A stretch of DNA of 63,823 nt, counting the filler, from an uncultured Methanosarcinales archaeon (GTDB taxonomy: Archaea; Nanobdellota; Nanobdellia; Woesearchaeales; CAYNLP01): assembly GCA_964398115.1 (NCBI GenBank). It is 4 parts of 4 records of this genome, joined end to end, with 100 filler letters (N's around TTAATTAATTAA, not from the genome) between each part and the next. Parts side by side here need not be neighbours in the genome. Positions count along the whole stretch, not along the records: positions 11,645 to 43,603 come from CAYNLP010000009.1; 3 more parts are not named here. The stretch is one strand, 5' to 3'. The position numbers and the translations under genes are program-made. Each line of letters starts with the position of its first letter. Position 1 is the stretch's first letter. Below are positions 1 to 63,823 of this stretch, one piece after another. The notes beneath the pieces were generated by a model. The model did not search any database and had not been told where the DNA came from. It saw only the letters and a list, made by a program, of their open reading frames with translations.

Positions 1-120
1 GATATGCTCTTGGAAAAGAAAGGAATAGCGGATTTGGATTATATGGAACTCCTTCAGGAGTACATGATCTTGTACAGGTCATACCATCAACTCCGGGATG
101 AGCTGGAAAGGATAAGGTAA
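1..120 (+). CDS. 3' end of a hypothetical protein (partial)
   Basis: Frame 1 is open from base 1 (DMLLEKKGIADLDYMELLQEY...ERIR) to TAA at 118-120. Confidence 0.5.
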   Translation, partial: DMLLEKKGIADLDYMELLQEYMILYRSYHQLRDELERIR

Positions 121-182
121 ATTTTTGTTGAAAAGTGTTATTTGTTGACGACTAGATAGCTTTATGGGATTTGGTGACTACT

Positions 183-1997
183 ATGTGTGGAATTTTTGGA
201 TACATTGGTGAAAGGGAGGCAGCGCCTTTACTTTTGAGGGGGTTGAAGAGATTAGAGTATAGAGGTTACGATTCTGCTGGCATCTCCGTGTTAAGCAATC
301 CAGAAGTACGGGTTGTGAAGAAAGAAGGTGATATAAGCGAATTGCAGAAAAGTTTTGATAAAGAGGAGTTGCCGGGTAAAGCCGGCATCTCCCATACTAG
401 ATGGGCAACCACTGGTAAGGTAAACGATAGGAATGCTCATCCTCACACTAGTTGTGATGGAGAGATAAGCATTGTTCATAATGGCATCATTGAAAATGCA
501 AAAGAATTAAGGGAAGAATTGGAAAGAAAAGGTCATGTTTTTTCTTCAAATACTGATAGCGAGGTTGTGGCTCATCTTCTTGAAGAGGTTGACGCGAGTT
601 TAGAAGAAGCTATGATGGAAGTTGTGAATTCTTTAACTGGTAGCTTTGCACTAGTAGCTATACGAGTGGGTGAGCGGAAGCTTGTGGGTGCCAGGAAAGA
701 CAGTCCTCTTGTTGTTGGGATTTCAGAAGAAGAGAACTTTTTAGCATCTGACGTAACACCTTTCTTGGAATATACTGGAAGCGCTGTTTTTTTGGAAGAT
801 AATCAAGTTGTGGTGGTGGAAGAGGACAGTTTTGAAGTTTTTGACAAGTCTGGCAATAAGATAGATTTAGGTATTAGCGAGATTGATCAGGATTCGGAAG
901 AGATAGAGCTTAAGGGTCATGATACTTACATGCATAAAGAGATTTATGAACAACCTGATGTAGTTCGGAATAATTTGAAGTTGTTGCAAGATGGGAAAGT
1001 TAATTTTCCAAACTTAGAATTGGAAGATTTGGAAGGCTTTAACAGGATTATAATGACTGCTTGCGGTACTAGTTGGCATTCGTGCTTGATAGGAGAGTAC
1101 ATGTTTGAACAAATTCTTGACGTGCCTGTTGAGGTTGAGTATGCAAGCGAATTTAGATACAGCCAGGCCCCTCTTAGTGAACATGATTTAGTAGTTGGGA
1201 TTAGCCAATCTGGGGAAACGGCTGACACGTTAGCGGCTTTAAGAAAGGCAAAAGAAGAAGGTGCCACCACGCTGGGAGTTATTAACGTTCCTAATAGTAC
1301 GATGGCGAGAGAGGTGGATGAGAATGTTTTCATACAAGCAGGTAAGGAAATAGGAGTTGCGAGTACAAAAGCTTTCGTAGGGCAAATAACGGCTTTAAGC
1401 CTTTTAGCACTTAAATTTTATAGTGATTCGGAAGTTTCGGGCTTTGAAAGCCGGTTTCTTAAGGATATGAGGTGTTTGCCTCGTCTAATTGAGGATTTGC
1501 TAGAGAAAGAAGGTGAGGTTAAAGAATTGGCTGAAAAGTACAATAGAGATGGTGATTTACAGAATGCTTTGTTTATGGGTCGGGGTATTAATTTCCCAAC
1601 GGCTTTGGAAGGAGCTCTGAAATTAAAAGAGATTAGTTATGTTCACGCGGAGGGTTATCCCGCGGCGGAGATGAAGCATGGTCCGATTGCTTTGATTGAT
1701 GATGAAATGCCTAGCGTTTTTATCGCAAATAACGGCAACGAGCTTTACAGAAAGGTTTTAAACAATATTGAAGAGGTTAAAACTCGAGGAGGTAAGATAA
1801 TAGCTATCACGGATCATGAAGATGAAGAATTAGAAAGGTTAGCTGATGATTTGATAAAGGTGCCTAAAGTTCATCCTTGCTTGTCTCCAATAGTTAATGT
1901 TATTCCTTTGCAGCTGTTTTCTCTGCATATGGCCAAGTTGAGAGGGTTAAATGTAGATAAGCCGCGTAACCTTGCCAAATCAGTCACTGTTGAATAA
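183..1997 (+). CDS. glmS: Glutamine-fructose-6-phosphate transaminase (isomerizing)
   Basis: N-terminal MCGIFG (catalytic Cys, ATG at 183), EYRGYDSAG, HTRWAT, SQSGETADT, C-terminal PRNLAKSVTVE. Confidence 0.98.
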   Translation: MCGIFGYIGEREAAPLLLRGLKRLEYRGYDSAGISVLSNPEVRVVKKEGDISELQKSFDKEELPGKAGISHTRWATTGKVNDRNAHPHTSCDGEISIVHNGIIENAKELREELERKGHVFSSNTDSEVVAHLLEEVDASLEEAMMEVVNSLTGSFALVAIRVGERKLVGARKDSPLVVGISEEENFLASDVTPFLEYTGSAVFLEDNQVVVVEEDSFEVFDKSGNKIDLGISEIDQDSEEIELKGHDTYMHKEIYEQPDVVRNNLKLLQDGKVNFPNLELEDLEGFNRIIMTACGTSWHSCLIGEYMFEQILDVPVEVEYASEFRYSQAPLSEHDLVVGISQSGETADTLAALRKAKEEGATTLGVINVPNSTMAREVDENVFIQAGKEIGVASTKAFVGQITALSLLALKFYSDSEVSGFESRFLKDMRCLPRLIEDLLEKEGEVKELAEKYNRDGDLQNALFMGRGINFPTALEGALKLKEISYVHAEGYPAAEMKHGPIALIDDEMPSVFIANNGNELYRKVLNNIEEVKTRGGKIIAITDHEDEELERLADDLIKVPKVHPCLSPIVNVIPLQLFSLHMAKLRGLNVDKPRNLAKSVTVE

Positions 1998-2002
1998 TTT
2001 TT

Positions 2003-2395
2003 TTAGTAGGTTTCTATTTCTAAGTTTTCTATTTGGGAGAAGTGTTTTATGTTATCTGTTAGTAGTGTTTCATTAGTTTTCTTTGCTATTCCTGCTATCA
2101 TGCAGTCTATCATGTCTATGGGTTTTCCTTTATCTAGTAGTTCGCTTTCGATTTCTGCGCTGATTTTGGCACTTTCTTCATCTAGTTTTAGGATCATCTG
2201 ATTTTCAAGGGTTTCTTGGATTAGCTTTATTTCTTCTTTTGATTTTTTGCTTCTTTTTGCTCCTCTCCATAATTCTATAAGGGTTGGTGCTGGTACTCCC
2301 CAGCTTTTTCCTTGTTTTTCTATTTCGTCTAATTTTTTGATCGCTTTTTCTTTTTCGTTCATGAGGTCTATTAAGAAGGAGGTGTCAAGTATCAT
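2003..2395 (-). CDS. vapC: PIN-domain toxin, VapC family
   Basis: ILDTSFLID N-terminus, EL..G, D..IAG.A, LLTDN.KHF. Confidence 0.93.
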   Translation of the reverse strand: MILDTSFLIDLMNEKEKAIKKLDEIEKQGKSWGVPAPTLIELWRGAKRSKKSKEEIKLIQETLENQMILKLDEESAKISAEIESELLDKGKPIDMIDCMIAGIAKKTNETLLTDNIKHFSQIENLEIETY

Positions 2396-2628
2396 TTGTT
2401 CATTTTTTCTTGGATTTTCTTTCTTCTCTTATTGGTTTCTTTTCGTCTTTCTTTAATTTCGTCTTTCATGTTTTTGGCTTCTTTGTCTGATAGTGTACCG
2501 ATTAAGTTTCTTATGCTTTTACTTCCGAATTCTCTGTTTATGACGTCGCTGAAGCTTTCGTTTTCTTTTTTCTTGGCTTTTAGCTTTTTGTATGCATCTT
2601 CTTTTATGGTGATTGTTTTGGTCGCCAT
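2392..2628 (-). CDS. vapB: Archaeal antitoxin, VapB/UPF0330-like
   Basis: MATKTITIKEDAY..L...K..ESFSDVI.R motif; ATGA overlap with vapC. Confidence 0.88.
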   Translation of the reverse strand: MATKTITIKEDAYKKLKAKKKENESFSDVINREFGSKSIRNLIGTLSDKEAKNMKDEIKERRKETNKRRKKIQEKMNK

Positions 2629-2719
2629 TTTTACAAGTATGTGTATGTACTTGTTTTTTATATAGTTATTGGTTGCATTCTCGAATACTTTTTAACTATC
2701 ACGTATTTTTTATGCTAAT

Positions 2720-3829
2720 ATGAAGACTCAGGTTAGTAGTTTGGAGCTTTCGTACTTGGTTCGTGAGTTGGATGAGTTGGTGGATTGTCGGGTTAACAAG
2801 GTTTTTCAGAAAGAGGATGGTTTCTTGTTTGACTTGCACAAGCCTGGTGAAGGCAGGATTATGTTTCGTGCATTAATTCCTAACGCTGTTTTCTTCACTC
2901 AGTATAAGCCTGATTTTCCTAGTCATCCGCCGAAGTTTTGCATGTTTTTACGTAAGCACTTAGGGGGTATGATTGTGGATGAGGTTCGGCAGAAAGGTTT
3001 TGACAGGATTTTGGAGATTGAATTTAGTGGTTTTGGGGAAAAGTATATTCTCGTTTTGGAGTTGTTTAGTAAGGGTAATTTGATTTTGTGTAAGGAGGAT
3101 TATGAAATCGTTGCGCCGTTTAATAGTCAGACTTGGCAATCTCGTACTATTCGTGGAGGGACTGGGTATGAGTATCCTCCTGATCAGTTAAATCCTTACG
3201 AACTGGATTTTGATAGTTTTTGGCAAGTTTTTGAGGATAGTGATATGGATGAAGTTGTTAAGACTTTGGCGGTTGACTTTGGCCTTGGTGGTGCGTATGC
3301 TGAAGAGGTTTGTGCTAGGGCTGGGATTGATAAGAGTTTGTCGAGTGAAGACTTAGTTGAAGAAAAGGCTAGGAGTTTGTTTGAAGGTTTGGATGAGGTT
3401 TTGAATAGTGAAGTTGAGGCTACGGCGGTTGGTGATAGAGTTTATCCGTTTGATCCTGTGAGTGTGGAAGGTGAGAGGAAGTATTTTGACAGTTTTAACG
3501 AAGCGGTTGATGAAGTGGTTAGTAGGAATTTGGTGGCTAGAAAGGAAGAGGAGAAGGAGGAAATCCGTCAGGAGCGTATTGACAAAGTTGAGAATATTAT
3601 TAGGGATCAAGAGGAGAGTATTAAGAAGTTGAAAGGTGATATCAGGGATAATAAGAGGAAGGGTGAGTTGGTTTTTGAAAATTATCAAAGGTTGAGTGAT
3701 TTGTTGTATCAGGTTAACCAGGCTCGTGAGGACGGGTTGAGTTGGGATGAAATTCGGGAGAAACTGGAAGAAGTGGATTGGGTTGAGCAAGTTAATGATA
3801 AAGAGAAATTGTTAGTGGTAGACCTATAA
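2720..3829 (+). CDS. Rqc2/NEMF/FbpA-family protein: NFACT-N, HhH and coiled coil only
   Basis: PPKFCMFLRKHL, VRQKGFDRILEI, LELFSKGNLIL, GLGGAYAEEVC; ends at 369 aa with no NFACT-R/C domains. Confidence 0.88.
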   Translation: MKTQVSSLELSYLVRELDELVDCRVNKVFQKEDGFLFDLHKPGEGRIMFRALIPNAVFFTQYKPDFPSHPPKFCMFLRKHLGGMIVDEVRQKGFDRILEIEFSGFGEKYILVLELFSKGNLILCKEDYEIVAPFNSQTWQSRTIRGGTGYEYPPDQLNPYELDFDSFWQVFEDSDMDEVVKTLAVDFGLGGAYAEEVCARAGIDKSLSSEDLVEEKARSLFEGLDEVLNSEVEATAVGDRVYPFDPVSVEGERKYFDSFNEAVDEVVSRNLVARKEEEKEEIRQERIDKVENIIRDQEESIKKLKGDIRDNKRKGELVFENYQRLSDLLYQVNQAREDGLSWDEIREKLEEVDWVEQVNDKEKLLVVDL

Positions 3830-3864
3830 GTTTTATATAATATGTTTGGTAGATTCTGTTTTTG

Positions 3865-4413
3865 ATGAAGGTTAAGAGTAATGTGTACATGGCTGCTTTG
3901 AACGGCTTTCTAGTATTGCTTACTTATTTCTTTACCGTCGTATTAGGGGTTTTGATGTTGAAGTATTGGCATGGTATTGACTTGGTGGGTTTGTTGTTGG
4001 ATCTTTGGCCTAGGAATATACCCTTTGGTTCTGAATTCTTGAGTTTTCTTAAGACGTTGGTTGAGCATTTCTTAATAGCTGTTTTCGTTTTTGGATTGTT
4101 TCACGCGGCTGTTATTTCAAATAATGAGTTGAGAATACTTGAGGATAGTTTGCAATACACGAAAGGTTTGTTAATGGTTGAAACTGGCGAGGTGGATTGG
4201 AGTGATGTGAGGCAGGTTTATACTGAGGATTATCCTTTCTTTTGGAATACTAAAAAGTTGGTTGTTAAGAGTTTGAGTGCTGAGACTTTGGAATTTCCTT
4301 ATGTTAGAAGTGCGGAAGAGGTAAAGAGTGAAATCTTGAACAGGGTTAAAGAGAGGAGTGAAGAGGATGAGGTTGAGTCTATGCTTCAGCGTCCGATAAC
4401 TGCTCCCTCATAG
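3865..4413 (+). CDS. Membrane protein, possibly with a bacterial PH-like domain
   Basis: Two hydrophobic helices followed by a beta-rich YTKGLL...VDWSDVRQV segment. Confidence 0.55.
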   Translation: MKVKSNVYMAALNGFLVLLTYFFTVVLGVLMLKYWHGIDLVGLLLDLWPRNIPFGSEFLSFLKTLVEHFLIAVFVFGLFHAAVISNNELRILEDSLQYTKGLLMVETGEVDWSDVRQVYTEDYPFFWNTKKLVVKSLSAETLEFPYVRSAEEVKSEILNRVKERSEEDEVESMLQRPITAPS

Positions 4414-4434
4414 CCATTTTTTGATAGTATTGTA

Positions 4435-4534
4435 NNNNNNNNNNNNNNNNNNNNNNNNNNNNNNNNNNNNNNNNNNNNTTAATTAATTAANNNNNNNNNN
4501 NNNNNNNNNNNNNNNNNNNNNNNNNNNNNNNNNN
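4435..4534. other. Artificial contig linker
   Basis: N run, TTAATTAATTAA, N run; 100 nt. Confidence 0.99.
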
Positions 4535-4586
4535 GGTTGATACTCCTAACATACTACAAATTTTTCGGGATGGCTGTTGGTTGAAA

Positions 4587-5096
4587 ATGACAGATTATAT
4601 AGAAATAAGTAACAGAACGATATGGATCGGTATCATCGCAGGCGTAGTGGCATCGCTGTACTTGCTATTTCCTGTAATACTGCCGGGTTTCCCCAACCTC
4701 TGGTATGCCACGGGGATATTAGGCATATTTCTCGTGTGGGGATCTTTACAAGATGAGAGATTTCAAGGGTTCGTTATTGCAGCAGGAGTTTTTCTCATCA
4801 TCTCCTTCGCTGTGTATCCTGCAGTGACGAACTTCTTGGTAGATCAAGGAGGTCCAGTACAGAAGACAGAGAATACTGAAGTAGTGACTCTTAGCGTTCC
4901 TGACATGTTTTGCCAGGGATGTGTATACAGCGTTAGGGATGCACTAAAAGGGATTGATGGTGTGAAACAAGTGAAAGTGAGCTTGTCAGAAAAAGAAGCT
5001 GTTGTATCTTACAATCCGAAAAAGACAAGTCCTGAAGAGATGGTGCAGAATAGAGTTGTCGAAGGTTATGGAGGTAGTATAAAGGAAACATCGTGA
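4587..5096 (+). CDS. Membrane protein with C-terminal heavy-metal-associated (HMA) domain, MerT/MerP-fusion-like
   Basis: Three TM helices, then VPDMFCQGC...V..AL..IDGV (HMA MxCxxC). Confidence 0.85.
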   Translation: MTDYIEISNRTIWIGIIAGVVASLYLLFPVILPGFPNLWYATGILGIFLVWGSLQDERFQGFVIAAGVFLIISFAVYPAVTNFLVDQGGPVQKTENTEVVTLSVPDMFCQGCVYSVRDALKGIDGVKQVKVSLSEKEAVVSYNPKKTSPEEMVQNRVVEGYGGSIKETS

Positions 5097-6058
5097 GCAC
5101 GAAAAAGTTCAAAAGAGGGTTGGGAATAACCGCGTTTTTTCTGTTCACGATAATACTTGTAGGTCTGTTCTGGCTTGCAACCAACCCCACTCAGACGGTC
5201 ACGCTAACTCTAGCTTATGCTGCTGGTCTTTCCATGATCTTCCTGCCCTGTACCTTGCCCTTGGTCTTTATAATAATCCCGCTGAGCACTGGAGAAGGAT
5301 ATCGTAAAGGATTGTCCATGTCGCTATTATTTGGTCTGGGACTCGCAGTGACTTTAACCCTGTATGGTATCGCCGTAGCGTGGCTGGGCGACTACTTCGG
5401 GTTGGATGAAATAACACGAGGAATGTTCGTAGTGGCGGGAATAGCAGCATATATTTTTGGATTGACAGAATTAGATCTTATCAGTTTTGAAATACCCGAA
5501 ATAGGTGGTTTACCTCAATTCATCCAGGAAAAAGGAAATTATTTGAAGTCATTCATTATGGGGGTTTTCCTCGGAAATGCCGGTGTGGGATGTCCCAACC
5601 CAGCTTTTTATGTGCTTCTCGCATTTATAGCTACCACGGGAAATCTGTTCTACGGCGGGGGTCTCGGATTAGTACACGGCATTGGAAGAGCCACTCCATT
5701 GATCTTCCTTTCAATACTCGCAATCTTGGGCATCAACGCCTCAAGCTGGATTTCAGCTAAAAGAGAAGCTGTAGACAAAATAATGGGTTGGTTCCTCATA
5801 ATAGTTGGAGTGTTCATTTTCAGTATTGGGTTCTTTGGTATGTATTGGTGGGAAACATCCTTTATACATCAATATTGGAACGAGTTTATCAAATCTATTT
5901 CGCCACAACTGGCGGAGACAACTTCTGCTGCAGAATTTTTTGAGATAAGCTTAGAACCCCAAATAATCGAGAAGTACTGGCCCTCTGCTCCATGGTGGAC
6001 AATGGGAGTATTCACTATAATACCAGCTGTATGGCTAAAACTGAGGGGAGATCTATGA
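5093..6058 (+). CDS. CcdA/DsbD-family transmembrane thiol-disulfide electron transporter
   Basis: Multi-TM, conserved LPCTLPL and GCPNP cysteines. Confidence 0.85.
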   Translation: MSTKKFKRGLGITAFFLFTIILVGLFWLATNPTQTVTLTLAYAAGLSMIFLPCTLPLVFIIIPLSTGEGYRKGLSMSLLFGLGLAVTLTLYGIAVAWLGDYFGLDEITRGMFVVAGIAAYIFGLTELDLISFEIPEIGGLPQFIQEKGNYLKSFIMGVFLGNAGVGCPNPAFYVLLAFIATTGNLFYGGGLGLVHGIGRATPLIFLSILAILGINASSWISAKREAVDKIMGWFLIIVGVFIFSIGFFGMYWWETSFIHQYWNEFIKSISPQLAETTSAAEFFEISLEPQIIEKYWPSAPWWTMGVFTIIPAVWLKLRGDL

Positions 6059-6516
6059 ATGAAAAAATAATCAAAAAATTAATCATCGTTTTGCTGATTC
6101 TCTCTGTAATACCCTTAATCGGAGCTCACTCTATAGATAAGAAAGAAGAAACTCTAGACTCAAAAGAGTATGAAATAAGTTTAGAGACCAAACCAAAATA
6201 TCCGGTAACTGGAAAAACTACAGAACTACTATTTACAATTCACACGGAGAGAGGTCATGGAGAAGACCTTAAAGTAATATCTAAGATTGGAGATGAAGAA
6301 GTAATAGCGAAAGAGAGCGGACATGATACTTACAAAGCCAGATACGAATTTGATAAGTCCGGAAATAAAAGCATTGATATCAGCATTGATGGAGAAAAAG
6401 TAGGAGCCCTAACAGTTCAAGTTGACTCGTTCGGGAAAAAAGGTTGGATCAGTACCCTAGTATTAATATTCTTCACTTTCATAATATTATTTGCTATGTA
6501 TAAGGATTTGAGGTGA
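6055..6516 (+). CDS. Secreted Ig/YtkA-like protein with C-terminal TM anchor
   Basis: ATG at 6055 overlaps upstream TGA; signal peptide, beta-rich core, C-terminal TM. Confidence 0.6.
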   Translation: MNEKIIKKLIIVLLILSVIPLIGAHSIDKKEETLDSKEYEISLETKPKYPVTGKTTELLFTIHTERGHGEDLKVISKIGDEEVIAKESGHDTYKARYEFDKSGNKSIDISIDGEKVGALTVQVDSFGKKGWISTLVLIFFTFIILFAMYKDLR

Positions 6517-6770
6517 ATGAAATGACTAAAGTAGAGGTCTTGACAGCTCCAGGATGCGCTCATTGTATGAAAGCAAAGAAGTACTTAGAAGAATTGCAAG
6601 AAAATTATGATTTCGAGCTAGAAATCAAAGATTTAACCGAAAATCCTCAGCTTGCTCAAGAATATGACATAATGACATCTCCCGGTATTGTAATTGATGG
6701 CGAAGTTGCATTCCAAGGAGGGGTAAAGAAAGAATCACTTAAGAGGAAATTAGAGAAGGTTTTAAAATGA
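6513..6770 (+). CDS. Thioredoxin/glutaredoxin-like protein
   Basis: TAPGCAHC, IMTSPGIVIDG cis-Pro region. Confidence 0.9.
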   Translation: MNEMTKVEVLTAPGCAHCMKAKKYLEELQENYDFELEIKDLTENPQLAQEYDIMTSPGIVIDGEVAFQGGVKKESLKRKLEKVLK

Positions 6771-6940
6771 AGGCAACTCTTGAATGTCCAGAATGCGGTC
6801 ACAAACAAGCAGAGAAGATACCTCAAAAGTCGTGTCTCCCCTTCTACAAATGTGAAGGCTGCAACGAAACCATAAAAGCGAAAAATGAATGTTGCGTTTT
6901 CTGCAGCTATTCTAACAAGAAATGTCCGGTTAACCAATGA
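6767..6940 (+). CDS. 57-aa GDCCVxC-type Cys-rich protein (not in ORF track)
   Basis: MKATLECPECGHKQAEKIPQKSCLPFYKCEGCNETIKAKNECCVFCSYSNKKCPVNQ; ATGA overlaps at both ends. Confidence 0.88.
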   Translation: MKATLECPECGHKQAEKIPQKSCLPFYKCEGCNETIKAKNECCVFCSYSNKKCPVNQ

Positions 6941-7599
6941 AAAAGAAAACAAAATATATCTCAGGAATTTTACTCCTAATTCTGGCTATTGGATTATATC
7001 TTTATCTAAAGAAATATACTCCGGTATTAGACATGTTTTCTCAAGAAAAAATTCAATCATTCATCTCCGGCTACGGTGCTTGGGGACCGATCGTTTTTAT
7101 ACTTATAGAAATAGTGGCAGTCATTTTCAGCCAACTTCCTAACATTCCTTTAACGCTTGCAGCAGGAGCAATTTGGGGGCCTTTACTAGGAGCTACTTTT
7201 GCAGTCATAGGCGGACTTATAGGAGGTTGTCTAGCTTTCACTATATCCAGATTTTTAGGAAAAGACATTGTGGAAAAACTTGTGGGAGATCAGTATGAAA
7301 TAATTTATGAAATACCTGAAAAGTATTTGACTATCGGGATTTTCGTCACACGCCTCGTACCTTTCCTTTCATTCGACATAATAAGTTACGGGGCTGGACT
7401 GACTGATATTAAATTCAGACATTTCTTCATCGCAACCCTATTAGGAATGATACCCATGACACTCTTATTTGCTTACATGGGAGAAAAAATAATGTTCGGA
7501 GAAGTATGGAGCATTGTCATGACGGGTCTCGTAGTCATAGCCATGATCGCCTTACCAGTAATTTTGAAAAAGTACGATTGGAACTTCCAGGAAAGATAA
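6937..7599 (+). CDS. TVP38/TMEM64 (VTT/DedA superfamily) membrane protein
   Basis: AAGAIWGPLLG, RLVPFLSFDIISYGAGLT, ATLLGMIP. Confidence 0.92.
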   Translation: MKKKTKYISGILLLILAIGLYLYLKKYTPVLDMFSQEKIQSFISGYGAWGPIVFILIEIVAVIFSQLPNIPLTLAAGAIWGPLLGATFAVIGGLIGGCLAFTISRFLGKDIVEKLVGDQYEIIYEIPEKYLTIGIFVTRLVPFLSFDIISYGAGLTDIKFRHFFIATLLGMIPMTLLFAYMGEKIMFGEVWSIVMTGLVVIAMIALPVILKKYDWNFQER

Positions 7600-7632
7600 C
7601 ATTTATATTCTAGAAAAAGAGTTAAAGAAAAT

Positions 7633-8136
7633 ATGAACAACAAAAAGGTGGGGGTTACCTTAATAGTTTTAGGCTTGGTCTTAGGCGGGATTGTTTTCAG
7701 TATGGCCCAAAGTTTAGAAGCTCAAGCTGCGCAACAAGAGTGTAATCCAAACCAACAATGTAAAGAAATAGCAACAGGTCTTGGCTGGAGTCACATAGGG
7801 ATAGGAGCTCTCGGTGCGATTCTAGCGTTAGGCATCTACCTAGTGTTTTTCAACACAAGCGAAAAAGCAATTTTAGAAAGATTAGAAGCAGAAAAAGAAA
7901 AGAAACTCGCTCAAGAAAGACTTGCCATCATGATGCAAGCCCTTGATGATAACGAGAAAGAAATATTGAAAGCAATTGCAGAACAAGATGGAATAACTCA
8001 AAAAACATTAAGATTTAGAACAGGTTTAAGCAAATCAAAAATAAGTCAAGTTCTCTCATCATTCGAGAAGAAAGGAATTGTAAAAAGAGAATCTAAAGGT
8101 AAAACATACGCTATTCACCTAACCCAACCCATATAA
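7633..8136 (+). CDS. Membrane-anchored winged-HTH protein
   Basis: Two TM helices flanking a C-x5-C loop; C-terminal GITQKTLRFRTGLSKSKISQVL..FEKKGIVKRE..GKT. Confidence 0.8.
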   Translation: MNNKKVGVTLIVLGLVLGGIVFSMAQSLEAQAAQQECNPNQQCKEIATGLGWSHIGIGALGAILALGIYLVFFNTSEKAILERLEAEKEKKLAQERLAIMMQALDDNEKEILKAIAEQDGITQKTLRFRTGLSKSKISQVLSSFEKKGIVKRESKGKTYAIHLTQPI

Positions 8137-8276
8137 ACTTTCATGAACGCAATAAGGCCACTATTATAATCTTCTAATGTGATAAACCTTTTTCGTGGTA
8201 ACCGTTCACACGGCAACTTTAATAAAAAAATAAAACTAAGATAGAAAAAAGTGGGAGATACTAGGAGGTTAAAATT

Positions 8277-8774
8277 ATGAGAAAAATACTATTACTCGGA
8301 CTCATAACATTATTCTTAATCTTAGCAGCTTGTGGACAACAAACAACAGATAACCAACCAGACCAGATGCAAAACGAACAAAATCAGCAAACAAATCCAC
8401 AAGACAACCAACCTACACAAGATCAACCAGAAACTAATGAACAAAACGAACAAGGACCAAACTCTCAAACTAACACCCAAGACGATCAACAAAATCAAAA
8501 TGTAAAAGAAGTTACTATGACAGCCAAGCAATTCACTTTCGAACCCAGCACAGTAAAGGTCCAGAAGGGACAAACGTTAAGATTGGAAGTTACGAGTACC
8601 GACGTAGCGCACGGCATAGCCATACCTCAATTTGGAATTGATAAAAGACTTCCAGTAGGGGAAACCGTAACTATAGAATTCACCCCTGATAAGACTGGAA
8701 CTTTCGATTTCATTTGCAGTGTCTACTGTGGATCAGGACATTCCAGCATGACAGGGAAGCTGATTGTAGAATGA
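8277..8774 (+). CDS. Lipoprotein with CuA-type cupredoxin domain
   Basis: Lipobox LAAC, Q/N-rich linker, DVAHG and CSVYCGSGHSSM ligand set. Confidence 0.88.
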   Translation: MRKILLLGLITLFLILAACGQQTTDNQPDQMQNEQNQQTNPQDNQPTQDQPETNEQNEQGPNSQTNTQDDQQNQNVKEVTMTAKQFTFEPSTVKVQKGQTLRLEVTSTDVAHGIAIPQFGIDKRLPVGETVTIEFTPDKTGTFDFICSVYCGSGHSSMTGKLIVE

Positions 8775-9247
8775 ATAACGTAAAAATTTTGAAAGTCTTA
8801 CGAAAAAGAAATTATACGCTCTTAGCACTATTTTCCTCTATAACAGTATTACTGATCTATCCTGCTATCCAGGTCTATACAACAGGTGGACTTCAGAATT
8901 ATAACGTTTGGTTTGAAGCAATACCTATTTTCAACCTTACAGTATTCATCCTTTTCGGCATATTATTCGGTCCACTATTAGCACTACAAATTTACAATAG
9001 GAAAAATGCTACGTGTAGCTTGGAAAAGAGACGTATAGGAGCTTCAAGCGGAGGCGTCGGAGCTTTAATAGCATTCTTCGTCCCTGCTTGTCCAGCCTGT
9101 TTGTCTATTGCAACGTTCATCCTCCCCACAGCCTCGGCTCTTAGCTTCACTCAATTCATATCAAAGTATGGAGTTTACCTTCTTATAGTAAGCGTAGGTC
9201 TAATGATACTGGGAATTTACTTACAAGACGGATTCAAACAAGCATAA
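8771..9247 (+). CDS. Membrane protein with intramembrane CPAC motif
   Basis: ATG at 8771 overlaps upstream stop; about four TMs; ACPAC. Confidence 0.7.
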   Translation: MNNVKILKVLRKRNYTLLALFSSITVLLIYPAIQVYTTGGLQNYNVWFEAIPIFNLTVFILFGILFGPLLALQIYNRKNATCSLEKRRIGASSGGVGALIAFFVPACPACLSIATFILPTASALSFTQFISKYGVYLLIVSVGLMILGIYLQDGFKQA

Positions 9248-9302
9248 ACTATATAAGACAATGTGTTATTCAGACTAAATAGGAATTTGGGGTGATAGTT
9301 AG

Positions 9303-10217
9303 ATGCCACGAGAAACTAGATCAAAATTAGAAAACATGACTAAGGATGAAATAGAGGATTACGCCGATAGGAAATACGGCATAAGCCTTAGTACGAGTGA
9401 CACTAAAGATGATATGATTAACCAATTCTTTGAAGAATTGGCTAACATGGATACAGGAGAAGATTACGGCAAGCAAATTGAGAATTTACAGAGCAACATG
9501 ACTTTCATCGCCGTAGTCATAGGAATCCTAGTGATTCTGTCTCTTGGATTGAATTGGAAAGTTAGCAGTCAACTTTCCTCTATCCAATCCGGAGAAGTAC
9601 CAACTGACACCGGAGCCGCACCAGGAAACAACAACGGAGGAAACGATAATCCTTCACCAAATCAGGATCAAGGAGCTCAAAGAGCAGACGTTCCAATTCA
9701 AGATAATGATCCGAAGCTAGGGGATTCAAACGCTCCAGTAACAATCGTTGAATTCGCTGACTTTGAATGTCCATTCTGCAAGCGATACTTTGACAACGCC
9801 TATCCACAAATTAAAGAGAACTACGTCGACACAGGGAAGGTTAGGTACGTTTACAAGGACTTCCCACTGACAAGAATCCACCCAATGGCAAAGAAAGCCG
9901 CCATCGCTGCACAATGTGTTTACCAAATCGATGGTAATGACGCGTTCTGGGAATACCACGACATGATCTTCAACAATCAAAATCAATTGTCTGATAGTAG
10001 TTTGAAGCAGTGGGCATCAGATGTTGGATTGAACACGAACGAGTTCAACAGTTGCTTTGACAATAGAGACACAAAAAGTGAGGTTGAAGAAGACCTAAGT
10101 CAAGGTCAAAGCGCTGGTGCAAGCGGTACGCCAACCTTCTTCATCAATGGTAAGAAGATTGTTGGTGCACAACCGTACAGCAAGTTCAAACAAGCCATTG
10201 AGTCTGAGTTGAACTAA
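9303..10217 (+). CDS. Membrane-anchored DsbA-family oxidoreductase
   Basis: EFADFECPFC, YKDFPL..IHP.A..AA, GTPTFFING; TM near aa 68-85. Confidence 0.93.
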   Translation: MPRETRSKLENMTKDEIEDYADRKYGISLSTSDTKDDMINQFFEELANMDTGEDYGKQIENLQSNMTFIAVVIGILVILSLGLNWKVSSQLSSIQSGEVPTDTGAAPGNNNGGNDNPSPNQDQGAQRADVPIQDNDPKLGDSNAPVTIVEFADFECPFCKRYFDNAYPQIKENYVDTGKVRYVYKDFPLTRIHPMAKKAAIAAQCVYQIDGNDAFWEYHDMIFNNQNQLSDSSLKQWASDVGLNTNEFNSCFDNRDTKSEVEEDLSQGQSAGASGTPTFFINGKKIVGAQPYSKFKQAIESELN

Positions 10218-10273
10218 AGACTCAGATCAAAAATAATTTTTTCTTTTTTTCATAACTTTTTTGAGGGTTACCG

Positions 10274-10858
10274 ATGAGCAAAGATGTAAAGTGTAAATAT
10301 TGCGATAGAAGGTTTGGTTCTAAGAGTGCTAGAAATAATCATATCGAGGATAAGCACGGAGATGAGGTTTTCTTAACTCCTACTATGAAGAAGAAAGCGT
10401 TAACTTGGACTGTTGGAATAGTCTTTATGGCGGTTGCCGTTTACGGGATTATTTCAGTTGGTTCTAATTATGAACCAAGTACAGGACAGCCTATGACTCA
10501 AGGAGCGGTTCACTGGCACGCTGATTTGAAAATATTCACGTGTGGAGAGTTTAGGGATCTTTCCAACCTTGGAAGTGGAAGTACGCATGTAGGGACTCCT
10601 GTACTTCACACTCATGGAGATAACAAGATTCATGTTGAAGGCCAGGTTGATCAACCAGAAGATATAAGTTTAGCTTCTTATTTTGATGCTATTAACAAAG
10701 AATTTTCAAATAATACAATCTTGGATAAAACCAATGGTGATGAATGTCCAGATGGCGAGCCAGGCGAAGTGAAGCTTTTCGTTAATGGTGAGAGGAACTA
10801 TGAATATGATAATTACGTTGTTCAAAATGGTGATAGTATAAAGATTACTTTCAACTAA
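10274..10858 (+). CDS. C2H2 zinc finger, TM and His-rich external domain protein
   Basis: CKYC-x12-H-x4-H, TM, HWHAD and HTH....IHVE motifs. Confidence 0.7.
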   Translation: MSKDVKCKYCDRRFGSKSARNNHIEDKHGDEVFLTPTMKKKALTWTVGIVFMAVAVYGIISVGSNYEPSTGQPMTQGAVHWHADLKIFTCGEFRDLSNLGSGSTHVGTPVLHTHGDNKIHVEGQVDQPEDISLASYFDAINKEFSNNTILDKTNGDECPDGEPGEVKLFVNGERNYEYDNYVVQNGDSIKITFN

Positions 10859-10862
10859 AAAA

Positions 10863-11081
10863 ATGGTATACGAATTTGGAATGCCCATCTTTGGTTGGAT
10901 GTTCTGGATGGGTATACTCGGAACGCTTTTGTGGATTGTTTTCCTAGGTTTAATTATATGGTTTATCATTAAACTTGTAAGACAGGATGAAAGAAAAGCT
11001 TTAGAAATTGCAAAAGAGAGACTGGCTAAAGGAGAGATTACAAAAGAAGAATATGAAGAGATTAAGGAGGAGTTAAGATGA
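10863..11081 (+). CDS. SHOCT-domain membrane protein
   Basis: ALEIAKERLAKGEITKEEYEEIK after a TM helix. Confidence 0.88.
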   Translation: MVYEFGMPIFGWMFWMGILGTLLWIVFLGLIIWFIIKLVRQDERKALEIAKERLAKGEITKEEYEEIKEELR

Positions 11082-11461
11082 AGTTAGGATACACTCGACA
11101 GGTGAATTTGGAATACGGTGAAGCAGTAGAGAAAGTAAAAGGTGGATTGGAAGATAAAAGTTTCAAAATAACTCACGAAATGGATGTCAAACACATTTTG
11201 AATGAAAAACTTGGAGAGGAAATAGAGGACTATGTGATATTATCCGCTTCTAAACCTCAGTTAGTTAGTAAAGCATTAAGCATTGATCGTGATATCGGAT
11301 TGATGATTCCTTTCAACGTCATTATTTATACAAAAGAAGAAGAAACGTATGTTTCTGCTCTCGAATTTAGGGATTTAATGGATGAAATTGGAAATCATGA
11401 TCTCAAAGAAGTAGGTGGCGAAATTCAAAGTTATTTGAAAGAAGTTATAGATAATATTTAA
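11078..11461 (+). CDS. DUF302-family protein
   Basis: EMDVKHIL.EKLG....YVIL....P.....AL......GLMIP.NV pattern. Confidence 0.8.
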   Translation: MKLGYTRQVNLEYGEAVEKVKGGLEDKSFKITHEMDVKHILNEKLGEEIEDYVILSASKPQLVSKALSIDRDIGLMIPFNVIIYTKEEETYVSALEFRDLMDEIGNHDLKEVGGEIQSYLKEVIDNI

Positions 11462-11544
11462 ACATTTTCTCAGCGAGGGAAAAGTATATAATTTATAAAA
11501 TTCTATAACGAGGGTGAGCAAGTGGAAGGATGAAGAAAGAGAGG

Positions 11545-11644
11545 NNNNNNNNNNNNNNNNNNNNNNNNNNNNNNNNNNNNNNNNNNNNTTAATTAATTAA
11601 NNNNNNNNNNNNNNNNNNNNNNNNNNNNNNNNNNNNNNNNNNNN
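11545..11644. other. Artificial contig linker
   Basis: N run with TTAATTAATTAA. Confidence 0.99.
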
Positions 11645-12284
11645 CGTAATGGTGGTAAAGACAAGTGAGTTTATCCCAACACTCATCCCCTCTAATTTTA
11701 ATCAGGCCAGCGCCGAGATGTACTTTAAACGCTAGCAGTCTGAAAAGCCATATTACAAGAGTTGGCGGAGGATCTTCAGGGAATGGTTCGAAATTCCAGA
11801 ATGGGACAAGAAACATTGCTAAGAATCCTGTTTCCAAAAGTTGTATCTCCCATCCGTAACTATACCATCTTTGCCCTACATTGACAAAGGAAAGATAGAT
11901 GAACCAGTTTAAGAAGAGTAAAGGAACGTTAGCATATCCAAAAAGTAAAAGGAGTGAAAGGACTATTCCAAAAATGGCGAGGGCTATCAATGCAGTGTCT
12001 GAAATGTGAAACCAGAAAACAGTTGGGATTTCAAGAAAAGCAGAAAATGTGCTTCCAAAATTTCCACTAACTCTTTGCAAAAAGTCTTCAACAGGTAAAA
12101 CACCATTGCTTCCAAGTAAAGGTATCACTTGAAAAGCAAGGCTTACAAACGCGAACAAGTATGTCAATCCTAAAAAGCGTAAAAGTACGAATCGTACAAG
12201 CCAGTACTTGCTAGACTGTTTTTCAAAATACGCATCCATGCTTTCCAGCTTGTCAACCAACCAACTCCAATATTTCTCTACCAC
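11645..12284 (-). CDS. Lipase maturation factor (LMF1) family protein, truncated by contig end
   Basis: LRFLGLTYLFAFVSL..Q..PL.G.NG.LP, YLSFVNVGQ.WYSYGWE.QLLETGFL, GAGLIKIRGD.CW.L..L.HHY. Confidence 0.9.
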
Positions 12285-12319
12285 AAATATAGTTGATAGA
12301 AAAAACTGTGTTAAATGCT

Positions 12320-12853
12320 TTACGCATAGTATTCTTCAACAACTTCATACTCAGGGCCTTCACGACCAAGCTCGCTCTTCACCAATTTGAAACTATCAAC
12401 TTGGAATTCTATATCACGGACATCCATTTCCTCCACATCTTTCTTGAAAGCCACCTTTCCAGGTAAACTCTTAACACGAGCGAGTGTTACGTGAGCATGG
12501 AAGTCATGATCATCTTCAAAACTGGGCAAAGCTTTCCTAACATTTTCTGCTAACTTTTCTAGTCTAGGATTATCCTCAAAACCTAGCCAGAAAACCCTGA
12601 TGTAGTTCTCGTTAGGGAAGAATCCTAAACCATTTGTCTTAATGGTGCATGGTTTGAAATTTACTTGGTCAAGTTTTTCCTTTATCTCTTCTACTTTGGA
12701 TTGGTTGACGTCTCCTAAGAAAGTGAGGGTGATGTGACTTTGTCCTGGGTCAGGCTTGGTGAAGTTACCAGTATTTTCCGGTATTTCATCTTGTAGTCTT
12801 TTAACTTCTTCCTCCACCTCTTTTGGGACATCTACGGCTACGAATAACCTCAT
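12320..12853 (-). CDS. thpR: RNA 2',3'-cyclic phosphodiesterase (2H family)
   Basis: MRLFVAVD, HITLTFLG, HVTLARVK. Confidence 0.93.
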   Translation of the reverse strand: MRLFVAVDVPKEVEEEVKRLQDEIPENTGNFTKPDPGQSHITLTFLGDVNQSKVEEIKEKLDQVNFKPCTIKTNGLGFFPNENYIRVFWLGFEDNPRLEKLAENVRKALPSFEDDHDFHAHVTLARVKSLPGKVAFKKDVEEMDVRDIEFQVDSFKLVKSELGREGPEYEVVEEYYA

Positions 12854-12894
12854 GTCATTACTTACATGGGTATTGGTTGGTTATAAAATTTACC

Positions 12895-13233
12895 TTAGAA
12901 TTCTTCTGATGCTTTATCAGGGTCGAATTCTGCTTCGAAGTTTTCTCCCACGATTTTTTCTTTGCCAGTGTCTTCGTCTACGTGGACTCCTTCTTCCGGA
13001 CTGTCGTCGTCTTCAGAACTGTCTTTTTCACCTATGCGCTCGGCGAAGCCGACGTTTTTGGAAACATTGGTGACTCTAATCCTAATTTCGTCACCAGGTT
13101 TGGTGTCGGGTACGAAGAGAACAAAGCCTTCAACTCTGGCAATCCCGTCACCTTTTTCCCCCATCGCTTGGATGGTGACGTCGAGCTCATCACCTTCGCT
13201 CACAGGTGCTTGTTGATTCACGTCTTGCGCCAT
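12895..13233 (-). CDS. Single TRAM-domain RNA-binding protein with acidic tail
   Basis: APVSEGDE.DV.I...GEKGDGIARVEGFVLFVP. Confidence 0.92.
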   Translation of the reverse strand: MAQDVNQQAPVSEGDELDVTIQAMGEKGDGIARVEGFVLFVPDTKPGDEIRIRVTNVSKNVGFAERIGEKDSSEDDDSPEEGVHVDEDTGKEKIVGENFEAEFDPDKASEEF

Positions 13234-13278
13234 CTGAATCTATCTTCGTTTGTGCTTTTCCTATTTATAAATTTATTG

Positions 13279-14286
13279 TTAAGCATCTTCTAGTCCTTTG
13301 TCTGTTATTTTGAAGATGGCTTCTCCATCTGGCATGCTTGGACTGTCAACTAGCTTGGCTACTCTTGTTCCTTTCTTTCCTTTTCTTAGGTAGATTCTGA
13401 ACACGCTGTTATGAGCTACTATGTTTCCTCCAATTGCTTCTGTTGGGTCTCCAAAGAACTTGTCTGGTTTGCTCATCACTTGGTTGGTTACGTAAACGCA
13501 TACGTTATATTGATCTGCAATTCTGGCGAGGGTGTGCATGTGTTTGTTCAACTTTTGCTGTCTTTCTGCTAGTGTTCCTCTACCGACGAATTCAGCTCTG
13601 AAATGGGCTGTTAGGCTGTCTACAATTACTAGGACTATGTCTTCGTTGTCTTTCATAAGTTCATGAACTTTTTCTGCGAGTAGCATTTGATGGTCGCTGT
13701 TAAAGGCTCTTGCCACTTTGATATTTTGTAATGCTTCTTCTGGTTCTAGGTCTCTAGCTTTTGCCATTTCTGCAGCCCTTTCTGGTCTGAATGTGTTTTC
13801 AGTATCGATGTATACTGCTTGTGCGTTGTCGAATTGTTCTTGACATTTTATGCAGAGGGCGTGTGCGAGTTGTGTCTTTGCACTGCCATATGGTCCGAAG
13901 CATTCTATTATAGCTCCAGTTTCAAATCCTCCTCCTAGGAGGTCGTCGAAGTTTTCACTTCCGGTATGGATTTTCTTAACGTTCTTTCTTTTTTCTAGAT
14001 AGTCTTTTCCGCTTTGGAAGCCCATCTTTAAGCTTTCTCGGGCTTTGTTTATCATTTTCCTAGCGGTGGTTTCGGCTACGCCTCCGGCTGCTTCTGCTAG
14101 CTCGGCTGGTGTTGCTACTGCTATGCTCATGACGGTGTCAAATCCTGCTTCTGCTAGGTTGTCTGCTGTTGACGCGCCCACTCCTGGTAGGTCTGTAACT
14201 TCTGGTTCTTCTTCTGTCATGTTTTTTTCCTTTTCAACTTCTACTTTGACTTTTTTCTCAACTTCTTCTTTTGATTGTTGACTCAT
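13279..14286 (-). CDS. radA: DNA repair and recombination protein RadA
   Basis: HhH DLPGVG, DDLLGGG.ET, YIDTENTFRPER, DSLTAHFRAEFVGRGTLAERQQKLNKH. Confidence 0.97.
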   Translation of the reverse strand: MSQQSKEEVEKKVKVEVEKEKNMTEEEPEVTDLPGVGASTADNLAEAGFDTVMSIAVATPAELAEAAGGVAETTARKMINKARESLKMGFQSGKDYLEKRKNVKKIHTGSENFDDLLGGGFETGAIIECFGPYGSAKTQLAHALCIKCQEQFDNAQAVYIDTENTFRPERAAEMAKARDLEPEEALQNIKVARAFNSDHQMLLAEKVHELMKDNEDIVLVIVDSLTAHFRAEFVGRGTLAERQQKLNKHMHTLARIADQYNVCVYVTNQVMSKPDKFFGDPTEAIGGNIVAHNSVFRIYLRKGKKGTRVAKLVDSPSMPDGEAIFKITDKGLEDA

Positions 14287-14337
14287 TATCTCTCACCTTT
14301 GTGTAATTAATAAAGCTTTGTCTTGCCTTGTCGAATT

Positions 14338-14646
14338 TTATTCTTGGTGTAGTTCTATTTGTACTTCGTCGTCTTCACCTTTTGACAAGGCTAAGTGTTC
14401 ATACGCTTTCTCTAATACTAGTATTGCTTTTGGCAGGTCGTTAATCCTTAGCGAGTTGGTTGATCTCCAGTTGTCTTCGTCATCTTTGTAGCTTCTTTCG
14501 AAAGTGACTGTTTTGTACGTTACTTCGTTGCCTTCTTCGTCTTCTCTTTTGTTTTTCCATATTGTTGCTGTTACTAAACCTGCTCTGAATTTCTTTTCTG
14601 GCAGGTTTTTCTTTGCCTCATATTTTCCACTTACGTCTTGTGCCAT
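14338..14646 (-). CDS. Conserved hypothetical protein, possibly a PC4-like ssDNA-binding protein
   Basis: FRAG.V.ATIW.N...V.FERSYKD...W..T.SL...DLPK; beta-strands then a helix; lies upstream of radA. Confidence 0.55.
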   Translation of the reverse strand: MAQDVSGKYEAKKNLPEKKFRAGLVTATIWKNKREDEEGNEVTYKTVTFERSYKDDEDNWRSTNSLRINDLPKAILVLEKAYEHLALSKGEDDEVQIELHQE

Positions 14647-14650
14647 TTGT

Positions 14651-14729
14651 AAAACCCCCGTCGCTCAAACCTTTTGGGGTTTTTCGGGCTTTGAGCGACA
14701 CTACATATAAAGTGATGGTTTCTTATAAA
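14651..14729 (-). promoter_or_regulatory. TATA box and structured 5' leader
   Basis: TTTATAAG at 14729-14722; 10-bp inverted repeat GTCGCTCAAA/TTTGAGCGAC (14660-14669 and 14690-14699); GGGGGT SD-like tract. Confidence 0.6.
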
Positions 14730-14767
14730 GTGTTGTGTCAAGCCATGTCTAGTGTGTCCAGTGCTTT

Positions 14768-15217
14768 TCATATGAGGAGGTGTACGGTGAGAACAACCAA
14801 GATAAATATTATCACAGTCTCTGCAAAGCTACCAACTCTTAACGGGCCCTTGACCTTCAAGTCTCTAGGATAGAAAAGTTTCGTTCCTTCTTTCGTAACG
14901 CTGTCGGCGAGTAGGTGACTGGCATATCCTATGAGGAATATCCAACTTAGAATTTTCTCCTGAAAAATAGCGTATACTATTATGGTAAAGGTTGTCATTG
15001 CAAATATTGAGTGGAAGAAACCTCTGTGTTTCAATAAGTTTTTCAATAGTTTGAATTTTCTTCCGAGGAAGGAAGTTGAACTATCTATATCTGGGAGTAT
15101 ACTAGCCAAGAGGATTAAAACCGCGGCGGTGATTTCATAACCTGCAATCCAGTTTGTAAATTTTGCGAGTAAGAAGAGTATTAACGCTCCTAACGCTAAG
15201 TGTGTTCTGCCCATCAC
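14768..15217 (-). CDS. Membrane metal-dependent hydrolase (YdjM-like)
   Basis: GRTH, LPDID, HRGFFHS, GYASHLLADS.T..G. Confidence 0.88.
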   Translation of the reverse strand: MMGRTHLALGALILFLLAKFTNWIAGYEITAAVLILLASILPDIDSSTSFLGRKFKLLKNLLKHRGFFHSIFAMTTFTIIVYAIFQEKILSWIFLIGYASHLLADSVTKEGTKLFYPRDLKVKGPLRVGSFAETVIIFILVVLTVHLLI

Positions 15218-15220
15218 TTT

Positions 15221-15808
15221 TCAATCACCAAATTTCATTGCTGACAAGACGCCGGGAATCGCTCCAAAAATGTTCATTAAGAGATCAATTAATATGTCGT
15301 TGTATTCTCCGAAGTCCCCCGCTCCGTATTGCAATACTCCTGTGCCTTCTCCAAGTAGGTTGTATCCGAAGAATTCTATTAGTTCATGGAAAACGCTGAT
15401 TCCTAGAACACATAACAGGACAATAATGAAAAGTCTCATCCTTTTATATTCGTAATTTTCTGGTATGAAGTGGACGTAGCGATAGAAAAAGTATGAAAGT
15501 ATGAAACCGCCGACGAAGTGCATTATCATGTCAAATTGTAGCCATCCCCATTGAATTCCGTAAAACCATAAAGCGCCTGCACAGTGTAGCAATATCAAGA
15601 AGAGTTGTAAAGAATAGCTTAGCAAGTTTTGATTAAATCGGTCGTAGGTGAAGTAGAGGAAGAATACTAGTAGGGAGAAGAAGACGGCGTCGTAAAGCAG
15701 TCCATAGTCAACGTCTGTTCCCTTGTCCGGATATACTATACCACCATATATTCCTAATGCTATCAAAAGAGTGAGAACAAAGACTGTCAACCACTTAACC
15801 CTATCCAT
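15221..15808 (-). CDS. DUF2238-like membrane protein
   Basis: LH..G, FD..MHFVGG, HELIEF, Y.D...DL..N..G. Confidence 0.7.
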   Translation of the reverse strand: MDRVKWLTVFVLTLLIALGIYGGIVYPDKGTDVDYGLLYDAVFFSLLVFFLYFTYDRFNQNLLSYSLQLFLILLHCAGALWFYGIQWGWLQFDMIMHFVGGFILSYFFYRYVHFIPENYEYKRMRLFIIVLLCVLGISVFHELIEFFGYNLLGEGTGVLQYGAGDFGEYNDILIDLLMNIFGAIPGVLSAMKFGD

Positions 15809-15886
15809 ACTCTTGTTAAAAGGTAATAAAGATAATAAACTTTGGGTACTTACTTATAAAAGAAAAAAGTTGTTTCTGCTTAAATA

Positions 15887-16240
15887 ATGCCATCAGTAGA
15901 GTCCATATTGAAATCTCTGGATTATAACGCACGAAGGAATCCTAGACTCTCTTATAAGGTGGAAAGTGATGATGTGAAAATATTTTATCGCACAGCTTCT
16001 GAAAGAAAGCATTACGCCACGCTAGCTTTAGATGATCCTGTTGATAGTGAAATCTTACACTATAAATTGGGATTGACGAGTGGAGAATGGTCTCGAACAC
16101 CAGAGAGTTTTAGGAGATCTATGAGGATTGTTCATCATCATGCAGGAGACTTCGATGCGGGTGAAAGACCAACGCCAGTTCGAGATTTACCTTCTAGATC
16201 TGAGTTAGAAGAATCTGTTGAAAAACAATTGTTGTTTTAA
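15887..16240 (+). CDS. Hypothetical protein
   Basis: 117-aa ORF with TTATAAAA about 25 nt upstream. Confidence 0.55.
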   Translation: MPSVESILKSLDYNARRNPRLSYKVESDDVKIFYRTASERKHYATLALDDPVDSEILHYKLGLTSGEWSRTPESFRRSMRIVHHHAGDFDAGERPTPVRDLPSRSELEESVEKQLLF

Positions 16241-16569
16241 CGACAAACCCCTTCTTCACAATTACAGGGGATGGAAATCCTATCCGGGTATCCATTGTTG
16301 CAGAAGTATTCTACCAGTTTTTCTTCGCCCTGACAATAGTCTTCCTTCACTTCGTTTTCATCTATGTTATATGTCTGTCCTTTCAACCTATATTCTTTCC
16401 CTTTGTCCGTATCGCGACAATCTTCATATCTTATTACTTGTACGTCTTCACCGTATTGTTCTCGGATTGCTTCTCCCGTAGCTCCACTTTGTCCTTGGGT
16501 TATAGAAAAAGCGACGTATCCCAGTAATCCTAGTATGAAAAACCATCCGAACAGCTTCCCGTAGTTCAT
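16237..16569 (-). CDS. Small secreted Cys-rich protein (CxDTDxG module)
   Basis: TM, ATGEAI, CRDTDKG...EDYC....LVEYFC...C.C..G.C. Confidence 0.7.
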   Translation of the reverse strand: MNYGKLFGWFFILGLLGYVAFSITQGQSGATGEAIREQYGEDVQVIRYEDCRDTDKGKEYRLKGQTYNIDENEVKEDYCQGEEKLVEYFCNNGYPDRISIPCNCEEGVCR

Positions 16570-16608
16570 AACATTATTAGGATGAGTAAAGGTTGTATTT
16601 AAACGTTC

Positions 16609-16836
16609 TCACAATAAGTTTTCATAAGAAGATTCGACTGCTTCTTTACAAACTCTGACCTCATCACCGTCGCGTTCAACATAACCTTCCTCTTCATATA
16701 AACTTAGAAACCTATCTAGTTGATCCTCGCTAGGTCTGGGCAAGAAATCTACTTCTCTAGTAAGTTCAGAAACAGTTCTAGGATTATCTTCAATTAAAAG
16801 TTCCAATACTTTTCTACGTAATTTTTCATTTCTCAT
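16609..16836 (-). CDS. Small winged-helix-like protein
   Basis: LRRKVLELL...P.TVSEL...L..Y.EEGYVER; coupled to RPA gene. Confidence 0.55.
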   Translation of the reverse strand: MRNEKLRRKVLELLIEDNPRTVSELTREVDFLPRPSEDQLDRFLSLYEEEGYVERDGDEVRVCKEAVESSYENLL

Positions 16837-18092
16837 AATTCATCTATGCTCGGAATATCTTCGTCACCTATTTCTTCTTCACCGACGTCTTCATCCATCA
16901 TACCTTCTTCCATTGCTTCATCACTAACCATCGCTTTCTTTTCTTTTTCAACGTCTTCATCACTCTCTTCATCGTCTGTTTCTTCCTCATCTTTAGACTC
17001 TCCTTTTTCTTCATCACTTTCTCCTTTGTCTTCTTCGCTTTCTTCAGGTTCTGGTTGTACTTCCGGTTCGGGAGTTTCTTCAACTTCCACGTCTTCATCT
17101 GCTTGTTCTTTCAACTTATTCATTTCTTTTTCTGGATCAGGATTTCTTTCGATAAAGTTCGCGACGAGTTCTAACCTGTCGAAAGCATCGTTGTACTGTA
17201 CTCTTCCTCTAACCCTTACAATATTTCCAAGCAGATCGTTCTTTTCCTCTTCGAATTCAACTGGTGCTTCTCTGAACTCTTTAACTTCTTCATCATCTAA
17301 GCCTAAAAGCCTTTGAACACTATTCCGCCACAGAACAGCTCTAATGTTGTCGGTGCCGTCATCCAAGAAAAGGTTCATAACGTAGCTATAATCTGGATCG
17401 TTTACAGTACCGTGAGTTTCGCATTCGTAACTGTCTCCGCTTTCTCTTGCTCTGCTGCCACAACCAGGACATACTTCGAAAAATCTTGGTTCGAAAACTT
17501 GTACTATCGTGGCTAACACTTCAACGTTATCATCTTCTTTCTCCAAATCTTCTACTTTCTTCCTAGCTGGACCGATGTCATCAAGTTCGACATCAACACT
17601 GACGTCAGGAGGGTTTACTGTTAAGTCGCTTTTTTCATTCAAGTGTATTTCCGGACGGTTTTGATTCTCTCTAACATAACCGCTTTCAATCATTACCGTG
17701 TCGCCTTCACTAATGTTTTCAATCAAGTCAGCTTGGTCGTTCCACAATACAATTCTTATCGTACCTGTATTGTCAGCTAGTATAAAGTTACCAACTTTTC
17801 CACTCCTGCCGTTCTTGTCGAACTCGTTTATGTCAAAAACTTTGTAAGCTTTACCGATTACTTCGACATCTCGCATACCTGATACTATGTTGTCAATTTC
17901 TAAACGGCCAGTGCTTTGTGTCAATTTAACATCGAGTTCGTTGGCTACGATGTGCGCAGCGCCTTCCTCACTTATCAGGCCAGAAAGTTGATCAAGTTTT
18001 TCTTCAATCTTTTTATCTAAAGAATCCTCGCTGATATCGGTTTCTTCCAAAATTTTTTCTTTAATCTTACTCATAGGAATGTTAATACTCAA
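16833..18092 (-). CDS. Replication protein A (OB folds and Zn finger) with acidic tail
   Basis: GLISEEGAAHIVANEL, D.TG.IR.VLW twice, CPGC...CETH; TTG start. Confidence 0.92.
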   Translation of the reverse strand: MSINIPMSKIKEKILEETDISEDSLDKKIEEKLDQLSGLISEEGAAHIVANELDVKLTQSTGRLEIDNIVSGMRDVEVIGKAYKVFDINEFDKNGRSGKVGNFILADNTGTIRIVLWNDQADLIENISEGDTVMIESGYVRENQNRPEIHLNEKSDLTVNPPDVSVDVELDDIGPARKKVEDLEKEDDNVEVLATIVQVFEPRFFEVCPGCGSRARESGDSYECETHGTVNDPDYSYVMNLFLDDGTDNIRAVLWRNSVQRLLGLDDEEVKEFREAPVEFEEEKNDLLGNIVRVRGRVQYNDAFDRLELVANFIERNPDPEKEMNKLKEQADEDVEVEETPEPEVQPEPEESEEDKGESDEEKGESKDEEETDDEESDEDVEKEKKAMVSDEAMEEGMMDEDVGEEEIGDEDIPSIDEL

Positions 18093-18148
18093 TTTTAGTA
18101 GCCCCCAATCTTTCGAGAGTTGCGATTAGTTTATAAAATTTTCTACCC

Positions 18149-21100
18149 TTAACTCGCCGAATTTTCCGACATTTCCGCGTTTTCTAATGGATTAGCTGGA
18201 CACTGTAACGAGCTAAATATACCTTCCAGTCTTCCTTGAATTATATTTTTCACTTGCTGCGTTTTTTGACTATATAATTGCTGCAAAACTCTTTGCCTGG
18301 TTTGTGCATCCCATAAACTCACTACTTGAGTCAGTACATCTTTAGGCATTACTTTCATCATTTCATCCATCGCTCTAGCTTTAGCGTCAGCACTTAACGA
18401 ATTTATTTCTTCATTAACTAATTGTACTATTTGATCTTCATCGAGTTGGTGAAGTTTTTCATATACTTGCTCTATCCTTTGTGAATCAACTTCAGGCATT
18501 ACTTGTTCTAACATTATTTCTTGAACTTGCACTCCATACTTGCCATCAATGACATCCCTCACTAATTTGTCTATTTGTTCTCTAGTGAGTTGCAAGTCGG
18601 TAACTAACTCTCGCATTTCCTCTTCGCCTGCTTCTGCGTTGAATTCAAGGTTGGTTTCGTGCAAATAATTTATGCGTTGATCTAAGTTGATTGATACTCT
18701 CCTACCTTTTTTCAACATTTCAGCTTTCCTTTCCACTGATAGTTCCGTCACAGTTTGTTTTGCAGCTTTCAAGATTAATTCTTGACTGGACTCGCTGAGT
18801 TCGGATACTTGTCTTGAAGTTTTCCTTACAAAGTTCTTTTTGTCTTCTAGTTTGGTCACGTTTGACAATTTATGCCTGGCTTTCCTCTTCCACTCTTCTG
18901 GTATTTCTCTATCTTGTACGAGATCTTGATACGTTTTTGACTTTTCTTCTGCTGTCCTTACGACTTGTTGTATGTTGTTTCTAAACTCTTCAGAGTTGAA
19001 TTCGTTTTCCACATCTCTTATGGCGTTGGTGACTACGTTATCACTTAATTCTTCACTTAGTCTGGTTTCTCCTACTTGCTTTGCTATTTCCGAATCGCCT
19101 ATTACTTGAATCGCTTTTGCTGGATTACCACTTTCTACGGCGTTGATGAAGTCGTCAGCGTTTTGAGTTATTTTAACGTAAGAATCTTTTATTTCACCTA
19201 GTCCGAGGAATTCTAACATTCTTTTCTCTATTGACACAAACTTTTCACAAGCTTGGATGGGTTCACCTCTTTGCCCGTTGCTGTCCATAGGGATGAGTGT
19301 CAAGCAGTAACTAGGGCTGGTCATTTGAGCTAGTTGGTTCATGAATTCGTTCCCACAAGTGTTCATAATGAAGCTTGTCTTATCTTGAATCTTTCGTGTT
19401 GGTATCTTTCTTGCGAAGTGCACGTTCCCATTTTCTCCTATGACTTTCATGTATTCACACGCTTTATCTTTTATCTCGGTCAATTTTTGTATCATGTCGA
19501 CTTCACTTTCTAGGTTTTGTTCTGCCCTTTGCACGTCTGATTGTAGATCGTTGAGGTATTGGTTGTCGACGCTAACTACTGAGTTTTCACTGCCTACATC
19601 TATGTCTCCTGCTGGGGTGTTTAGGCTGCACTGTACTTGGAATGCGGAAATGTCTGAAGTTTCTGGAACGTCTAGTTGGACTTGTAAAGCTGCTTTTTGC
19701 TGGTTGGGTAACATTTCCAGAATGCTTGGAGGAATTCCTAGTGCTAGGCTTAAGCCTTGAGTCACTACTTGTTCTTGTACTTGGCTGAACAAGTCTTGGT
19801 TGGATTTTTCGACTTGTTCCATGTTTACATTCACGTCTTCTTGTTTTGGTTTTTCATCTCTTAGTGTGAGTGCGAATTTAGAACGGATTGGTTTCTTCAC
19901 AGTGTTTCCATTTTCTTGTATTTTGTATTCTTTTCTTGACTCTGCGCATACGAGGAAGGTTCTCCTGTTCTCTGGGCATAACCCGATAGCTTGTTGGTTT
20001 TGTCCTTGTCCTGAAATCCCTCCTGCTACTTTTGTCAGTACTAATTTGTCTTTATTATTTTCTGGCTTGTATAAGTTCAAACTTTTATAGTCTCCAGATA
20101 GTTGTGAAGATTCTATTTCTATGTTGTTCCCCTCTTTCGTTATAGTTATGGAATCTAGTTTTTCGTTTGTATCGGCGGGTTGTGGATTATAATATGTGGT
20201 GTTTGTTTCCAGGTCGTACACTCTTTTGACGGGTTCTTCCATCTTTATCTTTTGACCTTCTAGTTTTATCTCGTAGTTTTTCGGATCATCTATTTCTGTC
20301 AAGTTCAATCTACAAACGCATCTGGCTCGATCGTTGGCAAGGCAGGTTTCAAATTCTTCCACTACTTTATAGAAGAAGTCGTATTGTTCGCATTGGCTAA
20401 CGTCATTGTAGAGTTTATAGGAATTATTTTCTGAATTGTATTGTCTTATTTTTTCTTTCAAGGTGGCTTGGGGGCTTTCATACGTTTCTTCCCAGGTGTT
20501 TCTCGCCCAGGTTATAACGCTTTGCATGTGTTTGGTAATGCCAGGTAGTTCCAAATCTGTTTTTACTTTGAAGTGTGGCATGACGGTATAGTTTGAACCT
20601 TTATTGAAGTATCCTTGATTAAGTTGTCCTTGTTCGCTTGTTCCTACGCCGGAGCATTGGCTTATACTTTCTTTGTCATAGCTTATTGTGTCTACAGTGC
20701 CTCCTCCGTATAGGTTTAGACAGTTATTAGCGGTAGGACTTGTTTGAGATTGTAAACTCTCGAGTTGGTTTTCGCTGTAAAAGCAGAAAGGATTCCTTCC
20801 TGTTTGTTGGTTTTGGCTTGTGTAAATTCCGAAGTGTAAGTGTTCTGCGCTGGACGCTCCGGTGTTACCCATCGTTCCGATTTGTTGTTCCTTATTTACT
20901 TTGTCTCCAACGTCTACGTTGACTGTTTCAAGGTGAGCGTATCTTGTGTGAAGGCCGTTGTCGTGTTTTATATACACGTAGTTGCCGTATCCGTTGCATT
21001 TTCTTTCACAATCTGGGTTGGGTTGGCATCCTTTTGGACCGCAGTTGTACAAGCTGCATGTTTGTTGTTTGCAAACATCTATCACTTCTCCACTTGCTAT

Positions 21101-21841
21101 GGACTTGATTGTTTCTCCACCTCGGTTTCCGAAGTCGATGCCGTCGTGGAATCCGTCTCCGTGTTGTCTTTGTCCGTAGCAGGAAGTAACGGCTGAGTCT
21201 TGTGCTGTTACTGGCAGAGCTAGGTCTTCATCTTGTATTGAAATGTTTTGTACCGTTGGACCTGCTATTCTTGGTCGTCCCACACCTTTTTGAACTTGTA
21301 CTGTTATGGGTTTTTGAGCTGTGCCTTCTATCACGTATTCTTCTCCTTTCTTTTTCACTTTAAATTCGTAGTTGTTTAAAGGTATGTTTACAGCGGGGTC
21401 GGGATATTTTGCTAGGTAGGATTTCATGTCTGTCTGTAAGAATTTGCTGAACGTGTTGAATTCTGTTTGTGGTTCGCAGAATTGTTGTTGTGTGGACCAT
21501 CTGTTGTAAACAAATTTTGAACAATTAGTTTGTTTCACGGAGAACACGTTGTCGGCGCCGTCAATTCCTTCTTGCCATTCACCTCCTTGGTCGTTGTATT
21601 CTTCAAAGCTTTGACGCATCGAATACTTCGCTGCTTGGTCAATATAGGTTCTTGCACTTTCTGCTTTTTGAATGGTTTCTAACAACGCGGTTTGTGCGTC
21701 TCCAATCTTTCTTTCCTCTCCTTGACTGTTTTTAATGTTGAGTTCTCCTTTCACTGCCATGTAGGAAAATATTAGTAGTGAGATGAGGGTGATTAGTACT
21801 ATGAGGCTGTACACGTATCCTTTCTTACTTTCAATTTTCAT
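18149..21841 (-). CDS. 1230-aa pilin-like-signal protein with an M23 peptidoglycan endopeptidase domain
   Basis: KKG|YVYSLIVLITLISLL; HDGIDF, GYGNYVYIKH, TRYAHL, IGTMGNTGAS..EHLHF. Confidence 0.9.
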   Translation of the reverse strand: MKIESKKGYVYSLIVLITLISLLIFSYMAVKGELNIKNSQGEERKIGDAQTALLETIQKAESARTYIDQAAKYSMRQSFEEYNDQGGEWQEGIDGADNVFSVKQTNCSKFVYNRWSTQQQFCEPQTEFNTFSKFLQTDMKSYLAKYPDPAVNIPLNNYEFKVKKKGEEYVIEGTAQKPITVQVQKGVGRPRIAGPTVQNISIQDEDLALPVTAQDSAVTSCYGQRQHGDGFHDGIDFGNRGGETIKSIASGEVIDVCKQQTCSLYNCGPKGCQPNPDCERKCNGYGNYVYIKHDNGLHTRYAHLETVNVDVGDKVNKEQQIGTMGNTGASSAEHLHFGIYTSQNQQTGRNPFCFYSENQLESLQSQTSPTANNCLNLYGGGTVDTISYDKESISQCSGVGTSEQGQLNQGYFNKGSNYTVMPHFKVKTDLELPGITKHMQSVITWARNTWEETYESPQATLKEKIRQYNSENNSYKLYNDVSQCEQYDFFYKVVEEFETCLANDRARCVCRLNLTEIDDPKNYEIKLEGQKIKMEEPVKRVYDLETNTTYYNPQPADTNEKLDSITITKEGNNIEIESSQLSGDYKSLNLYKPENNKDKLVLTKVAGGISGQGQNQQAIGLCPENRRTFLVCAESRKEYKIQENGNTVKKPIRSKFALTLRDEKPKQEDVNVNMEQVEKSNQDLFSQVQEQVVTQGLSLALGIPPSILEMLPNQQKAALQVQLDVPETSDISAFQVQCSLNTPAGDIDVGSENSVVSVDNQYLNDLQSDVQRAEQNLESEVDMIQKLTEIKDKACEYMKVIGENGNVHFARKIPTRKIQDKTSFIMNTCGNEFMNQLAQMTSPSYCLTLIPMDSNGQRGEPIQACEKFVSIEKRMLEFLGLGEIKDSYVKITQNADDFINAVESGNPAKAIQVIGDSEIAKQVGETRLSEELSDNVVTNAIRDVENEFNSEEFRNNIQQVVRTAEEKSKTYQDLVQDREIPEEWKRKARHKLSNVTKLEDKKNFVRKTSRQVSELSESSQELILKAAKQTVTELSVERKAEMLKKGRRVSINLDQRINYLHETNLEFNAEAGEEEMRELVTDLQLTREQIDKLVRDVIDGKYGVQVQEIMLEQVMPEVDSQRIEQVYEKLHQLDEDQIVQLVNEEINSLSADAKARAMDEMMKVMPKDVLTQVVSLWDAQTRQRVLQQLYSQKTQQVKNIIQGRLEGIFSSLQCPANPLENAEMSENSAS

Positions 21842-22379
21842 CTTGTTTCCATCCTTTAATGTCCATTTGGATAGGCTTTTTCTCGTTTGGGACGGGGAGG
21901 TATATCCGTCCGGTAAATCGGTGGTCTTTTCCGGTTATCAAATCTCTCATAGTTTTTTGTATTGTACCCATTAGTGTAGGGGAAGGTTGTTCTAAATCCC
22001 CGATGGTTAGGCTTTCCCCTGCCGGATATTTTATTCTTATCCCATATGGTAGTTTTGACCTTTCGTATTCAGGATGTATTTCTCGCATTTCCATTTTTAT
22101 TTCATGTTTTAAAGTTTCTCTAGCTTCTGAATCTTCGTAGCTATAAACTACCAGGTCTGCTATCGTGTCTACTTCGGAATTTCCTGACAATTGTACATTG
22201 GTTGGTCTTTTCAAAAGGTTGTTTAAGAAATGTTCTGAGGTGGTGGCTGTGAATCTTGCTTTGGTTATTTCATTTTTTTGTGCGCTTTCCCAGTTTATGA
22301 GTGTGAGGAATCCTGCGAATACTAGGAGGTATAGGACGAACATTATCACGGTTCCTATCACGCTTTGTCCCTTGTTCAT
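21831..22379 (-). CDS. Pilin-like (class III signal) protein
   Basis: MNKG|QSVIGTVIMFVLYLLV. Confidence 0.75.
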   Translation of the reverse strand: MNKGQSVIGTVIMFVLYLLVFAGFLTLINWESAQKNEITKARFTATTSEHFLNNLLKRPTNVQLSGNSEVDTIADLVVYSYEDSEARETLKHEIKMEMREIHPEYERSKLPYGIRIKYPAGESLTIGDLEQPSPTLMGTIQKTMRDLITGKDHRFTGRIYLPVPNEKKPIQMDIKGWKQDEN

Positions 22380-22867
22380 TCTGGCACCGCCACTTTCACA
22401 TCTAGTATTCCTTTGCTAGTGTTTCCGTCTTTCATTATATTCACGGGAAGCCTTTTATGATAGAGTTCTGGACTTCCTATGCCTACGAGTCCTGCTTGTT
22501 GTAATGGTCTCCAAGTTTCGTATTGTTCTTTGTTATAGTAGATTGTTTGTTCATCGCCGTTTTTCACGTTTGTAAGTGTGACTTTTGCCGCCCCTACCAA
22601 GTTTGACTCGTAGTTTATCGCACCGTCTAGGGTTGAAGTGTTGAACTTCTCCCAAGATATAGTTCCTGGGCGTGTTCGTCCCATGTCGTCAACATAGCTT
22701 ATAGTGCTTGGAGAGTATGCAATCCTTGCAAATATCATTTCTCCTCTCACTCTTGCATCTTCGAATTCGTTTCCTGAAAAGTTTTGTATTATTATCAGTA
22801 TGGATATGAATCCTAGCAGGGTTAAGGTAACGATTTTAAACCAAGTTTTGAGTGTAAAATCTACCAT
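22376..22867 (-). CDS. Single-TM protein of the pilin-like cluster
   Basis: N-terminal hydrophobic helix without a basic KKG leader; translationally coupled. Confidence 0.65.
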   Translation of the reverse strand: MVDFTLKTWFKIVTLTLLGFISILIIIQNFSGNEFEDARVRGEMIFARIAYSPSTISYVDDMGRTRPGTISWEKFNTSTLDGAINYESNLVGAAKVTLTNVKNGDEQTIYYNKEQYETWRPLQQAGLVGIGSPELYHKRLPVNIMKDGNTSKGILDVKVAVPE

Positions 22868-23284
22868 TTAGGATCCCTCTTTGAAAAGCCAAGAAGTTTG
22901 GTTTTTCACAATAGTTATGTTATCAGATATCATTCCTGACTTGATATAGTCTAGGTTTGGGTCTGAAGCGTAGGGTTGTTCTATCCCAGCTCTTTGCTGT
23001 ACTGGCTCGTCGCTCTCATCGTAGAAAGTGATTCTATTCTTTGTCGCGTTGAACTCTATCGCATATTTACTTCTTATCTCGTAAGGAAAGTTTACGTTTC
23101 CTGGAGCCGCTAATACTCCGTCTGCCAGTAAAGAAATGTCTTTAGCGTAGTATTTTCTATGAAGGTTTGAGTCACCCACCACGTTGTTTACCATCATGTA
23201 TCCGAAGATTACTATAGTAGCGGCGAGGACTATTTCTACAGCAACTTCAAGAGTTTGATTTTCACCTTTTCTGTAGAGAGACAT
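22868..23284 (-). CDS. Pilin-like (class III signal) protein
   Basis: RKG|ENQTLEVAVEIVLAATIVI. Confidence 0.75.
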   Translation of the reverse strand: MSLYRKGENQTLEVAVEIVLAATIVIFGYMMVNNVVGDSNLHRKYYAKDISLLADGVLAAPGNVNFPYEIRSKYAIEFNATKNRITFYDESDEPVQQRAGIEQPYASDPNLDYIKSGMISDNITIVKNQTSWLFKEGS

Positions 23285-23325
23285 GACGAATTCAATGTCG
23301 ATTTCAGTTTATATATCTGACGCTA

Positions 23326-24402
23326 TTATTGGCAGAAGTATTTGGATGTCCCTGCCGATGTGAGTTCTGCTTTTACGTTGCATCCGAGTTGGCAAGGATC
23401 CATTGCGCAATGGGATCCTTCTACTTTCGTACAGTCTTTCGCAGTTCCTGTAATAGTGGTGCCCCCGCAATAGTCGTTGCATTCATCTATTTGGGAACAG
23501 TCTATCTGTCTGTATTCAGAAGTTGTCCCTGTAACCTTGCAATATCCGGTTCTGTATGCTTTTCCGTCGCAAGCACATAATTCGGTTATTTTTCCGTCTT
23601 CACATTTTTCAATTTGGATTGCTTCGCACCGGTTCGTTGTGGAATCTTTTCGGCAGTAGTTGGTGATGACACCTTTGATTACTTCATCCGTGTAGCTATT
23701 TTGACATTCTTCATCACTGTTTTGAGAACACTTTTGTAGATGTTTATATCTGTATTTTGTGTGTGGTCCTGAATCTGTTATTAGCACGTGTTGGCGTCCG
23801 TTTTCTGTAATTTTTTCTATGTAGAATTCGTTAAGTTTTCCTATATTGTCTCCGTAAATTACAAAATGTGTTTTTTTGGATTTCATATTATCTGGCAATT
23901 CTTCATAAGCTTGTATATTTACGTTTTTGCTTTCCGCTTTTTTGTCTGTTAAAGGGGGGATTTTGTGTGCTCCCATGAATTCAAAGTTTTGATTGAAATC
24001 CCAGCAGTTGACTATTTCTCCATCGCCGTCGCCTATGTGGAAGTTGTATAGACACATGCAGGTTTGTGTATTGCACCTGTCGGGTTTTCTTACTGTCTTT
24101 ACTTCATCGTCTATATTTACTCTTACTCTTTCTCTCGCTCCGTTGTCAAATCCGGCTAGGGAGAATTTTTCTGGTATGAACAAGCTGTCTGTGGTGTAAC
24201 TCATTCCTTCTTTGCTTAGCAAGTTGTTTATTTTGTCCTTCATCTGTATTGCTTGTTCTTTTGCTGCTTCAGCTTCTGTCGTGTCTCCTGTCACTATGTC
24301 CCACGCTTTGAGTGTTAATGGAAATGCGAATAGGAGAACTACGCCTAGAAACACTATTTTTATAATGTTTTCGAGAGAGAGTAAATCTCCTTTTCTACTC
24401 AT
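23326..24402 (-). CDS. Pilin-like protein with Cys-rich C-terminal region
   Basis: MSRKG|DLLSLENIIKIVFLGVV; many C-terminal Cys. Confidence 0.75.
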   Translation of the reverse strand: MSRKGDLLSLENIIKIVFLGVVLLFAFPLTLKAWDIVTGDTTEAEAAKEQAIQMKDKINNLLSKEGMSYTTDSLFIPEKFSLAGFDNGARERVRVNIDDEVKTVRKPDRCNTQTCMCLYNFHIGDGDGEIVNCWDFNQNFEFMGAHKIPPLTDKKAESKNVNIQAYEELPDNMKSKKTHFVIYGDNIGKLNEFYIEKITENGRQHVLITDSGPHTKYRYKHLQKCSQNSDEECQNSYTDEVIKGVITNYCRKDSTTNRCEAIQIEKCEDGKITELCACDGKAYRTGYCKVTGTTSEYRQIDCSQIDECNDYCGGTTITGTAKDCTKVEGSHCAMDPCQLGCNVKAELTSAGTSKYFCQ

Positions 24403-24412
24403 ATTCTTTATA

Positions 24413-25081
24413 CTATGCCGTATTTATACAGATTGATCCTTCATCATATTCGAAATTGGAGAATGAATCGTCTTGACCGGAAAGCCATCCTTTGTTAACG
24501 TGGATATCTTCAACATCTCCATCATTTTTTGAGTGGAATATTTCTATGATACCGTCTCTGCCTCCACACATATCTAGAGGTATTACTTTGCTATGTATGA
24601 TTTCGGAATTTGTTCTGTAGAATTGTATTCGTGCTATGCTATTGTCCCCTTGCTTCGTAAATTCTATTACTAGATTGGTATCTTCAGTCATTAGATTTAG
24701 TGTTTTTTGTGTTGCTTCTTCGCAGAGTCCTTGTTCTCCTTCATTGTTCTTGCAGGAAATCAGTAGTTGTATCATTTCAGAAAAGGATTGTGTGTATTGA
24801 GCTTCTTTTTTCGCCTTCTCAGTTTGAGGTATACAGCAATTAAGTTTTTCTTCTCTGCATTCTCCTCCTGTAACTTCAGTAGTTACGTATCCTTCATCAC
24901 AGGTTTCTTTACAAACTCCATTTCCGGCTGGTCCGCCGCATGCTTTACCTGCGTTACTAAGCTCTTTACCGAAGAGTTCAATAGATTGTATGCAACATTC
25001 AAGCATGACAACCATTAGTACTCCAACGATTACTACGGTTCCTAATGTTCCGAGTAAGGTTAGACCTCTTTTGTCCATCAT
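24413..25081 (-). CDS. Pilin-like protein with defensin-like Cys motif
   Basis: DKRG|LTLLGTLGTVVIV; C-x8-C-x3-C-x13-C-x6-CC. Confidence 0.75.
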   Translation of the reverse strand: MMDKRGLTLLGTLGTVVIVGVLMVVMLECCIQSIELFGKELSNAGKACGGPAGNGVCKETCDEGYVTTEVTGGECREEKLNCCIPQTEKAKKEAQYTQSFSEMIQLLISCKNNEGEQGLCEEATQKTLNLMTEDTNLVIEFTKQGDNSIARIQFYRTNSEIIHSKVIPLDMCGGRDGIIEIFHSKNDGDVEDIHVNKGWLSGQDDSFSNFEYDEGSICINTA

Positions 25082-25117
25082 GACTTTCTTTAGCTTTTTC
25101 TTCTTATTTAATACTTA

Positions 25118-25849
25118 CTAACTTTCAAATTCGCAATTTTGTCCTTGGACATGCTCTACATAGCAGATGTCGGCGTTTTCTCCACATCCTAAGCCATTAT
25201 AGGCTCTAAGTGCTCTGTTCCAACCTTCGTATTGTTTGTAATGCTGTCTGTAGTCGGTGTAGTCGTAGTTGTCTATTTGTTTGTAATTGTCCGCGTCACA
25301 GTGACTGTTGATTTTGCTGTGATATTCGCTTTCACTCCAACTAGTTGCTTGTTCGTGTTTATCTTTTAATATTGCCAGGCCGCATTTGATGTTTTGTGTT
25401 TTATTCTTTAAGTCTGCGTCTGGGCAGATTGATTCTGCCGTGTCAGGATTTATTTGCATTATCCCGTATGACAATCCGCTACTTACCACGTTTCCTTCTG
25501 AATTGCAGTGCCTCATATTGCTTTCTTGCTGTGCAAGGTCTCGGACTAAAGGCCATGGAAGTTGTCTCGTAGGGGGGAGATCGCTGTTGAATTCTTCAGT
25601 TAGGGTTTGTAATTTTTGTTGGTTTTCGTCTTGAGTGTCGTCTCTATATGCTTGGGGGCACGGCCATGTTTCTCCTGGTTGGTTTTCTTTGTTGGTAACT
25701 CCTAGCAAAGTGTCTTTAAAACTCGCAACTAGTCCTTTTCCGGTATCTCTTGTAGGGATAACAACTGATTTTAGTACTATCACTGTTATAGCTGCTACTA
25801 TGAAGAGTGTGAGTATCGTACGCCAGGTTATTTGTCCTTTTTTCATCAT
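25118..25849 (-). CDS. Pilin-like-signal protein with soluble lytic transglycosylase (SLT/GH23-like) domain
   Basis: Likely start MMKKG|QITW at 25849; SLT motifs QQESN (catalytic Glu), YGIMQI, NIKCG..IL, ALRAYNG. Confidence 0.88.
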   Translation of the reverse strand: MMKKGQITWRTILTLFIVAAITVIVLKSVVIPTRDTGKGLVASFKDTLLGVTNKENQPGETWPCPQAYRDDTQDENQQKLQTLTEEFNSDLPPTRQLPWPLVRDLAQQESNMRHCNSEGNVVSSGLSYGIMQINPDTAESICPDADLKNKTQNIKCGLAILKDKHEQATSWSESEYHSKINSHCDADNYKQIDNYDYTDYRQHYKQYEGWNRALRAYNGLGCGENADICYVEHVQGQNCEFES

Positions 25850-25980
25850 CCGAAAATCATTTCTAGTGTTGAAGTTCCTGTTTCTGACCAGACTTGTTGT
25901 AGTGTAAGCCATACGACGAGTACGAGTGTGGCTATTATGATTGCTATGAGGACCTGTTTGCTTATTCCTTTTTTATGCAT
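25846..25980 (-). CDS. 44-aa minimal pilin (not in ORF track)
   Basis: MHKKG|ISKQVLIAIIIATLVLVVWLTLQQVWSETGTSTLEMIFG; AGGAG SD; stop overlaps the SLT start. Confidence 0.8.
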   Translation of the reverse strand: MHKKGISKQVLIAIIIATLVLVVWLTLQQVWSETGTSTLEMIFG

Positions 25981-25998
25981 GATTATTTTTCTCCTTTA

Positions 25999-26916
25999 CT
26001 ATGTTTTTATAGGTATTGGTTCTCTTTCACAATCTAGGTTTTGCAAGGTTTCATTGTTGTATTCTGCGAGGATTGTTTGTGATACGTGTTCAGGAGTTGT
26101 TTCAGAGCTTATTTTGAACAGTCCTGCTTGCACTCCAACCCATGTTATCCCTGCAGCTGTTATTCCTGTTGCTCCAACTGCCCATCCAGCGGTTACAATG
26201 CCTAAGCTGTATCCTATAAATGCTGTTTTTCCTCCTGCTAAGACTCCTGCTCCTATCCCAATAGCGTTTCCTAACTTTCCGGTTTTTGTATTACCGCTTA
26301 TTTGATCTAAGAATTGTTGTATTTCATCTCTTCCTTTCGAATAGACGAACAGGGTGGCGTAGTCTTTGTCCGTGTTTAAACCCCAATTTTTAACATTTGA
26401 TGCTTCATCTAACTTTTGTATTTGCTTGTTTAAACTTTCCAGGGTTGAACTCCCTACGGTTGAGTATCCGCTTAAGTATTCCAGATAGGTCATTTCTTTC
26501 CGGGGTATTTCGTTTTCTGCCATGTATTTGTAAAGGCCGGTTATTTCTTTTTCTCGTCCTTCAAAGCTTATTATGGAGCACGTGTGGCAGTAAGTGGCTT
26601 CTTCTTGGAATAGGTTTTCGTCTCCTTCTGAAAAGCTGTACCAGCATTTCCTCATTTCTTCTGCTAGTTTTTCTTTCACGTTGTTGGATGTTTGTATGGT
26701 TACTTGCCTAGTTGGGCATTGTATTTCACTTGCAAATGTTCTTCCACTCCACATCTTTTGTGCGGCGTGTTTTTCTGTTTCTCCTCTGCACTTTCTAACT
26801 TCTAAACTTTCTTGCGTGTTGAACATTACGGGCTTGAGGATTAAGATTAGTATTATCAAGGCGGCAGTGGTTATAACGGCGGATGTTAACAATTTTTGTC
26901 CTTTATTCGAGTACAT
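25999..26916 (-). CDS. Pilin-like protein with glycine-zipper hydrophobic hairpin
   Basis: NKG|QKLL; LAEEMRKCW...C..C; GIGAGVLAGG...GWAVGATGITAAG. Confidence 0.75.
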   Translation of the reverse strand: MYSNKGQKLLTSAVITTAALIILILILKPVMFNTQESLEVRKCRGETEKHAAQKMWSGRTFASEIQCPTRQVTIQTSNNVKEKLAEEMRKCWYSFSEGDENLFQEEATYCHTCSIISFEGREKEITGLYKYMAENEIPRKEMTYLEYLSGYSTVGSSTLESLNKQIQKLDEASNVKNWGLNTDKDYATLFVYSKGRDEIQQFLDQISGNTKTGKLGNAIGIGAGVLAGGKTAFIGYSLGIVTAGWAVGATGITAAGITWVGVQAGLFKISSETTPEHVSQTILAEYNNETLQNLDCEREPIPIKT

Positions 26917-27568
26917 GGTCGCACCTTAACTGGTTGAACTTGTCTTGTGTCATCAACATTACTGAACTATCGGCGTTGTTGAAGATAACGTCGGACCATG
27001 GTATTGTCATTCTGTCTTCGCTGAATGCTTGGTACATGACGTAATATGTTCTAGTCGTGTCTAGGTTGTTTTCAATTAAAGCGGTGTAGTTTTCGACATT
27101 AGGATAGAGGAAACTGGTGTATTTTTCTTCTCTATTCCGTATGGTTTCTTCTGATAGGAATTGTTTGAAGTTTGGGATATTTCCTGTTCTGACGTTGTTA
27201 TCAAATTTTATTTCGGCGCATTGGAAGCATACTGTGTCTCCTACTCCTACTAGTTCTTTATCGAAAGGATCTAGTTCTCCTTGTTGGAATATTTCCCAGC
27301 ATTGTCTCATGTTTTCGGCTATTCTCTTCTTGGCTTTGTCTTGATCTATTTCTTCTTGTGTGATGGTCATTTCTGCTTTGTCGCATGTGAATTCTAATAT
27401 GTTTTCGCTTGCTACTGCTTTTTGTGCTGATAGTTTGCACATGTCAAATTTAAGTTCATCTTTAGAGCTGGCTATTAATTTGTCTGTAGTTAATGTTATT
27501 GCTATCACGGCTCCTATCACGAGTGCTATCGCTATTAGTTTTTCTATAGCTATGCCTTTTTTGTTCAT
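26903..27568 (-). CDS. Pilin-like protein, paralog of 25999-26916
   Basis: MNKKG|IAIEKLIAIALV; IAENMRQCW.F..G...F.....CFQC..I.F. Confidence 0.78.
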   Translation of the reverse strand: MNKKGIAIEKLIAIALVIGAVIAITLTTDKLIASSKDELKFDMCKLSAQKAVASENILEFTCDKAEMTITQEEIDQDKAKKRIAENMRQCWEIFQQGELDPFDKELVGVGDTVCFQCAEIKFDNNVRTGNIPNFKQFLSEETIRNREEKYTSFLYPNVENYTALIENNLDTTRTYYVMYQAFSEDRMTIPWSDVIFNNADSSVMLMTQDKFNQLRCDHVLE

Positions 27569-27660
27569 AAGAATGACTCCTTGAATTGGACTATTAAGAG
27601 TATTAGAGCTATTAGGCCGAAGCTGAATAGTATGAGCATTGCTAGTTTCTTTAGGGACAT
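27565..27660 (-). CDS. 31-aa single-TM peptide (not in ORF track)
   Basis: MSLKKLAMLILFSFGLIALILLIVQFKESFL; ATGA overlap with the next gene. Confidence 0.5.
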   Translation of the reverse strand: MSLKKLAMLILFSFGLIALILLIVQFKESFL

Positions 27661-27711
27661 CAGTTCGTTATTAGGCAGAAGATTGTATTAAAACATTTCC
27701 CTCAAATCTTT

Positions 27712-29094
27712 TTAGTCTGAGTTTTGCAATTCTTCTTCCAGTCTTTGTTTTGCTTGTTCGAAGAATCCTTGTTTTGCTTCTTCTGTTCCAACGTAAGCTT
27801 GGAATTCTGGTTCGTTCTCATTCCCTGCTCGGTCTCTAGCGTAGATACAAACATTGGCGTATACAACGCCGTCAACGTTTATCTCGTCATCACTCGATCT
27901 GGTATAGCCAGTTGTAGGACATTTGCCTTGTTTAGCAGTTCTTGAGATGAAGTCGAGTATTGATTGTTCTAAATTTTCGTCACTTGTTATGTCAGATTCC
28001 GTTTGCTCATCTCTAACACTGTAGTAGTATTCGTCGCACCCGCTTCCTCTATCTTCACAAGTTATTGTAGTGCCGTCTAATCCTAGACTGTGTGGTGGTA
28101 CTGAGTCAACCCTCACATTTTTAGTGGGGAAGTATAGTGTTTCTCCTCCTCTCATGTTTACTTCGATGCATAATGGCTGGTTTACGTATCCAGTGCCTAT
28201 TCTCTGCCTGACCGTACTTCCATTAATGAAGAATCCTACTTGGTCGTCTAGAAATACTTTGCTCGTTTCTATTTCACTTCCTGTAAATAATTGTTCGTTG
28301 CAGTTGGAGAATTGTCCTTGCATCATGAATCTGTAGTCTGCGCTTTCACAATCTCCAACGTTGCAATTGAGTCGGAAACTTTCTTCTTGAGTCCATTCTC
28401 CTTGTAGTCCTACTACTGAAACAGGCCGGGTTAGGTCTATTGGATAAGTGGCTTTTGCAACTCTTTGCCCGTCGTTGAGAACTTCTACATGAACTTGAAT
28501 ATTTTGTTTTAAGTTGCTTGACGTGAATTGGATGTTTGACAACCCAGATCCTGATTTGTCTCCTCTTGATTGATCGTCTGCAATGTTAGAACAAGGATCG
28601 CTTATCTCGGCTTTAGGATTGTCCTCGTTTTGTCTTACATAGAGTATTTGATCCGTTGACTCATCGGTTATGTAAATCTGGCAAGTTTGTCCTTCTTCAA
28701 GGATTTTACTGTCTATGTAGGTGTGGAAAGTGTATTCTCTCCCCGTAAATAGAGGTATTCTTTCTTCTGCGCTGTATAGTTTCCGTCTGTCTTCTACTTG
28801 TAGTTGTATGGCGTTGCTGCCAGGGACTACCTTGTTGTCTGAGAGGTGGCTTTTAATCTCGTCGCTTGTGCAGCATACTCCGGTGTCGCATGCTCCGGCT
28901 GCTTGGAAGAGTTGTTGTTCGTTTTCTCCGCAGCTTTGTTTACAGACTCCTTCTCTCCCGCTGCATGTGTTAATACTTTCTGCAAATCCTGAAAGGGTTT
29001 CTTGTCCTATGCTTAGTAGGATCCATACGAGTGCTAGTATGAGTATGACACTTCCTACTACTTTTAATGCACTTAGCTCTCCTTTCGTGTTCAT
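27712..29094 (-). CDS. Pilin-like protein with defensin-like motif and Ig-like domains
   Basis: TKG|ELSALKVVGSVILIL; CSGREGVCKQSC...CDTGVCC; VDSVPP...C.D.GSGC...ARDRAGN. Confidence 0.78.
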   Translation of the reverse strand: MNTKGELSALKVVGSVILILALVWILLSIGQETLSGFAESINTCSGREGVCKQSCGENEQQLFQAAGACDTGVCCTSDEIKSHLSDNKVVPGSNAIQLQVEDRRKLYSAEERIPLFTGREYTFHTYIDSKILEEGQTCQIYITDESTDQILYVRQNEDNPKAEISDPCSNIADDQSRGDKSGSGLSNIQFTSSNLKQNIQVHVEVLNDGQRVAKATYPIDLTRPVSVVGLQGEWTQEESFRLNCNVGDCESADYRFMMQGQFSNCNEQLFTGSEIETSKVFLDDQVGFFINGSTVRQRIGTGYVNQPLCIEVNMRGGETLYFPTKNVRVDSVPPHSLGLDGTTITCEDRGSGCDEYYYSVRDEQTESDITSDENLEQSILDFISRTAKQGKCPTTGYTRSSDDEINVDGVVYANVCIYARDRAGNENEPEFQAYVGTEEAKQGFFEQAKQRLEEELQNSD

Positions 29095-29095
29095 G

Positions 29096-29353
29096 TTATT
29101 CTCCTATGTCTTGAGGTGCGCAGCAAATTTCTCCTTCACCGCATCCTGTCGACTGATAGAAAGTGGTTCCTTCTGGACAGCTGTCGGCTGCACAGGTGAA
29201 TCCTTCTCCTCTTTCTTCACATGCGTTTGTAGATTCTCTGAAGTCTCCAATCTTGCCGGTGACGAGCATTATCAGAACTACTAGAATGATTAGGGCTAAT
29301 GCTGCCATCACTATTGTTTGCAAGCTCATCTCTATGCCTTTCTTGCTTTTCAT
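29096..29353 (-). CDS. Small archaeal pilin with defensin-like head
   Basis: KKG|IEMSLQTIVMAALALIILVVL; six-Cys motif ending CC. Confidence 0.85.
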   Translation of the reverse strand: MKSKKGIEMSLQTIVMAALALIILVVLIMLVTGKIGDFRESTNACEERGEGFTCAADSCPEGTTFYQSTGCGEGEICCAPQDIGE

Positions 29354-29628
29354 GATGATTCTTCTTGTTCAATGGGTATGCAACATTTTTGGTCGTCTTC
29401 AGGGCATGCTCGGTAGCTGTCTTCCGCGTATCCGCTGGGGCATTGTTCGTCTGTGTCTAAGTTCATGCATTGCCCGCCAGGCACTTTTTGGCATTCGTTG
29501 GTCTGTCCGAGAATGTTGCCTTGTCTCAAGACTAGTGTGGTTAGAATTACGAGTATTAATAGTGCGATTGCTGCTATTATTATGACGTTCATGCTTAGGC
29601 CTTGGCCTTTTTTCATTAAACTTTTCAC
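29350..29628 (-). CDS. Small archaeal pilin with defensin-like head
   Basis: KKG|QGLSMNVIIIAAIALLILVIL; six-Cys motif ending CC. Confidence 0.85.
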   Translation of the reverse strand: MKSLMKKGQGLSMNVIIIAAIALLILVILTTLVLRQGNILGQTNECQKVPGGQCMNLDTDEQCPSGYAEDSYRACPEDDQKCCIPIEQEESS

Positions 29629-29659
29629 CTCTAGAGTAATATCTTTTCGGTCTTTTCTA

Positions 29660-29673
29660 TTATTTAAATGTTG
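29660..29673 (-). promoter_or_regulatory. Putative TATA promoter of pilin 29350-29628
   Basis: CAACATTTAAATAA, identical to 29940-29953. Confidence 0.6.
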
Positions 29674-29916
29674 CTATGACTGTTCTCCAACCGGAATGCA
29701 GCATCTCTGGTCTTCTTCAGGACAAGTCGCTTTTGTGTGTTCAACCATGCCATCTCCGCAAGGATTTTCTTGACAGGTCCCGCCTGAAACTGTAGAACAA
29801 GATCTTGTGTCACTTGGAACGTTTGATATGAAAACCGCAGATAGTACTACTAGAACCAAGAGTGCGAGAGCTGCTATGACGATGGTTTTGAGGCTTAATC
29901 CTTGACCTTTTCTCAT
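29674..29916 (-). CDS. Small archaeal pilin with defensin-like head
   Basis: MRKG|QGLSLKTIVIAALALLVLVVL; C-x7-C-x4-C-x11-C-x6-CC. Confidence 0.85.
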   Translation of the reverse strand: MRKGQGLSLKTIVIAALALLVLVVLSAVFISNVPSDTRSCSTVSGGTCQENPCGDGMVEHTKATCPEEDQRCCIPVGEQS

Positions 29917-29939
29917 CTTGGTTTATTCTCTTAATCTTC

Positions 29940-29953
29940 TTATTTAAATGTTG
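29940..29953 (-). promoter_or_regulatory. Putative TATA promoter of pilin 29674-29916
   Basis: CAACATTTAAATAA ending about 24 nt before the ATG. Confidence 0.6.
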
Positions 29954-30463
29954 TTATGTCTTGCATATTTCCATGGTGACAGTTGCTTCGCTTTGCATTG
30001 GGTAGAGTGGGAGTACTTGCCTACCTGGGCTTTCTTTTTCTTTTTCACGATCACAGCCTTGGTTGGTAATGTTCCAGAGTTCTTCTCCGTCTTGATTTAT
30101 GTGGTAGTAGTAGCTCACTCCCCATTTGTCTAGTGTTTTCCGTAGTATTTGGTGGGCGGTTTGGTTTACGTAGTAACAGCTTTGATGTCCGTTGCAGATT
30201 ATGTCTCCGCCGCTTGCTTCTTCTAAGTTTCCGTTTCGGATGCAGTCTTTGACTAACGCGCTGTATTGTTGTCCGCAAGCTGGTATGTGGGTGTTGGTAA
30301 TTACTTGTACGAAGCTTTTGCCCATGTTGGCCTCGCCGAACGTTTCGCTCGAACTTGTTTGCTCTTCTGAGTTGAAAGTGGTGGTTAAGGTGAATGCTAA
30401 GACTAGTCCTGCTATGACTAGTATGAGCATTAATCCTACGATTTCGATTTGTCCTTTTTTCAT
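29954..30463 (-). CDS. Pilin-like (class III signal) protein
   Basis: MKKG|QIEIVGLMLILVIAGL. Confidence 0.8.
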   Translation of the reverse strand: MKKGQIEIVGLMLILVIAGLVLAFTLTTTFNSEEQTSSSETFGEANMGKSFVQVITNTHIPACGQQYSALVKDCIRNGNLEEASGGDIICNGHQSCYYVNQTAHQILRKTLDKWGVSYYYHINQDGEELWNITNQGCDREKEKESPGRQVLPLYPMQSEATVTMEICKT

Positions 30464-30945
30464 GAATGCTTCACCATGGTGAGGTATCCGAACGTGTTTG
30501 TTTTATTTATTGAGTTGTAGATGTAGACTGGCATTCGTATTGGGATTTCACTGCTAGTGTTGGCTGTGTGGTTGTAAATCACCCATTGTTTTTCTGTTGG
30601 GTAGACTTGGTTTACTTTGATCGTGGCAGATCCGTATTCTTCTCGGAAGAAATTGTATATGTCGCTGTTGGGGTTGGCGTTTCGTATACTTTGATTGGCT
30701 ATGTCTAGGCGGTGTTGGTCTAAGCAGTAGGTGTTGGTTTGTGGTGAATAGCCGCAGCTTATCTCTGGTGTGGTAGCGGCTTTTTGTGCTGTGTCGACCG
30801 CGCTTAGGCTTTCGAAAGTTCTGCCTTTTTCTCGTATTTGTTCTCCTGTGAACATTCCATATCCTACTAAGCCGGCTATTAGGATTATTATCACGATTAT
30901 TATGACCATGATGAGTTCTCCGGCTTTAATCATCGCTTTTTTCAT
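30460..30945 (-). CDS. Pilin-like (class III signal) protein
   Basis: MKKA|MIKAGELIMVIIIVIIIL. Confidence 0.78.
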   Translation of the reverse strand: MKKAMIKAGELIMVIIIVIIILIAGLVGYGMFTGEQIREKGRTFESLSAVDTAQKAATTPEISCGYSPQTNTYCLDQHRLDIANQSIRNANPNSDIYNFFREEYGSATIKVNQVYPTEKQWVIYNHTANTSSEIPIRMPVYIYNSINKTNTFGYLTMVKHS

Positions 30946-32018
30946 AGTGTTGGACAGTTCCTCCCTTTCTTCAAACTTTGTTGTAAGCTTTTTACTTTCT
31001 GAACTTCTGCTGCGATGTCTTCTTCTCTTCCTGGCCTTGCACTATTGTTTATGTTCCGGTATACTTGTTCTAGTTCTACTAGCATGTTTAAGCATTCACT
31101 GCATTGTGTGGGGTAGTCATCTACTGGGGGGTTTTTACACTCCGGGCTTGTGTGTTTTGCTTCTAAATCGTTTCTTATGGCTTTTAGTCTTTGAATTTCT
31201 AAGTCTGCTCTTTGTCTTAGTCTAGTGTATGCTTTAGCTCGGTTACATCTGTATTGTTCTACGTTTTCGCTGAATACAGCTCCGTACATCATTGCTTGTC
31301 CGACGTATCCTAGCATGTCGGTTTGTTCTAACGCGGTTTCGGTCATTTGGTAGAAGCCTACTCTTCCGTACATGTTTGGTCTTGGTTTGATGTTCACGGC
31401 GGATATGTCTCCGGAGACGGCTAGGTCTCCTTGAAGGTAGTTTAAGTCAGTTGCTGATTGGTTGAAGAATATGTATCGGTATTTGTCGGGGCCTTGTCTG
31501 CTGAAACTTTCAACGTCATCTTGGCTTATTGCAGCTCTTGTGAACCCGCTTGGTATTTCATCTATATATTTTTGCCAGAGTCCTTCGTTATCTTTTACTA
31601 TTATGAAGACTGTGTCGGGATCGGTTATGTATAGGAATCTGTCTATCCTGTTGGCTAATGTCCAGTCTAGCGTCCAGGTGTAGAAGGTGGTGTCTTCTAG
31701 CGCGTTTGGTGTGTAAATGGGTTGGTATCGTTTGCTAGTGGTTGAGGGTGCGCCTTGTAGTGTTAGTTCGCTCGTGGCGGGTCTTTCACACCTGTATTTT
31801 ATACTTGCTTGTGAGGTTTCTATTCTTTCGAATTTGTTTCCTGTGTTCGCCACGGTTTGGAGTTGGTTGTTGAAATATTGGAGTACGGTGGCTTGAGTTT
31901 CTGTATCTTGTTGCTGTGTTAGGTCTTGGGCGAATCCTGTTATGAATAGGAATACGGTTATTCCTGCTATGGCTGCAAATATCCATGTTATGTTTATGGA
32001 GATTTGTCCGGTTTTCAT
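30942..32018 (-). CDS. Pilin-like (class III signal) protein
   Basis: MKTG|QISINITWIFAAIAGITVFLF. Confidence 0.75.
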   Translation of the reverse strand: MKTGQISINITWIFAAIAGITVFLFITGFAQDLTQQQDTETQATVLQYFNNQLQTVANTGNKFERIETSQASIKYRCERPATSELTLQGAPSTTSKRYQPIYTPNALEDTTFYTWTLDWTLANRIDRFLYITDPDTVFIIVKDNEGLWQKYIDEIPSGFTRAAISQDDVESFSRQGPDKYRYIFFNQSATDLNYLQGDLAVSGDISAVNIKPRPNMYGRVGFYQMTETALEQTDMLGYVGQAMMYGAVFSENVEQYRCNRAKAYTRLRQRADLEIQRLKAIRNDLEAKHTSPECKNPPVDDYPTQCSECLNMLVELEQVYRNINNSARPGREEDIAAEVQKVKSLQQSLKKGRNCPTL

Positions 32019-32518
32019 CCTTCTACCAACGTTTTTTGTCCTCTTCCTTTGAATGTTACTTCTACTACGCCACCCTGTGCTTGGAGGCAGAGTGCTTCAG
32101 TACTTCCTGAAAGTTGTACTTTGTTAGAAGAGGCTACGGCTTCTGTGAATTCTCCTATTAAGAAAATGTTTTGTTTTGACGTGTTAGCTGATTTTAACAC
32201 GTTTAAATCGTTTTGTCCTAAGTTCATATCTGGCTTGGTTTCTATATTGTCTGTTTCTATTCCTCCTTGTATGCTGTTGTTGGCAAAGCAGATTGCTCTG
32301 TAATCGCATGGAAGATTTAAGGTTTCTTTGTGGACGCTTCCGTAGTCGTCGTATTTGTCTAGCAGGCTTGGGATTTCTTTTATGAAGTTTGCTTTTTGTG
32401 CCTCACAGGATTGTGTTAGTAGTCCTTGTATTCCTTGGTATCCTAGTATGAGTACCGTTACTGCTATTAGTATGAATAGGATGGTTGTCATTGATTCTTT
32501 AATTTGAGCTTTCTTCAT
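32015..32518 (-). CDS. Pilin-like (class III signal) protein
   Basis: MKKA|QIKESMTTILFILIAV. Confidence 0.78.
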   Translation of the reverse strand: MKKAQIKESMTTILFILIAVTVLILGYQGIQGLLTQSCEAQKANFIKEIPSLLDKYDDYGSVHKETLNLPCDYRAICFANNSIQGGIETDNIETKPDMNLGQNDLNVLKSANTSKQNIFLIGEFTEAVASSNKVQLSGSTEALCLQAQGGVVEVTFKGRGQKTLVEG

Positions 32519-34928
32519 CTTCTCCGAATGCTTCGTCTGCGTGTTTGCTTACGTCAGTGTCTCCTTTCTCTTCTTTTTCTTCGAATTCGTCGAATAGTTT
32601 TTCTCGTTCTTTTTTCTTCTTTGCTTTTCTTGCTTTTTCTCTTAGTTTTCTTTTCTTCCTTTTTCTTATCTGGTCTGCTGTTGGTTTTTGCCTTTGTTTT
32701 CTTCGTGGTTTCCTTTTAGTGGTTTGTTTCTTCTTTGAGCTTTGTTGTCCTTTCTTCATGCTTTCTGGTTTTTGAGGTCTATTCTTGGCGTGGCTGGTGG
32801 TTTTGCCTATTCCTGGCCCGTAGTATTGTTTGTAGCCGAGATATCCTCCGCCGCCTAGCATCATTAGTATTCCTAGGATTAGCATGATAACTGCGAGGAG
32901 GCTTGGCCCGGTATCTCTTGGTTCTTCGGTTGTGGTTTGTTCGCTTTCACATCTAGTGAGGTCGTATTGACAGTTGGCAGTGCATCCTAGTCTTCCTCCT
33001 GTTTGTCCTTCGAGTTGATCGCACCACGTCTTGCCGTCGAGGTCGTTTCCGTCGCACTCTTCTCCTTGTTCTACTACGCCGTTACCACATTCGGGTTCTC
33101 CACCGTCTGGACCATCTGGTGGTATGTCAGGACCATCTGTTTGGTTATCATCTTGATCGTCATCTGTTTGGTTATTGTCAGTTTCGTTATCATCTGTTTC
33201 TTCACATTGGCTTAGATACTCTCTATATGCCCAGTTTCCTTGATTGTCTGGAATCCACATGCATGCTTTTTGTCCGCATGGCACGGTTAACCTTGAGTCC
33301 ATGTTTTGTGTTCTTGTAGAGTTTTGCAGACATCTATCTCGGGGTTGTACTATTGTGTAGTTGTAGTATTCGCTGCATCCACTGTTTCCGTCTTGACAAT
33401 TTACCACTACGTCGTTAGCGTTTCTCGTTGGGTCTTCACTATCGTTTAGGATGACTACTGGTTCTGTCGTGTCGCATCGGTCGTCTGAACTGTTATACAC
33501 GTTGACGTCTACAGGGTTTGCAGGTTGGGTGTTATCTGCTCCGTCTACTGCTCGCATCTCCCATGTATAGGTCCCGGTTTGTATGTCAAAGTTTCCGTGT
33601 CCTACTTGGTTTCCTGACGTAGTTGTCCAATTAACGATAGTATTGGTTCCTCTTGTTAGGGTGTAGTTGTAGTGTTTTATTCCGCCTTCGTCGTTGGCGG
33701 AGAAGCTTGCCGTTAAGCTTTCAGGTCCGCATTGAGCGTTTTGTGCGTTTATGCTCACGTTCCTTGGTGGGGTTGTGTCTACAGTGAAGGAGTGTGTGGT
33801 TTCTTCAGTTTCTCTTTGTCCTCTGCATCTTACGTCGTATTCGTGCATTCCTTCGTTTAGTCCTTGTAAGTTGGTTGTGTGCGTTAATCCGTCTGTGCTG
33901 GTCATGCTTTGGTAAGTGCCGTTTCCGCTTGGCCTGTATTCGCATGCCGTGCTTATCTGCGTTTCTACGGTGAAGTCGATGTTAGTTGAACTTGTGTATT
34001 CTTCGGGGCTTATCATTTCTATTGTGAAAGCGTGTGTAAGGTCTACCGTTACGGTGTATGTGTTTTGTCCTGTGAGTCCTGCCTTGTTCTGGCATGTTAT
34101 GTTGTAGTTGAAGTTATGTGTGTCGGTGTCGTATATTTCGTAGGTCAGTGTTTCTTGATGTGTTGTGTCGTAGTCGGATTCTGTGCTTGGGTCGACGTCT
34201 CCGATTGTGTTTCCGTCTCTCCAGCAAACTGTGGGTTCATCGGTTGAAATTGTAAGAGTGGTTTCTTGTTCAGCTGGGTCTACGATCGGGTTCGTGGTTG
34301 CGTTGACTTGTACTGTGGGTTGTGTCTGATCGATTCTGAAAGTGTAGTCTTGTTTGGTGTTGTTGCCGGCTTCGTTTCTGCATATGAACCAGATTCTTTG
34401 ATCGTTCCAGCTCACGTCGCTGAATGTGTGTTGTCGTTGGTATGTGTCTGTGTCTTCTCCGTCTGCCCATTGGGTTTGTAGGAGTTCTGAAAATGTTTCT
34501 GTATATTGGCTTTGGCTCCATCCGCAGTGTGCGGGTTCTGTGGTTTCTATTATTGTGTCGTATGTGGTTTGGTCTGTCACTCCAAATTCTGGTTGTTGTA
34601 GTATTATTCTGAAGGGCACGTCTACGATGAAGCTGAAGTTGCTGTTTGCAGTGTTTTCTACTCTGTCGGAGGCTGTAACCCAGAGGGTGTAGTTCCCGTT
34701 GGTTAAGAGTTGTTCTGATGTAAACGTGTAGGTGGTGTTCCAATCCGTTGTGGGGTCTTGTATTACTCGATAACTGTTTCCTTCTCCTCGTATTTCTGCC
34801 GCGTCTATCCTTACTTCTTCTTCGTATTCCGCGGTTATAGTGGGTTTGGCTACTCTGCTTGTTTGCGCGTAGACTAAGCTAGTTAGGGCTAGTAAGGTAA
34901 TTCCTGCTATGAGTAGTTTATTCTTCAT
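32499..34928 (-). CDS. Surface protein: Ig-like repeats, Myxococcus-type Cys-rich repeat, TM, basic cytoplasmic tail
   Basis: Sec signal; VDTTPP and D..GN Ig motifs; CGNGVVEQGEECDG; TM followed by a K/R-rich tail. Confidence 0.78.
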   Translation of the reverse strand: MKNKLLIAGITLLALTSLVYAQTSRVAKPTITAEYEEEVRIDAAEIRGEGNSYRVIQDPTTDWNTTYTFTSEQLLTNGNYTLWVTASDRVENTANSNFSFIVDVPFRIILQQPEFGVTDQTTYDTIIETTEPAHCGWSQSQYTETFSELLQTQWADGEDTDTYQRQHTFSDVSWNDQRIWFICRNEAGNNTKQDYTFRIDQTQPTVQVNATTNPIVDPAEQETTLTISTDEPTVCWRDGNTIGDVDPSTESDYDTTHQETLTYEIYDTDTHNFNYNITCQNKAGLTGQNTYTVTVDLTHAFTIEMISPEEYTSSTNIDFTVETQISTACEYRPSGNGTYQSMTSTDGLTHTTNLQGLNEGMHEYDVRCRGQRETEETTHSFTVDTTPPRNVSINAQNAQCGPESLTASFSANDEGGIKHYNYTLTRGTNTIVNWTTTSGNQVGHGNFDIQTGTYTWEMRAVDGADNTQPANPVDVNVYNSSDDRCDTTEPVVILNDSEDPTRNANDVVVNCQDGNSGCSEYYNYTIVQPRDRCLQNSTRTQNMDSRLTVPCGQKACMWIPDNQGNWAYREYLSQCEETDDNETDNNQTDDDQDDNQTDGPDIPPDGPDGGEPECGNGVVEQGEECDGNDLDGKTWCDQLEGQTGGRLGCTANCQYDLTRCESEQTTTEEPRDTGPSLLAVIMLILGILMMLGGGGYLGYKQYYGPGIGKTTSHAKNRPQKPESMKKGQQSSKKKQTTKRKPRRKQRQKPTADQIRKRKKRKLREKARKAKKKKEREKLFDEFEEKEEKGDTDVSKHADEAFGEDEESSN

Positions 34929-37900
34929 TTTCTAAGGTGTAGGTTGGATCGTCTGGTGCTACGCCGTCGTATAGTAGTTGTAGTGTGGTTTCTATATTGT
35001 TGCCTGCCCAGTCTGTTGCTGTTATTGTCACATCGTTCATAGTTTCGTTGTTATCTCCTGCTATGTTGAAGGGCATGGTGAATTGTCCGTCTCCTCTTAT
35101 GCAGTTGTTTCCTCTTCCAGTACATGTTCCTACGCATCTTTCTTCATTGTTTCTCTCGTTCAATGCGCAGATTTGGGTTGCGTCTACAGAGATAGTTCCA
35201 GTTATCCTTCCAGTAGTTGCGCCGGTGACTTTCAATTCTCGTTCTGGGTCGAAGTATTCTGGTGGTGCTATAATTCTTGCTTCTTCAAACGCTGGGTTAG
35301 TCGTGTCTACCGTCACGGTGAAGTTTTGGATTTCTTCTGTATTGCCTCCCTGATCTTCGCTGTAGTATCTAACCATTTCTGTACCGTCAGTGTTGAAGGT
35401 CATTCGTGTTCTGTTCGCTCCTGTCGCGGTGGGGTTGCATCCTTCTCCTTTACAAGTGTAGAGTTGGTGGCATCCGAAGTTCCAATCTCTTTCGTTATCA
35501 TCTACTAGGTCTGAGCTTCTGTCGTTGCATTCTAGCGTTATGGTTGCGCTTTGCACTGCGCCTTCTTGCATTTCTCTGTTGAGTCCTGTAATTCTCGTCT
35601 CGGGTGGTATTTGGTCTATGACGAATCGTACGACGTCGTCGGGGTTTTGTTCTACTATCACGCTTCCGTCGTTGAGTGAGCATGCTATGTTGTACTCGTA
35701 TATGCCGGTTCCGGACACCTCGCTTGGCGCGGGGTTGGTGTGTTCTGTCGCTCCTGTGGTGCTGAACTCGTTTGTCATAGCATCGTATATGTGCGTGGTA
35801 GGGGAGTATCTGCAGGTGCCGGGACTTTCTGTTGTGGCGGACATTGTTATCTCGCTTGCTTGTGAGAAAGTGGTTCTTGGTTGGATGTTTGTGATTCTTC
35901 CATCTGATTCTACTACTAGGGATCGGCTGATGCCGTGTGAGTTTCTCGCGCCGTCGTAGCATTCTACGTTGAAGGTGTAAATTTCGGGTGGTACTTGGTA
36001 GCTTAGCGAGTATGTGTCTCCAGTGCCGCTTCCTGTGCGTGTGGTCCCTTCTCCGTTTAATTCCCAGTTGCAACTGATTGGCGTGGTTTCGTCATTGACG
36101 TTTATGTTTATGTCTAGTTGTGCGTTATCTGAAGCGGTTGACATTGTTGATGTGTAGGTTAAATCTATACTTGGCCGGTTAGTGTCGTAATTCACGGTTT
36201 CTACGTTTAACACTTCAAGGTTGTGGGCTGGGTCTTCGCTGTAGTACGTGATGTTGGTCTTACCAACTCCGGTTAGGTCTAGCAATATTTGATTTCCTGC
36301 TTGTGTTTGTGGATAGCACGTCCCGCGGGAGAAGCAGTAGTAAGTTTTGATATTTTCTGCGTTGTATGCGTTGTCTCTAACTCCATAGTCTATCCCTTCA
36401 TCCCATCCTATCACTCCGTCACTGTTCAAAAGAAGTGTGGTAGTTGGGTTTTCAAAATCGGTCAGGCATTTATCGTTATTATCTCCACAATCTCCTCTTT
36501 CTACACTTCCGGTTTCGGTTTGTAGGTTGTCTGCGTTTTTGACACATCCTATACCGCCAGATCTGTATTCGCATTTTCCTAGTCCTAATGCGTCGTTGCT
36601 ACGTTGTTCTACTATGTGGTTTCCTCCCACGCGTGTTCGGTCGTCGTATTGTGCGTTTACTTCAACACTTTGTCCTCCGGTGCATGCTGTTCTGTCATCT
36701 CCGTAGTCTTTGCATGTTGCTGATCCTTCACATACGCAGGTGTTATCTTCTGCTTGGAAGTAGCAGTTTCCTAAGCTTTCGCAGGTGTCTTGTGTGCATT
36801 CTTCATCTCCACTTCCGCATAGGCTTCCTAGATTTTCTGCGTTTTCATTAACGCATTTTCCTATTCCTAGGTTTTGACTGGCTGATTCTCCATATGGGGT
36901 TTTCCATTCACATGGTAGGTTTGTCCCGCATGGGTCTCCTAGACAGGTTTGTCTGCTTTCGTAATCCATGCATCCTCTTACGGGACAACTCTTGTACGGG
37001 TCGACGACTGTGCTACTGTTGTCTCGGTAGCATAGTCTGTCTTGTTGTAGTTGGTAACAGGTTAGGTCGGTTGAAGATCCTTCGTATTCTACTTCTCTGG
37101 ATGGGTCAGGGTACATTCCGTATGCTTGGTTGCATTGGTCGCAGTCGGCGGGTGTTTTGCATGATGCTCCTTGTGAGGTTTCTATGCAAACGCTGGAGTC
37201 GCATGAATTTCGGCTTTGGACTGCTCCGTTTGGCCCGCACTGTACTATGTCGTTATCGTGGCAGATGGTTTCTCCTTCTCTTCCGTTGCATAGTATGGAG
37301 CTTACTGTGATTGTTTGTTCTGAACTCGTTACTTCGGTTTGGTCTGGGAACACTGCTGTTATATTGTATGCGTATGTGGTGTCGTATTCTACAGTGGTGT
37401 CTTCGAAGTATGTGGCGGTGGTGTTTCCTACTATTTCGGTTGTTGTTTCACTTTGATTTCTTCTATGTATATAGTATTCTACTCTTGCTTGTTCACATCC
37501 CGGGTTTAAGTTCCATTCTAGTCGTATTATGCCGTCTCCTACTTCTTCTGGTTGGTCTAGTATTAGTTCTTGCGTATCTTCTGCTGCGGTGCATATTTGT
37601 TCGTCAGTAGGTGTTGGCTCGGTTGGCCCGGTTCCTCCTGTCTGGTCTGTTTCTCGTTGGACGTCGCTACATATTTGTGTGCAGTCCATATTTGAGTCTA
37701 TTGGTTCATCTTGATATTCTGTTACGAATGTGTAGGAGTCGCTACAGCTTAGGTTGGCTTGTGGTCTTACTTGTCCTCCTACGCTGATGTTGTCTTCTAG
37801 GTCGCAGCAACACCCGGTCGCGCATTCTGGCACGTTATTACAAGAGTCTTCTATGACGTCTCCTTGGCAAGAACTTTCTTGGTCTGGTGTTATGCCGGTG

Positions 37901-38028
37901 CAGAATTCGTTTTGCCTGTCTACACAACAATAGGATTCTTGTGATGTTACTAGGGCTGGTGAGAAAGCTAGGAGTATTGCTATCAGTAGTGTTATGCGCG
38001 CTTTCATACCGTGTTTCCTCTTCTTCAT
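34918..38028 (-). CDS. Large secreted Cys-rich adhesin-like protein with Fn3/Ig domains
   Basis: Signal peptide; CC..C-rich N-terminus; Fn3-like LEW..YYIHR..FEDTTV....YAYNITA; YYSED..N.E Ig repeats. Confidence 0.78.
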   Translation of the reverse strand: MKKRKHGMKARITLLIAILLAFSPALVTSQESYCCVDRQNEFCTGITPDQESSCQGDVIEDSCNNVPECATGCCCDLEDNISVGGQVRPQANLSCSDSYTFVTEYQDEPIDSNMDCTQICSDVQRETDQTGGTGPTEPTPTDEQICTAAEDTQELILDQPEEVGDGIIRLEWNLNPGCEQARVEYYIHRRNQSETTTEIVGNTTATYFEDTTVEYDTTYAYNITAVFPDQTEVTSSEQTITVSSILCNGREGETICHDNDIVQCGPNGAVQSRNSCDSSVCIETSQGASCKTPADCDQCNQAYGMYPDPSREVEYEGSSTDLTCYQLQQDRLCYRDNSSTVVDPYKSCPVRGCMDYESRQTCLGDPCGTNLPCEWKTPYGESASQNLGIGKCVNENAENLGSLCGSGDEECTQDTCESLGNCYFQAEDNTCVCEGSATCKDYGDDRTACTGGQSVEVNAQYDDRTRVGGNHIVEQRSNDALGLGKCEYRSGGIGCVKNADNLQTETGSVERGDCGDNNDKCLTDFENPTTTLLLNSDGVIGWDEGIDYGVRDNAYNAENIKTYYCFSRGTCYPQTQAGNQILLDLTGVGKTNITYYSEDPAHNLEVLNVETVNYDTNRPSIDLTYTSTMSTASDNAQLDININVNDETTPISCNWELNGEGTTRTGSGTGDTYSLSYQVPPEIYTFNVECYDGARNSHGISRSLVVESDGRITNIQPRTTFSQASEITMSATTESPGTCRYSPTTHIYDAMTNEFSTTGATEHTNPAPSEVSGTGIYEYNIACSLNDGSVIVEQNPDDVVRFVIDQIPPETRITGLNREMQEGAVQSATITLECNDRSSDLVDDNERDWNFGCHQLYTCKGEGCNPTATGANRTRMTFNTDGTEMVRYYSEDQGGNTEEIQNFTVTVDTTNPAFEEARIIAPPEYFDPERELKVTGATTGRITGTISVDATQICALNERNNEERCVGTCTGRGNNCIRGDGQFTMPFNIAGDNNETMNDVTITATDWAGNNIETTLQLLYDGVAPDDPTYTLENEE

Positions 38029-38058
38029 TTTTTGGACTATAATATTATATAAATGTTT

Positions 38059-39513
38059 TCAGCAAGTAGCGGATCCTGGAGGTATGGCTTTAAACCTTAA
38101 TTCTAAGGGGATTGTTCCGGAAGTGGAGTCGTAGAGGCCTTCGCTGTCGTGAACGCTTATGTGTATTCTTTTTATTTCTATACAGTTCAAGCTTCCACCA
38201 TCGCATGTACATTCAAACTGATGATTAAAGTTAAACTTATTTTCTTTTGGTATTAATTGATTAACCATAGGTGGTGGAGGAGGGGGAGGTGTATAACCAA
38301 CAGGGTTTAATTCCCAGTGTAGTTTTTCACTATCTGGAGATATTATGAATTCGGAAAGGTTAAGTTCTAGTTCGTGTTCTCCTACTTCTCTTGTGTAGTT
38401 TATCACATGCATTTCCGGTACTATTGGTCTTCTGTTTTCAATGTATCCTTGTATCATTAGTTGTTTTCCGTCTACCAAGCTTTCGGTGTCTATAACTCTT
38501 AGGAGGTCGTCGTGTTTCCATTTTTCTCCGTAGCTTTTCTTTCCTGTGTAGTTTTTGAGCACGTTTACTTCGAAGCCTTCTCTGCGGAGGGGGCTTTTTC
38601 CTTGTGAGAGGTTGTAGGTGATGTTGCGTACTTCTTGTTTTAGTATGTCTCTCGTGTATTCGTATAGTTGTTTGAATCTAGCGTCTATCCTATGTTCGAA
38701 GTTTATGTTGAGGGTGACGGGTGGTTGTCCTGCTCTGCTTACTTCGACGGGGTATGTGACGTTGACTTTTACGTCTGTCTTTCCAAACGTGTAGGTGACT
38801 CTAGGCTTGTTTAACACGTCGATTTGGTATCCTTGCTTTTCTTCGAAATCGTCGAAGTTTGCGCATCTTGGCAGGTGTGTCTGTGTATAGTTTTTCAGTT
38901 GTAGTTGGACCGGGTTTTCTGACGGTCTGCCGTATCGTCCTTCGCATGTGCTGTAGACTTCTGGTCGGTTGATGTTTCCTTTCCAATTAGATCCGTTTAT
39001 AGTACAGAGACGGTGGGTGTTTCGATATCCTGCGAATCCTGAATTTGTGTATAACGGGCATTGTTCGTTCCAATACTGTAATGATTTGAGTTGTGTTATG
39101 TTCGCCCCATCTTTAGGGTATTGTGGCGGTTGTGAGTTTATATTTGGGCATCCGGTGTAGGTGATGTTTTTTAGAAGGTATGTTACGTTGTATTTCCTGT
39201 CTTGTGTTTCTGGCTTGACTTGAGCGTAGTTTGTTCCTGGCGTTCCTGTTTTTTCTACGGTGCCGTTTTGTTCTTTCCATAATATTCCTCCTTGGTATCC
39301 TGCTAGTTGTAAGGCGTTTTCGCTGACGCTTTGTATGCAGCTTTTCACGTAGCTTCTTACGCTGTTGCTATCGAGGAATTCTTGTACGGCTTGTTCTGCT
39401 TCTTCCTTGTTTGTTTCGGATTGTATGCTGGTGGTTGCGAAGTATACGATGGCTATGGCTATGAGTGCGAGGAGCCCAAATACTACGAGAATTGTGAATT
39501 GTCCTTTACGCAT
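38059..39513 (-). CDS. Pilin-like (class III signal) protein, 484 aa
   Basis: MRKG|QFTILVVFGLLALIAI; YVKSCI.......L...GYQGG; poly-Pro near the C-terminus. Confidence 0.8.
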   Translation of the reverse strand: MRKGQFTILVVFGLLALIAIAIVYFATTSIQSETNKEEAEQAVQEFLDSNSVRSYVKSCIQSVSENALQLAGYQGGILWKEQNGTVEKTGTPGTNYAQVKPETQDRKYNVTYLLKNITYTGCPNINSQPPQYPKDGANITQLKSLQYWNEQCPLYTNSGFAGYRNTHRLCTINGSNWKGNINRPEVYSTCEGRYGRPSENPVQLQLKNYTQTHLPRCANFDDFEEKQGYQIDVLNKPRVTYTFGKTDVKVNVTYPVEVSRAGQPPVTLNINFEHRIDARFKQLYEYTRDILKQEVRNITYNLSQGKSPLRREGFEVNVLKNYTGKKSYGEKWKHDDLLRVIDTESLVDGKQLMIQGYIENRRPIVPEMHVINYTREVGEHELELNLSEFIISPDSEKLHWELNPVGYTPPPPPPPMVNQLIPKENKFNFNHQFECTCDGGSLNCIEIKRIHISVHDSEGLYDSTSGTIPLELRFKAIPPGSATC

Positions 39514-39524
39514 AGGTCACCTCT

Positions 39525-42368
39525 TTATCTTAGTTGAGTACGGCCGCTGAGAAGGTTCCAAGCTTGACTTTCCGGATTTTTCAAGATGAGTTCGTTGTCA
39601 GTTATTCTGGAACTTTCTGCCCTCACAGAGTTATTAATTTCTTCGTAACTCACTCCAATATTTTGGTATTCTACTGTCATGTAATTCACTCTTTCCTGAT
39701 TCTCTATGTCATACGTGTTTTCCATCAAAACTTTTATCCTTTGATCCCCTCTTTGTTGTAAGTATATCTTGTCAAAGTCTTGTAGTCGTGCGCTGAATTC
39801 CTGTTCTATGCCGATTAGGGATTGGAAGAATCTTACTATTTTATCCCATGTATTTCCGTCAGTAGCGAAGAATCCTCCACTATAGCTTCCAGGTTCTTTT
39901 GATAGCATTATTATTTTGCTGTTAGCGTCGTAGTATACTGCTAGGTTGGGCATGACGGCACATTCTTCGAATCCGAAAGTTTCGTTGTCGCAGTTGTTTT
40001 CCCACTCTTCCGGATTGGCGTTTGGATTCCTGCTAATGTATTCTGCTCTTAAGTTATCCATATAATTACTTATGGCGTTGTCATCTTGTTCATTGCCGAT
40101 ATGCGTAGCTACTAACGCCGGTTGGTCTTCTCTTACCAACGCGCAGTATTCACTCGTTTCCCCTGTGTTGGCTGTAGTTATTAAGCTTCTTGCTTTATCG
40201 TCACAGTATAGTTTGAAATTGTCATTGTTTAAGTCTACTTGTGTTAGTAGTTTTTCTGCAACCATTCTAGTCCTTGATGTCCAATTACCATTGAGGCAAT
40301 AATTGTTATCCTGCCAATATCTTGTGTCTCTACACCCTTCATCTAATTCTAAACCTAGCAAGCATTGGTTTTCTTCAGGACAGTAGCCTCTTTCTGTTTC
40401 GTCCATGCTTCTTTTCAAAACGGGGTCTCTCACCCACTCTCCTCGTTGAGTTTCTGCATTGTAAACACAGGTATAGGGTATGTATTGTCCTGCGCTTTCA
40501 TCGTAGCACGCTACGGTGGCATTTGGCACGTTAACTGCTGAGCTAGTATGGTTATAGTTTATGCCTCCAAGATGGCGTGGTGTTTGTAGGTTGTTCCAGC
40601 TTATTCTATCTGTTGCTGTTCCTTGACATTCTGCCCAGTATGGGTATTCTGTTGGTGCTTCTTTTCTATTTCCGGTGTGAGATACTGCGGAATCATTCTC
40701 AGTGTTTCCTTCGCTAACGCATCTACAATTGTCTGGTGCGCTTGGATCACAGGAGGGATAATCATCAGCAGCGCATTCTGTAACGTTCTGAACATATTTG
40801 CTTCCGCTTTGGTAACAGGTGCAGTAATGATTACTTCCGTCTGATGCTGAAACTAGAGGGATTGTGGAAGCAGCTTTTCTAGCATCCTCAGTGTTAGTAT
40901 CTTTTGACGCTGGACCTCCAGGTAAAGGATCACAATTTTCTGGATCGAAAGTGCACTGGTATTGTGTGGAACAGTCTGAATCACTACATTCTAATCTCTG
41001 AAGCATGTATCCTTTTCCACAATGCGTTCCTCCCGCTGGTGAACTTGTATTACAACCGATGTTATTCCAGGTACAAGTGTCTTCATTGCATGACGCACTA
41101 GTTCCTGTTATGTATTTTGGAGCGTCTGCATCAGGGTTAGGTTTAACATCTAAATATTGGCTGTTCCAAGTTGTGATGACGTCGCACCTGCCTGGAGCGG
41201 GTTGCCAATCCGCTCTTTTTGAAAGGAGTGAAGCATTTGTGTTCTGGTGATCTCGTAGTATTTCTCCCTTACACATTTGTGTAGGTAAATCTACTATGTC
41301 TAAACCGTGTCTTTCTAAGAAAACTTGATTACAATAATCTTTTGACGCTCGTTTCCAGGATTTATTTATACAAAATTGATTATTTCCATTAGTCACCACG
41401 TATGTAGCATTGTCTTCTGGATCGTTTCCACAACATGCCAGGCTTGGATCCGTTTCATTTACTTTCTGACTCCAATCATTACCGTTAGCTAGACAGTACT
41501 CTCTTTTTTCTGTGTTTACCGTTCTCAAGGCACATTGGTATCTGAATTTTCTGTCCTCTTCTGGCTCCCCACTATGGTACGATCTCATCCCAACTAAAAA
41601 GCCGTTTCCACAATCTACTGCAGATCCTTGCCTCCATTCATTTGGAGAAGTCCAACTTGTAATGTTGTAAGGATCGTTATTTGCATCGGTGCTCATACAA
41701 GCTTGATCATCTCCACTATCAGCGTTTAATTCACCCCGACAGTGATCCTGTGAGTTTTCATTCATCCCTTCTGGATAGCAGCATTGATATTGCCATTTAC
41801 TATCGTCAGCTGAAGATCCAAAGTCTGTATCTTGATCATATGCTTTTACTCCTGCTAGGTAACCTTGACCACAGTCAATTCCGGAACTGTAATCTTCTTG
41901 GTTTTCTGTCGTCCAATCATTACATGTAACTCCTGGAGCAGTTTCTCCTGAAACAGTACAGAAGTCATCGGGGTCGTCGCCTTGATCACGACATATTTCT
42001 ACGGATCCATTGTCCATTCCTTGATTGTATCCACATTTTACCATGAACATTCGTGCGTTGGCGTCATCATCATATTTTGAGCTTATTCCTGCTATGAATC
42101 CTTCTCCACAATGAATCCCCCATGCCTCTTCACCATCAAAGTTAAGTCCCCAGTAAGTGTCTCCAGTGTTATACCAGTAGCTAGTGTTTGTCATGTAAGG
42201 GTTATCTACTGACGGTTCCGGGCACCATTGGTTTTCTCCAGGAGATCCACAAGACTCGTAGTTTATTTCTGTGCCTTGTGAATACGCGGGGAGTGGTCCT
42301 GCTTGTACTATGGTTGTTAGGAGTAGTGTTGAGAATAGTATTGTTAGTATGGTTGTGGTTTTTTTCAT
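39525..42368 (-). CDS. Large secreted Cys-rich protein with dermatopontin-like repeats
   Basis: Sec signal; three CG.G(F/Y)..G..S...D..(F/W).Y.C repeats. Confidence 0.72.
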   Translation of the reverse strand: MKKTTTILTILFSTLLLTTIVQAGPLPAYSQGTEINYESCGSPGENQWCPEPSVDNPYMTNTSYWYNTGDTYWGLNFDGEEAWGIHCGEGFIAGISSKYDDDANARMFMVKCGYNQGMDNGSVEICRDQGDDPDDFCTVSGETAPGVTCNDWTTENQEDYSSGIDCGQGYLAGVKAYDQDTDFGSSADDSKWQYQCCYPEGMNENSQDHCRGELNADSGDDQACMSTDANNDPYNITSWTSPNEWRQGSAVDCGNGFLVGMRSYHSGEPEEDRKFRYQCALRTVNTEKREYCLANGNDWSQKVNETDPSLACCGNDPEDNATYVVTNGNNQFCINKSWKRASKDYCNQVFLERHGLDIVDLPTQMCKGEILRDHQNTNASLLSKRADWQPAPGRCDVITTWNSQYLDVKPNPDADAPKYITGTSASCNEDTCTWNNIGCNTSSPAGGTHCGKGYMLQRLECSDSDCSTQYQCTFDPENCDPLPGGPASKDTNTEDARKAASTIPLVSASDGSNHYCTCYQSGSKYVQNVTECAADDYPSCDPSAPDNCRCVSEGNTENDSAVSHTGNRKEAPTEYPYWAECQGTATDRISWNNLQTPRHLGGINYNHTSSAVNVPNATVACYDESAGQYIPYTCVYNAETQRGEWVRDPVLKRSMDETERGYCPEENQCLLGLELDEGCRDTRYWQDNNYCLNGNWTSRTRMVAEKLLTQVDLNNDNFKLYCDDKARSLITTANTGETSEYCALVREDQPALVATHIGNEQDDNAISNYMDNLRAEYISRNPNANPEEWENNCDNETFGFEECAVMPNLAVYYDANSKIIMLSKEPGSYSGGFFATDGNTWDKIVRFFQSLIGIEQEFSARLQDFDKIYLQQRGDQRIKVLMENTYDIENQERVNYMTVEYQNIGVSYEEINNSVRAESSRITDNELILKNPESQAWNLLSGRTQLR

Positions 42369-42429
42369 AAAGTGGTGTCCTCTTTTCTCTTGTTTTGTTT
42401 TTTTGGTTTTGTGTTATATAATTGTTTCG

Positions 42430-42981
42430 TCACCAGTTGGTGGCTTGTTGTGCTTCTTTTGGGTGCATTCCTATGGTTTTTCCTAAGGCTTCTAGTTCTT
42501 TTGGTGCTCGCATGTCGTATGGTTCTATGGCGAAGCTTGCGATTATCATGTCTACGTTGTATTTTCTGCATATCCGTACGTTTTGTTGCATTCTTCCTAG
42601 GGTTTGGCTGGCTTTTTCTTGGTTGTAGAGTTGGCTTAGGTTGAATGCTATGGCTGTGTTGTTTTCTCGTGCTTGTTTGGCTAGTTTTTGGTTTAGCCCG
42701 CTGGCTCTGTGGTGTACGAAGTCTTCTTTGTCTGTGTTTTCTAGGTTGAATATTATGTCTACTTTTGGTTCTTGGAACGCCCATTTTTTTCTTTCTGCTA
42801 GGATTAGGTCGTATTCGTTTTTGTTAGTGTCTTGTCTTTTTTGTGCTAGAAATGCAGTTTTTCCTTTTCTTTCTTTAGGTTGTTTTGTGTAGAGATAGAC
42901 TAGGTTGTTTATGCCGAGTTTTTCGCTCATTTCTTGGAATTCTTCTTCGTTTCCGTCTGGTATTACGATGTCTTTCATCAC
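42430..42981 (-). CDS. rnp3: Ribonuclease P protein subunit p30 (Rpp30)
   Basis: KVDII..LE....D..H.R.SGLN..L.KQA.E..AI.F; N.RICRKY....I.S.A...DMRAP.EL. Confidence 0.85.
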   Translation of the reverse strand: MMKDIVIPDGNEEEFQEMSEKLGINNLVYLYTKQPKERKGKTAFLAQKRQDTNKNEYDLILAERKKWAFQEPKVDIIFNLENTDKEDFVHHRASGLNQKLAKQARENNTAIAFNLSQLYNQEKASQTLGRMQQNVRICRKYNVDMIIASFAIEPYDMRAPKELEALGKTIGMHPKEAQQATNW

Positions 42982-43010
42982 TTTTGTTATTTAAGAAGTG
43001 TTGGTTTATA

Positions 43011-43603
43011 TTATATTTGGAAGAACCAGTTTAGCCAGTTTTTGAAGCCTTCCCACGCGTTTTGTACGAGACTTTCTGATTGTTTTTCCTTTTCTTGCTG
43101 TTTTGGTTGTTCTTTGTTGGCCTCTTTTTCCCGGGTTTGGTTGGTGTCGTTTTCTGTGAGTTCTCTTATTTTCTTGTTTAGTTCGTCGCCGCTGGTTAGG
43201 TTTGTATCGTTTGTGTCTATGGTTATGTTGGATGAAGTGTTAATATCTGTTTTTGTTTCGTTGGGCATGGTGTCGGTTACGGTCTTTTCTGAAATGTTGA
43301 GTTCTTCCTCTTCTTGTTTTGGTAGTGTGGTTTTTTCTATGTTGTATCGTTCATTTTCTCCTGTAATTTTTACTGCGTTTCCTTTTAGTCCGTAGTTTTT
43401 GTATTTGGCGAGTACGGTTGCTGCTTTGGCTGTGTCTTGTGGTGTTCCTCCGGCGACTATCATCCAGTCTTTGCCTAGGTCGCTTTCGTATAGGTAGATG
43501 TATCCGGTCCCGTTTTTGAAGTGGTTGCAGTTTTGTATTTGCATTATTTCTTGTGTTATTTGGTTGTCGCAGTTTGTTCCTATGCTGATGAGGTTGTGGC
43601 TTT
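43011..43603 (-). CDS. S-layer-like surface protein, C-terminal part (truncated by contig end)
   Basis: Frame stays open to the contig edge (NLISIGTNCDN); IVAGGTPQDTAKAATVL..Y resembles the S-layer C-terminal domain. Confidence 0.65.
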
Positions 43604-43703
43604 NNNNNNNNNNNNNNNNNNNNNNNNNNNNNNNNNNNNNNNNNNNNTTAATTAATTAANNNNNNNNNNNNNNNNNNNNNNNNNNNNNNNNNNNNNNNNN
43701 NNN
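43604..43703. other. Artificial contig linker
   Basis: N run with TTAATTAATTAA. Confidence 0.99.
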
Positions 43704-43927
43704 GTAATCTCAACATCCATCAAAATCACCAAGTAAGATTAATCTTACACTATTTATATAGTTTTCGTTTAGGAAATCAGAAAGCTTCCGATGCCAGCAA
43801 AACTTTTCCCAGAATCTCTGGATTCTGGCTGTTGTGAAATTTCTTCGATAAAAAGACTGTTTTGGAAAGTGTTGAGAAATAACTTTTTCGTAAAAATTAT
43901 AAACTAATCTCTACCCATTTTCTTATA

Positions 43928-44416
43928 ATGGAGTATGAACGTTCGGGGTTGGGAGTTTTAGTTACAACCTTATTAGTTGGCGTCACGGCTTGTTCAAACG
44001 GGGAACACCAAGACTATATAGAGGGCACGGTCGTGGGAGAATTCGGAAGCGTCCACAACCAAGTTGAAAATAATTCTCAAATTCGCAACGATTCAACAGA
44101 GCAAAAAAGTTACGGGTTGAAAGTAAGGACGGACAGTGCAAGATATGTTTTAGAAATCACAAGCAGCATTCAAGACTACAAAGGAAATCTAATTCACAAC
44201 CATACACCTCGAGATAGAGGAAGAACACTACTGGGACTAGCCGCGTCTATCGAACCCGGAACGAAGATAAAATTTCCCACCAAGTACGTAGGAGAAAATA
44301 AACAAATAAAGTTATTCGGTAAAGACAAGATAGGAATAGTCGCAAACAAAACATTAGACATAATCCGATACGCGCATGAAAGAAACGATGAAAAAGAATT
44401 CGCCACCCCCGACTAA
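43928..44416 (+). CDS. Putative lipoprotein
   Basis: LLVGVTAC lipobox-like signal. Confidence 0.6.
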   Translation: MEYERSGLGVLVTTLLVGVTACSNGEHQDYIEGTVVGEFGSVHNQVENNSQIRNDSTEQKSYGLKVRTDSARYVLEITSSIQDYKGNLIHNHTPRDRGRTLLGLAASIEPGTKIKFPTKYVGENKQIKLFGKDKIGIVANKTLDIIRYAHERNDEKEFATPD

Positions 44417-44467
44417 AAATTTCAAGAGAGAAAACCATTTAAACCACGACTTCCTCTACCCACTAAT

Positions 44468-44779
44468 ATGTTAGACCTGATAGGAAGAAGAGAAAGAGCA
44501 ACACCACTAGATTTTTACAAACAACTAAGCAAAGTAGACTACAAACCCGTAAATCAAGTAATACAAGAACTTGAATACAGAGGATACAAAGCCCAACACT
44601 TAAGAGGAAGCCTAGCACAAAGTTCTATACAAAATTGGTTACACACTTGGGAAAGAGACGGCTACGTAGAACCAAAAATGGTCGAAACCGAAGACGGCGA
44701 AGACTTTGCTTGGAAAAGAACAAAAAACTTAGAAACTTTAACAGAACAAGAACTCCTAAAAGCAATGTCTCCCTTATAA
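44468..44779 (+). CDS. Hypothetical protein, possibly winged helix
   Basis: SIQNWLHTWERDGYVE...AWKRT; TTTAAA about 25 nt upstream. Confidence 0.5.
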   Translation: MLDLIGRRERATPLDFYKQLSKVDYKPVNQVIQELEYRGYKAQHLRGSLAQSSIQNWLHTWERDGYVEPKMVETEDGEDFAWKRTKNLETLTEQELLKAMSPL

Positions 44780-44834
44780 AAAGAGACAAAAAACTATATT
44801 CTTAAAACGCTTTTCGAACTTTAATTATTCTAAA

Positions 44835-45293
44835 ATGCTAAAGCTTAAAAATGAAGTATTGATATGGAACAATCCGATGAAAACGCCACAAGGAAATTAT
44901 CCACTACTGGAATTGAAAGAAAAAGCAATGTCAGAGGTCTATAACCTCGTTTATAGCATTGTACAATATAAGTGTACAGAGGAAGGTATACAACGTTTCG
45001 AAGACGAGTTAGAAAAGCAAGAAAATCAACTGGAGAAACACGCTCGCCTAACACGATGGGGAAACAAAGAAAAGCAAGAAAATTTCATACGAGAAAGTTT
45101 AGAATACATGCTTAAACCAGCCTTGAGAGATTTATGGATACATGGTAACTCTCCACACCCCAGTACGTACATAGATGCTTGGATCGACGACTTAAACAGA
45201 AAATATCGTAAAAAGCTCAAAAAACACTTAGACAACTTCAACATACAAGTGCCCGAAGAACTTCTCAACTACTCGAATGATTTACATGTCTAA
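44835..45293 (+). CDS. Hypothetical protein
   Basis: 152-aa ORF with host-like codon bias. Confidence 0.55.
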   Translation: MLKLKNEVLIWNNPMKTPQGNYPLLELKEKAMSEVYNLVYSIVQYKCTEEGIQRFEDELEKQENQLEKHARLTRWGNKEKQENFIRESLEYMLKPALRDLWIHGNSPHPSTYIDAWIDDLNRKYRKKLKKHLDNFNIQVPEELLNYSNDLHV

Positions 45294-47030
45294 GCTTAAA
45301 GTAGCGCTTGCAACGATAGGATAATCCATCTTGCTTTCTTCCTGAACCGCGATGATATTTCTTTGACCCAAGGCTCGAGCAGCGTTCACCAAACTCGCTT
45401 TAACCTCCAACGGGCCAAAATCTTTAGACCCGTAACCGCTAAGGATGAAGTGCTCATCCAAACTCACCAAATTATCACGGCTTTCAGGAAAGTGAGGTTC
45501 CAACCTGTAAACACCTTGCACACCCACTTTGTAGCCTTCGTGTTCAAAACCACCCGTGGCTTTCAAAGTAACTTCGCTAAGACCAGGAACGGGCTTTCTC
45601 TCTCCTTTCCACGTCATCTTCATATCACGATACGCAAAGCTCCCACTCCAAAAAGCATTGTCACTCAACCCTTTATAAGTTAAATGAAAGCTCTCCCCAT
45701 CCACCTCGGCGCCTTGATAAAAACGAGGCAAGTTACCATTTAAGGACTTAACAAAACCTTCCACTTTATGATCACCCAAGTTCAAAACCACGCCAGGCTT
45801 CACATAACTAACTCGTTGAGAAGAAACATCCTCATGGTTTTGAAACTTCAAACTACCTCCCAAGCGATCATCCAAGAAGGGGTCGTAAAGGTCAGCAGCG
45901 CTCAACTTCAAAGTAAAGTCTCCCAACATTTTAGAAACGCTTCCGTAAACTGACAAGTCTTCTTCGCCATCCACGAAATGCAAGGAAGCATTGCCACGCA
46001 CCAAGAAATCTAATGGTAATGACTGGGTATGGTCAGCGAACAATTCAACATCTGAGAAGCTTTTCACATCATCTCCTAACTCTTTATATAAGTGACTAAC
46101 CACTAAACCAACATCTCCCCGGCCATAATCCAAACGCGTATTGTTAGTAACAAAATCTAAACTTTGCTTCAACCACTCCCTACTATCATCATACTTCATT
46201 TCACTAGTCACGTCACCACTTTGAAAACTAAAATCATTCTCTAACGTGAAACCCCTCACGTCTTTATCAAATGAAGCAACCACGAATTCTTGACTCGTCT
46301 CCTCCAAATACTTTTTCATATCAAACGCTTTAGATAAATCTGCGGTGATGTCAGAATGGCCAACATGAACGTCTAAACTCCAAGTACTGTCTTGCACTCC
46401 CCCAATTGCTAAGCCTCGAAAGCCGTCTCCAAAAGCACCCGTTGCGCCATTTCCAATAAAATCAGGCGTGAACAGGTAATCCATGTTAACACCAACCTTG
46501 TAACTTTCTGTTTTTCTTCCAAAACTGGCACTCGTCCTTCTAGGCTCTGCATGAACGTGTAAGCCTTCATCCAAATCAGAAGTTATAATAACAGGACGAT
46601 CCAAAGCGGGATGGGAAGCGTCGGGTTCTTCTGGTTCAACCGACAAGTGATTGCTAGGCCAAGTACTTCTTAACCCCATGCTAACCTTGTCTTTTAACAA
46701 CATTCTCAAATCGTTATAGAATTTAGTATTAGCCAAAGGTATGTCTTGAAAACTGGTTTTAGACTCTCCCGGGAGTAATGTGTGAGAACTCGCATCTCTG
46801 TAAAGGACTTGTTGAAAAGCGTCGCCACTGCTAAAACTTTCAGTGATTCGGTCATCCACGTCTTCTGCTTCTGCATTTACAACAATATCATCAATCGTGT
46901 GCTCGGGTCGTGGTGTAGAATCTTGCGGGATTGAGTCAGGAGTAGCTTGTTGAGCTTTCATAGGCGTAGCCAGTGACAGTAAGGCCATCACTGCCCCCGT
47001 TGTTGACACTGTCCTGTCATTCAACCCCAT
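45282..47030 (-). CDS. TonB-dependent-receptor-like beta-barrel protein (divergent)
   Basis: Signal peptide ending KA|QQ, TonB-box-like TIDDIVVNA, plug-like segment, many alternating beta strands, terminal LEVKASLVN...ASATLSLDM. Confidence 0.55.
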   Translation of the reverse strand: MGLNDRTVSTTGAVMALLSLATPMKAQQATPDSIPQDSTPRPEHTIDDIVVNAEAEDVDDRITESFSSGDAFQQVLYRDASSHTLLPGESKTSFQDIPLANTKFYNDLRMLLKDKVSMGLRSTWPSNHLSVEPEEPDASHPALDRPVIITSDLDEGLHVHAEPRRTSASFGRKTESYKVGVNMDYLFTPDFIGNGATGAFGDGFRGLAIGGVQDSTWSLDVHVGHSDITADLSKAFDMKKYLEETSQEFVVASFDKDVRGFTLENDFSFQSGDVTSEMKYDDSREWLKQSLDFVTNNTRLDYGRGDVGLVVSHLYKELGDDVKSFSDVELFADHTQSLPLDFLVRGNASLHFVDGEEDLSVYGSVSKMLGDFTLKLSAADLYDPFLDDRLGGSLKFQNHEDVSSQRVSYVKPGVVLNLGDHKVEGFVKSLNGNLPRFYQGAEVDGESFHLTYKGLSDNAFWSGSFAYRDMKMTWKGERKPVPGLSEVTLKATGGFEHEGYKVGVQGVYRLEPHFPESRDNLVSLDEHFILSGYGSKDFGPLEVKASLVNAARALGQRNIIAVQEESKMDYPIVASATLSLDM

Positions 47031-47286
47031 ATTCGTTGCGAGGAATTGCTAACTTATTAAATTTTTCTTTTTCTTATCACTCAAAAGTAGTTTAGAAATA
47101 ACTATTAATGTTAAGATATTTCATGGTAGAAGCTCCGAAAACAAAAAATAATTATTATCCATATAAACATAAAACCTGTTCTCTTCGAAACTACCCCCTT
47201 AAAAAAAGACGCAACCACACTCAACAACAAACACTACAAAGCCATCAAAGAACGCCTCAAAGAAAAAAATAAAAACTAACGCTAAC

Positions 47287-48285
47287 CTACCACCGACTAC
47301 CAACATGATGATGCTTCAACTTCTGACTAACCAAAAACACAAATAGAACAAAACCAACATACAACAACATCAAACTACCATAACCCAAACCAACATCCTT
47401 AATCAAATCCACAACCGTCACAGTCAACCAAGACGCAACCGAAACCGAACCCGACAAAGACAACAAAAGATTATCCATAGGCCTAACAACATCAATACTC
47501 TTATCCCTCACACTCTCAACCAACTTCTCAACCACTGGACCGCTCAAGAAAACACCATTAACAATAATGATTCCAATAACGGTCTGCATAAACCTAAACT
47601 TAGCCGTGTTCGCCACCACATTATGAAAAATGAAATACACACTCACAAACTCAATCGCCAACCCCAACCAAACACCCTTACTTACATCATGAAAAGTAGG
47701 ATAAATAACCTGCTCGTGAATATCCGAACGCTTCGTCAACAAGAACAAGAAATCCAAAATCAAAACAGTACCTACTGTCAACACGCTATGGAATCCATGA
47801 CCCATAAAGAAAATCTGCTCCGAACTAAAACTACCCTCCCAAACAGGGAAACTAATCAAAACCGCAGCTAACGAAAACAAGAAAGCATAAAACCAAACAA
47901 TCTCATCACCAACCTCCTGCATGTGCTGACGCCAATACCAAACAATGCCAAGATAACCAAGAACAAACAAGAAAAAAACCGGAGACAAAACAACAAAAGC
48001 CTGCTCACTAGCAGCCAAGCTCGGAACCATAGTAATCCCCTCATGCGCCATAACACTATACGAGAAGAAACCATCAATACCAATCCAACTCAAAGTAGTC
48101 AAGAAAACACCAAGAGTCAAAGGACTCATCATCTCACGACTAGTCTCCATAAAAACCTCCTTCTCATCCCCCGACTCCCCCCGTTGCCGCCAATAAAAAT
48201 AAATACCCCACAAACAACTAGCACCAGCAAGTGCCAAACCAACCTGCTTCAAAATCGACAACACTTCAAAAACAGTTACCATCAT
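47287..48285 (-). CDS. Polytopic membrane protein
   Basis: About nine hydrophobic helices; GHGFHS motif. Confidence 0.65.
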   Translation of the reverse strand: MMVTVFEVLSILKQVGLALAGASCLWGIYFYWRQRGESGDEKEVFMETSREMMSPLTLGVFLTTLSWIGIDGFFSYSVMAHEGITMVPSLAASEQAFVVLSPVFFLFVLGYLGIVWYWRQHMQEVGDEIVWFYAFLFSLAAVLISFPVWEGSFSSEQIFFMGHGFHSVLTVGTVLILDFLFLLTKRSDIHEQVIYPTFHDVSKGVWLGLAIEFVSVYFIFHNVVANTAKFRFMQTVIGIIIVNGVFLSGPVVEKLVESVRDKSIDVVRPMDNLLLSLSGSVSVASWLTVTVVDLIKDVGLGYGSLMLLYVGFVLFVFLVSQKLKHHHVGSRW

Positions 48286-48491
48286 TTATCCACCCAATAC
48301 AAAACCATACCAACAACGTATAAACCATGACTAAAAAACCAGTAACTAAAATCTCCAGTCCAAAAAGTAGGAACTCCAGCAAGTATCAAAACACCTGAAA
48401 TTAACAAAACAATCCAGCTCAACTTCCAATCATCAACCATTATATCTAAAATATATCCTAACCACTCCTTATTAACACTTACGATTACCAA
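48282..48491 (-). CDS. Small membrane protein
   Basis: Two hydrophobic segments; overlaps the next gene; start uncertain. Confidence 0.5.
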   Translation of the reverse strand: MVIVSVNKEWLGYILDIMVDDWKLSWIVLLISGVLILAGVPTFWTGDFSYWFFSHGLYVVGMVLYWVDK

Positions 48492-48602
48492 AAAATTGTA
48501 AGAAAAAAATGGTGTCGTCTTTTTTCCTTACCAATCAAACTTGATTTCTCCCTCTTTTATAAAATTTCAAGGATAGCTAAGAATTAAAGTGTAAAGAAAT
48601 CG

Positions 48603-50288
48603 TTAACGGATGATATTTCCTAGTATCATGTTCCAAAAACCACCGTCGTCTGATTCCTGCTCCACATCCTCCCGTTCTATTTTCTCCGGTACTTGCTTTC
48701 CTGCTTGTTGGAGCCTATTCCTCAATTCTTCGTTTCTCTCTTCCAACTTGTCTATGTAGGTAGTCTGTTCTTCCAATTCTTGTTGCAGATCGGGACACTG
48801 TTTGGATTGTCCTGTTATCAACTTGCAACCTCGAAGACCTCTCTTCACGTGTTTAATCCTCTTCTGTATCTCTTGATCTTCTTTCTCTTTCACTTCACTT
48901 TCTTTTAACTCTTTTTTATATCGGTACAGAGTATAATTGAGATAACCGCACTTCGTTGATAACATTTCCTGCCTTTTCTTACACACTTCCAAGTCTTCTT
49001 CAAGATCACTTATCATCTCATCTGCCTTTTCGATTTCTCCCTCGCGTTGCTTAAAGAATTCAAGTTTCTTCTGTATAATTTCACACTCGCTCCCATTCAC
49101 TTCTTTTTTCCTCTTACACCATTCACTCTCCATCTCTATCTCTGATATCTTTGACTCAACTTCGTTTATCTCTTTCTTTATATCCATCTTTTGATCTTCA
49201 GGTGCTTGTTTCAGCCTTTCCTTTAGTTGAGATAATCTGTTCTTTTCTCGTTCCGCAATAGATTCCATCCTAGTGCAATCATCATTTTGTGATTGAATCC
49301 TTTGCACTTCTTCTTTTGTTCTTCCTTGGCACTCGGCTAAGCGCCGTCTGAGATTTCTAATTTTTGACTTTACTTCTTCTAGTTCCTTCTGGGATTGTTC
49401 ATCTCCTCGCTCTACAGACTCTTTCAACTTATCTCTTTTTCTGGTAAGTTCTCGCATTTGTCTTGCAAGTTTTTCGCAATCTTTGTTTTTTTCTGACCTT
49501 CTTATACCTGCGCATTCTTTGTGTTTCTGGATGGCTTGTTGTAATTTTTGCTGAAGTTCTTCTTCTTTTTCTGAACCTTTCGGCACTTCTTCTAGTTTTT
49601 GTTCTATGCTGTTCACGTTTTCAAGCAGATTTTTACACCTTCTTTTCTCATCTGATTCTTCTGACTTGCACCTTTCTAGGTTTTCCTTTTTCTGCTCTAT
49701 CTCTTTCTGGATGGATTTTCTTTTCTCTGATTCCGTTTCGGGCAGAATTTCTAATCTCTTTTTCATGTACTTAATATCGTGTTGTATACGAGCGCATTCA
49801 CCTTCTGGCTTTGTTTCACGTTTTTCTTTCTCTAGTCTGCATTCCTTTAAGTTTTGCCTCAATCGTTCGATGCCTTCTCTAGCTTCTCGCATTTCTTCTT
49901 CGGTAACCTCTGAGTTATTCTTGGCGTCTTTTAGCTTCTGCTTCGTTTCTTTGAGTCGTTGGGCTATGCTTTCGCACATTTCAGTTTCTGACTTTTCAAC
50001 AGTGGTGGCGACGGCTATAGAAGTAGCGTTTTTTTCTTCGCACATTTTGAGATAGTTTTTGAACCTTTGCAGTTTATCTTTAATCACTTCTAATTCTTGT
50101 TTTAGATCTTCTCCTGCTTCTTCATCATATTCTATAGTATCATTAAGAAGTTCTTTCTTGTCTTCCAGTTCTTTCACTTGGGAACGTAGGTCTTGACAAT
50201 TATATGTAGTTTCTTCCTGGGAAATAACGGAAGGAGAAATGATGAGAATCCATAGGAAAATGGTGAATGGGAGTATTCTCTTCATCAC
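48603..50288 (-). CDS. Secreted coiled-coil protein with Cys-bracketed repeats
   Basis: Signal peptide; eight C..(L/I)...L..C helical units; C-terminal GGFWNMILGNIIR. Confidence 0.75.
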   Translation of the reverse strand: MMKRILPFTIFLWILIISPSVISQEETTYNCQDLRSQVKELEDKKELLNDTIEYDEEAGEDLKQELEVIKDKLQRFKNYLKMCEEKNATSIAVATTVEKSETEMCESIAQRLKETKQKLKDAKNNSEVTEEEMREAREGIERLRQNLKECRLEKEKRETKPEGECARIQHDIKYMKKRLEILPETESEKRKSIQKEIEQKKENLERCKSEESDEKRRCKNLLENVNSIEQKLEEVPKGSEKEEELQQKLQQAIQKHKECAGIRRSEKNKDCEKLARQMRELTRKRDKLKESVERGDEQSQKELEEVKSKIRNLRRRLAECQGRTKEEVQRIQSQNDDCTRMESIAEREKNRLSQLKERLKQAPEDQKMDIKKEINEVESKISEIEMESEWCKRKKEVNGSECEIIQKKLEFFKQREGEIEKADEMISDLEEDLEVCKKRQEMLSTKCGYLNYTLYRYKKELKESEVKEKEDQEIQKRIKHVKRGLRGCKLITGQSKQCPDLQQELEEQTTYIDKLEERNEELRNRLQQAGKQVPEKIEREDVEQESDDGGFWNMILGNIIR

Positions 50289-50594
50289 AGGCTTTTACCC
50301 TGATTCTTCTTATTTAAAGATTATGATTTTTTAAAGAATGGATGTTGCTACGATTAATAACTCTTTTCTACTATATCTTTTTTTTTGGGTTTTACTACAA
50401 ATTTTTTTGGTAAAGGCTGAAAACGATTAATTCTTCGCTCGGACTGTTTTGACCTTTTCATCCTTGCTCTTTTCAACACTTCTGGATATGTCAAGCTCGT
50501 CAGCTTATTCGAGGAAATCTATGATTCTAGATGGAAGATATCGTTCGTTCTGAAAAATTCTTGAGAAAAAAAGTAAATCTTTGAAATTATTGTC

Positions 50595-52592
50595 CTAACA
50601 ACCAAACACTGCGCATACCAAGTTGACGAAGGCTTTGACCACACCTCCTCTGCTTTCTTCGGAAGTTTCACCTGTCTGATTTTCTTCTTCACTTGTTTGT
50701 TCTTCTCCACTTTCGCCGGTGCTTCCATCTCCAGTTATCTGTACCGTTTTTTCTGCCGTCGCTGTCTCTCCACGACTATCACGTACGCTCAACAAAACGG
50801 TGTATTCGCCTGACTTGTTGTATGTGTGGGTGGCGCTTTCGCCCGAGTATGAATAACCGTCGCCCATCTGCCATTCGAACTTCTGAATCTTTCCGTCTGG
50901 ATCGTTACTACTAGCACCATTTAAGTTGACGGTGTCTCCAACTTTGGGATTTGCTGGTGACAAGCTTATCCTGGCATTTGGAGCTTGGTTCGGCTCGTCT
51001 ACTTTGACTTGTTTGCTCACGGTCGTGACTTCACCCTTGTCATCCTCAACTTCTAATGTTACGGTGTATGTTCCTGAGTTCTGGAAATTATGGCTGATTT
51101 GCTCTCCATTCGCTGATGTTCCGCTTCCGAATTGCCAGTCATAACTTACTATGTTTCCGTCGTAGTCACTGCTCGCACTCGCGGTGAAGCTGACCGATTC
51201 CCCTGTTACCGGTGTGGGATCACTCATGCTGAACTTGGCAACAGGAACGGCGTTGTTCACCTTAACGCTCTTGGTGATAGTAGTGGTGTTGCCGGCAGCG
51301 TTTTCTAATTCCAGCTTTACGTTGTAGGTTCCTGGACTTTTGTAAGTGTGCTTGACCGATATTCCATTCTTACTGGTACCGTCTCCCATGTTCCATCTGT
51401 AGTTGGTGATGTTACCCCAGAAGCTGTAGCTCGGCGACGCGTCGAAGTGCACGGTATCACCAGATTCTAAGGTTTTGGGAGAGAACGTGAAGTTACCCAC
51501 CAGGAAGTTACCAATCTCAGGAAGCTGATTCAAAGTGTAACTGATTTGGTTGAAGTCGGGCATGGTATATCCCATTCCCCAGTCGTATGACCCACTGCTG
51601 CTATCTGAGCCGGTGAAGTCGGCATGAACTGTTGTGCCGGGCGTGACGTGTTCGTAAGTCTTCGTCGTATCATTGTGCGTCACCAACACTTTAAGCTGAT
51701 TACCGATCCAATAATTCCTGTTAAAGGGAGTGGTGGCCTGAGTCTCGTCATACACTCTGTCGGTGAATTGTCCATCTTCCGTGATATATTTGTAAATCTT
51801 TATCTTCGCCCCGCTAGGCTCGCTACTCACACCCAGCGGCTTCTTTATCTTGTCCAGTTTGAAATTGATAGTTTGGGGAGGGTTCAAGCGCAGGCTTTTG
51901 GATTCGGACTCGTAGCCCTGTTTGGAAACCGTGATGCTCTTACGGCCTTCCCGTTCAGCAACGTCCACCGGCATCCGGGTTGTGTAAGGCGTTCCCCCCT
52001 TGTAATCTCCATTAATGCTGACCGAGGCGGCGTCCACGTTAGAAGTTATCTTGACCTGTGCCTTCTTGTCCTGAGAGGCCGGTTCCAGCCTGATAGGATT
52101 CTTGAAGAAAACTGTGGTCTGGTCTAACTTCTCATCTTTGCTCGACGTGTCCCAACTGTTGCTGTCGCTCTCGTAGTAGAGGAAGGCCAAGGCAGAAATC
52201 TTTTTGCCCGTGTGTAACCTCTGATAGGCAGAATCCAGATTGTCGGATTTAAGTTTCTTCAGGGAAATCTTTTCTGAATAGAAATTGGTGTCAAATCCTT
52301 TTTGATAAACTCCCAGGGAACTGACGAAGTGGTCTCCGTCCTCTACGATGCTGATAGCAAACTTCGGCTCTCCCTTGTTCTGCAGGGCGTTCGGTTTGAA
52401 CGGCTTGCCCACGTCGTTAATGTAAGTACCTGCCGCCCAGGACAGTTCGAAAGAACGGACGTAGCCATCGCCGTCCTTGTCAACCTTGTTCTTAACACCC
52501 TCGTTGTAGATGTGTTGTGCAGAAGTCAATCCAGATACGAGTAGAAGTGCAGATAAACTGATTAAAGCTGCTCTTGTAAGCTTCACCCTCAT
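50595..52592 (-). CDS. Surface protein with PEGA and three PKD domains
   Basis: Start MRVKL at 52592 with GGGGGT SD; GGTPY..ITVSKQGY (PEGA); W.MGDG/WQFGSG...HTY...G.Y.V.L three times. Confidence 0.88.
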   Translation of the reverse strand: MRVKLTRAALISLSALLLVSGLTSAQHIYNEGVKNKVDKDGDGYVRSFELSWAAGTYINDVGKPFKPNALQNKGEPKFAISIVEDGDHFVSSLGVYQKGFDTNFYSEKISLKKLKSDNLDSAYQRLHTGKKISALAFLYYESDSNSWDTSSKDEKLDQTTVFFKNPIRLEPASQDKKAQVKITSNVDAASVSINGDYKGGTPYTTRMPVDVAEREGRKSITVSKQGYESESKSLRLNPPQTINFKLDKIKKPLGVSSEPSGAKIKIYKYITEDGQFTDRVYDETQATTPFNRNYWIGNQLKVLVTHNDTTKTYEHVTPGTTVHADFTGSDSSSGSYDWGMGYTMPDFNQISYTLNQLPEIGNFLVGNFTFSPKTLESGDTVHFDASPSYSFWGNITNYRWNMGDGTSKNGISVKHTYKSPGTYNVKLELENAAGNTTTITKSVKVNNAVPVAKFSMSDPTPVTGESVSFTASASSDYDGNIVSYDWQFGSGTSANGEQISHNFQNSGTYTVTLEVEDDKGEVTTVSKQVKVDEPNQAPNARISLSPANPKVGDTVNLNGASSNDPDGKIQKFEWQMGDGYSYSGESATHTYNKSGEYTVLLSVRDSRGETATAEKTVQITGDGSTGESGEEQTSEEENQTGETSEESRGGVVKAFVNLVCAVFGC

Positions 52593-52835
52593 ACCCCCAA
52601 TCTTAATTAACTTATAAAGAAAGTGTTTATTAAAAATGTTATCCAAAGTTATTTGAGACCATAGCCCGGGCAGACTGTATGAAGAAAACGCAGACAAAGA
52701 TGAATTCAGCCTTAACGAACACCTATACAAAAAGGAATTATGAACTGTGACTGGTCAAAAACTGACTTAGTACCTTTATTTAAGAAACAAAAAATTAATA
52801 TAATTATATTGTTTATCTAAGCTTGGGTGGTCATT

Positions 52836-53417
52836 ATGGATAGGGGGGATTCTGACTCTCCAAATCTTACACAAAATGACAAAACAGTCTTGAAAAAAAT
52901 TTTAGACGCTAAAAAGATTCCAAATAGTGATATAGCAAAAGAGATGAATCTTTCACCTCAAGCGATATTTAAAATAAGGGAAAAATTAGAAGACTGTGGA
53001 ATTATCAAAGGATACGTACCAATAATTGATTTCAAGAAAATCGGGATAAGTATAATGGCCCTCCTTATTGTTCGTATCTCTCCTGCTATGTGGGATTCTT
53101 TTTCAGACTCTCAAATTTCAGAAAAGATATCGGAAGCTCCCTATGTAATCAGCGCTTATAGGGTTGCTGGTGAAAGTGCTTCACACGTCCTCTTGCTGGC
53201 TTTTAGAGATACAGACCAGAAGGAGAAGTATATCTCAGAGATTCAGACAAGCTTTGCTGAAGAAGTTCAGCTTAAGAGCGTATTTACTTTTTCCGTGGAC
53301 AAGATTATCTCGCACAACTCAATCGGGATCTTGCATGAGATAATCGATAAAGAAGAATTTTCACCAGATGACATATTCCTAAACCATATTGAAGAATCAT
53401 CAGACGATAAATCTTGA
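52836..53417 (+). CDS. Lrp/AsnC-family transcriptional regulator
   Basis: D..VL..I......S.IA..M.LS..AI.K...KLE..GIIKGY...ID.KKIG. Confidence 0.88.
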   Translation: MDRGDSDSPNLTQNDKTVLKKILDAKKIPNSDIAKEMNLSPQAIFKIREKLEDCGIIKGYVPIIDFKKIGISIMALLIVRISPAMWDSFSDSQISEKISEAPYVISAYRVAGESASHVLLLAFRDTDQKEKYISEIQTSFAEEVQLKSVFTFSVDKIISHNSIGILHEIIDKEEFSPDDIFLNHIEESSDDKS

Positions 53418-54027
53418 ACGAGTATAACCAATTTCCTCCGTTTATAAAAAATTGATATTATCAACTAATATCTGCTAACAGCTTTAGAATATCTACGCAA
53501 GATATAAGAACTTCGAGAATAGATGTAGATATGTGATAAAAAAGGGGTCAGTATTCCCGCAGAGATTGAAGATCAGTTTGTGCGTTTTTGCAACTGGTTG
53601 TTTAAGGATTGTAGCGGGTCTTTGCCTAATGGGGGTATAAGATACTGACTCAAGATTTAAGGTGGGACACTTGAAGAAGTTGACCTTATATCTGCCTTGA
53701 CACTGGTAGTTCATTTTACTTTAGGAACAGGAGGTTTGATGGATTCCCAGTCTTCTAGAATTAATGGCAGATGAAAGGGTATCTGAAATTGTAGCAATGG
53801 CAGAAATAGCACATGAGCGTGTTTTAACAAAAGCAAAAGAAAGGATGAAGAGAGAATTGGAAGCCATAAACACTTTTATTGGGGGGATGAACTGAATGAT
53901 AAATTTCAATAAGATTGAAGTAAGAAGGTCGATAGACTACTGGCGGTACTTAAGATTAATGATGATAAGTAATCAGTCAAAGCGAACAGATTTTGAGCAG
54001 AAAAAACTAATGAGGGAAAATAACAAA

Positions 54028-54204
54028 ATGGGAGAAGACGAAGAAAGATTGACGAACGATATGGATACAATTATATGTAGTCATTGCGATAAAGAAATAA
54101 CAAGTCCTGCATTGGCTGGTTTGACGCTTGTATGTCCTTATTGTAAAAAATCGGTCAATGGTCAATATTATCATCAATTTGATCCTGATTCAACAAAAGA
54201 GTAG
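54028..54204 (+). CDS. Small zinc-ribbon protein (start uncertain, 53896-54028)
   Basis: CSHC...CPYC. Confidence 0.5.
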   Translation: MGEDEERLTNDMDTIICSHCDKEITSPALAGLTLVCPYCKKSVNGQYYHQFDPDSTKE

Positions 54205-54261
54205 CTAACGATAGCCACACAGTAAAAGTAATAGTGTTGCGATTTAACAAAAAAATAAGCC

Positions 54262-54459
54262 ATGGAGGGGTTTTGTATGACAGGTAAAAGGAACAAATCA
54301 GAAAAACGTGAGTACCTTAAGACGCATGACTATCTTGAGAAGAGGATTGATGAGAAAAAAAGAGATGCAGACAGGATAGAAACGTCTGAGGAAAATGATG
54401 ATGCAAGAGTTCTTGAAAAGGGTAAGAAAGAGAATAAGCCTTGGATTCGCTTTTTATGA
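54262..54459 (+). CDS. Small charged hypothetical protein
   Basis: ORF with GGAGG preceding an internal ATG. Confidence 0.35.
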   Translation: MEGFCMTGKRNKSEKREYLKTHDYLEKRIDEKKRDADRIETSEENDDARVLEKGKKENKPWIRFL

Positions 54460-54467
54460 CGTACAAG

Positions 54468-54646
54468 TCAGTTAGAAATTTCATCCCAGTGTACAAATAA
54501 ATATAGAACAATGGCAAGTATAAGTCCAATAACTAGAACAAGTAAATCACTTTGAAATGTTCCTAAAAACCACTAAAAACAGCTCCTAGAAATCCAGCAA
54601 TAAGAATATCCGCAAAATCCTGAGTTTTGCTATCAATTTCAACCAT
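54468..54646 (-). pseudogene. Frameshifted small membrane protein
   Basis: MVEIDSKTQDFADILIAGFLGAVFSGF then stop; one extra T in a T5 run continues into GTFQSDLLVLVIGLILAIVLYLFVHWDEISN. Confidence 0.35.
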
Positions 54647-54779
54647 ACAAATGAAGTAGATATCAAAGCCTATAAATATCACTCTCTGCCTTTTATCTAT
54701 AACCCGCTATTTCTTTTCGATATAAATAATAATTATTCTTTACCTAATTTTTATAAGCAGTCCTTTTCTAATTAGCTTC

Positions 54780-55547
54780 ATGGATGAGTTAGAAGTCGCG
54801 GAGAAAGCAGCTAGGAAAGCTGGAAGTGTTCATCTAAAGCATTTTAGGAAGGATCACAAGTCGGAGCGGAAAAAAGATAAGAGTTTGTTAACACAGACTG
54901 ACACAGAAAGTGATGAAGTAATTATTGAAGTTTTAAAGAATAACTTTCCAGAGTATAATTTCTTGGGGGAAGAGTGTGGTTTTGTTGACAACGATAGTGA
55001 CTTGACTTGGATGATTGATCCGTTGGATGGCACAGCTAATTTCGCTCGTGGAGATCGAGAGTTTTGCAGCGTAGTTAGTTTAGTGAAAGATAAAGAAGCT
55101 GTGCTCAGCGCTATGTACTTTTCTGTTTATGATGAATTATACAAAGCTGTAAAGGGAGAAGGTGCGTGGAGAGATGGTGAAAAGTTGAGTGTTAGTTCTA
55201 AAAACGATATTTCCGAAATGGACGCGGTTTCTCACATGCCAACCCACGAAGATGAAAGACCTCCGAATCTTGAAATTTATAACAAGATTGTTTCTGAAGT
55301 TAACAGGGTTGAAATCCCTCGGACTTGTATTATCAGAAGCTTGGCGAAGTTGGCAGAAGGTAGCATGGATTTCTGTTTCAGAACTTGCATGGATTATTGG
55401 GATACCGGAGCAGGTGCTTTACTCGTTGAAGAAGCTGGTGGCGTAGCTACTGATTTCAACGGTGAGACTTTTAACCTAGATTCTGAGAATTATTTAATTT
55501 CTAACGGCGTGTGTCATGAATCATTGTTAGATTTGATTAATTCTTAA
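54780..55547 (+). CDS. Inositol monophosphatase family protein
   Basis: GEE, WMIDPLDGTANF, WDTGAG.L.VEEAGG. Confidence 0.93.
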   Translation: MDELEVAEKAARKAGSVHLKHFRKDHKSERKKDKSLLTQTDTESDEVIIEVLKNNFPEYNFLGEECGFVDNDSDLTWMIDPLDGTANFARGDREFCSVVSLVKDKEAVLSAMYFSVYDELYKAVKGEGAWRDGEKLSVSSKNDISEMDAVSHMPTHEDERPPNLEIYNKIVSEVNRVEIPRTCIIRSLAKLAEGSMDFCFRTCMDYWDTGAGALLVEEAGGVATDFNGETFNLDSENYLISNGVCHESLLDLINS

Positions 55548-55616
55548 TCTTATCTTTAACTATACTTTTTTGTATCGGGTGAGGAAGTTTTTCTTAAGAA
55601 GCGGGTTTGTAAAATC

Positions 55617-56084
55617 CTATATCTCTACTTTGGTTATAGAGAATTTGCTTTTAGCTCTTCGTATATCTTCTTCCGATGCTTCTGTTCTCAATTTTTTGTA
55701 CATCTCTCGTAGTTTGTTTTCCCAACGGCCTCTCTGGTATGTTAAGACTTCTACTTGGTCCGCTCCTCCCCTTCCAGTTACTTGCACATCTGCGATAGGG
55801 TTTGAAGTGTCTTCTGGCGAGTTTATCAAATCTTTCACTCGAAGCACAAGTTCGCCTTCATCTTCAGTTTCTATTAATTCGTCTCCGAAGTAATGTCTTC
55901 TTAAGTATATTTGCAACCCTTCTCTTCTAAATAAGTATTGGGCGACTGCGCTGTCTTTTTCACGATGTTCTGGACCTCCTTCCCCGTAGTTTGTTGCTAG
56001 AGTTCTGGCGGCGTCTACCAATTCCAAATTTTCCAATATTTCAGCCAGTCTTTCTTTTCTGAGTTCAAGTTCTAACTCGTTCAT
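55617..56084 (-). CDS. Hypothetical protein
   Basis: 155-aa ORF; AATATAAA upstream. Confidence 0.55.
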   Translation of the reverse strand: MNELELELRKERLAEILENLELVDAARTLATNYGEGGPEHREKDSAVAQYLFRREGLQIYLRRHYFGDELIETEDEGELVLRVKDLINSPEDTSNPIADVQVTGRGGADQVEVLTYQRGRWENKLREMYKKLRTEASEEDIRRAKSKFSITKVEI

Positions 56085-56284
56085 CTTGTTGGATAGAAAC
56101 GTGACATTCTTTATATTATTTACGTCTTTAGAGTAGCCAAGTTTTAATAATTTAAACTCTGAAATTCCTTTATTGTCTGTAAGTTAAGTAATTGAAAGAA
56201 TTTTTTACTATAAAGTAACAAATAATTTATAAACTGTTTTAAAGCGTAAAAAAATCGCCCACTATCTATAACCCCTGAAGGGGA

Positions 56285-56357
56285 TAGCCCCACCCAGATT
56301 CGAACTGGGGTCGCGCGGCCCAAAACCGCGCATGATTGGCCGCTACACTATGGGGCT
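56285..56357 (-). tRNA. tRNA-Gln(TTG)
   Basis: AGCCCCA/TGGGGCT acceptor stem, CGCGG-TT TTG GG-CCGCG anticodon arm, TTCGAAT T-loop; no encoded CCA. Confidence 0.95.
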
Positions 56358-56409
56358 ATATCAACCTCTAAACATATAGAATTCTCAACTGCTTTTTAAC
56401 ACTTTCCAT

Positions 56410-56685
56410 TCACTCATCGTAAAGAAGCAAAGGTTCATAAGAACTCAAATGCTGCACAGGAGTTAAACGACTAAACACAAGATCCCCGCCATCCATCTTA
56501 ACATCTCCCAAAACTAGTTGCTTGTCACCAGCAACGTAAGTCAAGCCACCAACATATCTCAACTCCGTCGGTGCACTCGCACCAGCCAACCTAACCTCAG
56601 CAACTTCTACCGGTTCAAAAAAACCTTCAACATCCTCGAAATCTCTTTCAGGCAAGTGCTCCAAAACCCTTTCATCAATAGCCAT
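56410..56685 (-). CDS. Hypothetical protein
   Basis: MAIDERVLEHL...; 91-aa ORF. Confidence 0.5.
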   Translation of the reverse strand: MAIDERVLEHLPERDFEDVEGFFEPVEVAEVRLAGASAPTELRYVGGLTYVAGDKQLVLGDVKMDGGDLVFSRLTPVQHLSSYEPLLLYDE

Positions 56686-56746
56686 ACACAGAGAAATAGT
56701 TAATATAACAATATTTAAATCTAATGTTTCCACAATTTAAGAATTG

Positions 56747-58042
56747 ATGAAAAACAAAACCTGGATATTAATAATCCTATTACTAGCCCTAACCGTAAGG
56801 ATATATCCACTACAAAACTACACAGAATGGGATGAAAGCATCTACCTACAACACGCCGAATACATAGACGAAGGAAAAAACAACTACAACGAATGGCAAT
56901 TAAGACCCCCGCTGGTAAGCATCTTGATAGCCGAGGCATGGCAAGTATGGGATCACATATACGCAGCACAAATACTCATAAACATCTTAGCCGCGCTCAT
57001 AGTAATACCCATATACTATATAGGAAAGAAACTACACAGCAAGAAAGCCGGACAATTCTCAAGCCTACTCGTCGCAATCTATCCCCTATTTGTAAGAAAC
57101 GGACACATGATCCTCACAGACAGCATACTAGCCACCTTCCTAGCCACCACACTCCTACTAACACTTAAGCAAGAAAAAACCAGGTCTTTAATAGCAGGAC
57201 TAATAGGAGGCTTGGCAATACTCACCAAATTCACAGCACTCGCACCACTAGCAATACTAGGACTCTACCACTACTGGAAAGAACGGAAAAAACTACCTAA
57301 GAAAACCCTCCTCTACACAATAGGAACACTAATACCTGTCATTCCCTACCTAGCGTGGAACCAAAAAATGTTCGGCAACATGCTACAACCATTCATCCAA
57401 AGCGCAAGAGTAGCAAGCACCGCAGGAAGCCAACAATGGATATATCCTGTCCTAACGATACCCCTAATGCTAGGCCTAGCACTTTACACCTGGCAAAGCA
57501 AAAAAGACCGAGAATACCTCACCATCGCAACCCTATGGACTGTAACAGTAACTCTCGGCGTGATAACAATACACATAGAACCACGATACCTCATACCCGC
57601 CGTCCTACCATTCATACCACTAGCAGGAATAGGATACACCGACACGACAGAAAAACTAAAATGGAAACACGCCACCACCACCGCCATAGCTTTAATAACA
57701 ATATTCAGCCTACCCGCATTTACCTACTTCCAATACAACCCAACAGTCAATTGGAAGACACCCACGATAAAAGCAACCGAATACATAAACCAAAACAACA
57801 TTACCGAAAAGATATGCGCGACAAAAGACTATCCCGTCTATGCATACTACACACAAAACAAAATAAACGTAGTAGACGGCCCTCACTTCGAAGAATACTA
57901 TCCACAAATACTACGAGGAAGTTGCATCCTAACAGTATACAAAAACAGAGATCAAATCCCAACAATAAGCTGGGCAGATCAACAACCACGCCTCCAAGAG
58001 ATATACGAAAACGAAAAACTAAAGCTATACCGCTACCACTGA
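56747..58042 (+). CDS. GT-C fold glycosyltransferase (ArnT/PMT, GT39/83-like)
   Basis: WDESIY, RPPL, GLAILTKFT, EPRYLIP; about 11 TMs. Confidence 0.88.
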   Translation: MKNKTWILIILLLALTVRIYPLQNYTEWDESIYLQHAEYIDEGKNNYNEWQLRPPLVSILIAEAWQVWDHIYAAQILINILAALIVIPIYYIGKKLHSKKAGQFSSLLVAIYPLFVRNGHMILTDSILATFLATTLLLTLKQEKTRSLIAGLIGGLAILTKFTALAPLAILGLYHYWKERKKLPKKTLLYTIGTLIPVIPYLAWNQKMFGNMLQPFIQSARVASTAGSQQWIYPVLTIPLMLGLALYTWQSKKDREYLTIATLWTVTVTLGVITIHIEPRYLIPAVLPFIPLAGIGYTDTTEKLKWKHATTTAIALITIFSLPAFTYFQYNPTVNWKTPTIKATEYINQNNITEKICATKDYPVYAYYTQNKINVVDGPHFEEYYPQILRGSCILTVYKNRDQIPTISWADQQPRLQEIYENEKLKLYRYH

Positions 58043-58089
58043 TAAAAAAATAAATATTTTTAAATACCACAGGGTTTTTGTAGCTACTA

Positions 58090-58827
58090 ATGGGTTGGAA
58101 AACATTTGTAAGGAATAGACTACTAGAAAGCGCGTCCGAACACAGAAGAAATGGAGATACAGGATTAACCTACCACGCTAAAATGGCAGCATTATCTTCT
58201 TTCGCTGGCGCCGGACAAGTACTCCCCAAATGGCAAGAAGAATTTGCAGATATTCTAGGAGTAGCAAAAGATGAATTCACCCAATACGACGTATACGTCG
58301 GAACCCTACTAGGAAACGTTATCAATGCATCAGCAGCGGCAGGAATAAAAGAAGACGGATGGTTTGTAGGACAAGCCGCAGATTACCTCCACACCCAAAC
58401 CGGAGTACCAGTAGATGAAGCTAGTAACGCAATACTCCTAGGACTAAGCATTTGGGGAACAACAACCAACTTTTACCGTATGTGCCACAACATCGAAACA
58501 CGAAAACCCTCCCCCGCCGTAGGACCCCTAGCAGCGATGAAAAACGTTCCATGGGGTGTATACCAAGCAGGAAAGAAAATATTCGAAAACCTCCCTGAAT
58601 CCACACAAGAAAATATAAGAAAATTCTGGGAAGAAGGAAACTTAGAAGCCCGAGTAGCAAAATCATACCACAAATCAAGAGTTAGAGAACTTAAAGCAGA
58701 AACAACCGCCCACCTAAAATACACCAAAGAATGGACAGGCAAAAAACTAAGAGAAATAGCAGAAGGAACAGACACATACATAGACCTAGCATACCACGCC
58801 GTCGAAGCAAGCTTTCGTAAACATTAA
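58090..58827 (+). CDS. Hypothetical protein
   Basis: 245-aa ORF; TTTTAAAT upstream. Confidence 0.6.
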   Translation: MGWKTFVRNRLLESASEHRRNGDTGLTYHAKMAALSSFAGAGQVLPKWQEEFADILGVAKDEFTQYDVYVGTLLGNVINASAAAGIKEDGWFVGQAADYLHTQTGVPVDEASNAILLGLSIWGTTTNFYRMCHNIETRKPSPAVGPLAAMKNVPWGVYQAGKKIFENLPESTQENIRKFWEEGNLEARVAKSYHKSRVRELKAETTAHLKYTKEWTGKKLREIAEGTDTYIDLAYHAVEASFRKH

Positions 58828-58854
58828 ATAAAACAACATCATCCCAAAACAACG

Positions 58855-60918
58855 ATGAAGATAAATTCTGTCGAACTCAAAAACATCAGATCGTACGACC
58901 ACGAAAAAGTTGAATTCCCTGAAGGAACAGTACTCCTAAGCGGGGACATAGGAAGCGGAAAAAGCAGCATCCTACTAGCAATTGAATTCGCAATCTTCGG
59001 CATCAAAAGAGGAAGTCTACCAGGCACCGCCCTCCTAAGACATGGAGAAAAACACGGCTGGGTAAAACTAAACTTCACACTTGAACACAAAGACGTAACC
59101 ATCTACAGAAGCCTCGAAAGAACCAAAGATTCAGTTACGCAAGACAACGGATACATCACCATCGATGGCAAAAAATTCGAAGGAACCCCCACAGAACTAA
59201 AAGCCAAAATAATAGACATGCTAGGATATCCAAAAGAACTAGTAACCAAATCCAAAAGCCTCATCTACCGCTACACGGTCTACACACCACAAGAAGCTAT
59301 GAAACAAATCCTCATGGAAGGCGACGATCAACGCCTAGACACCCTAAGAAAAATATTCAACATCGATAAATACAAAAGAATAAAAGAAAACGCAGCACTC
59401 CTCGCCAGAGACTTAAGAAGCGACAAGAAAATCTACAAAAAAAGAATAGAAGACCTAGACGATACTAAAGAAAAACTAGACAACAAAAAAACCGAATTAA
59501 AACAAAACAAAGAAGACCTAGAAGATATAAAAGACGACATAGACAAAATCGAAGAAAAAGTAGAAAACGCGAAAGAAAAAGTAGAAGAAATAGAAAAACA
59601 AAACCAACGAAGAAACAAAGCCGAAAAACAATACGAACTCGCAAAAAACAACCTAGACAACAAAAAAGAAAAACTAGAAACAAACCAAGAACAACAAGAA
59701 AAACTCAAACAACAAATCAAACAAATCAAAAAAGAACTAGAAGACAAAGGCATAGAAAAACTCGACAAAATCGAAAAACAAATCGAACAAAAAGAAAAAC
59801 AAATACAACAATTAGAAGACAAAATAAGCCAAGTAAAACAAAAAGAAGCTAAAAGAAAAACACAGAAAGAACAAGCAAAAGAAATCAAACAAAAAATAAC
59901 AAACATGGACGAATGCCCTGTATGCAAACAAAAAGTAACACAAGAACACAAACAAGACGTGAAAAAAGAACAAAAAGAAAAAATCAAAGACATCAACCAA
60001 CGATTACAAAAAGCAAAAGTAGCCAAGAAAAAAATTTCAGACAAAATAGATACACAAAAAGAAAACCTCGAAAAATTAAGAAAAAAAGAAAAAGAACTAG
60101 CCAGTATCAAAGAAAAACAAAAACGCCTAGAAGAAAAACAAGAAAACTTCACCGAATTAGAAAAGGAACAAGAAAACATTCAAGACGCCATTTCTGACTT
60201 GAAAGAAAGCATAGACGAATGGAAAAACCAATTAGAAGAAACCGAAGACTTATCCGACAAGTTAGAAAAAGCAAAAGAACGACACAAAAAACTCAGAAAC
60301 AAAATAAACGATAAAAAAATGGAAAAAACCCGTCTAGAAACAGAAATCAAAAACTTAAACGAAAACATCGAAGACTTGGAAGAAAGCGTAGAAGAAATGA
60401 AACAATCCAAAGAAAAACTCGACAAAATAAAAGAAACCCTAGAATGGATCGACGAATACTTCGTCAAAGTCATGGACGTCATGGAAAAACAAGTAATGCT
60501 AAGAATATACAACGAATTCAACGAATACTTCATCGAATGGTTCAACACACTAATGGAAGACGAAAGCGTTAACGTACGCTTAGACGAACAATTCGCACCC
60601 GTAATAGTACAAGACGGATACGAAACCACCATAGAAAACCTAAGCGGAGGAGAAAGAACCAGCGTAGCACTAGCATACCGACTAAGCTTAAACAAAGTAA
60701 TAAACGACTTTGTAGGAACTATCAAAACCAAAAATCTCATAATCCTTGACGAACCAACCGACGGGTTCAGCAACGACCAACTAGACAAAGTAAGAGACGT
60801 ACTACAACAACTAGACATAAACCAAGTAATTGTAGTAAGCCACGAAGCCAAAATGGAAACTTATGTAGACAACATAATAGAAATAGCCAAGCAAAACAAC
60901 AAGAGCAGGATTGTGTAA
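58855..60918 (+). CDS. Rad50/SbcC-like SMC ATPase
   Basis: L.NIRSY, GDIGSGKSS, Q-loop, zinc hook CPVC, LSGGE, LIILDEPT, VSH. Confidence 0.92.
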   Translation: MKINSVELKNIRSYDHEKVEFPEGTVLLSGDIGSGKSSILLAIEFAIFGIKRGSLPGTALLRHGEKHGWVKLNFTLEHKDVTIYRSLERTKDSVTQDNGYITIDGKKFEGTPTELKAKIIDMLGYPKELVTKSKSLIYRYTVYTPQEAMKQILMEGDDQRLDTLRKIFNIDKYKRIKENAALLARDLRSDKKIYKKRIEDLDDTKEKLDNKKTELKQNKEDLEDIKDDIDKIEEKVENAKEKVEEIEKQNQRRNKAEKQYELAKNNLDNKKEKLETNQEQQEKLKQQIKQIKKELEDKGIEKLDKIEKQIEQKEKQIQQLEDKISQVKQKEAKRKTQKEQAKEIKQKITNMDECPVCKQKVTQEHKQDVKKEQKEKIKDINQRLQKAKVAKKKISDKIDTQKENLEKLRKKEKELASIKEKQKRLEEKQENFTELEKEQENIQDAISDLKESIDEWKNQLEETEDLSDKLEKAKERHKKLRNKINDKKMEKTRLETEIKNLNENIEDLEESVEEMKQSKEKLDKIKETLEWIDEYFVKVMDVMEKQVMLRIYNEFNEYFIEWFNTLMEDESVNVRLDEQFAPVIVQDGYETTIENLSGGERTSVALAYRLSLNKVINDFVGTIKTKNLIILDEPTDGFSNDQLDKVRDVLQQLDINQVIVVSHEAKMETYVDNIIEIAKQNNKSRIV

Positions 60919-60955
60919 AAAGATTTAAATACACAAATCGACCAAAAAACGTTTG

Positions 60956-61507
60956 ATGGAAAGACGTCACAAAGAATACTTATTCACAGCAATCGTAATC
61001 TTCTTCGTAATAGCTGTCGCACTCAACCCAATAGAAGTAAACACGGAAGGACAAGCAGCAAAGCAACAACAAAAAGCTAACACGCCACACGTAGAACTCA
61101 TAAGCCCCGGCCCTCAAAGCACTTTACACACAAAAACACAAACATTCATCTACAAACCACAATCAACCACTTACGAAGTGAACTGCACCGTACTGGTAAA
61201 CGATCAAAAAGTAGACACACACCAGCTAAGCCCTGGACAGCAGGGCGTGGCAAAAGCCGAACTACCCCTCGGCTACCACACATGGAAAGTACAATGCGAC
61301 TTACTCAACGAAAGAACCATTTCAAGCCCAGAATGGAACTTCAAAGTTAAAACTCCAGAAAGCCTCGAGCAAAACCAGAACAGTTTCAGACAAGTAACCG
61401 GGCAAGCCACAGACACAGATATCCAATACGATGAGCGCGGTATATACATAGCACTGATAATAATAGGATCCTTTATCTGGATAGCACAAATCCGTAAGAA
61501 CAATTAA
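60956..61507 (+). CDS. Membrane-anchored Ig-like surface protein
   Basis: N- and C-terminal TMs; V.LISP...C.V.VN...G.H.W.VQC. Confidence 0.6.
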   Translation: MERRHKEYLFTAIVIFFVIAVALNPIEVNTEGQAAKQQQKANTPHVELISPGPQSTLHTKTQTFIYKPQSTTYEVNCTVLVNDQKVDTHQLSPGQQGVAKAELPLGYHTWKVQCDLLNERTISSPEWNFKVKTPESLEQNQNSFRQVTGQATDTDIQYDERGIYIALIIIGSFIWIAQIRKNN

Positions 61508-61550
61508 AAACTTCTAAAACATCCCCTTCAAACGTGAAAGGGGTGAATTG

Positions 61551-62093
61551 ATGATGGAACAAGACATAGAAGACAACAAGCTACAAATAGGTGATGAAGC
61601 ACCCAACTTCAACCTACCAAGCATCGAAGGACAAAACTATAATCTAAACGACTTTCAAAAAGACATACTCGTAGTCGTATTCACATGCAACCACTGCCCA
61701 TACGCACAAAGCTACCAACAACGCCTATACAAACTTCAGGAAGAATTCGACGAAGTAAACTTCGTCGGAATCAATAGCAACGACGCCGAAGCATATCCTG
61801 AAGACAGCTTTGAAGAAATGAAGAAAAGAACGGAAGAATTCAACTTCCCATACCTACGAGATGAAGACCAAGAAGTAGCGAAGAAATACGGCGCGCAACT
61901 AACACCAGAAGTGTTCGTGTTCGACGAAAACCGAGAATTAAGATATCACGGAAGGATTGACGACAACTGGAAAAGCGAACAAGAAGTAGAAAACGAAGAC
62001 CTCCGAAACGCACTCCTATCCCTATTGAAAGGAGAAGAAATAGAAAACCCTGAAACACCCGCCGTCGGTTGCTCAATCAAATGGCACGGATAA
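61551..62093 (+). CDS. Thioredoxin-fold AhpC/TSA-like protein
   Basis: IGDEAPNF.LP, FTCNHCPY, INSND...YPEDS, TPE, YHGRIDD, GCSIKW. Confidence 0.92.
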   Translation: MMEQDIEDNKLQIGDEAPNFNLPSIEGQNYNLNDFQKDILVVVFTCNHCPYAQSYQQRLYKLQEEFDEVNFVGINSNDAEAYPEDSFEEMKKRTEEFNFPYLRDEDQEVAKKYGAQLTPEVFVFDENRELRYHGRIDDNWKSEQEVENEDLRNALLSLLKGEEIENPETPAVGCSIKWHG

Positions 62094-62130
62094 ACTTATA
62101 AACAAATCTTTAATTCTCAAAAAACTAGAT

Positions 62131-62204
62131 GGGGCAGTGGTCTAGTTTGGTATGATACCACCCCGGGGCGGTGGTGATCGGGGGTTCGAATCCTCCCTGT
62201 CCCA
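62131..62204 (+). tRNA. tRNA-Pro(GGG) with non-canonical C33
   Basis: GGGGCAG/CTGTCCC acceptor stem; CCACC-CC GGG GC-GGTGG anticodon arm; TTCGAAT. Confidence 0.88.
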
Positions 62205-62259
62205 CTTTTATAGAAACCTATATAAATAAAGGCTTATAAAAAAAGAAGTGGAGGAGAGT

Positions 62260-63663
62260 ATGAAAAAATTAATACTTATTCTTGGAATGTTACTTCTCCT
62301 ACCAAGTGCTACAGCCTTTAGTGTAAACTTTCAAAACTTGAACAACAGCGTCTATCCTAACCAAACCGCCACTTATCAAATGACCATCAACAATGACAAA
62401 GGGTTTGAAAATCAATTCCAAATAAGCACTAGAGACCCAAACTATGTTGTTAGTACCGATCCGAGCGTTGGGAAAATCCCAAGCTTTTCAGCCAAAACCT
62501 ACACCGTGATGATAACTCCAAAAAGAGGAGTTAGTGAAGGACCTCACGCAGTGCCTATAAAGATAAAGTCAATAACTTCAGGACAATTCAAAGAAGACAC
62601 TTTGCTACTAAATGTAAAGCCAAGAAGTCCCTTCGGCGGGGAATACAGGCCGGCTGTAAGGCTAGAAGTAGAAGCACCTAGTGAAGTTGACCCTAGAGAG
62701 AAAGTGCCCGTCACTCTGAACATGGAGAATCAAAACCCTCGAGACATGCCGGAACTACAAGTATACGTCGATGGTGAAGTATTCGGTAAAGAATACCAGA
62801 TACATTTGAACCCGTTAGAGTCAAAAAGTAATGAACTTCTTTTCAGACCTGACCCGACAATAGAGCCAGGAATTTACACCTTAACCGTGAAACTCGTACT
62901 TGAAAACAGAAGCATAGCAGAAAGCACTCAAGACTTTGAAGTGATTAATTACTCCAACATCGTAGAGAAAGAGGAAAAGGTAACCAACTTTTTCAAAATC
63001 ACGAAAGACTTAACCCTAACCAACGATGGCAATGTGGAAAAAGTAGCAAGGAAAAAAGTGAAATACCCATTCTATCAAGACCTATTCGTATCATTTCAAC
63101 CTGAACCTGAAACCACGACAGAAAATGGTAAAGAATTCTATGTTTGGAGTCAAGAATTAGAACCTCAAGAAACATTTGAAATCACGATAACGGAAAATTA
63201 TAGAATACCAGTTTTCATCTTCTTCGCACTCGTAATAGCCATAGTTGGTTACTACGTATTCCGAAGCCCAATAGTAATAAGCAAGAGAAGTGTAGCTGTA
63301 GACACGGACAGTGACAAAACCGCGATCAAAGTAATACTGGAAGTGAAGAATAGAAGCAACAAACCAGTAAGTAACGTCACAGTACTTGACAAACTACCCA
63401 ACATTGCAGACTTTGTTAAAAAAGAAGAACCCGGAACGTTACAACCAGAAAAAGTAGTCAGTAGCGAAAGCAAAGGAACAAGCATAAGATGGGAACTACC
63501 AAGACTTGAACCACATGAAGAAAGAATAATCAGCTACCAAGCTAAGTGCAAACTACAAATAATAGGCGGGATGAAACTACCACCTAGCAAGGTGAAGTTC
63601 GAAACTGAAAAAGGCAAGGAAAGAGACACCCTATCAAACACTGCAAGCGTGGTAGAAGCATAA
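62260..63663 (+). CDS. Surface protein with Ig/CARDB-like domains, TM and a C-terminal DUF11-like domain
   Basis: Signal peptide after GAGGAG SD; L.NDGN; TM; V.N.S...V.NV.V.D.LP. Confidence 0.7.
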   Translation: MKKLILILGMLLLLPSATAFSVNFQNLNNSVYPNQTATYQMTINNDKGFENQFQISTRDPNYVVSTDPSVGKIPSFSAKTYTVMITPKRGVSEGPHAVPIKIKSITSGQFKEDTLLLNVKPRSPFGGEYRPAVRLEVEAPSEVDPREKVPVTLNMENQNPRDMPELQVYVDGEVFGKEYQIHLNPLESKSNELLFRPDPTIEPGIYTLTVKLVLENRSIAESTQDFEVINYSNIVEKEEKVTNFFKITKDLTLTNDGNVEKVARKKVKYPFYQDLFVSFQPEPETTTENGKEFYVWSQELEPQETFEITITENYRIPVFIFFALVIAIVGYYVFRSPIVISKRSVAVDTDSDKTAIKVILEVKNRSNKPVSNVTVLDKLPNIADFVKKEEPGTLQPEKVVSSESKGTSIRWELPRLEPHEERIISYQAKCKLQIIGGMKLPPSKVKFETEKGKERDTLSNTASVVEA

Positions 63664-63707
63664 GCAAAACTTTATAAACTAATCCAGAATTTTTTCTACA
63701 CAACAAA

Positions 63708-63779
63708 CCCTCCATAGCTCAACGGAAGAGCACTCGGCTGTAGACCGAGGTGTTCCAGGTTCAAATCCTGGTGGGGGGA
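63708..63779 (+). tRNA. tRNA-Tyr(GTA), intronless
   Basis: C1:G72 acceptor CCCTCCA/TGGGGGG; CTCGG-CT GTA GA-CCGAG; TTCAAAT; TTTATAAA promoter at 63671. Confidence 0.95.
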
Positions 63780-63823
63780 TTGTTTTATTCTATCTCTTTC
63801 ATAACGCTTGTCAGGATGTCTTT

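Follow-up and report, generated by a model that had tools for sequence, protein, structure and literature searches.

Results

Organisation of the gene and its product

The window, by which we mean the whole 63,823-nucleotide stretch of DNA analysed, contains at positions 18149–21841 on the minus strand an ORF of 1230 amino acids, the length already given in an earlier, sequence-only reading of this DNA. Its product comprises a leader, a hydrophobic helix, a carrier N-module, an M23 head, a post-head domain, a stalk and a putatively helical tail, all encoded on the minus strand. The leader MKIESKKG (residues 1–8; 21818–21841) is class-III-signal-like with a putative cleavage site after G8, and the KKG noted in the earlier reading lies at residues 6–8 with a hydrophobic stretch behind it. 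The N-terminus, MKIESKKG followed by YVYSLIVLITLISLLIFSYMAV, has the short charged leader, the K/R-G/A/S pair and the run of about 20 hydrophobic residues of the class III type. The hydrophobic helix (residues 9–33; 21743–21817) is modelled by AlphaFold2 as helix 6–33 or 7–32 with a pLDDT of 92–97. The carrier N-module (residues 34–205; 21227–21742) belongs to no Pfam family and in the AlphaFold2 model consists of a long helix (48–84), a Cys107/Cys122 loop, a helix (128–143) and a β-hairpin (158–175). Behind it lies the Peptidase_M23 head (20810–21151; Pfam span residues 231–344, folded domain about 217–349), within which a six-Cys insert (residues 257–282; 20996–21073) occupies the loop that joins the 'GEVIDV' strand to GYGN and is modelled as a β-hairpin. 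The post-head domain postA (residues 412–520; 20282–20608) has four conserved Cys, and its HMM matches in 55 of 98 relatives. It is followed by a stalk (residues 521–900; 19142–20281) common to relatives of 1263–1445 amino acids with other heads, and by an E/K/Q-rich C-terminal tail (residues 901–1230; 18152–19141) present in close relatives only (2/98). Residues 400–1230 had no credible PDB sequence match (best E 0.61) and no ESM Atlas match; a HMMER search with them against 1.84 billion representatives gave 21 matches, which were used for stalk comparison. In a Pfam scan of all 1230 residues at E ≤ 0.01, M23 was the sole family and no known peptidoglycan-binding domain was seen. An antisense ORF at 20840–21196 on the plus strand is without support and was rejected. 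The runs listed as containing the locus include none of RNA.

A conserved row of genes with pilin-type N-termini

A translationally coupled row of genes for proteins with pilin-type N-termini, conserved across the class, ends with the carrier gene, whose first 11 nt, ATG included, overlap the stop end of the preceding ORF. Directly upstream are three small translationally coupled genes of 182, 163 and 138 amino acids (21831–23284, minus strand), the latter two being conserved beside the carrier gene. Next come two Cys-rich proteins of 358 and 222 amino acids with RKG and KRG leaders (23326–25081, minus strand) and a protein with a pilin signal (MMKKGQ...) and an SLT lytic-transglycosylase domain (25118–25849, minus strand; Pfam SLT E 1.8e-10). 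This SLT protein, six genes upstream of the carrier gene, would be the second murein-cutting enzyme of the row. Ten more genes whose products have K/R-G/A and hydrophobic N-termini lie on the same, minus strand at 25999–32518. Two small ones among these ten, of 85 and 92 amino acids (29096–29353 and 29350–29628), are candidate major subunits; homologues of both occur upstream in relatives, and the 92-residue protein retrieved nothing credible from PDB sequences (best E 0.48). Of the 66 class-III-like ORFs of the genome, 12 fall within this 32-kb contig and share one strand. Directly downstream of the carrier gene, a replication protein A (RPA) gene (16833–18092, minus strand) marks where the row ends; an RPA gene is likewise downstream at 12 of 20 loci of the order and at 15 of 15 loci of other orders.

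The M23 head and its disulfide-rich insert

The sequence-only reading had proposed an intact M23 endopeptidase domain at 20780–21220 with a complete ligand set, and both the identity and the residues bear this out. Peptidase_M23 (PF01551) matches residues 231–344, nt 20810–21151 and hence inside that span, with E 4.5e-25 and 88.1 bits against a curated cut-off of 28.7, and the match was confirmed on the genome. The M23 identity of the head is far beyond chance. FHDGID (231–236) contributes H232 and D236, GYGNYV lies at 284–289, YAHL (301–304) contributes H303 and HLHF (334–337) contributes H334 and H336, so that all five residues are present and sequence and fold agree. After LytM and lysostaphin, we take H232, D236 and H336 to be zinc ligands and H303 and H334 to be catalytic. 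An AlphaFold2 model of residues 1–400 has a mean pLDDT of 82.6, rising above 90 over most of the M23 domain, insert included. Foldseek matched this model to lysostaphin (4qpb; E 2e-10, TMt 0.75), to 9gy1 (TMt 0.81) and to 4bh5 (TMt 0.84), with StM23, LytM, EnvC and SpoIIQ named among the structural matches. Judged from residues and fold, the head appears to be an active zinc M23 endopeptidase. The full H-D-H-H-H set is retained in 15 of the 26 M23 heads of the carrier family, this protein included. Degenerate heads make up five of the 26, and in the closest orthologues HLD stands in place of HLH, so catalysis is not kept universally.

The extra Cys loop described earlier is indeed inserted in the domain, but it holds six Cys instead of five, as ERKC comes after the string first read. 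The insert spans 26 residues (257–282) where the alignment gives lysostaphin about five, and of the 26 M23 heads in the carrier family nine have an insert with four or six Cys in this loop. DsbA-like and DsbD-like genes elsewhere in the window fit disulfide-rich exported proteins. Separately, the predicted proteome is acidic (median pI 5.09), which fits, without establishing, the earlier suggestion of high salt.

Exchange of heads on one carrier

That the catalytic cassette may be exchangeable between relatives, as had been suggested from the sequence, is strongly supported by domain censuses, same-genus pairs and headless forms with abutting flanks. Behind the carrier module, relatives hold M23 or other hydrolase domains, or none. 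Among 80 relatives taken in order down the ranking of carrier matches, with heads called at E ≤ 0.001, 25 have an SLT head, 17 M23, six VanY/M15, three 3D, two Glucosaminidase, one Amidase_2, one YkuD and 25 none; 48 of the 80 lie above Pfam's own cut-offs. Two proteins of one genus, L046 with a 3D head and L053 with an M23 head, align at 3–161 (45% identity) and at 353–702 (35%) with nothing between, and for another same-genus pair, L043 (Amidase_2) and L070 (VanY), the alignment covers the carrier only. The long relatives that share the stalk carry SLT, M23, M23 plus SLT, Amidase_2 or 3D. PostA follows the head in headed proteins and directly follows the N-module in 14 headless ones. Elsewhere in the class, the proteins at all 15 loci of other orders lack a head, measure 233–295 amino acids and have no Pfam domain. 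These comparisons strongly support the view that the head is a cassette, placed between carrier module and postA and exchanged in relatives. Since the pattern recurs in many genomes, an assembly chimera is an unlikely source of the flank homology. Mapped onto the N-module tree, head changes number 41 against a shuffled mean of 55.8, a count that is only indicative and gives no number of events, as the resolution of the tree is poor, only 12 of its 96 branches being starred as well supported.

The carrier-module family

The first ~190 residues form an uncharacterised module. In the order, named Woesearchaeota by one database, its profile matches 333 of 401 genomes, mostly once per genome, and in a phylum sample it matches 247 of 301. 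C107 and C122 are conserved in at least 90% of its alignment rows. We define here a woesearchaeal carrier-module family, which has no database name, by a match to the profile, a gene that ends the row and an RPA gene downstream, all of which the 1230-residue protein displays; its E of 6.8e-60 to profile A2 is a match by construction, as that profile includes this sequence. ESM Atlas look-alikes of the carrier were hypothetical archaeal proteins or clusters only, and the carrier profile found nothing credible among PDB sequences (best E 0.1, chance matches to coronavirus protease). In a word-indexed search of 5.8 billion proteins the full protein returned M23-domain matches only and the N-module profile two proteins at longer lengths; this search is too insensitive for its result to be evidence that the protein stands alone.

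Relation to pilins

The description of the protein as pilin-like is supported in part. In its favour are the class-III-type N-terminus, with [KR][GAS] and then a hydrophobic stretch in 95 of 99 carrier family members, and a row of like-headed neighbours; against it, no pilin profile and no clear pilin fold were found. Pfam and NCBIfam pilin families gave no match at E ≤ 1 in the 9–10 row proteins scanned beyond a faint one to GspG by the ORF at 29954–30463 (17 bits against a cut-off of 88.85). The carrier module alone (model pLDDT 81) gave structural matches all within noise (Foldseek best E 2.2; VIA best Z 5.9; GspK Z 4.3). This counts as no match and not as proof of another fold, and the carrier without postA may be incomplete for fold comparison. 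A single Peptidase_A24 gene and four genes for T2SSE ATPases are present in the genome, all on other contigs; this contig has no T2SSE ATPase gene. Among five near-complete relatives the nearest T2SSE match is ~36 kb away and below cut-off, those above cut-off being at least 58 kb away. Given neither a pilin profile nor a clear pilin fold match, the filament association proposed earlier is something that we infer. As its gene ends a conserved row whose products have pilin-type N-termini, the probable setting of the protein is on, or anchored next to, a type-IV-like filament or surface complex.

Probable target of the head

Mur_ligase_M, FtsW/RodA and PBP transpeptidase were not found in the genome; as it is 91% complete, the murein genes are described as not found and not as absent. 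With no murein synthesis genes found, the substrate of the head is probably foreign murein, most likely the wall of bacteria that the archaeon attaches to, preys on or scavenges.

Discussion

Our results point to an exported carrier with a swappable murein-cutting head directed against bacterial walls, probably held on a filament or surface complex, and we favour this reading with reasonable though not high confidence. In this DPANN archaeon the protein would be exported to the cell surface, and it is built from leader, helix, carrier, head, post-head domain, stalk and tail. In the head, H232, D236 and H336 would bind zinc and H303 together with H334 would catalyse, cutting the peptide part of bacterial peptidoglycan, and the SLT protein of the row would cut glycan strands. 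Among relatives, and even among members of one genus, one head has repeatedly given way to another, perhaps as a fit to differing wall chemistries. A bolder and more tentative version, which we regard as possible but would not yet lean towards, is a class-wide filament or surface apparatus whose terminal subunit in Woesearchaeota is a holder of heads swapped within genera according to the wall chemistry of the particular bacterial partner. Those heads would include peptidase, transglycosylase, amidase, carboxypeptidase and glucosaminidase, all slotted into one carrier.

The same enzyme could act on the same target with no filament, the N-termini being mere membrane anchors, cleaved or not, in a surface complex or cell-contact patch. 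The lack of a pilin profile or fold match and the distant ATPases are in line with this, as are a carrier made largely of helices with a single hairpin, which sets it apart from typical pilin heads, and a 1200-residue cargo that is hard to fit except at a filament tip. However, prepilin peptidase needs [KR][GAS] before the hydrophobic stretch and a plain anchor does not, and this pair is near-universal in the family (95/99). Subunit-like genes of 85–92 amino acids stand in the same conserved row, the genome encodes a prepilin peptidase and T4-type ATPases, and archaeal pilin genes are commonly found apart from their ATPase. We judge a plain anchor rather unlikely. Another possible use of the enzyme is scavenging instead of attack: heads that digest the murein debris of dead sediment bacteria would supply amino sugars and amino acids to a biosynthesis-poor organism. 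DNA of the locus does occur in sediment metagenomes, neither a binding domain nor a toxin-like partner was recognised, and available sections of one report suggest peptidoglycan of dead cells as a nutrient for Pacearchaeota (PMC11537232). Yet an anchored enzyme reaches only material touching the cell, and head turnover within genera is more like partner matching than bulk digestion; we judge scavenging improbable.

Three further explanations fare worse. The M23 domain might be a non-catalytic binding or regulatory module as in EnvC, NlpD and SpoIIQ, holding the wall or activating another hydrolase; the structural matches include EnvC and SpoIIQ, and catalytic residues are missing from five of the 26 heads of relatives, but all five residues are kept here and in 14 other family members, and this is very improbable. 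An autolysin remodelling the wall of the archaeon itself to let a surface machine through, like VirB1 or FlgJ in bacteria, would sit in a surface-structure operon as this gene does and as bacterial machine-associated lytic enzymes do. It was rejected as exceedingly improbable: Mur ligase, FtsW/RodA and PBP were not found in the 91%-complete genome, and the headless forms at 15 of 15 loci of other orders indicate that the row works without a hydrolase. Phage Gp16 and a cyanophage internal protein among the M23 sequence and fold matches might suggest the lysin of a virus or mobile element sitting here by chance; as 333 of the order's 401 genomes have the carrier gene, mostly in single copy, and it stands in the same place beside the RPA gene across the class, this is the least credible explanation, and it too was rejected.

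Most DPANN archaea are uncultured and their partners unknown, and published murein hydrolase genes prompt speculation on bacterial hosts. To our knowledge there is no cultured DPANN example of archaea living on or preying on bacteria; if the tool-holder reading is true, it would provide a molecular apparatus for such a cross-domain lifestyle. The locus is a defined object, with a near-universal carrier gene in a fixed chromosomal place and a head domain that can be read from any genome; head type set against the wall chemotype of co-occurring bacteria could predict partners. Disulfide-rich M23 variants are possibly of interest as salt-tolerant lytic enzymes.

Both DPANN murein hydrolases and bacterial modular pilins are already published, and our literature search found no paper on this carrier and the swapping of its heads. 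At the level of the enzyme, the head shares with lysostaphin, LytM and StM23 the HxxxD, H and HxH residues and the fold. It differs from them in its 25–30% identity, in a six-Cys, 26-residue insert that replaces a short loop, in having no SH3b or other targeting domain and in being embedded in a 1230-residue archaeal protein. Large exported proteins with a bacterial murein-cutting domain have been described from the same lineages, with binding to or degradation of bacterial host walls as their proposed role (2021, PMC8204110; Vigneron et al. 2022, PMC9723730), and relatives with the same carrier and stalk carry SLT as those proteins do. In their available sections these reports name a transglycosylase domain only, with no pili, pilin or M23, whereas the protein described here has M23 and not SLT. 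The carrier module, the pilin-signal row and the head exchange are likewise absent from those sections; fam00969 of PMC8204110 is a possible counterpart of our family.

An archaeal parallel in function is Halogranum salarium, whose Woldo (M23) and Danwoldo (Glucosaminidase) are modular peptidoglycan hydrolases that kill bacteria (Strock et al. 2025, PMC12352652); in four genomes of Nanoarchaeia the same study also found homologues of the M23 type. Common to both systems are archaeal M23 and Glucosaminidase domains aimed at bacterial walls and catalytic domains that are replaced in evolution. As there described, Woldo and Danwoldo are soluble, Tat- or Sec-secreted and defined by PG_binding_1, whereas our protein has no PG_binding_1, has a pilin-type leader and lies in a conserved surface operon. 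It therefore falls outside the definition of a modular archaeal peptidoglycan hydrolase as a catalytic plus a recognised peptidoglycan-binding domain (Strock et al. 2025).

In architecture, the likeness is to the modular type IV pilins of bacteria, such as Streptococcus sanguinis PilB with vWA and PilC with a lectin (Raynaud et al. 2021, PMC8179133), a bacterial survey whose available sections make no mention of archaea, peptidoglycan or hydrolases. Unlike these pilins and the minor pseudopilin GspK, the carrier has no pilin profile or fold match, and its head is inserted inside instead of appended. Shared with both are a class-III-type N-terminus on a small carrier with a grafted functional module, many architectures per carrier, an expected location at the filament tip, and a gene that is the last and largest behind small minor-subunit-like genes. 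If the row builds a filament, this would be, within the literature searched, the first described archaeal pilin-type carrier bearing enzymes.

Domain architecture of the M23 protein

Our results describe an exchangeable M23 head inserted in a conserved, uncharacterised carrier, in a protein whose gene closes a class-wide row of genes for pilin-signal proteins. The 1230-residue ORF (18149-21841, minus strand) matches Peptidase_M23 in Pfam over residues 231-344 (nt 20810-21151) with 88.1 bits, the cut-off being 28.7, and E 4.5e-25; the same scan detects no second Pfam family in it. Every motif quoted in the sequence-only reading was located: KKG at residues 6-8, FHDGID at 231-236, GYGNYV at 284-289, YAHL at 301-304 and HLHF at 334-337. 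The AlphaFold2 model of residues 1-400, computed from a 99-row alignment, has a mean pLDDT of 82.6, mostly above 90 in the M23 domain, and Foldseek matches it to lysostaphin (4qpb, E 2e-10, TMt 0.75), StM23, LytM, DipM and EnvC. Profile and fold match confirm the assignment and indicate a real, intact M23 endopeptidase domain. The extra Cys loop that had been read within it is also present, as a predicted beta hairpin that splits the alignment to solved M23 enzymes by 26 residues (257-282, nt 20996-21073, minus strand), but it holds six Cys rather than five; lysostaphin, in contrast, has about five residues at this loop. A 118-aa antisense ORF inside the M23 region (20840-21196, plus strand), with neither a family match nor other support, is probably a chance frame.

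Across 26 M23 heads of the family, this one included, the full H-D-H-H-H set is kept in 15, our head among them; five are degenerate, one has Tyr for the first His and one is gapped at the last position. The remaining four, H-D-H-H-D, are the closest orthologues (L011-L014, from the same family and two others), where HLD stands for HLH at the last zinc ligand while the other four residues and the Cys-rich insert are retained. Inserts with four or six Cys occupy the same loop in nine of the 26. On contig C2, the window also carries a cluster of HMA, DsbD-like, cupredoxin and DsbA-like thioredoxin genes (4581-10217, plus strand). Its DsbA-like and DsbD-like genes fit with disulfide bonding outside the cell, and the many Cys-rich surface proteins probably have in this cluster one source of their extracellular disulfides.

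A conserved carrier with exchangeable heads

A conserved part of the protein is its N-terminal carrier module, the first 190 or so residues. With the whole protein as query, a six-frame search of 60 relatives returned a single orthologue matching along its full length (30% identity over 5-1225), together with several proteins aligning to the N-terminus and M23, and many aligning to residues 3-190 only. In the host's order a carrier profile matches 333 of 401 sampled genomes, mostly once per genome, and the 99-row profile matches 247 of 301 in a phylum-level sample that in fact comprises the same order and class only. Genomes marked as unpublished number 12 in the first tally and 2 in the second, and they contribute to these counts alone. 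No Pfam or NCBIfam family matches the module, sequence search finds no solved relative, and the ESM Atlas gives as its look-alikes hypothetical proteins from Nanobdellota and Woesearchaeota. A [KR][GAS] pair directly precedes the hydrophobic stretch in 95 of 99 family members; of the four that deviate, two are 5'-truncated ORFs.

What follows the carrier varies. Among 18 ORFs collected with the full-length query, a set biased to M23 and omitting two of the 20 fetched loci that had no match to the single sequence, the heads are M23 in eight (one additionally with SLT and YkuD), SLT in two, Amidase_2, Peptidase_C39_2, Glucosaminidase and a weak 3D in one each, and none in four. A second set of 80 ORFs was taken down the carrier-profile ranking with heads called at E<=0.001, omitting ORFs already fetched, seven frames under 250 aa, four unpublished genomes, G052 and one frame interrupted by a TAG. 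Here SLT leads with 25 (one under the Pfam cut-off), followed by M23 with 17 (two under cut-off; one with C39_2), VanY/Peptidase_M15 with six (two under), 3D with three (one under), Glucosaminidase with two (one under), and Amidase_2 and YkuD with one each. A murein-active domain is thus found in 55 of the 80, above curated cut-offs in 48, and 25 have none. The headless members of the family include L017, L049, L064, L076 and L095, which share one family code, f24, and 20 others; many such proteins, 440-950 aa long and without a recognisable head, group together in clades of the carrier tree, and enzyme domains that went unrecognised may be present in the longer ones.

The sequence-only reading had proposed an exchangeable cassette, and this is borne out by other murein-active heads at the same position and by relatives of one genus code whose flanks align and whose heads do not. 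L046, with a 3D head, and L053, with an M23 head, align over residues 3-161 (45% identity, E 2e-37) and again over 353-702 (35%, E 3e-55), with no similarity between the two stretches; in a second such pair, L043 (Amidase_2) and L070 (VanY), alignment is limited to the carrier. An exhaustive HMMER search with residues 400-1230 recovers 21 proteins, the long ones sharing stalk and carrier and bearing SLT alone, M23 alone, M23 with SLT, Amidase_2 or 3D. An HMM of the post-head domain (residues 412-520) matches 55 of 98 relatives, lying behind the head in headed proteins and, in 14 proteins without a recognisable head, beginning at 159-203, directly behind the carrier. Together, the flank alignments, shared stalk and post-head positions argue that the head is an insert between two conserved parts. 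Carrier-tree sisters with different heads (among them Amidase_2/SLT, M23/SLT and Amidase_2/VanY) have SH-aLRT values of 92-99; as only 12 of the 96 branches are well supported, the tree gives no number of swap events.

An old row of pilin-signal genes

Contig C9, 31,959 bases, is contained entire at 11645-43603, joined in the window to parts of contigs C2 and C16 by N spacers (4435-4534, 11545-11644 and 43604-43703), so that genes across these joints are not neighbours. Within it, all genes at 18149-32518 share the minus strand, and the products of nearly all start with K/R-G/A and a hydrophobic helix; a strict motif scan finds 66 such ORFs among 1928 of at least 80 aa genome-wide, 12 of them on C9. 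The row includes a pair of small genes of 85 and 92 aa (29096-29353 and 29350-29628, minus strand) and ends with the M23 gene, whose ATG overlaps the preceding stop by 11 nt. Directly downstream lies a gene for the ssDNA-binding protein RPA, which has a long acidic tail (16833-18092, minus strand). A second murein enzyme of the row (25118-25849, minus strand) combines a pilin signal with an SLT lytic-transglycosylase domain (E 1.8e-10; motifs E-S, GIMQI and AYN); the one homologue found belongs to the same-genus relative.

The conserved 163-aa neighbour (22376-22867, minus strand) starts at its hydrophobic part (MVDFTLKTW...), and relatives carry homologues of it with an NKKG/A leader; in the host genome the leader seems lost or the start non-canonical. 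The pilin-signal protein at 25999-26916 (minus strand) ends in a glycine-rich hydrophobic third (GKLGNAIGIGAGVLAGG...) and gives only a weak, sub-threshold lipase match. Upstream of the row (32499-42368, minus strand) are a 484-aa pilin-signal protein and three very large proteins, rich in Cys and with signal peptides (809, 1036 and 947 aa). In the 809-aa protein a Big_13 domain is accompanied by a membrane helix at the C-terminus and a tail rich in lysine, and no other Pfam family was found in the four.

Among 20 loci within the order, the upstream 163-aa and 138-aa homologues are present in 16 and 14 and the downstream RPA gene in 12. Loci from other orders of the class keep the arrangement, with small subunit-like genes first and the carrier gene after homologues of the 138-aa (10 of 15) and 163-aa (12 of 15) genes; RPA is downstream in all 15, within 400 nt in 13. 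Gene order kept inside and outside the order argues that the row is old and vertically kept. The carrier protein of those other orders has 233-295 aa and no Pfam domain at all 15 fetched loci, and over the genomes compared the heads occur as additions in the host's order.

Relation to type IV pilins

The pilin-like character proposed earlier is supported by the leader motif and the row of like-headed genes; pilin profiles and folds give no clear match. The proteins of the row that were scanned against curated pilin profiles have no match at E<=1, and the single faint hit is of one ORF to GspG (17 bits). Modelled alone, the carrier (pLDDT 81, pTM 0.68) yields nothing clear in Foldseek (best E 2.2), and the best VIA-align hit is a phage sheath (Z 5.9), with GspK at Z 4.3, inside the noise; as the post-head domain may complete the carrier fold, the model searched may be half a domain. 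The genome encodes one prepilin peptidase (Peptidase_A24) and four ATPases of the T2SSE type, all off C9. In five near-complete relatives the nearest T2SSE match lies about 36 kb from the carrier gene and is below cut-off, those above the family cut-off lying at least 58 kb away. Leader motif, like-headed row, small subunit-like genes and genomic peptidase and ATPases speak for a type-IV-like system, whereas the missing profile and fold matches and the distant ATPase genes count against it or at least lend it no support; display of the M23 protein on a filament is a plausible inference.

Predicted function and comparison with known systems

The genome of the host, a DPANN archaeon (1.0 Mb, 67 contigs, 91% complete), is archaeal as judged by its RadA, RPA and NFACT genes, and a relative's homologue is named 'M23 family metallopeptidase [Candidatus Woesearchaeota archaeon]' at NCBI. 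Profile searches of this 91%-complete genome find one M23 domain and leave Mur_ligase_M, FtsW/RodA and the PBP transpeptidase family unmatched. The most likely role of the M23 head is predicted to be the cutting of foreign bacterial wall at the cell surface. Sequencing runs containing the locus are sediment metagenomes only, and the acidic predicted proteome (median pI 5.09, 45% below pI 5, 593 ORFs of at least 200 aa) would fit a saline habitat.

Full-text literature searches returned no paper describing the carrier module, where its gene sits in the row, or the exchange of heads; supplementary tables may list family members. The words pili, pilin and M23 are absent from the consulted portions of Castelle et al. 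(PMC8204110), as are peptidoglycan and hydrolases from those of a 2026 survey of archaeal type IV filaments (PMC13705601). The sections consulted of Strock et al. 2025 (PMC12352652), which mention neither pilin nor class III signals, note M23 homologues in four Nanoarchaeia genomes and show killing of bacteria by M23 and Glucosaminidase enzymes of haloarchaea. 'Vampiristic' Woesearchaeota have been proposed from GH23 genes (Vigneron et al. 2022, PMC9723730, in part), and modular pilins have been defined in bacteria (Raynaud et al. 2021, PMC8179133, in part).

Follow-up and report, generated by a model that had tools for sequence, protein, structure and literature searches.

Our data suggest that a conserved operon of Woesearchaeota-type DPANN archaea encodes extracellular filament-like parts together with murein hydrolases, with which the archaeon attaches to and breaches bacteria. 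We consider it somewhat probable that the operon specifies a surface apparatus that depends on a type IV filament and has lytic enzymes with pilin-type N-termini directed against bacterial walls. A narrower reading is possible but more doubtful: that Woesearchaeota- and Aenigmatarchaeota-type DPANN have a type IV filament machine that lyses bacteria on contact and whose lytic enzymes are themselves pilin-like subunits, an archaeal counterpart of the predatory Kil/Tad apparatus of bacteria. The initial annotation presented the locus as a new system, which is too strong a term. Murein hydrolases of Woesearchaeota and Pacearchaeota, and the bacterial hosts inferred from them, have been published (PMC8204110, PMC9723730, PMC10936187, PMC12352652), and proteins with class III signals have been described as functionalising archaeal type IV filaments (PMC13705601). 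A pilin-like operon context for DPANN murein hydrolases was not found in our literature search, and neither "pilin" nor "class III" occurred in the main texts of the published work on DPANN and archaeal murein hydrolases that was searched.

The locus lies at positions 18149-42368 of the window, by which we mean the whole stretch of DNA analyzed (63,823 nucleotides, filler included). It comprises 21 co-oriented ORFs of at least 80 aa on the minus strand (g01 to g21), rather than the approximately 23 genes first counted. The co-oriented, largely overlapping packing noted earlier was borne out, with 97.9% of the locus coding (density 0.979) and 10 of the 20 ORF junctions overlapping or abutting. 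The genes are flanked by RadA, RPA and RNase P p30, and the nearest relatives of the locus were found in Woesearchaeota/Nanoarchaeota metagenome-assembled genomes (MAGs), both of which agree with the archaeal, DPANN-type origin first assigned to it. GC content was mildly higher at 30-38 kb (0.43-0.47 compared with approximately 0.40). In Pfam and NCBIfam, 17 of the 21 proteins were without a family. For comparison we used 80 related loci retrieved with an eight-sequence alignment, 72 of which were bacterial M23 genes that served as controls only; individual loci are identified below by L numbers.

Three large Cys-rich proteins occupy the upstream end, as initially described, and have Sec-type signals: g21 (39525-42368; 947 aa, 46 Cys, no family match), g19 (34918-38028; 1036 aa, 56 Cys, with a weak OmpL47-type domain match below the cut-off) and g18 (32499-34928; 809 aa, 20 Cys). 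The Ig-like domain reported for this group is in g18 (Big_13), which also has a C-terminal membrane helix and a basic tail, and the group is interrupted by a 484-aa class III-like gene, g20 (38059-39513), which starts with MRKGQ followed by a helix and for which the Atlas gave a hypothetical protein of Woesearchaeota as nearest cluster (score 0.94). Next come four genes for pilin-like proteins that are ordered alike in L005, namely g17 (32015-32518; 167 aa, KKA/Q), g16 (30942-32018; 358 aa, KTG/Q), g15 (30460-30945; 161 aa, assigned by the strict class III-like test described below) and g14 (29954-30463; 169 aa, KKG/Q). They are followed by three tandem paralogues of 80-88 aa, g13 (29674-29916), g12 (29350-29616) and g11 (29096-29353), each with a six-Cys module behind a class III-like start and helix; these three are candidate major subunits. 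The Cys module of g11-g13 recurs after the helix of the class III-like g10 (27712-29094; 460 aa), for which the Atlas search gave low scores only (0.75). The class III-like proteins g09 (26903-27568; 221 aa) and g08 (25999-26916; 305 aa) are paralogues, and an orthologue of the pair is present in L005. Downstream lie the first hydrolase gene, g07 (about 25118-25912; KKG/Q), and two class III-like Cys-rich genes, g06 (24413-25081; 222 aa, 12 Cys) and g05 (23326-24402; 358 aa, 20 Cys). The locus closes with a module of three small N-terminally anchored proteins, g04 (22868-23284), g03 (22376-22867) and g02 (21831-22379), and the second hydrolase, g01 (18149-21841; 1230 aa, KKG/Y).

The N-termini were assessed with a strict test, which required [KR][GA] among the first 40 residues and, no more than 8 aa further on, a 15-aa window with a mean Kyte-Doolittle value of at least 2.0. 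Across the whole window, 25 of 216 six-frame ORFs of at least 60 aa were positive, and 17 of the 25 were locus genes. One of these 17, g19, reads as a Sec signal, and g16 (KTG/Q) was missed by the strict pattern; after these corrections 17 of the 21 locus genes carried (K/R)(K/R/T)(G/A) followed by an N-terminal hydrophobic helix. Eighteen class III starts had been claimed, and the claim stands for all but g03, which has the helix without the motif and whose orthologues have KKA or KKG. Of the eight matches outside the locus, one plausible case was a membrane protein of the DsbD-like kind, one lay internally in a DUF2238 protein, and six were short, spurious ORFs in antisense or overlapping position. 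A single hydrophobic segment was present at residues ~1-39 in all 18 proteins (g01-g17 and g20). Gln was frequent at +1 in the locus proteins; Epd pilins have Gln at this position. Among aligned relatives of g01, [KR][KR][GA] preceded the helix in 29 of 32, and the motif was present on 6 of 8 archaeal M23 ORFs from the fetched loci compared with 4 of 72 bacterial ones. As judged from these alignments, the class III-like motif tracks the g01 family and not M23 as such.

These N-termini could also be uncleaved signal anchors, since a type II membrane anchor likewise consists of one N-terminal helix after basic residues. The locus would then encode membrane-tethered ectoproteins, including two murein hydrolases, for contact digestion or fragment scavenging, with no filament involved. 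We regard this as unlikely. An anchor has no need of the G or A found at -1 in the 29 g01 relatives, although the g01 N-terminus showed no special conservation (0.40, no higher than the remainder of the protein), as an anchor would allow. The concentration of 18 such genes in one operon also counts against plain anchors, because the other secreted proteins of the window are of the Sec type.

The two wall-lytic domains first noticed in pilin-like proteins were both recovered above the Pfam cut-offs. M23 (PF01551) matched g01 at aa 231-344 (E = 4.5e-25; 88.1 bits, cut-off 28.7), and SLT (PF01464), a GH23-type lytic transglycosylase domain, matched g07 (E = 1.8e-10; 40.9 bits, cut-off 21.3). In g01, a conserved N-domain (aa ~35-210) precedes the M23 endopeptidase domain, which has a Cys-rich insert and is followed by a long C-terminal region; at 1230 aa the protein is bulky for a filament subunit. 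Residues H232, D236, H303 and H334 were invariant in 32 sequences, and the HxxxD and HxH motifs, with the catalytic His between them, aligned to solved M23 enzymes. In a subset of g01 relatives, though not in g01 itself, HLD replaces HLH. In the structural model of g01 (pLDDT 79.5) the helix is interrupted (6-34 and 48-84) instead of being continuous, and Foldseek placed its M23 fold with the lysostaphin/LytM type (4qpb_B, E = 1.4e-9, TM on target 0.82; 4bh5_A, 0.83). In g07, the ES motif with the catalytic Glu, GIMQ and AYNG were present and aligned with the SLT domains of eight relatives; a sequence search of the PDB with g07 gave nothing at E = 0.01, and the word-index search returned only g07 itself. 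The hydrolase domains of both proteins are thus intact in their motifs, and g01 and g07 are predicted murein hydrolases. A further profile search, in which 8000 candidates were scored, was dominated by M23 domains and added little.

Murein hydrolases in an archaeon could serve its own wall. In bacteria, lytic transglycosylases of secretion and pilus operons open the producer's own wall for a surface structure, and by analogy g01 and g07 might remodel a murein-like or pseudomurein wall of the archaeon to let a surface structure through. VirB1-type enzymes resemble g07 in that an SLT gene sits inside an operon that encodes a secretion machine or surface filament; they open the wall of their producer, whereas here the producer is an archaeon and nothing in the window points to murein synthesis. 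None of the 42 flanking ORFs was a Mur-type or other gene for wall synthesis, and our literature search found no report of DPANN archaea with murein or pseudomurein synthesis. When g01 relatives were scanned for murein-specific domains (M23, SLT, Amidase_2, NlpC/P60, VanY, YkuD, 3D and glucosaminidase), 18 of 37 carried at least two, and the added domains of the family (Amidase_2, VanY, SLT) target MurNAc-containing murein. Pseudomurein has no MurNAc. Remodelling of the archaeon's own wall is therefore very improbable on these grounds, and it was rejected.

A mobile origin, either as a provirus tail or ejection module or as a conjugation system whose hydrolase would be VirB1-like, is extremely improbable and was likewise rejected. 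The M23 domain of g01 did match phage families in PHROGs (tape measure, endolysin and minor head protein), phage internal proteins were among its PDB relatives, and GC is slightly raised at 30-38 kb. This domain was, however, the sole PHROG match of the locus, with none for 20 of the 21 proteins, and no capsid, terminase, integrase, VirB4 or coupling protein was detected in the window or the related loci. The locus also keeps a constant chromosomal place beside RPA in the window, L002, L005 and L007, and a single clade of all nine archaeal M23 domains was not rejected (p-AU = 0.751).

In the synteny check proposed with the initial annotation, the gene order of the locus proved to be conserved in related archaea. 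In Woesearchaeota/Nanoarchaeota MAGs the order was retained and ended in the M23 gene beside RPA. L005 reads g17-g16-g15-g14...g04...g01-RPA-YdjM, with 11 of its 12 cluster ORFs flagged, and the g04-g03-g02-g01 module had the same order in L001, L002, L003 and L005. Because the N-terminal helix that these proteins have in common made iterative HMM searches of the loci drift, only links from the first round or with positional support were retained.

We also examined the pilin identity of the small proteins. The g16 family is of uniform length, and its N-terminal helix is strongly conserved: in 35 aligned sequences, conservation was 0.74 over the first 35 residues compared with 0.38-0.45 elsewhere, as in pilins, a pattern that again argues against uncleaved anchors. 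The g16 model (pLDDT 84.5, pTM 0.82) consists of a 48-residue N-terminal helix (10-57) followed by a beta domain. Foldseek found no credible neighbor for it in the PDB (best TM on query 0.17) and none in BFVD, so the pilin fold is unconfirmed. Curated class III and pilin Pfam models had no match at E <= 10 for nine proteins or at E <= 0.01 for all 21, which the anchor explanation would also predict; NCBIfam pilin and class III models gave no locus match at E <= 0.1, and a PDB profile search with the g11-g13 paralogues yielded nothing below E = 0.59.

The assembly ATPase, platform and prepilin peptidase, reported at the outset as missing from the window, were not recovered there: T2SSE ATPase, T2SSF platform and A24 peptidase had no match among the 42 flanking ORFs of at least 100 aa in the 64-kb window. 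Nor were a filament ATPase, platform or peptidase found in the Woesearchaeota/Nanoarchaeota loci L001-L005 and L007. The absence of core machinery from the window is compatible with plain anchors, and it also fits the scattered arrangement of DPANN filament genes, in which ATPase and platform genes are described as lying together with the pilins elsewhere (PMC13705601). The same survey reports core filament parts in most of 2942 genomes and calls it unclear whether the scattered DPANN genes build a structure (PMC13705601). In two Aenigmatarchaeota MAGs, a related cluster of M23 and pilin-like genes came immediately after a platform gene. L006 contained, in this order, a T2SSE ATPase (E = 1.2e-16), a platform homologue, class III-like ORFs, a glucosaminidase-like ORF, M23 and a protein with the g01 N-domain; L011 contained, again in order, a T2SSF platform (27 bits, cut-off 25.2), pilin-like ORFs and an M23 protein. 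Within each cluster all genes were on one strand. The upstream ATPase gene was seen in L006, the one Aenigmatarchaeota MAG for which that DNA was fetched. Homology between the Aenigmatarchaeota and Woesearchaeota clusters comprises the M23 domain, one N-domain match (E = 1.3e-11) and weak similarity of small pilins. A related cluster contiguous with a platform gene, and in L006 also with an ATPase gene, is not what uncleaved anchors would lead one to expect. For the pilus armed with hydrolases that was first proposed, the machinery adjoining the L006 and L011 clusters speaks in favor, and the curated pilin models and the PDB fold search, both without a match, speak against.

On the favored reading of a type IV filament-dependent apparatus, the class III-like proteins would be cleaved after G/A by a prepilin-type peptidase whose gene lies elsewhere. 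The small six-Cys proteins g11-g13 would form a short filament or pseudopilus, primed by the conserved g14-g17 set and assembled by an ATPase and platform also encoded elsewhere, and the larger pilin-like proteins would be accessory or tip subunits. The g01 endopeptidase and g07 lytic transglycosylase, which have this N-terminal design in common, would sit within the structure or be held at its base. Upon contact with a bacterium, with adhesion aided by the three Sec-secreted Cys-rich giants (g18, g19 and g21), they would locally cut peptide cross-links and glycan strands, and the outcome would be access to a bacterial host or prey. Alternatively, a type II secretion-like pseudopilus might free the hydrolases as soluble bacteriolysins that serve bacterial competition and not host attachment, a rather improbable scenario. 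Secreted haloarchaeal murein hydrolases that kill bacteria are documented (PMC12352652), processing would remove the class III-like start, and the work on Kil allows that a Tad-like machine may act in secretion (PMC8460266). However, g01 and g07 would keep their hydrophobic helix after cleavage, which favors retention in the membrane or filament over release, and the operon also codes for numerous pilin-like proteins that are not enzymes and for large proteins resembling adhesins.

Several known systems resemble parts of this apparatus. The published hydrolases (the large lytic transglycosylases of fam00969 in PMC8204110, the GH23 genes of PMC9723730 and PMC10936187, and the archaeal M23 hydrolases of PMC12352652) are, like those of the locus, predicted extracellular murein hydrolases taken to indicate bacterial hosts or prey; as described, they are stand-alone enzymes with Sec/Tat or unspecified signals, whereas here class III-like starts occur in a conserved pilin-like operon. 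For fam00969 the listed medians are 1947 aa and one membrane helix, and 53% of its members have GH23 (PMC8204110). Filaments of the bindosome type share with the locus non-structural functional proteins with a pilin-type N-terminus and a base machine that is possibly encoded elsewhere (PMC13705601). Their reported cargo, in Sulfolobales and other archaea, is sugar-binding proteins encoded beside ABC transporters, in contrast to murein hydrolases in a pilin-like operon of ~20 genes; no binding-protein or ABC transporter domain was found in the locus with Pfam, and what the two have in common is only the principle of a cargo with a pilin-type start. In DPANN the most frequent pilin type is reported to be that of the Epd (system 1) pili of methanogens (PMC13705601). 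These resemble the locus in that the pilins are small, their genes are numerous and the core genes lie apart from them, but the locus proteins match no curated pilin profile, and a six-Cys head module and enzyme-bearing members are undescribed for Epd. The Kil system of Myxococcus xanthus is a type IV filament-superfamily machine linked to the local degradation of prey peptidoglycan at contact; it is Tad-like, kills prey in a contact-dependent manner and has its genes split over two loci (PMC8460266). As described there, this bacterial system includes a secretin and outer-membrane parts, and its lytic factor has not been named, whereas the lytic enzymes of the locus are identified by domain and themselves look pilin-like, and no motor genes were seen here. 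The likeness of the locus to Kil is one of functional analogy only.

Cultivated DPANN archaea are reported to live on other archaea (PMC11291902), and bacterial hosts of uncultured Woesearchaeota and Pacearchaeota have so far been argued from single hydrolase genes. The locus turns this into a concrete host hypothesis, with candidate filament subunits, an ordered four-gene set and two enzymes with testable activities. Under this hypothesis a prepilin peptidase and a filament ATPase are predicted to be required, and the locus offers antigens and probes for host finding. If it is true, the cargo of archaeal type IV filaments widens from binding proteins to lytic enzymes. Should the more doubtful contact-dependent bacteriolytic machine also prove true, these abundant archaea would be cross-domain parasites or predators of bacteria.

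The locus occupies 18149-42368 on the minus strand and contains 21 ORFs of 80-1230 aa, fewer than the about 23 co-oriented genes counted in the initial annotation. The genes run from g21 (39525-42368) to the last gene of the operon, g01 (18149-21841), with overlap or abutment at 10 of the 20 junctions, a coding fraction of 97.9% and a widest gap of 149 bp. Ordinary archaeal genes flank the locus on the same strand, one for an RPA-like OB-fold protein downstream (16833-18092) and one for RNase P p30 upstream (42430-42981); those for RadA, a TRAM protein and LigT lie farther away. A 139-aa, extremely basic ORF (42365-42784, minus strand) overlaps the RNase P p30 gene in another frame and is most likely not a gene. 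The GC content was 0.43-0.47 at 30000-38000 compared with about 0.37-0.41 in the flanks, and the AT skew was strongly negative over the entire operon. Elsewhere in the window, a PIN-domain protein (2003-2395, minus strand; E 5.5e-18) may be the toxic member of a toxin-antitoxin pair.

Two class III-like proteins carry wall-lytic domains, as the initial annotation had stated. The M23 domain of g01 (aa 231-344) exceeded the cut-off of 28.7 bits with a score of 88, and its HxxxD and HxH motifs line up with those of solved M23 enzymes; residues H232, D236, H303 and H334 were invariant across an alignment of 32 relatives. A model of g01 aa 1-460 (pLDDT 79.5) resembled lysostaphin, LytM, DipM and the LytM domain of EnvC, with a TM-score on the target of at most 0.83. 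A Cys-rich insert in the M23 domain is common to the family, and in about a third of the relatives in alignment A2 the second M23 motif reads HLD rather than HLH (Asp for the second His). The SLT domain of g07 scored 40.9 bits against a cut-off of 21.3, and its ES, GIMQ and AYNG motifs line up with SLT domains from eight relatives. The C-terminal part of g07 also matched the SLT part of a fused M23-SLT protein in the related archaeal locus L001 (E 1.4e-6); thus, what is a single protein elsewhere is encoded by two genes in the window.

An exhaustive HMMER search with g01 aa 1-1200 retrieved 38633 proteins at E<=0.001, mostly through the M23 domain only; 11 of them reached <=1e-30. Among the best 150 matches, 31 aligned from their own N-terminus. 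Like g01, these have a basic-G/A start that leads into a helix, then a conserved N-domain, and M23 in the equivalent position. The motif [KR][KR][GA] preceded the helix in 29 of the 32 sequences aligned (g01 included); of the other three, one carries S at -1 and two seem to be truncated N-terminally. The three full-length members with a named source were labelled archaeon or Candidatus Woesearchaeota. A Pfam scan of 37 family matches identified M23 in 33 and no domain in 2, with at least two murein-directed domains in 18; SLT occurred in 13 and Amidase_2 in 5, and each of NlpC/P60, VanY, YkuD, 3D and glucosaminidase in a single protein. SLT and Amidase_2 require MurNAc, and pseudomurein is without MurNAc. 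That the family has repeatedly acquired enzymes specific to MurNAc-peptide murein argues for the bacterial wall as its substrate.

To define the class III-like N-termini, we used a strict pattern of [KR][GA] within residues 1-40, with a strongly hydrophobic 15-residue window at most 8 residues later. This pattern matched 25 of the 216 six-frame ORFs of at least 60 aa in the window, 17 of them locus genes. The eight matches outside the locus were a DsbD-like membrane protein, an internal site in a DUF2238 protein and six short overlapping ORFs. Since g19 matches but reads as a Sec signal, and g16 starts with KTG|Q and was missed, removing the former and adding the latter again gave 17 genes. 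Compared with the 18 class III starts originally proposed, we count 17 with both motif and helix; an 18th protein, g03, has the helix only, and its orthologues in four related loci carry KKA, KKG or RKG. Proteins g01-g17 and g20 each contain a single hydrophobic segment, at residues about 1-39. Shorter, Sec-type signals were found in g18, g19 and g21, with an additional C-terminal membrane helix in g18. Secreted proteins elsewhere in the window also have Sec-type starts, so the motif belongs to the operon and not to the general secretome. These large proteins (45282-52730, minus strand; 62248-63663, plus strand), which include a 711-aa PKD/PEGA protein and a DUF11 protein, lack a class III-like start.

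A profile search with g16 and its orthologue in the Woesearchaeota locus L005 returned 37 proteins including both queries, 35 of 337-382 aa and two 198-aa fragments, and no Pfam domain was detected in any of them. Named sources were four Ca. Woesearchaeota and one Desulfosarcina (P0170), the latter probably mis-binned. The majority fraction in this family was 0.74 at residues 1-35 compared with 0.38-0.45 elsewhere, and the N-terminus contains a near-invariant Q-F-N-W stretch and Glu at +3. The g16 model (pLDDT 84.5, pTM 0.82) combines a single N-terminal helix of 48 residues with a beta domain and a helical bundle, and had no structural neighbours in the PDB or BFVD. Three tandem paralogues of 80-88 aa, g11-g13, each comprise the start, the helix and a six-Cys module; by their length they are candidates for a major subunit. 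In g06 and g10, too, this Cys module comes after the helix. No locus protein matched curated pilin or class III profiles, the N-terminus of the g01 family was not specially conserved, and the helix was interrupted in the g01 model. Weighing the motif, the single helix, the conserved g16 N-terminus, the g16 model and g11-g13 against the absent profile and fold matches and the g01 N-terminus, we consider it likely that the locus proteins are substrates of a prepilin-type pathway. That the lytic enzymes are physically part of a filament is a more tentative proposal, which we rate below even chances.

Scanning the GTDB species genomes with an alignment of 8 sequences yielded 80 loci; eight of these, best or near-best, were MAG contigs from archaea: L001 (archaeon), L002 (Nanoarchaeota), L003 and L005 (Ca. 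Woesearchaeota), L004 (uncultured archaeon), L006 and L011 (Ca. Aenigmatarchaeota) and L007 (labelled Methanosarcinales). The L007 contig carries DPANN-type genes and is probably mis-binned, because its RadA and RPA resemble those of the window (66% and 48% identity, respectively). The remaining 72 loci were bacterial, matched the M23 domain alone and served as controls. Allowing any of the first 12 start codons, a basic-G/A-helix start was present in 6 of 8 archaeal M23 ORFs compared with 4 of 72 bacterial ones. The synteny comparison proposed at the outset revealed conserved gene order in L005, where a large Cys-rich protein, 12 co-oriented ORFs (11 flagged as class III-like), a 1045-aa M23 protein in last place, RPA and a YdjM-like gene reproduce the layout of the window. 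Its phmmer orthologues followed the window order g17, g16, g15, g14, g04, g01, RPA, YdjM. The order g04-g03-g02-g01 was found in L001, L002, L003 and L005, based on phmmer or HMM matches for g03 and g04 and on position plus weak alignment for g02, and RPA comes after the M23 gene in the window, L002, L005 and L007. In L003, the M23 protein also has GDSL lipase and C39-like peptidase domains, the g04-like protein has a metallophosphoesterase domain, and a polysaccharide deacetylase with a basic-hydrophobic start lies close by (1058-3064, 7775-11494, plus strand, and 16315-17073, minus strand, for the three jointly); thus, more lytic activities are attached to the same cluster. An M23-domain tree (81 rows, 129 columns, quick search) grouped the window with L001-L006 (SH-aLRT 90, under the star threshold) and did not settle the placement of L007 and L011. 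Constraining all nine archaeal M23 rows together was not rejected (p-AU 0.751), which is consistent with, and not proof of, a single origin.

The result that shifts the odds most is the link to type IV filament machinery in Aenigmatarchaeota. On one strand and in this order, L006 encodes a T2SSE-type ATPase (E 1.2e-16; ORF cut by the edge of the examined stretch), a membrane protein of 722 aa, several class III-like ORFs, another such ORF whose glucosaminidase match is below the cut-off, an M23 protein and finally a 299-aa protein resembling the g01 N-domain (E 1.3e-11, membrane helix omitted from the model). In L011, the first gene of the series encodes a T2SSF platform protein of 651 aa (27 bits; cut-off 25.2), which is 35% identical to the 722-aa protein of L006 over 684 columns (E 3e-146); pilin-like ORFs and a 615-aa M23 protein come next. 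Both clusters stop at an Alba gene (L006:11463-11987; L011:11995-12291) and thus keep a constant position in this phylum as well. No filament core genes were found in the examined parts of the Woesearchaeota and Nanoarchaeota loci. Likewise, the window contained no filament ATPase, platform or prepilin peptidase, as first reported, with none of these domains among 42 flanking ORFs of at least 100 aa. The missing core genes agree with PMC13705601, which describes the DPANN ATPase and platform together with pilins scattered, and core parts including a signal peptidase in most of 2942 genomes; its authors regard the formation of functional structures in DPANN as unclear.

The initial annotation read the locus as a pilus or pseudopilus delivering peptidoglycan hydrolases to a bacterial host or prey. 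Its observation was confirmed and its interpretation partly supported: domain content, motifs, conservation and the sister-lineage machinery link were observed, and processing, assembly and enzyme display are steps that we infer. A peptidase encoded elsewhere would process the class III-like N-termini, g11-g13 would assemble on a base primed by g14-g17, and g01 and g07 would be displayed within the structure or at its base. The Sec-secreted Cys-rich giants g18, g19 and g21 may aid adhesion. The bacterial wall would then be cut locally, M23 acting on peptide cross-links and SLT on glycan strands, giving access to host or prey. A run of plus-strand genes at 4581-10217, encoding an HMA-domain protein, a DsbD-like membrane protein (5093-6058), a cupredoxin (8277-8774) and a DsbA/thioredoxin_4 protein (9303-10217), has the appearance of an extracytoplasmic disulfide/copper module, which would be appropriate for the numerous secreted Cys-rich proteins; the DsbD-like and DsbA/thioredoxin-like proteins fit the many extracellular cysteines.

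Large murein-like lytic transglycosylase proteins of Woese- and Pacearchaeota were taken as a sign of bacterial hosts (PMC8204110), GH23 genes were given a 'vampiristic' reading (PMC9723730) and DPANN murein hydrolases were mentioned briefly (PMC10936187). M23 and glucosaminidase proteins from haloarchaea were shown to kill bacteria, and M23 homologues were noted in four Nanoarchaeia, the signals considered being Sec and Tat only (PMC12352652). The terms 'pilin' and 'class III' do not occur in the main texts of these four papers, nor 'peptidoglycan', 'hydrolase' or 'transglycosylase' in PMC13705601, where archaeal filaments are proposed to be functionalised by class III-signal binding proteins. 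Our search of the openly accessible literature, with PMC13705601 taken apart from its S4/S5 tables and S10 figure, found nothing joining a class III signal peptide with a peptidoglycan hydrolase in archaea, and neither hydrolases with pilin-type starts nor this operon in print. The nearest bacterial functional analogue is the Kil system (PMC8460266). The finding combines two known things, DPANN murein hydrolases and functionalised archaeal type IV filaments, and its value lies in giving the hypothesis of bacterial hosts for these archaea a concrete form that experiments can address.

Follow-up and report, generated by a model that had tools for sequence, protein, structure and literature searches.

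The window analysed here (the whole stretch of 63,823 nucleotides) consists of four joined contigs, and the locus lies within one of them, C9 (11645-43603), of a source genome of 1.0 Mb that is 91% complete. The minus strand contained 21 open reading frames between 42368 and 18149, named A to U from 42368 down (Table 1). In an earlier note, made from the sequence alone, about 23 co-oriented, mostly overlapping genes had been described. The common orientation was confirmed; a count of 23 is reached only with the upstream Rpp30 and S-layer-like genes, and overlapping or abutting genes were found at ten of the 20 junctions, 16 being at 40 bases or less. Upstream of the locus lay Rpp30 and a partial gene that we take to be S-layer-like from its sequence features; downstream lay RPA and then RadA. 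The end of the S-layer-like protein (43011-43544) seems to run on into contig C26, the two contigs sharing 55 bases at the end of C9.

Across the 21 genes, Pfam matches at cut-off were limited to M23 (U), SLT (O) and an Ig-like domain (D), and none of the locus subunits matched the Pfam or NCBIfam pilin models at cut-off. For 24400-32600 the listing contained no RNA holder. Contamination was ruled out by the single contig, the archaeal RPA, RadA and Rpp30 neighbours and the synteny across the order.

Table 1. Genes of the locus, parts of gene U and the downstream neighbour (positions in the window).
Feature	Position	Strand	Description
A	39525..42368	-	secreted, Cys-rich, 947 aa; starts with an ordinary signal peptide; part of module 1
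B	38059..39513	-	484-aa class III (MRKG/QF); candidate module 1 tip subunit; N-terminus U-like
C	34918..38028	-	1036-aa Cys-rich secreted protein
D	32499..34928	-	809-aa Ig-like surface protein, C-terminal membrane anchor and basic tail; Big_13 E=2.8e-7
E	32015..32518	-	167-aa class III, minor-pilin-like; present in 27/30 loci
F	30942..32018	-	358-aa class III-like (MKTG/QI); module 1 marker; 162/201 genomes
G	30460..30945	-	161-aa class III; model is a 56-residue helix and a four-stranded sheet
H	29954..30463	-	169-aa class III; closes module 1; T-like
I, J, K	29096..29916	-	three paralogs, 80-92 aa, six-cysteine, class III-like; candidate major pilins
L	27712..29094	-	460-aa class III; K-like start and long extension
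M (221 aa), N (305 aa)	25999..27568	-	class III-like paralogs
O	25118..25912	-	264-aa class III with lytic transglycosylase; SLT domain about 25337-25567
P (222 aa), Q (358 aa)	23326..25081	-	class III, Cys-rich
R (138 aa), S (163 aa, leaderless here), T (182 aa)	21831..23284	-	minor-pilin-like trio preceding U
U	18149..21841	-	1230-aa class III-like; scaffold, M23 insert, closing strand and long variable tail
U, scaffold	about 21284-21829	-	
U, M23 insert	20810-21151	-	
U, closing strand	about 20570-20590	-	
RPA	16833..18092	-	single-strand DNA-binding; conserved downstream neighbour of the candidate system, 20/30 regions

A short basic leader followed by G or A and a hydrophobic helix was recognised by eye in 17 of the 21 genes. 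Eighteen such starts had been claimed; the eighteenth, S (22376-22867), has the helix without the leader, which most S orthologs do have. A strict pattern, presumably equivalent to that of FlaFind, matched 10/19 locus genes versus 17/1152 other ORFs of the genome, confirming that class III starts are enriched at the locus. With a relaxed pattern the numbers were 16/19 (one of these, the 1036-aa protein C, being false) and 45/1152. These automated counts took 19 of the 21 genes, J and K (85 and 92 aa) being judged by eye. The small size of I, J and K, and a copy number that varies between loci, suggest that they are the major pilins.

As had been noted before, two genes carried wall-lytic domains: M23 in U (E=4.5e-25, aa 231-344 of 1230) and SLT in O (E=1.8e-10, aa 116-192 of 264). 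No other M23 or SLT match was present in the genome, which is 91% complete, and neither family was found in four control archaea. The M23 zinc motifs (HxxxD, HxH) were present in U (H232, D236, H334, H336). O contained QES at 129, GIMQI at 150 and AYNG at 237, which we take to be the SLT catalytic motifs (catalytic Glu, GxMQ/AYNxG). The catalytic motifs of both proteins are thus intact. The M23 domain of U had 34 solved relatives; the SLT domain of O had no solved relative by sequence.

The part shared by U orthologs was limited to about 180 N-terminal residues, and the insert in U, containing M23, spanned about residues 187-417. A closing strand followed immediately in 30 of 71 U sequences and later in 41, at an offset of 159 to 845 residues in 40 of the latter; the other 164 of the 235 sequences, a set with some duplicates, were without the motif. 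Empty and filled U are, to judge from this pattern, two forms of one hairpin. Peptidoglycan-active domains were matched by Pfam in 64/104 U genes, 13/24 in a first set and 51/80 in a second set ranked by scaffold score; six genes shorter than 240 aa were left unscanned and counted as misses, two matches were under the Pfam cut-off and a C39-only gene was scored as a miss. At four more U loci such a domain was on the next gene. The families on U were M23, SLT, GH73, Amidase_2, NlpC/P60, VanY/M15, 3D and YkuD, with up to three per protein; Amidase_3 was found on neighbours of U, or on U itself in locus L282. These families represent several unrelated folds that cut different bonds of one polymer, and this is a stronger argument for a peptidoglycan substrate than any single domain. 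GDSL esterases accompanied the cargo in three cases, which would fit removal of O-acetyl groups.

The catalytic motif was kept in 17/26 M23 and 17/20 SLT cargoes. Cargo differed even within genera (none in G023 versus 3D in G141; none in G145 versus GH73 in G030), and in some relatives genes at the Q/R place carried wall enzymes. The comparative data show that the predicted wall enzyme of U has repeatedly been replaced by unrelated wall enzymes. The number of swaps was not fixed by a quick tree of 103 U scaffolds, which was poorly resolved (9/100 branches starred): cargo changed 45 times on it (least possible 8; shuffled mean 53.8), and the starred branches force just 1-2 changes per label. 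Pfam missed an M23-like insert in two U genes, L052:6173-8746 (G160) and L121:3952-6510 (G072); the zinc motif of the G160 insert was missing in the alignment, and these inserts are perhaps a binding-only form. Genome G181 (L360) had no U match, and M23 was on Q of its downstream module; a 1758-aa frame with four M23 matches was seen at G181:C1:141822-145355.

Within the order, F was matched in 162/201 genomes and the U scaffold in 181/201. Up to five unpublished genomes (G105, G169, G189, G191 and G193) are counted in the order-wide tallies (F, U and wall enzymes), and no locus-level claim is based on them. The synteny that the earlier note had called for was found in 30 loci, picked for long contigs: B-(giants)-E-F-G-H, then small six-cysteine genes mixed variably with M/N/Q, then R-S-T-U and RPA. 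The two halves were joined in 26 of these loci and apart in 4; R, S and T were present in 23, 21 and 23. RPA was found downstream in 20/30 regions and RadA in 12, and both also occur there in other orders. Identities among orthologs were 15-30%, indicating an old, inherited locus and not a recent island.

Outside the order but in the same class, U and G were each matched in 35/130 genomes, and there the halves were separate. In 10/10 genomes examined outside the order, the upstream half preceded a 700-940-aa gene with what we assume to be an S-layer-like start. In related lineages, the recognised genes behind the platform gene usually started with M/N. The U scaffold alone formed 2104 clusters at 50% identity. 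A word-index protein search with the U profile returned 3 proteins only, and one U relative is labelled Candidatus Woesearchaeota at NCBI. The nearest Atlas clusters of G were from Nanobdellota/Woesearchaeota, the nearest named one being DUF7287 (score 0.91). From these labels the order is presumed to be Woesearchaeales.

The three large upstream proteins, A, C and D, have ordinary signal-peptide-like starts and contain 46 (A, 947 aa), 56 (C, 1036 aa) and 20 (D, 809 aa) cysteines. They had been described as Cys-rich/Ig adhesins; the sole Pfam Ig match was that of D (Big_13), and "adhesin" is an interpretation. Orthologs of A contained PKD and MopE-type repeats, and relatives of D contained TSP3 repeats. 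Genes at the place of C in relatives exceeded 5000 aa, with Ig-like and carboxypeptidase-regulatory-like repeats; in L055, L043 and L069 the upstream giants measured about 5000-5600 aa and contained as many as 210 cysteines. None of 21 giants scanned (8 genomes) contained a wall enzyme, PKD, Ig-like, TSP3 and MopE repeats being found instead, and DUF2341 was absent from their matches. The large adhesin-like genes are part of a separate, older module. Paralogy of the two modules was considered and is kept as a lead only, since the similarity fades once the N-terminal helix is removed: hhalign aligned B with U at 93% full length and at 28.5% without the first 34 columns, and H with T at 11.7% without the helix. 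Paralogs of B were seen away from the locus at C1:52158-57997 and C10:13846-15126 of this genome (G000), one behind a 1242-aa secreted protein; Pfam gave no match for the C1 paralog or for the final 500 aa of the large protein next to it. In G186 and G075 an M23 gene followed a B paralog. These paralogs are possible spare tips.

The assembly machinery had been expected to lie elsewhere, and it was found elsewhere in the genome: three secretion-type ATPases (T2SSE matches at C27, C6 and C12) with platform genes, and one A24 peptidase (C3:51309). The likely motor pair, at C12:17834-22366, consists of a 760-aa VirB11/FlaI-like ATPase and a 725-aa membrane partner. The partner had no Pfam match; against Pfam-positive TadC profiles it gave a two-part match (94.6% and 79.9%), supporting its assignment as a putative fused TadC. 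The C12 pair was assigned on the basis of the gene order in relatives. In 8/10 genomes of other orders, genes for a 760-aa ATPase and a membrane protein of 680-730 aa preceded the downstream half (in one of the eight only the membrane gene was within the region examined; of the remaining two, one was rearranged and one at a contig end), and in 5/10 an A24 peptidase was 6-18 kb from U. Of 80 independent loci of the ATPase, 69 were informative: the downstream half lay no more than 3.5 kb away in 19 and the upstream half in 2, and neither was there in 48. In this order, no locus of the 30 had the pair next to it. The 760-aa VirB11-type ATPase with its fused TadC is likely, as far as sequence comparison goes, the motor of the locus. 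In 26 loci examined for linkage to the motor, 90 proteins of at least 240 aa were scanned. A pilin-like gene carried a wall enzyme (M23, SLT or amidase) in 7 of these loci, and in L282 that gene was U. A single operon can thus combine motor, platform, pilins and wall enzyme.

The 760-aa ATPase is preceded in this genome (C12:14920-17722) by two or three genes for small membrane proteins and by two divergent genes, of 200 and 142 aa. Such genes were seen in most loci and are likely unnamed machine parts. Two more type IV pilus clusters were at C27:1398-6328 and C6:23465-34420. Their ATPases are about 500 aa long, and both have paired TadC genes and class III genes of their own; of 20 M23 genes checked, none adjoined a cluster of this type. 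The 760-aa type of ATPase was found at about 60% identity in L278, L286, L291 and other records titled "uncultured Methanosarcinales archaeon", amid Woesearchaeota records. These titles look wrong.

Structures predicted for G and for the empty U scaffold both had a pLDDT of 92.9. A search of the scaffold against 48,161 chains placed three type IV pilins in the top five, the match being weak, and no archaeal pilin was among its best 50 matches. Neither model matched the PDB at E<=0.001 (Foldseek), and a wide structure search with G gave helix matches only.

Based on these results we estimate, at about 60%, that the locus encodes the subunits of a type IV filament which is specific to the lineage and displays a wall enzyme that opens bacterial walls. 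The A24 peptidase would cut the class III leaders, and the 760-aa VirB11-type ATPase with a fused 720-740-aa TadC, encoded elsewhere, would assemble the subunits, as the gene order in relatives suggests. The shaft would consist of the small six-cysteine pilins I/J/K, capped by two minor-pilin sets: B with E-F-G-H, a set accompanied by the very large adhesin-like proteins, and R-S-T-U. U, the last subunit, carries the predicted peptidoglycan-cutting domain as an insert in a sheet loop and is expected at the tip. The archaeon has, to our knowledge, no peptidoglycan of its own, so the filament is presumably aimed at a bacterial cell wall, to which it would carry the enzyme for a local opening for attachment or feeding, the enzyme being exchanged as targets change. 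The machinery, conservation and motifs agree with the pilus delivering hydrolases to bacteria that the earlier note had proposed; "displays" fits better than "delivers", because the enzymes are fused into pilin-like subunits. We offer more tentatively, at somewhat under even odds, the wider idea that Woesearchaeales are mostly contact parasites or predators of bacteria, the tip pilin being a swappable wall-cutting cassette matched to the host wall.

The same enzymes would also serve a scavenger that uses the filament to bind bacterial walls, free or dead, or biofilm debris and to digest them as food, with no live host. Many wall enzymes are encoded outside the locus, and in G088 a GH3 glycosidase and phosphoesterases follow U. 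We consider scavenging unlikely, as an enzyme fused into a filament subunit suits contact action and single swapped cutters would presumably yield few usable monomers. One amino-sugar family was searched, a thin test, and its sole match (PF01182) sits among pentose-phosphate genes and was rejected as a sign of amino-sugar use. Rather less probable again is that no long filament is made, and that the class III proteins remain anchored in the membrane or build a short surface complex, pseudopilus or bindosome-like, displaying enzymes and adhesins where cells touch. Many subunits have large heads, the major pilin role is deduced, the fold match was weak, and class III leaders are also found on substrate-binding proteins, according to the part of PMC4858521 available. 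Against this stand the operon with ATPase and TadC in relatives, the multi-copy small pilin-like genes and the models with a long helix and a sheet.

A pilus for DNA or nucleotide uptake, with wall enzymes freeing the DNA of neighbours and RPA/RadA handling what comes in, would account for the RPA and RadA genes downstream. We regard it as improbable: both are housekeeping genes, there was no ComEC in this 91%-complete genome, and the Pfam matches on U included neither a nuclease nor a DNA-binding domain. The cargo folds (MurNAc-L-Ala amidase, D-Ala-D-Ala and L,D-peptidase, lysozyme-like) all point to bacterial murein, no pseudomurein endopeptidase family was among the cargo matches, and a non-bacterial target (methanogen pseudomurein, chitin or another glycan) is very improbable, even though SLT-like domains have been proposed to act against archaeal walls in other predators (bioRxiv 2023.11.21.568195, in part) and Woesearchaeota co-occur with methanogens (as cited in the part available of PMC9723730).

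The predicted filament with a displayed wall enzyme bears directly on who hosts Woesearchaeota. Attack on bacteria has so far been proposed for them from scattered wall enzymes, without a mechanism, and the locus offers one: a conserved surface machine with a named motor and one gene with swapped cargo converging on peptidoglycan. It suggests that the archaea keeping the locus, very small and uncultured but widespread, reach out to bacteria and open them. If this is true, U cargo would predict host type across an order without a cultured member in the cited literature. The locus is also a source of varied wall-lytic domains.

Among known systems, large tip pilins of the GspK/PilX type gave a weak score, and we know of no enzyme or swapping in the GspK insert. 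Wall enzymes in these archaea and the bacterial-host idea are already in print. Murein transglycosylases of Woesearchaeota/Pacearchaeota led to the same proposal of bacterial hosts or prey, for the same lineages (Castelle et al. 2021, PMC8204110; Vigneron et al. 2022, PMC9723730), the main texts of which do not mention pili or pilins. In the former, fam00969 belongs to module 98 and has a median length of 1947 aa. SLT genes of that size were 35 kb from the ATPase or on other contigs in three genomes, so fam00969 is probably a different protein from the SLT gene of the locus. One-helix families without domains in module 98 (17/52 places seen) may include locus genes, by description and not by sequence. 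Wall enzymes are also prominent in Nanoarchaeota (Strock et al. 2025, PMC12352652), where the available part describes modular hydrolases and the words pili, pilin and class III do not occur. Further related literature includes PMC8561730 (in part) and PMC8421398, in which a word search gave no matches; a link of wall enzymes to pilins in these archaea was not among the matches listed. Cultivated DPANN archaea live on other archaea (PMC11291902, in part).

The Myxococcus Kil/Tad pilus with its interchangeable Tips (Herrou et al. 2025, PMC12075869, as far as available) shares a Tad-type motor, several minor-pilin sets, a largest subunit exposing a variable domain and contact action on bacteria. 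It differs in being bacterial and in having Tips thought to recognise prey, dependent on a T3SS; "peptidoglycan" is absent from the main text, and the likeness is a functional analogy only. The clade 1 archaeal pili (Methanococcus Epd; Makarova et al. 2016, PMC4858521), a census with no occurrence of Woesearchaeota in the part available, share the VirB11 ATPase, TadC, A24 peptidase, small major pilins, five or more minor pilins and large adhesins. In contrast, the present system has a putative fused TadC, subunits outside the pilin models and minor pilins with wall enzymes. Judged from the predicted proteins, the type IV filament locus is real and found across the order, and one of its subunits swaps enzymes, a variation on a known machine.

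Follow-up and report, generated by a model that had tools for sequence, protein, structure and literature searches.

A predicted lytic transglycosylase behind a pilin-type leader in a conserved gene row of a Woesearchaeota-type archaeon

What would an enzyme predicted to cut bacterial cell walls be doing in a row of pilin-like genes of an archaeon that apparently has no such wall? The question was raised by a gene at 25118..25849 (- strand), which a sequence-only reading had described as a pilin-fused lytic transglycosylase with a foreign target. The window, by which we mean the whole stretch of DNA that was analysed (63.8 kb), consisted of four contigs of one assembly (the end of C2, part of C5, the whole of C9 and part of C16) joined by runs of N at 4435-4534, 11545-11644 and 43604-43703. 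The gene lies on C9, the entirety of which occupies 11645-43603; because different contigs were joined, genes of the window to the left of 11645 or to the right of 43603 are not its neighbours.

The assembly comprised 1.0 Mb in 67 contigs and was 91% complete and 0.6% contaminated. A look for transcript data found no RNA among the three runs listed. C9 carried the archaeal markers RadA (13279-14286) and RPA (16833-18092), and an NFACT gene, also an archaeal marker, was found on another contig of the window. Relatives of the SLT protein were found in 44 loci, the record titles of which named Woesearchaeota (23), Nanoarchaeota (7), Nanoarchaeia (1), Pacearchaeota (1), Aenigmatarchaeota (1), an "archaeon" or "uncultured archaeon" (5), "Methanosarcinales" (5) and Omnitrophica (1). 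Judged by the archaeal markers and by the titles of the records bearing SLT relatives, the source is classed as a DPANN archaeon with a small genome, of the Woesearchaeota type. The five "Methanosarcinales" titles clashed with the remaining titles. Genes for a DsbD-type membrane protein and for a DsbA/thioredoxin-like protein were seen on another contig (5093-6058 and 9303-10217, both on the + strand); they would fit a cell making many disulfide-rich surface proteins.

The ORF track ran from 25118 to 25912 (- strand) as claimed, and an in-frame ATG at 25849 opened a protein of 243 aa, starting MMKKGQITWRTILTLFIVAAITVIVL, made up of a leader, a helix, a linker and an SLT domain (stop codon at 25118-25120). 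The start at 25912 had been suspected of being too early because it ran through a hidden mini-pilin, and we agree that 25849 is the better start. The 44-aa ORF upstream has a GGAG and a leader (MHKKG/I; a slash marks the putative cut here and below) of its own, and its TGA (25848-25846) overlaps the ATG at 25849 as ATGA. The public gene call was likewise 243 aa, the short N-region in homologues immediately preceded the helix, and a 52-aa pilin-like ORF lay at the same spot in the same-family relative. The hidden mini-pilin was real as an ORF (25846..25980, - strand), with GGAG 10 nt before its ATG, a start of MHKKG/ISKQVLIAIIIATLVLVVW (ISKQ... after the cut), and a pilin-like helix without any further domain. 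Its positional counterpart in the same-family genome, the 52-aa ORF, also bore a leader; none was present in the locus of the same-genus genome, and the mini-ORF matched no Pfam family at E <= 0.01.

Whether the 243-aa protein belongs to the SLT enzymes was examined at the level of motif, profile and model. The three motifs on which the sequence-only reading was built were all present in the translation (- strand): ES within Q108-E109-S110 (25520-25528), GIMQI as G129-IMQ-I133 (25451-25465) and AYNG as A216-YN-G219 (25193-25204). The last two correspond to the GLMQ-type and AYNxG-type motifs of the lytic transglycosylase families. The comparison with the SLT family (PF01464) that the same reading had proposed gave a score of 41.2 bits over residues 95-171 (E 1.4e-10), the cut-off being 21.3, and this was the only match to that family in the genome. 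A weak Pfam match of the protein to NFACT_N (E 0.0067; 15.7 bits, cut-off 31) was dismissed as compositional. NCBIfam held no family for the SLT protein or for the three small pilins described below. When the protein was aligned with 32 short homologues (A1, 33 rows), Glu109 was Glu in all 28 rows that covered the column, the other five being gapped there; Q132 was kept in 32 of the 33 rows, and C142, C184, Y207, R215, Y217, G219 and V231 were invariant, Y217 and G219 in 33 of 33 rows. The predicted mature protein has eight Cys in all, and its small domain presumably contains disulfides.

A profile built from A1 recovered from the PDB the MltC-type entry 9vi7 (5.8e-13), MltC 4c5f (3.9e-9) and Slt70 (1.4e-7), followed by MltE (6.8e-7), EtgA (1.3e-5) and goose-type lysozymes (ca. 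1e-4). The ES of the subfamily was aligned by this search with the ES of 9vi7, MltC 4c5f and Slt70 1sly, placing the codon of Glu109, the predicted catalytic acid/base, at 25523..25525 (- strand). The profile was needed, as a single-sequence phmmer search of the PDB with the SLT protein gave no match. The AF2 model (pLDDT 86, pTM 0.74) contained a confident domain at residues 60-243, corresponding to the SLT/GH23 lysozyme-like catalytic domain (25121..25672, - strand). Foldseek matches of the model were nearly all MltF, Slt, MltC, MltE and g-type lysozymes, at weak scores (best E 2.7e-3), and structural alignments (VIA-align) gave 18-25% identity to bacterial lytic transglycosylases. The lysozyme-like alpha-helical fold on which the SLT reading depended was predicted as expected, and Pfam, the profile search of the PDB, the structural alignments and the conserved motifs agreed on the SLT/GH23 fold and on the position of the catalytic Glu. 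Membership of the fold family is well supported by sequence and model, and the lytic transglycosylase activity is predicted: the 243-aa protein is, as judged from its sequence, an intact and divergent GH23/SLT enzyme. It resembles the bacterial family-1 lytic transglycosylases (Slt70, MltC and MltE of E. coli; MltF and Slt of P. aeruginosa; LtgA of Neisseria) in its lysozyme-like fold, its single catalytic Glu in an ES motif and its GLMQ- and AYNxG-type motifs. It differs from them in forming a subfamily of its own, with the tail ALRAYNGxGC..AD..YVE seen in A1 and the invariant Cys142 and Cys184, in its archaeal host, and in a pilin-type leader that takes the place of a lipobox or Sec signal.

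How far this subfamily extends was followed at several depths. Against 1.84 billion representative proteins, phmmer returned 86 matches at E <= 1e-3, the protein itself included, and 13 at E <= 1e-10; so few matches in a library of that size indicated a rare, divergent SLT subfamily. A homologue search by word index returned only the SLT protein itself. The profile matched a same-genus genome at 1.3e-54 and a same-family one at 2.8e-59; at E <= 1e-3, which is loose enough to let in generic SLTs as well, 20 of the 41 genomes searched (its own, one of the same genus, one of the same family and 38 of the same order) had a match. At E <= 1e-15, a phylum-wide sample of 301 good genomes contained 32 with a match, all in the same order or class. 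The subfamily's own motif, RxYNG, was present in 72 of the 85 nearest library proteins. Leads from the protein Atlas at 0.87 were SLT clusters, two of them viral, and were not used as evidence. The phylogeny that was to name a donor lineage identified none, the tree having no bacterial outgroup and the nearest proteins being mostly of the same subfamily.

The 44 named loci were found with a nine-row SLT alignment; the same search with the single SLT protein as query found none. Gene order was kept among them as pilins, o169 with o161 and o358b, o305, SLT, a big M23-type protein and RPA, and at least 11 loci had an RPA homologue next to the row. Two SLT architectures were distinguished: giants of 800-3200 aa, and leader-bearing proteins standing in rows with at least five other leader ORFs. 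The same-genus locus (L019) had the same gene order at 54% G+C, against ca. 40% in the locus of the window. All but one of the 44 loci were labelled archaeal. The exception, L049, titled as an Omnitrophica WOR_2 bacterium, contained a close homologue of archaeal RPA (4e-44) and four leader-type ORFs, and it looks like an archaeal contig mis-binned with a bacterium.

The setting of the gene in the window was a row of 23 co-directional, tightly packed ORFs (18149..42784, - strand), the order of which was kept beside RPA in relatives; 13 of the junctions overlapped or abutted, and the largest gap was 143 nt. In 17 of the 23 ORFs the start showed a K/R-G/A site and then a hydrophobic helix; 15 of these 17 passed a strict leader regex. 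Genome-wide, that regex flagged 81 ORFs, 17 of them on C9, including two outside the row or spurious. Three consecutive small genes (29096..29916, - strand) encode proteins of 85, 92 and 80 aa with a leader, a helix and a 6-Cys head, sharing the pattern KKGQGLS, hydrophobic helix and C..GG.C...C...CP...CC. The AF2 model of a small pilin consisted of a helix at residues 9-32 and a small beta domain (pLDDT 77); it had no PDB match at E <= 0.001, the best being beta-defensin-like mini-domains at a non-significant E of 0.5-2, and Pfam gave no family for any of the three at E <= 0.01. From their sequence, these three ORFs look like structural pilins. A Cys-rich head after the helix was also present in two larger neighbours (24413-25081 and 27712-29094, - strand), one of which had a weak, non-significant Pfam match to Defensin_beta_2 (E 0.2).

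Other members of the row were less readily named. A 305-aa ORF (25999-26916, - strand) had a leader, MYSNKG/Q, a glycine-rich hydrophobic C-terminal stretch (GNAIGIGAGVLAGG...GITAAGITWVGVQAGL) and no Pfam family above its cut-off; after RPA, it gave the strongest tblastn matches of the row ORFs in relatives' loci (to 3e-46). The proteins at 34918-38028 and 39525-42368 (- strand) had Sec-type signal peptides, 56 Cys in 1036 aa and 46 Cys in 947 aa, and no Pfam family. The machinery for processing and assembling pilins was encoded elsewhere in the genome, with no ATPase, platform or A24 gene on C9. A single prepilin peptidase (Peptidase_A24, 52 bits) was located on contig C3, four T2SSE ATPase matches above the cut-off lay on C27, C6, C12 and C4, and four T2SSF platform matches lay at two of the ATPase loci, C6 and C27.

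The description of the SLT protein as "pilin-fused" held for its N-terminus and failed for the rest of a pilin. A class III (prepilin-type) leader, MMKKG, occupies 25835..25849 (- strand), with a putative cut between Gly5 and Gln6; in MMKKG/QITWRTILTLFIVAAITVIVL, a charged N-region, a K/R-G/A site and a hydrophobic stretch follow one another, and the class III regex was passed. The AF2 model placed a hydrophobic helix at residues 9-29 (25763..25825, - strand), resembling the alpha-1 helix by which pilins are anchored in membrane or fibre, with mean pLDDT of 68, 91 and 77 in the successive 10-residue blocks of residues 1-30. Residues 30-59 (25673..25762, - strand) form a low-confidence linker, with pLDDT below 50 at residues 31-47 and 50-53 and a disordered stretch at ca. 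31-57. No globular pilin head followed the helix in the model, and the 6-Cys pattern of the small pilins was missing from the protein. Since the helix runs through a linker directly to the enzyme, without a head, the protein is a leader-and-helix fusion of the bindosome type and not a full modular pilin.

The partner enzyme that the sequence-only reading had assumed was real. The last gene of the row, adjoining RPA (18149..21841, - strand), encodes a 1230-aa protein with a leader, MKIESKKG/Y, and a Peptidase_M23 domain at residues 231-344 (Pfam E 4.5e-25) in which the HxxxD and HxH motifs are visible as HDGID and HLH; it was the sole M23 match in the genome. It contained no SLT module, and its N-terminal third (the first 340-460 residues) was homologous to M23 and SLT-type fusions of relatives (1e-20, 8e-22). 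In five relatives, proteins of ca. 1300 aa at the M23 position of the operon (L042:8189-12031, L050:7832-11845, L058:7697-11713, L062:7733-11869 and L066:8021-11914) carried a leader together with this type of SLT at about residue 600-840; Pfam recognized M23 and SLT in L042, M23 in L062, Amidase_2 in L050 and L058, and no domain in L066. The idea that glycan cleavage by the SLT complements peptide cleavage by the M23 fits these fusions, in which M23 or Amidase_2 stands with the SLT on one protein. A recent fission of an M23 and SLT fusion was considered as the origin of the window's two genes and rejected, as the five fused SLT domains formed a starred clade of their own (SH-aLRT 99) in the domain tree. 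The window's SLT domain grouped weakly (84, branch drawn open) with small stand-alone SLT domains in that tree, which had 97 rows, 138 columns and no bacterial outgroup and was poorly resolved (45 of 91 inner branches open).

We consider it probable that the protein is an exported lytic transglycosylase with a pilin-type leader that would act, together with the M23 enzyme of the operon, on bacterial murein, its activity, processing and target being predicted. Starting from the fold, motifs, operon and genome machinery observed, we infer processing, display, substrate and purpose as follows. The precursor would enter the membrane by its N-terminal helix, and MMKKG would be removed by the single A24 prepilin peptidase, as presumably in the 16 other leader proteins of the operon. 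The mature protein may then be held by its pilin-type helix in the membrane, or in or at a fibre, which would consist of the three small pilins and be assembled by the machinery of one ATPase/platform locus, on C6 or C27. The linker of ca. 30 residues would hold out the GH23 domain, the Glu109 of which would cleave MurNAc-GlcNAc bonds in bacterial peptidoglycan, with the M23 peptidase of the operon cutting peptide links. Together, the two enzymes could breach or digest the wall of a bacterium touched by the cell, or fragments of such walls, and so serve contact or feeding.

The N-terminus admits another explanation, namely that it is an uncleaved type II anchor, with KKG as a positive-inside N-region, or in some relatives a Sec signal, so that a surface enzyme would cut foreign peptidoglycan with neither pilin processing nor a fibre. 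Such an anchor would account for the missing pilin head and for the lack of assembly genes in the operon. It would also suit the two closest orthologues, of the same genus (starting MMAQANNG/AIPII) and the same family (starting MIVEELRWMIVPLV), neither of which has a K/R-G site before the helix, a lack that weakens the case for class III processing. Among homologues in general, the leader regex was passed by 18 of the 44 in named loci and 25 of the 85 in the library, and the 25 were all among the 73 shorter library proteins; none of the 12 giants of the same subfamily passed, and their N-termini looked Sec-type by eye. Against the anchor, six further ORFs of the operon share the KG/Q leader of the SLT protein, and two of these encode small pilins (G/Q at the cut in 7 of the 17 leader ORFs); clear K/R-G/A sites are also seen in numerous remoter homologues from pilin rows. 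The leader is moreover concentrated in the row: of ORFs with an N-terminal helix, 14 of 17 in the row passed the regex, against 26 of 270 elsewhere (82% vs 10%, ca. 8-fold), an enrichment that is descriptive, as the row was chosen after being seen and the Fisher value of 5.6e-11 is post hoc. We regard the plain anchor as rather unlikely and class III processing of the SLT protein, on the strength of these leaders, as likely.

The target likewise has to be weighed against other candidates. A glycan other than murein (chitin, a surface glycan of an archaeal host, or pseudomurein) would turn the enzyme toward contact with non-bacterial cells or polysaccharide feeding, which we hold to be improbable, because the sequence profiles favour murein lytic transglycosylases, because the operon pairs the enzyme with an M23, and because fusions of this SLT type with M23 or a MurNAc-L-Ala amidase occur in relatives. 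Murein alone contains the bonds cut by the M23 and MurNAc-L-Ala amidase families, and only bacterial murein combines the three separate bonds attacked by SLT, M23 and MurNAc-L-Ala amidase. The repeated pairing of these activities on one stalk in relatives is the best argument for a murein substrate, and the SLT with its M23 is, from the sequence evidence, most likely aimed at bacterial murein. Whose murein is a further matter. As a housekeeping "space-maker", the enzyme might open the cell's own envelope for a pilus, as VirB1 or EtgA does in bacterial secretion systems; its gene does stand inside a pilin operon, and EtgA was among the profile matches (E 1.3e-5). However, the sequence-only reading had held that the organism has no wall of its own, and searches of the 91%-complete genome for Mur_ligase_M, PBP Transpeptidase and SEDS indeed came back empty, with bacterial controls positive; at this completeness, these genes are "not found" rather than "absent". 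Amidase_2 gave no match there either, its bacterial controls again being positive. As Mur ligases are also needed for pseudomurein, there is no evident murein or pseudomurein to open. The subfamily also occurs away from the pilin/RPA row, on giants: in the 12 loci with an SLT ORF above 1500 aa, no other gene of that row was found save for one weak o484 match. We therefore think a space-maker very improbable. With the three wall-synthesis markers not found, a foreign target is the simplest reading, and exported action on bacterial murein remains the reading that we prefer.

SLT domains in DPANN archaea are already in print; our searches found no printed account of the pilin-type leader and operon setting described here. 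The accessible text of Castelle et al. (2021, PMC8204110, citing Rinke 2013 and Castelle 2015) reports SLT proteins of up to 3000 aa in Woesearchaeota and Pacearchaeota (fam00969), and that of Vigneron et al. (2022, PMC9723730) reports GH23 genes in Woesearchaeota genomes, for which predation was proposed. As far as those texts go, they share with our study the proposal that the DPANN SLT domain binds or degrades bacterial walls. The fam00969 proteins, compared here by their description, are very large and extracellular, whereas the present protein has 243 aa, a class III-type leader and a place in a pilin operon. The motif of the present SLT subfamily occurred, in the Woesearchaeota-type records and in the protein library, on giants of 1500-3200 aa, so that the present protein shares the domain with these giants but not the architecture; fam00969 may belong to the same subfamily.

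Parallels to the architecture come from other systems. The bacterial modular type IV pilins, of which PilB and PilC of Streptococcus sanguinis are examples (Raynaud et al. 2021, PMC8179133), similarly present a module behind a pilin-type N-terminus for the filament machinery, and the architectures predicted in the part of that paper available include one with a peptidase module. These are bacterial proteins with a complete pilin module and globular head, in contrast to the leader and helix found here, and the word transglycosylase does not occur in the portion of the text at hand. Closer in build are the archaeal binding proteins of the bindosome type (PMC13705601), which, in the available text, are non-pilins with only a class III signal and a helix, the base of the filament being encoded elsewhere. 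Their cargo is sugar-binding proteins for uptake, whereas that of the SLT protein is a predicted wall-cutting enzyme; peptidoglycan, transglycosylase, M23 and hydrolase each had no occurrence in that text.

A similar direction of attack was reported for Halobacteriales, in which zoocin-A-like M23 hydrolases kill bacteria, and M23 homologues were noted in four Nanoarchaeia genomes (PMC12352652, available text). The common point is that archaea without murein carry bacterial-wall hydrolases aimed at bacteria. The enzymes described there combine an M23 catalytic domain with peptidoglycan-binding domains and differ from an SLT behind a pilin-type leader; "pilin" and "class III" did not appear in the available text, and transglycosylase was mentioned only where the text refers to Vigneron et al. 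Across the literature searched, at the level of titles and abstract openings, no link between an archaeal pilin-type leader and a peptidoglycan hydrolase was found, although the supplements of PMC8204110 and PMC13705601 might list such proteins.

The presence of an SLT in a pilin-like row of an apparently wall-less archaeon suggests dealings with bacteria. The finding matters as that of an order-wide surface operon in which up to three predicted murein-specific activities, against the glycan, the peptide bridge and the MurNAc-L-Ala bond, stand behind pilin-type leaders, and it would carry over to predicted lytic enzymes an idea, that of the "modular pilin" and the bindosome, which concerns adhesins and binding proteins. 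A bolder and more doubtful possibility is that the conserved woesearchaeal row of leader genes encodes a pilus-like organelle for contact with bacteria, a "wall drill" whose stalk proteins bear exchangeable wall-cutting heads (SLT in this genome; M23 with SLT or amidase with SLT on one protein in relatives). To our knowledge, the hosts of most Woesearchaeota-type DPANN are not known, and all cultured DPANN live on archaea. If the "wall drill" were true, a large DPANN order would live on bacteria rather than on archaea. The operon offers a molecular handle on whether Woesearchaeota-type archaea attach themselves to bacteria, feed on them or kill them.
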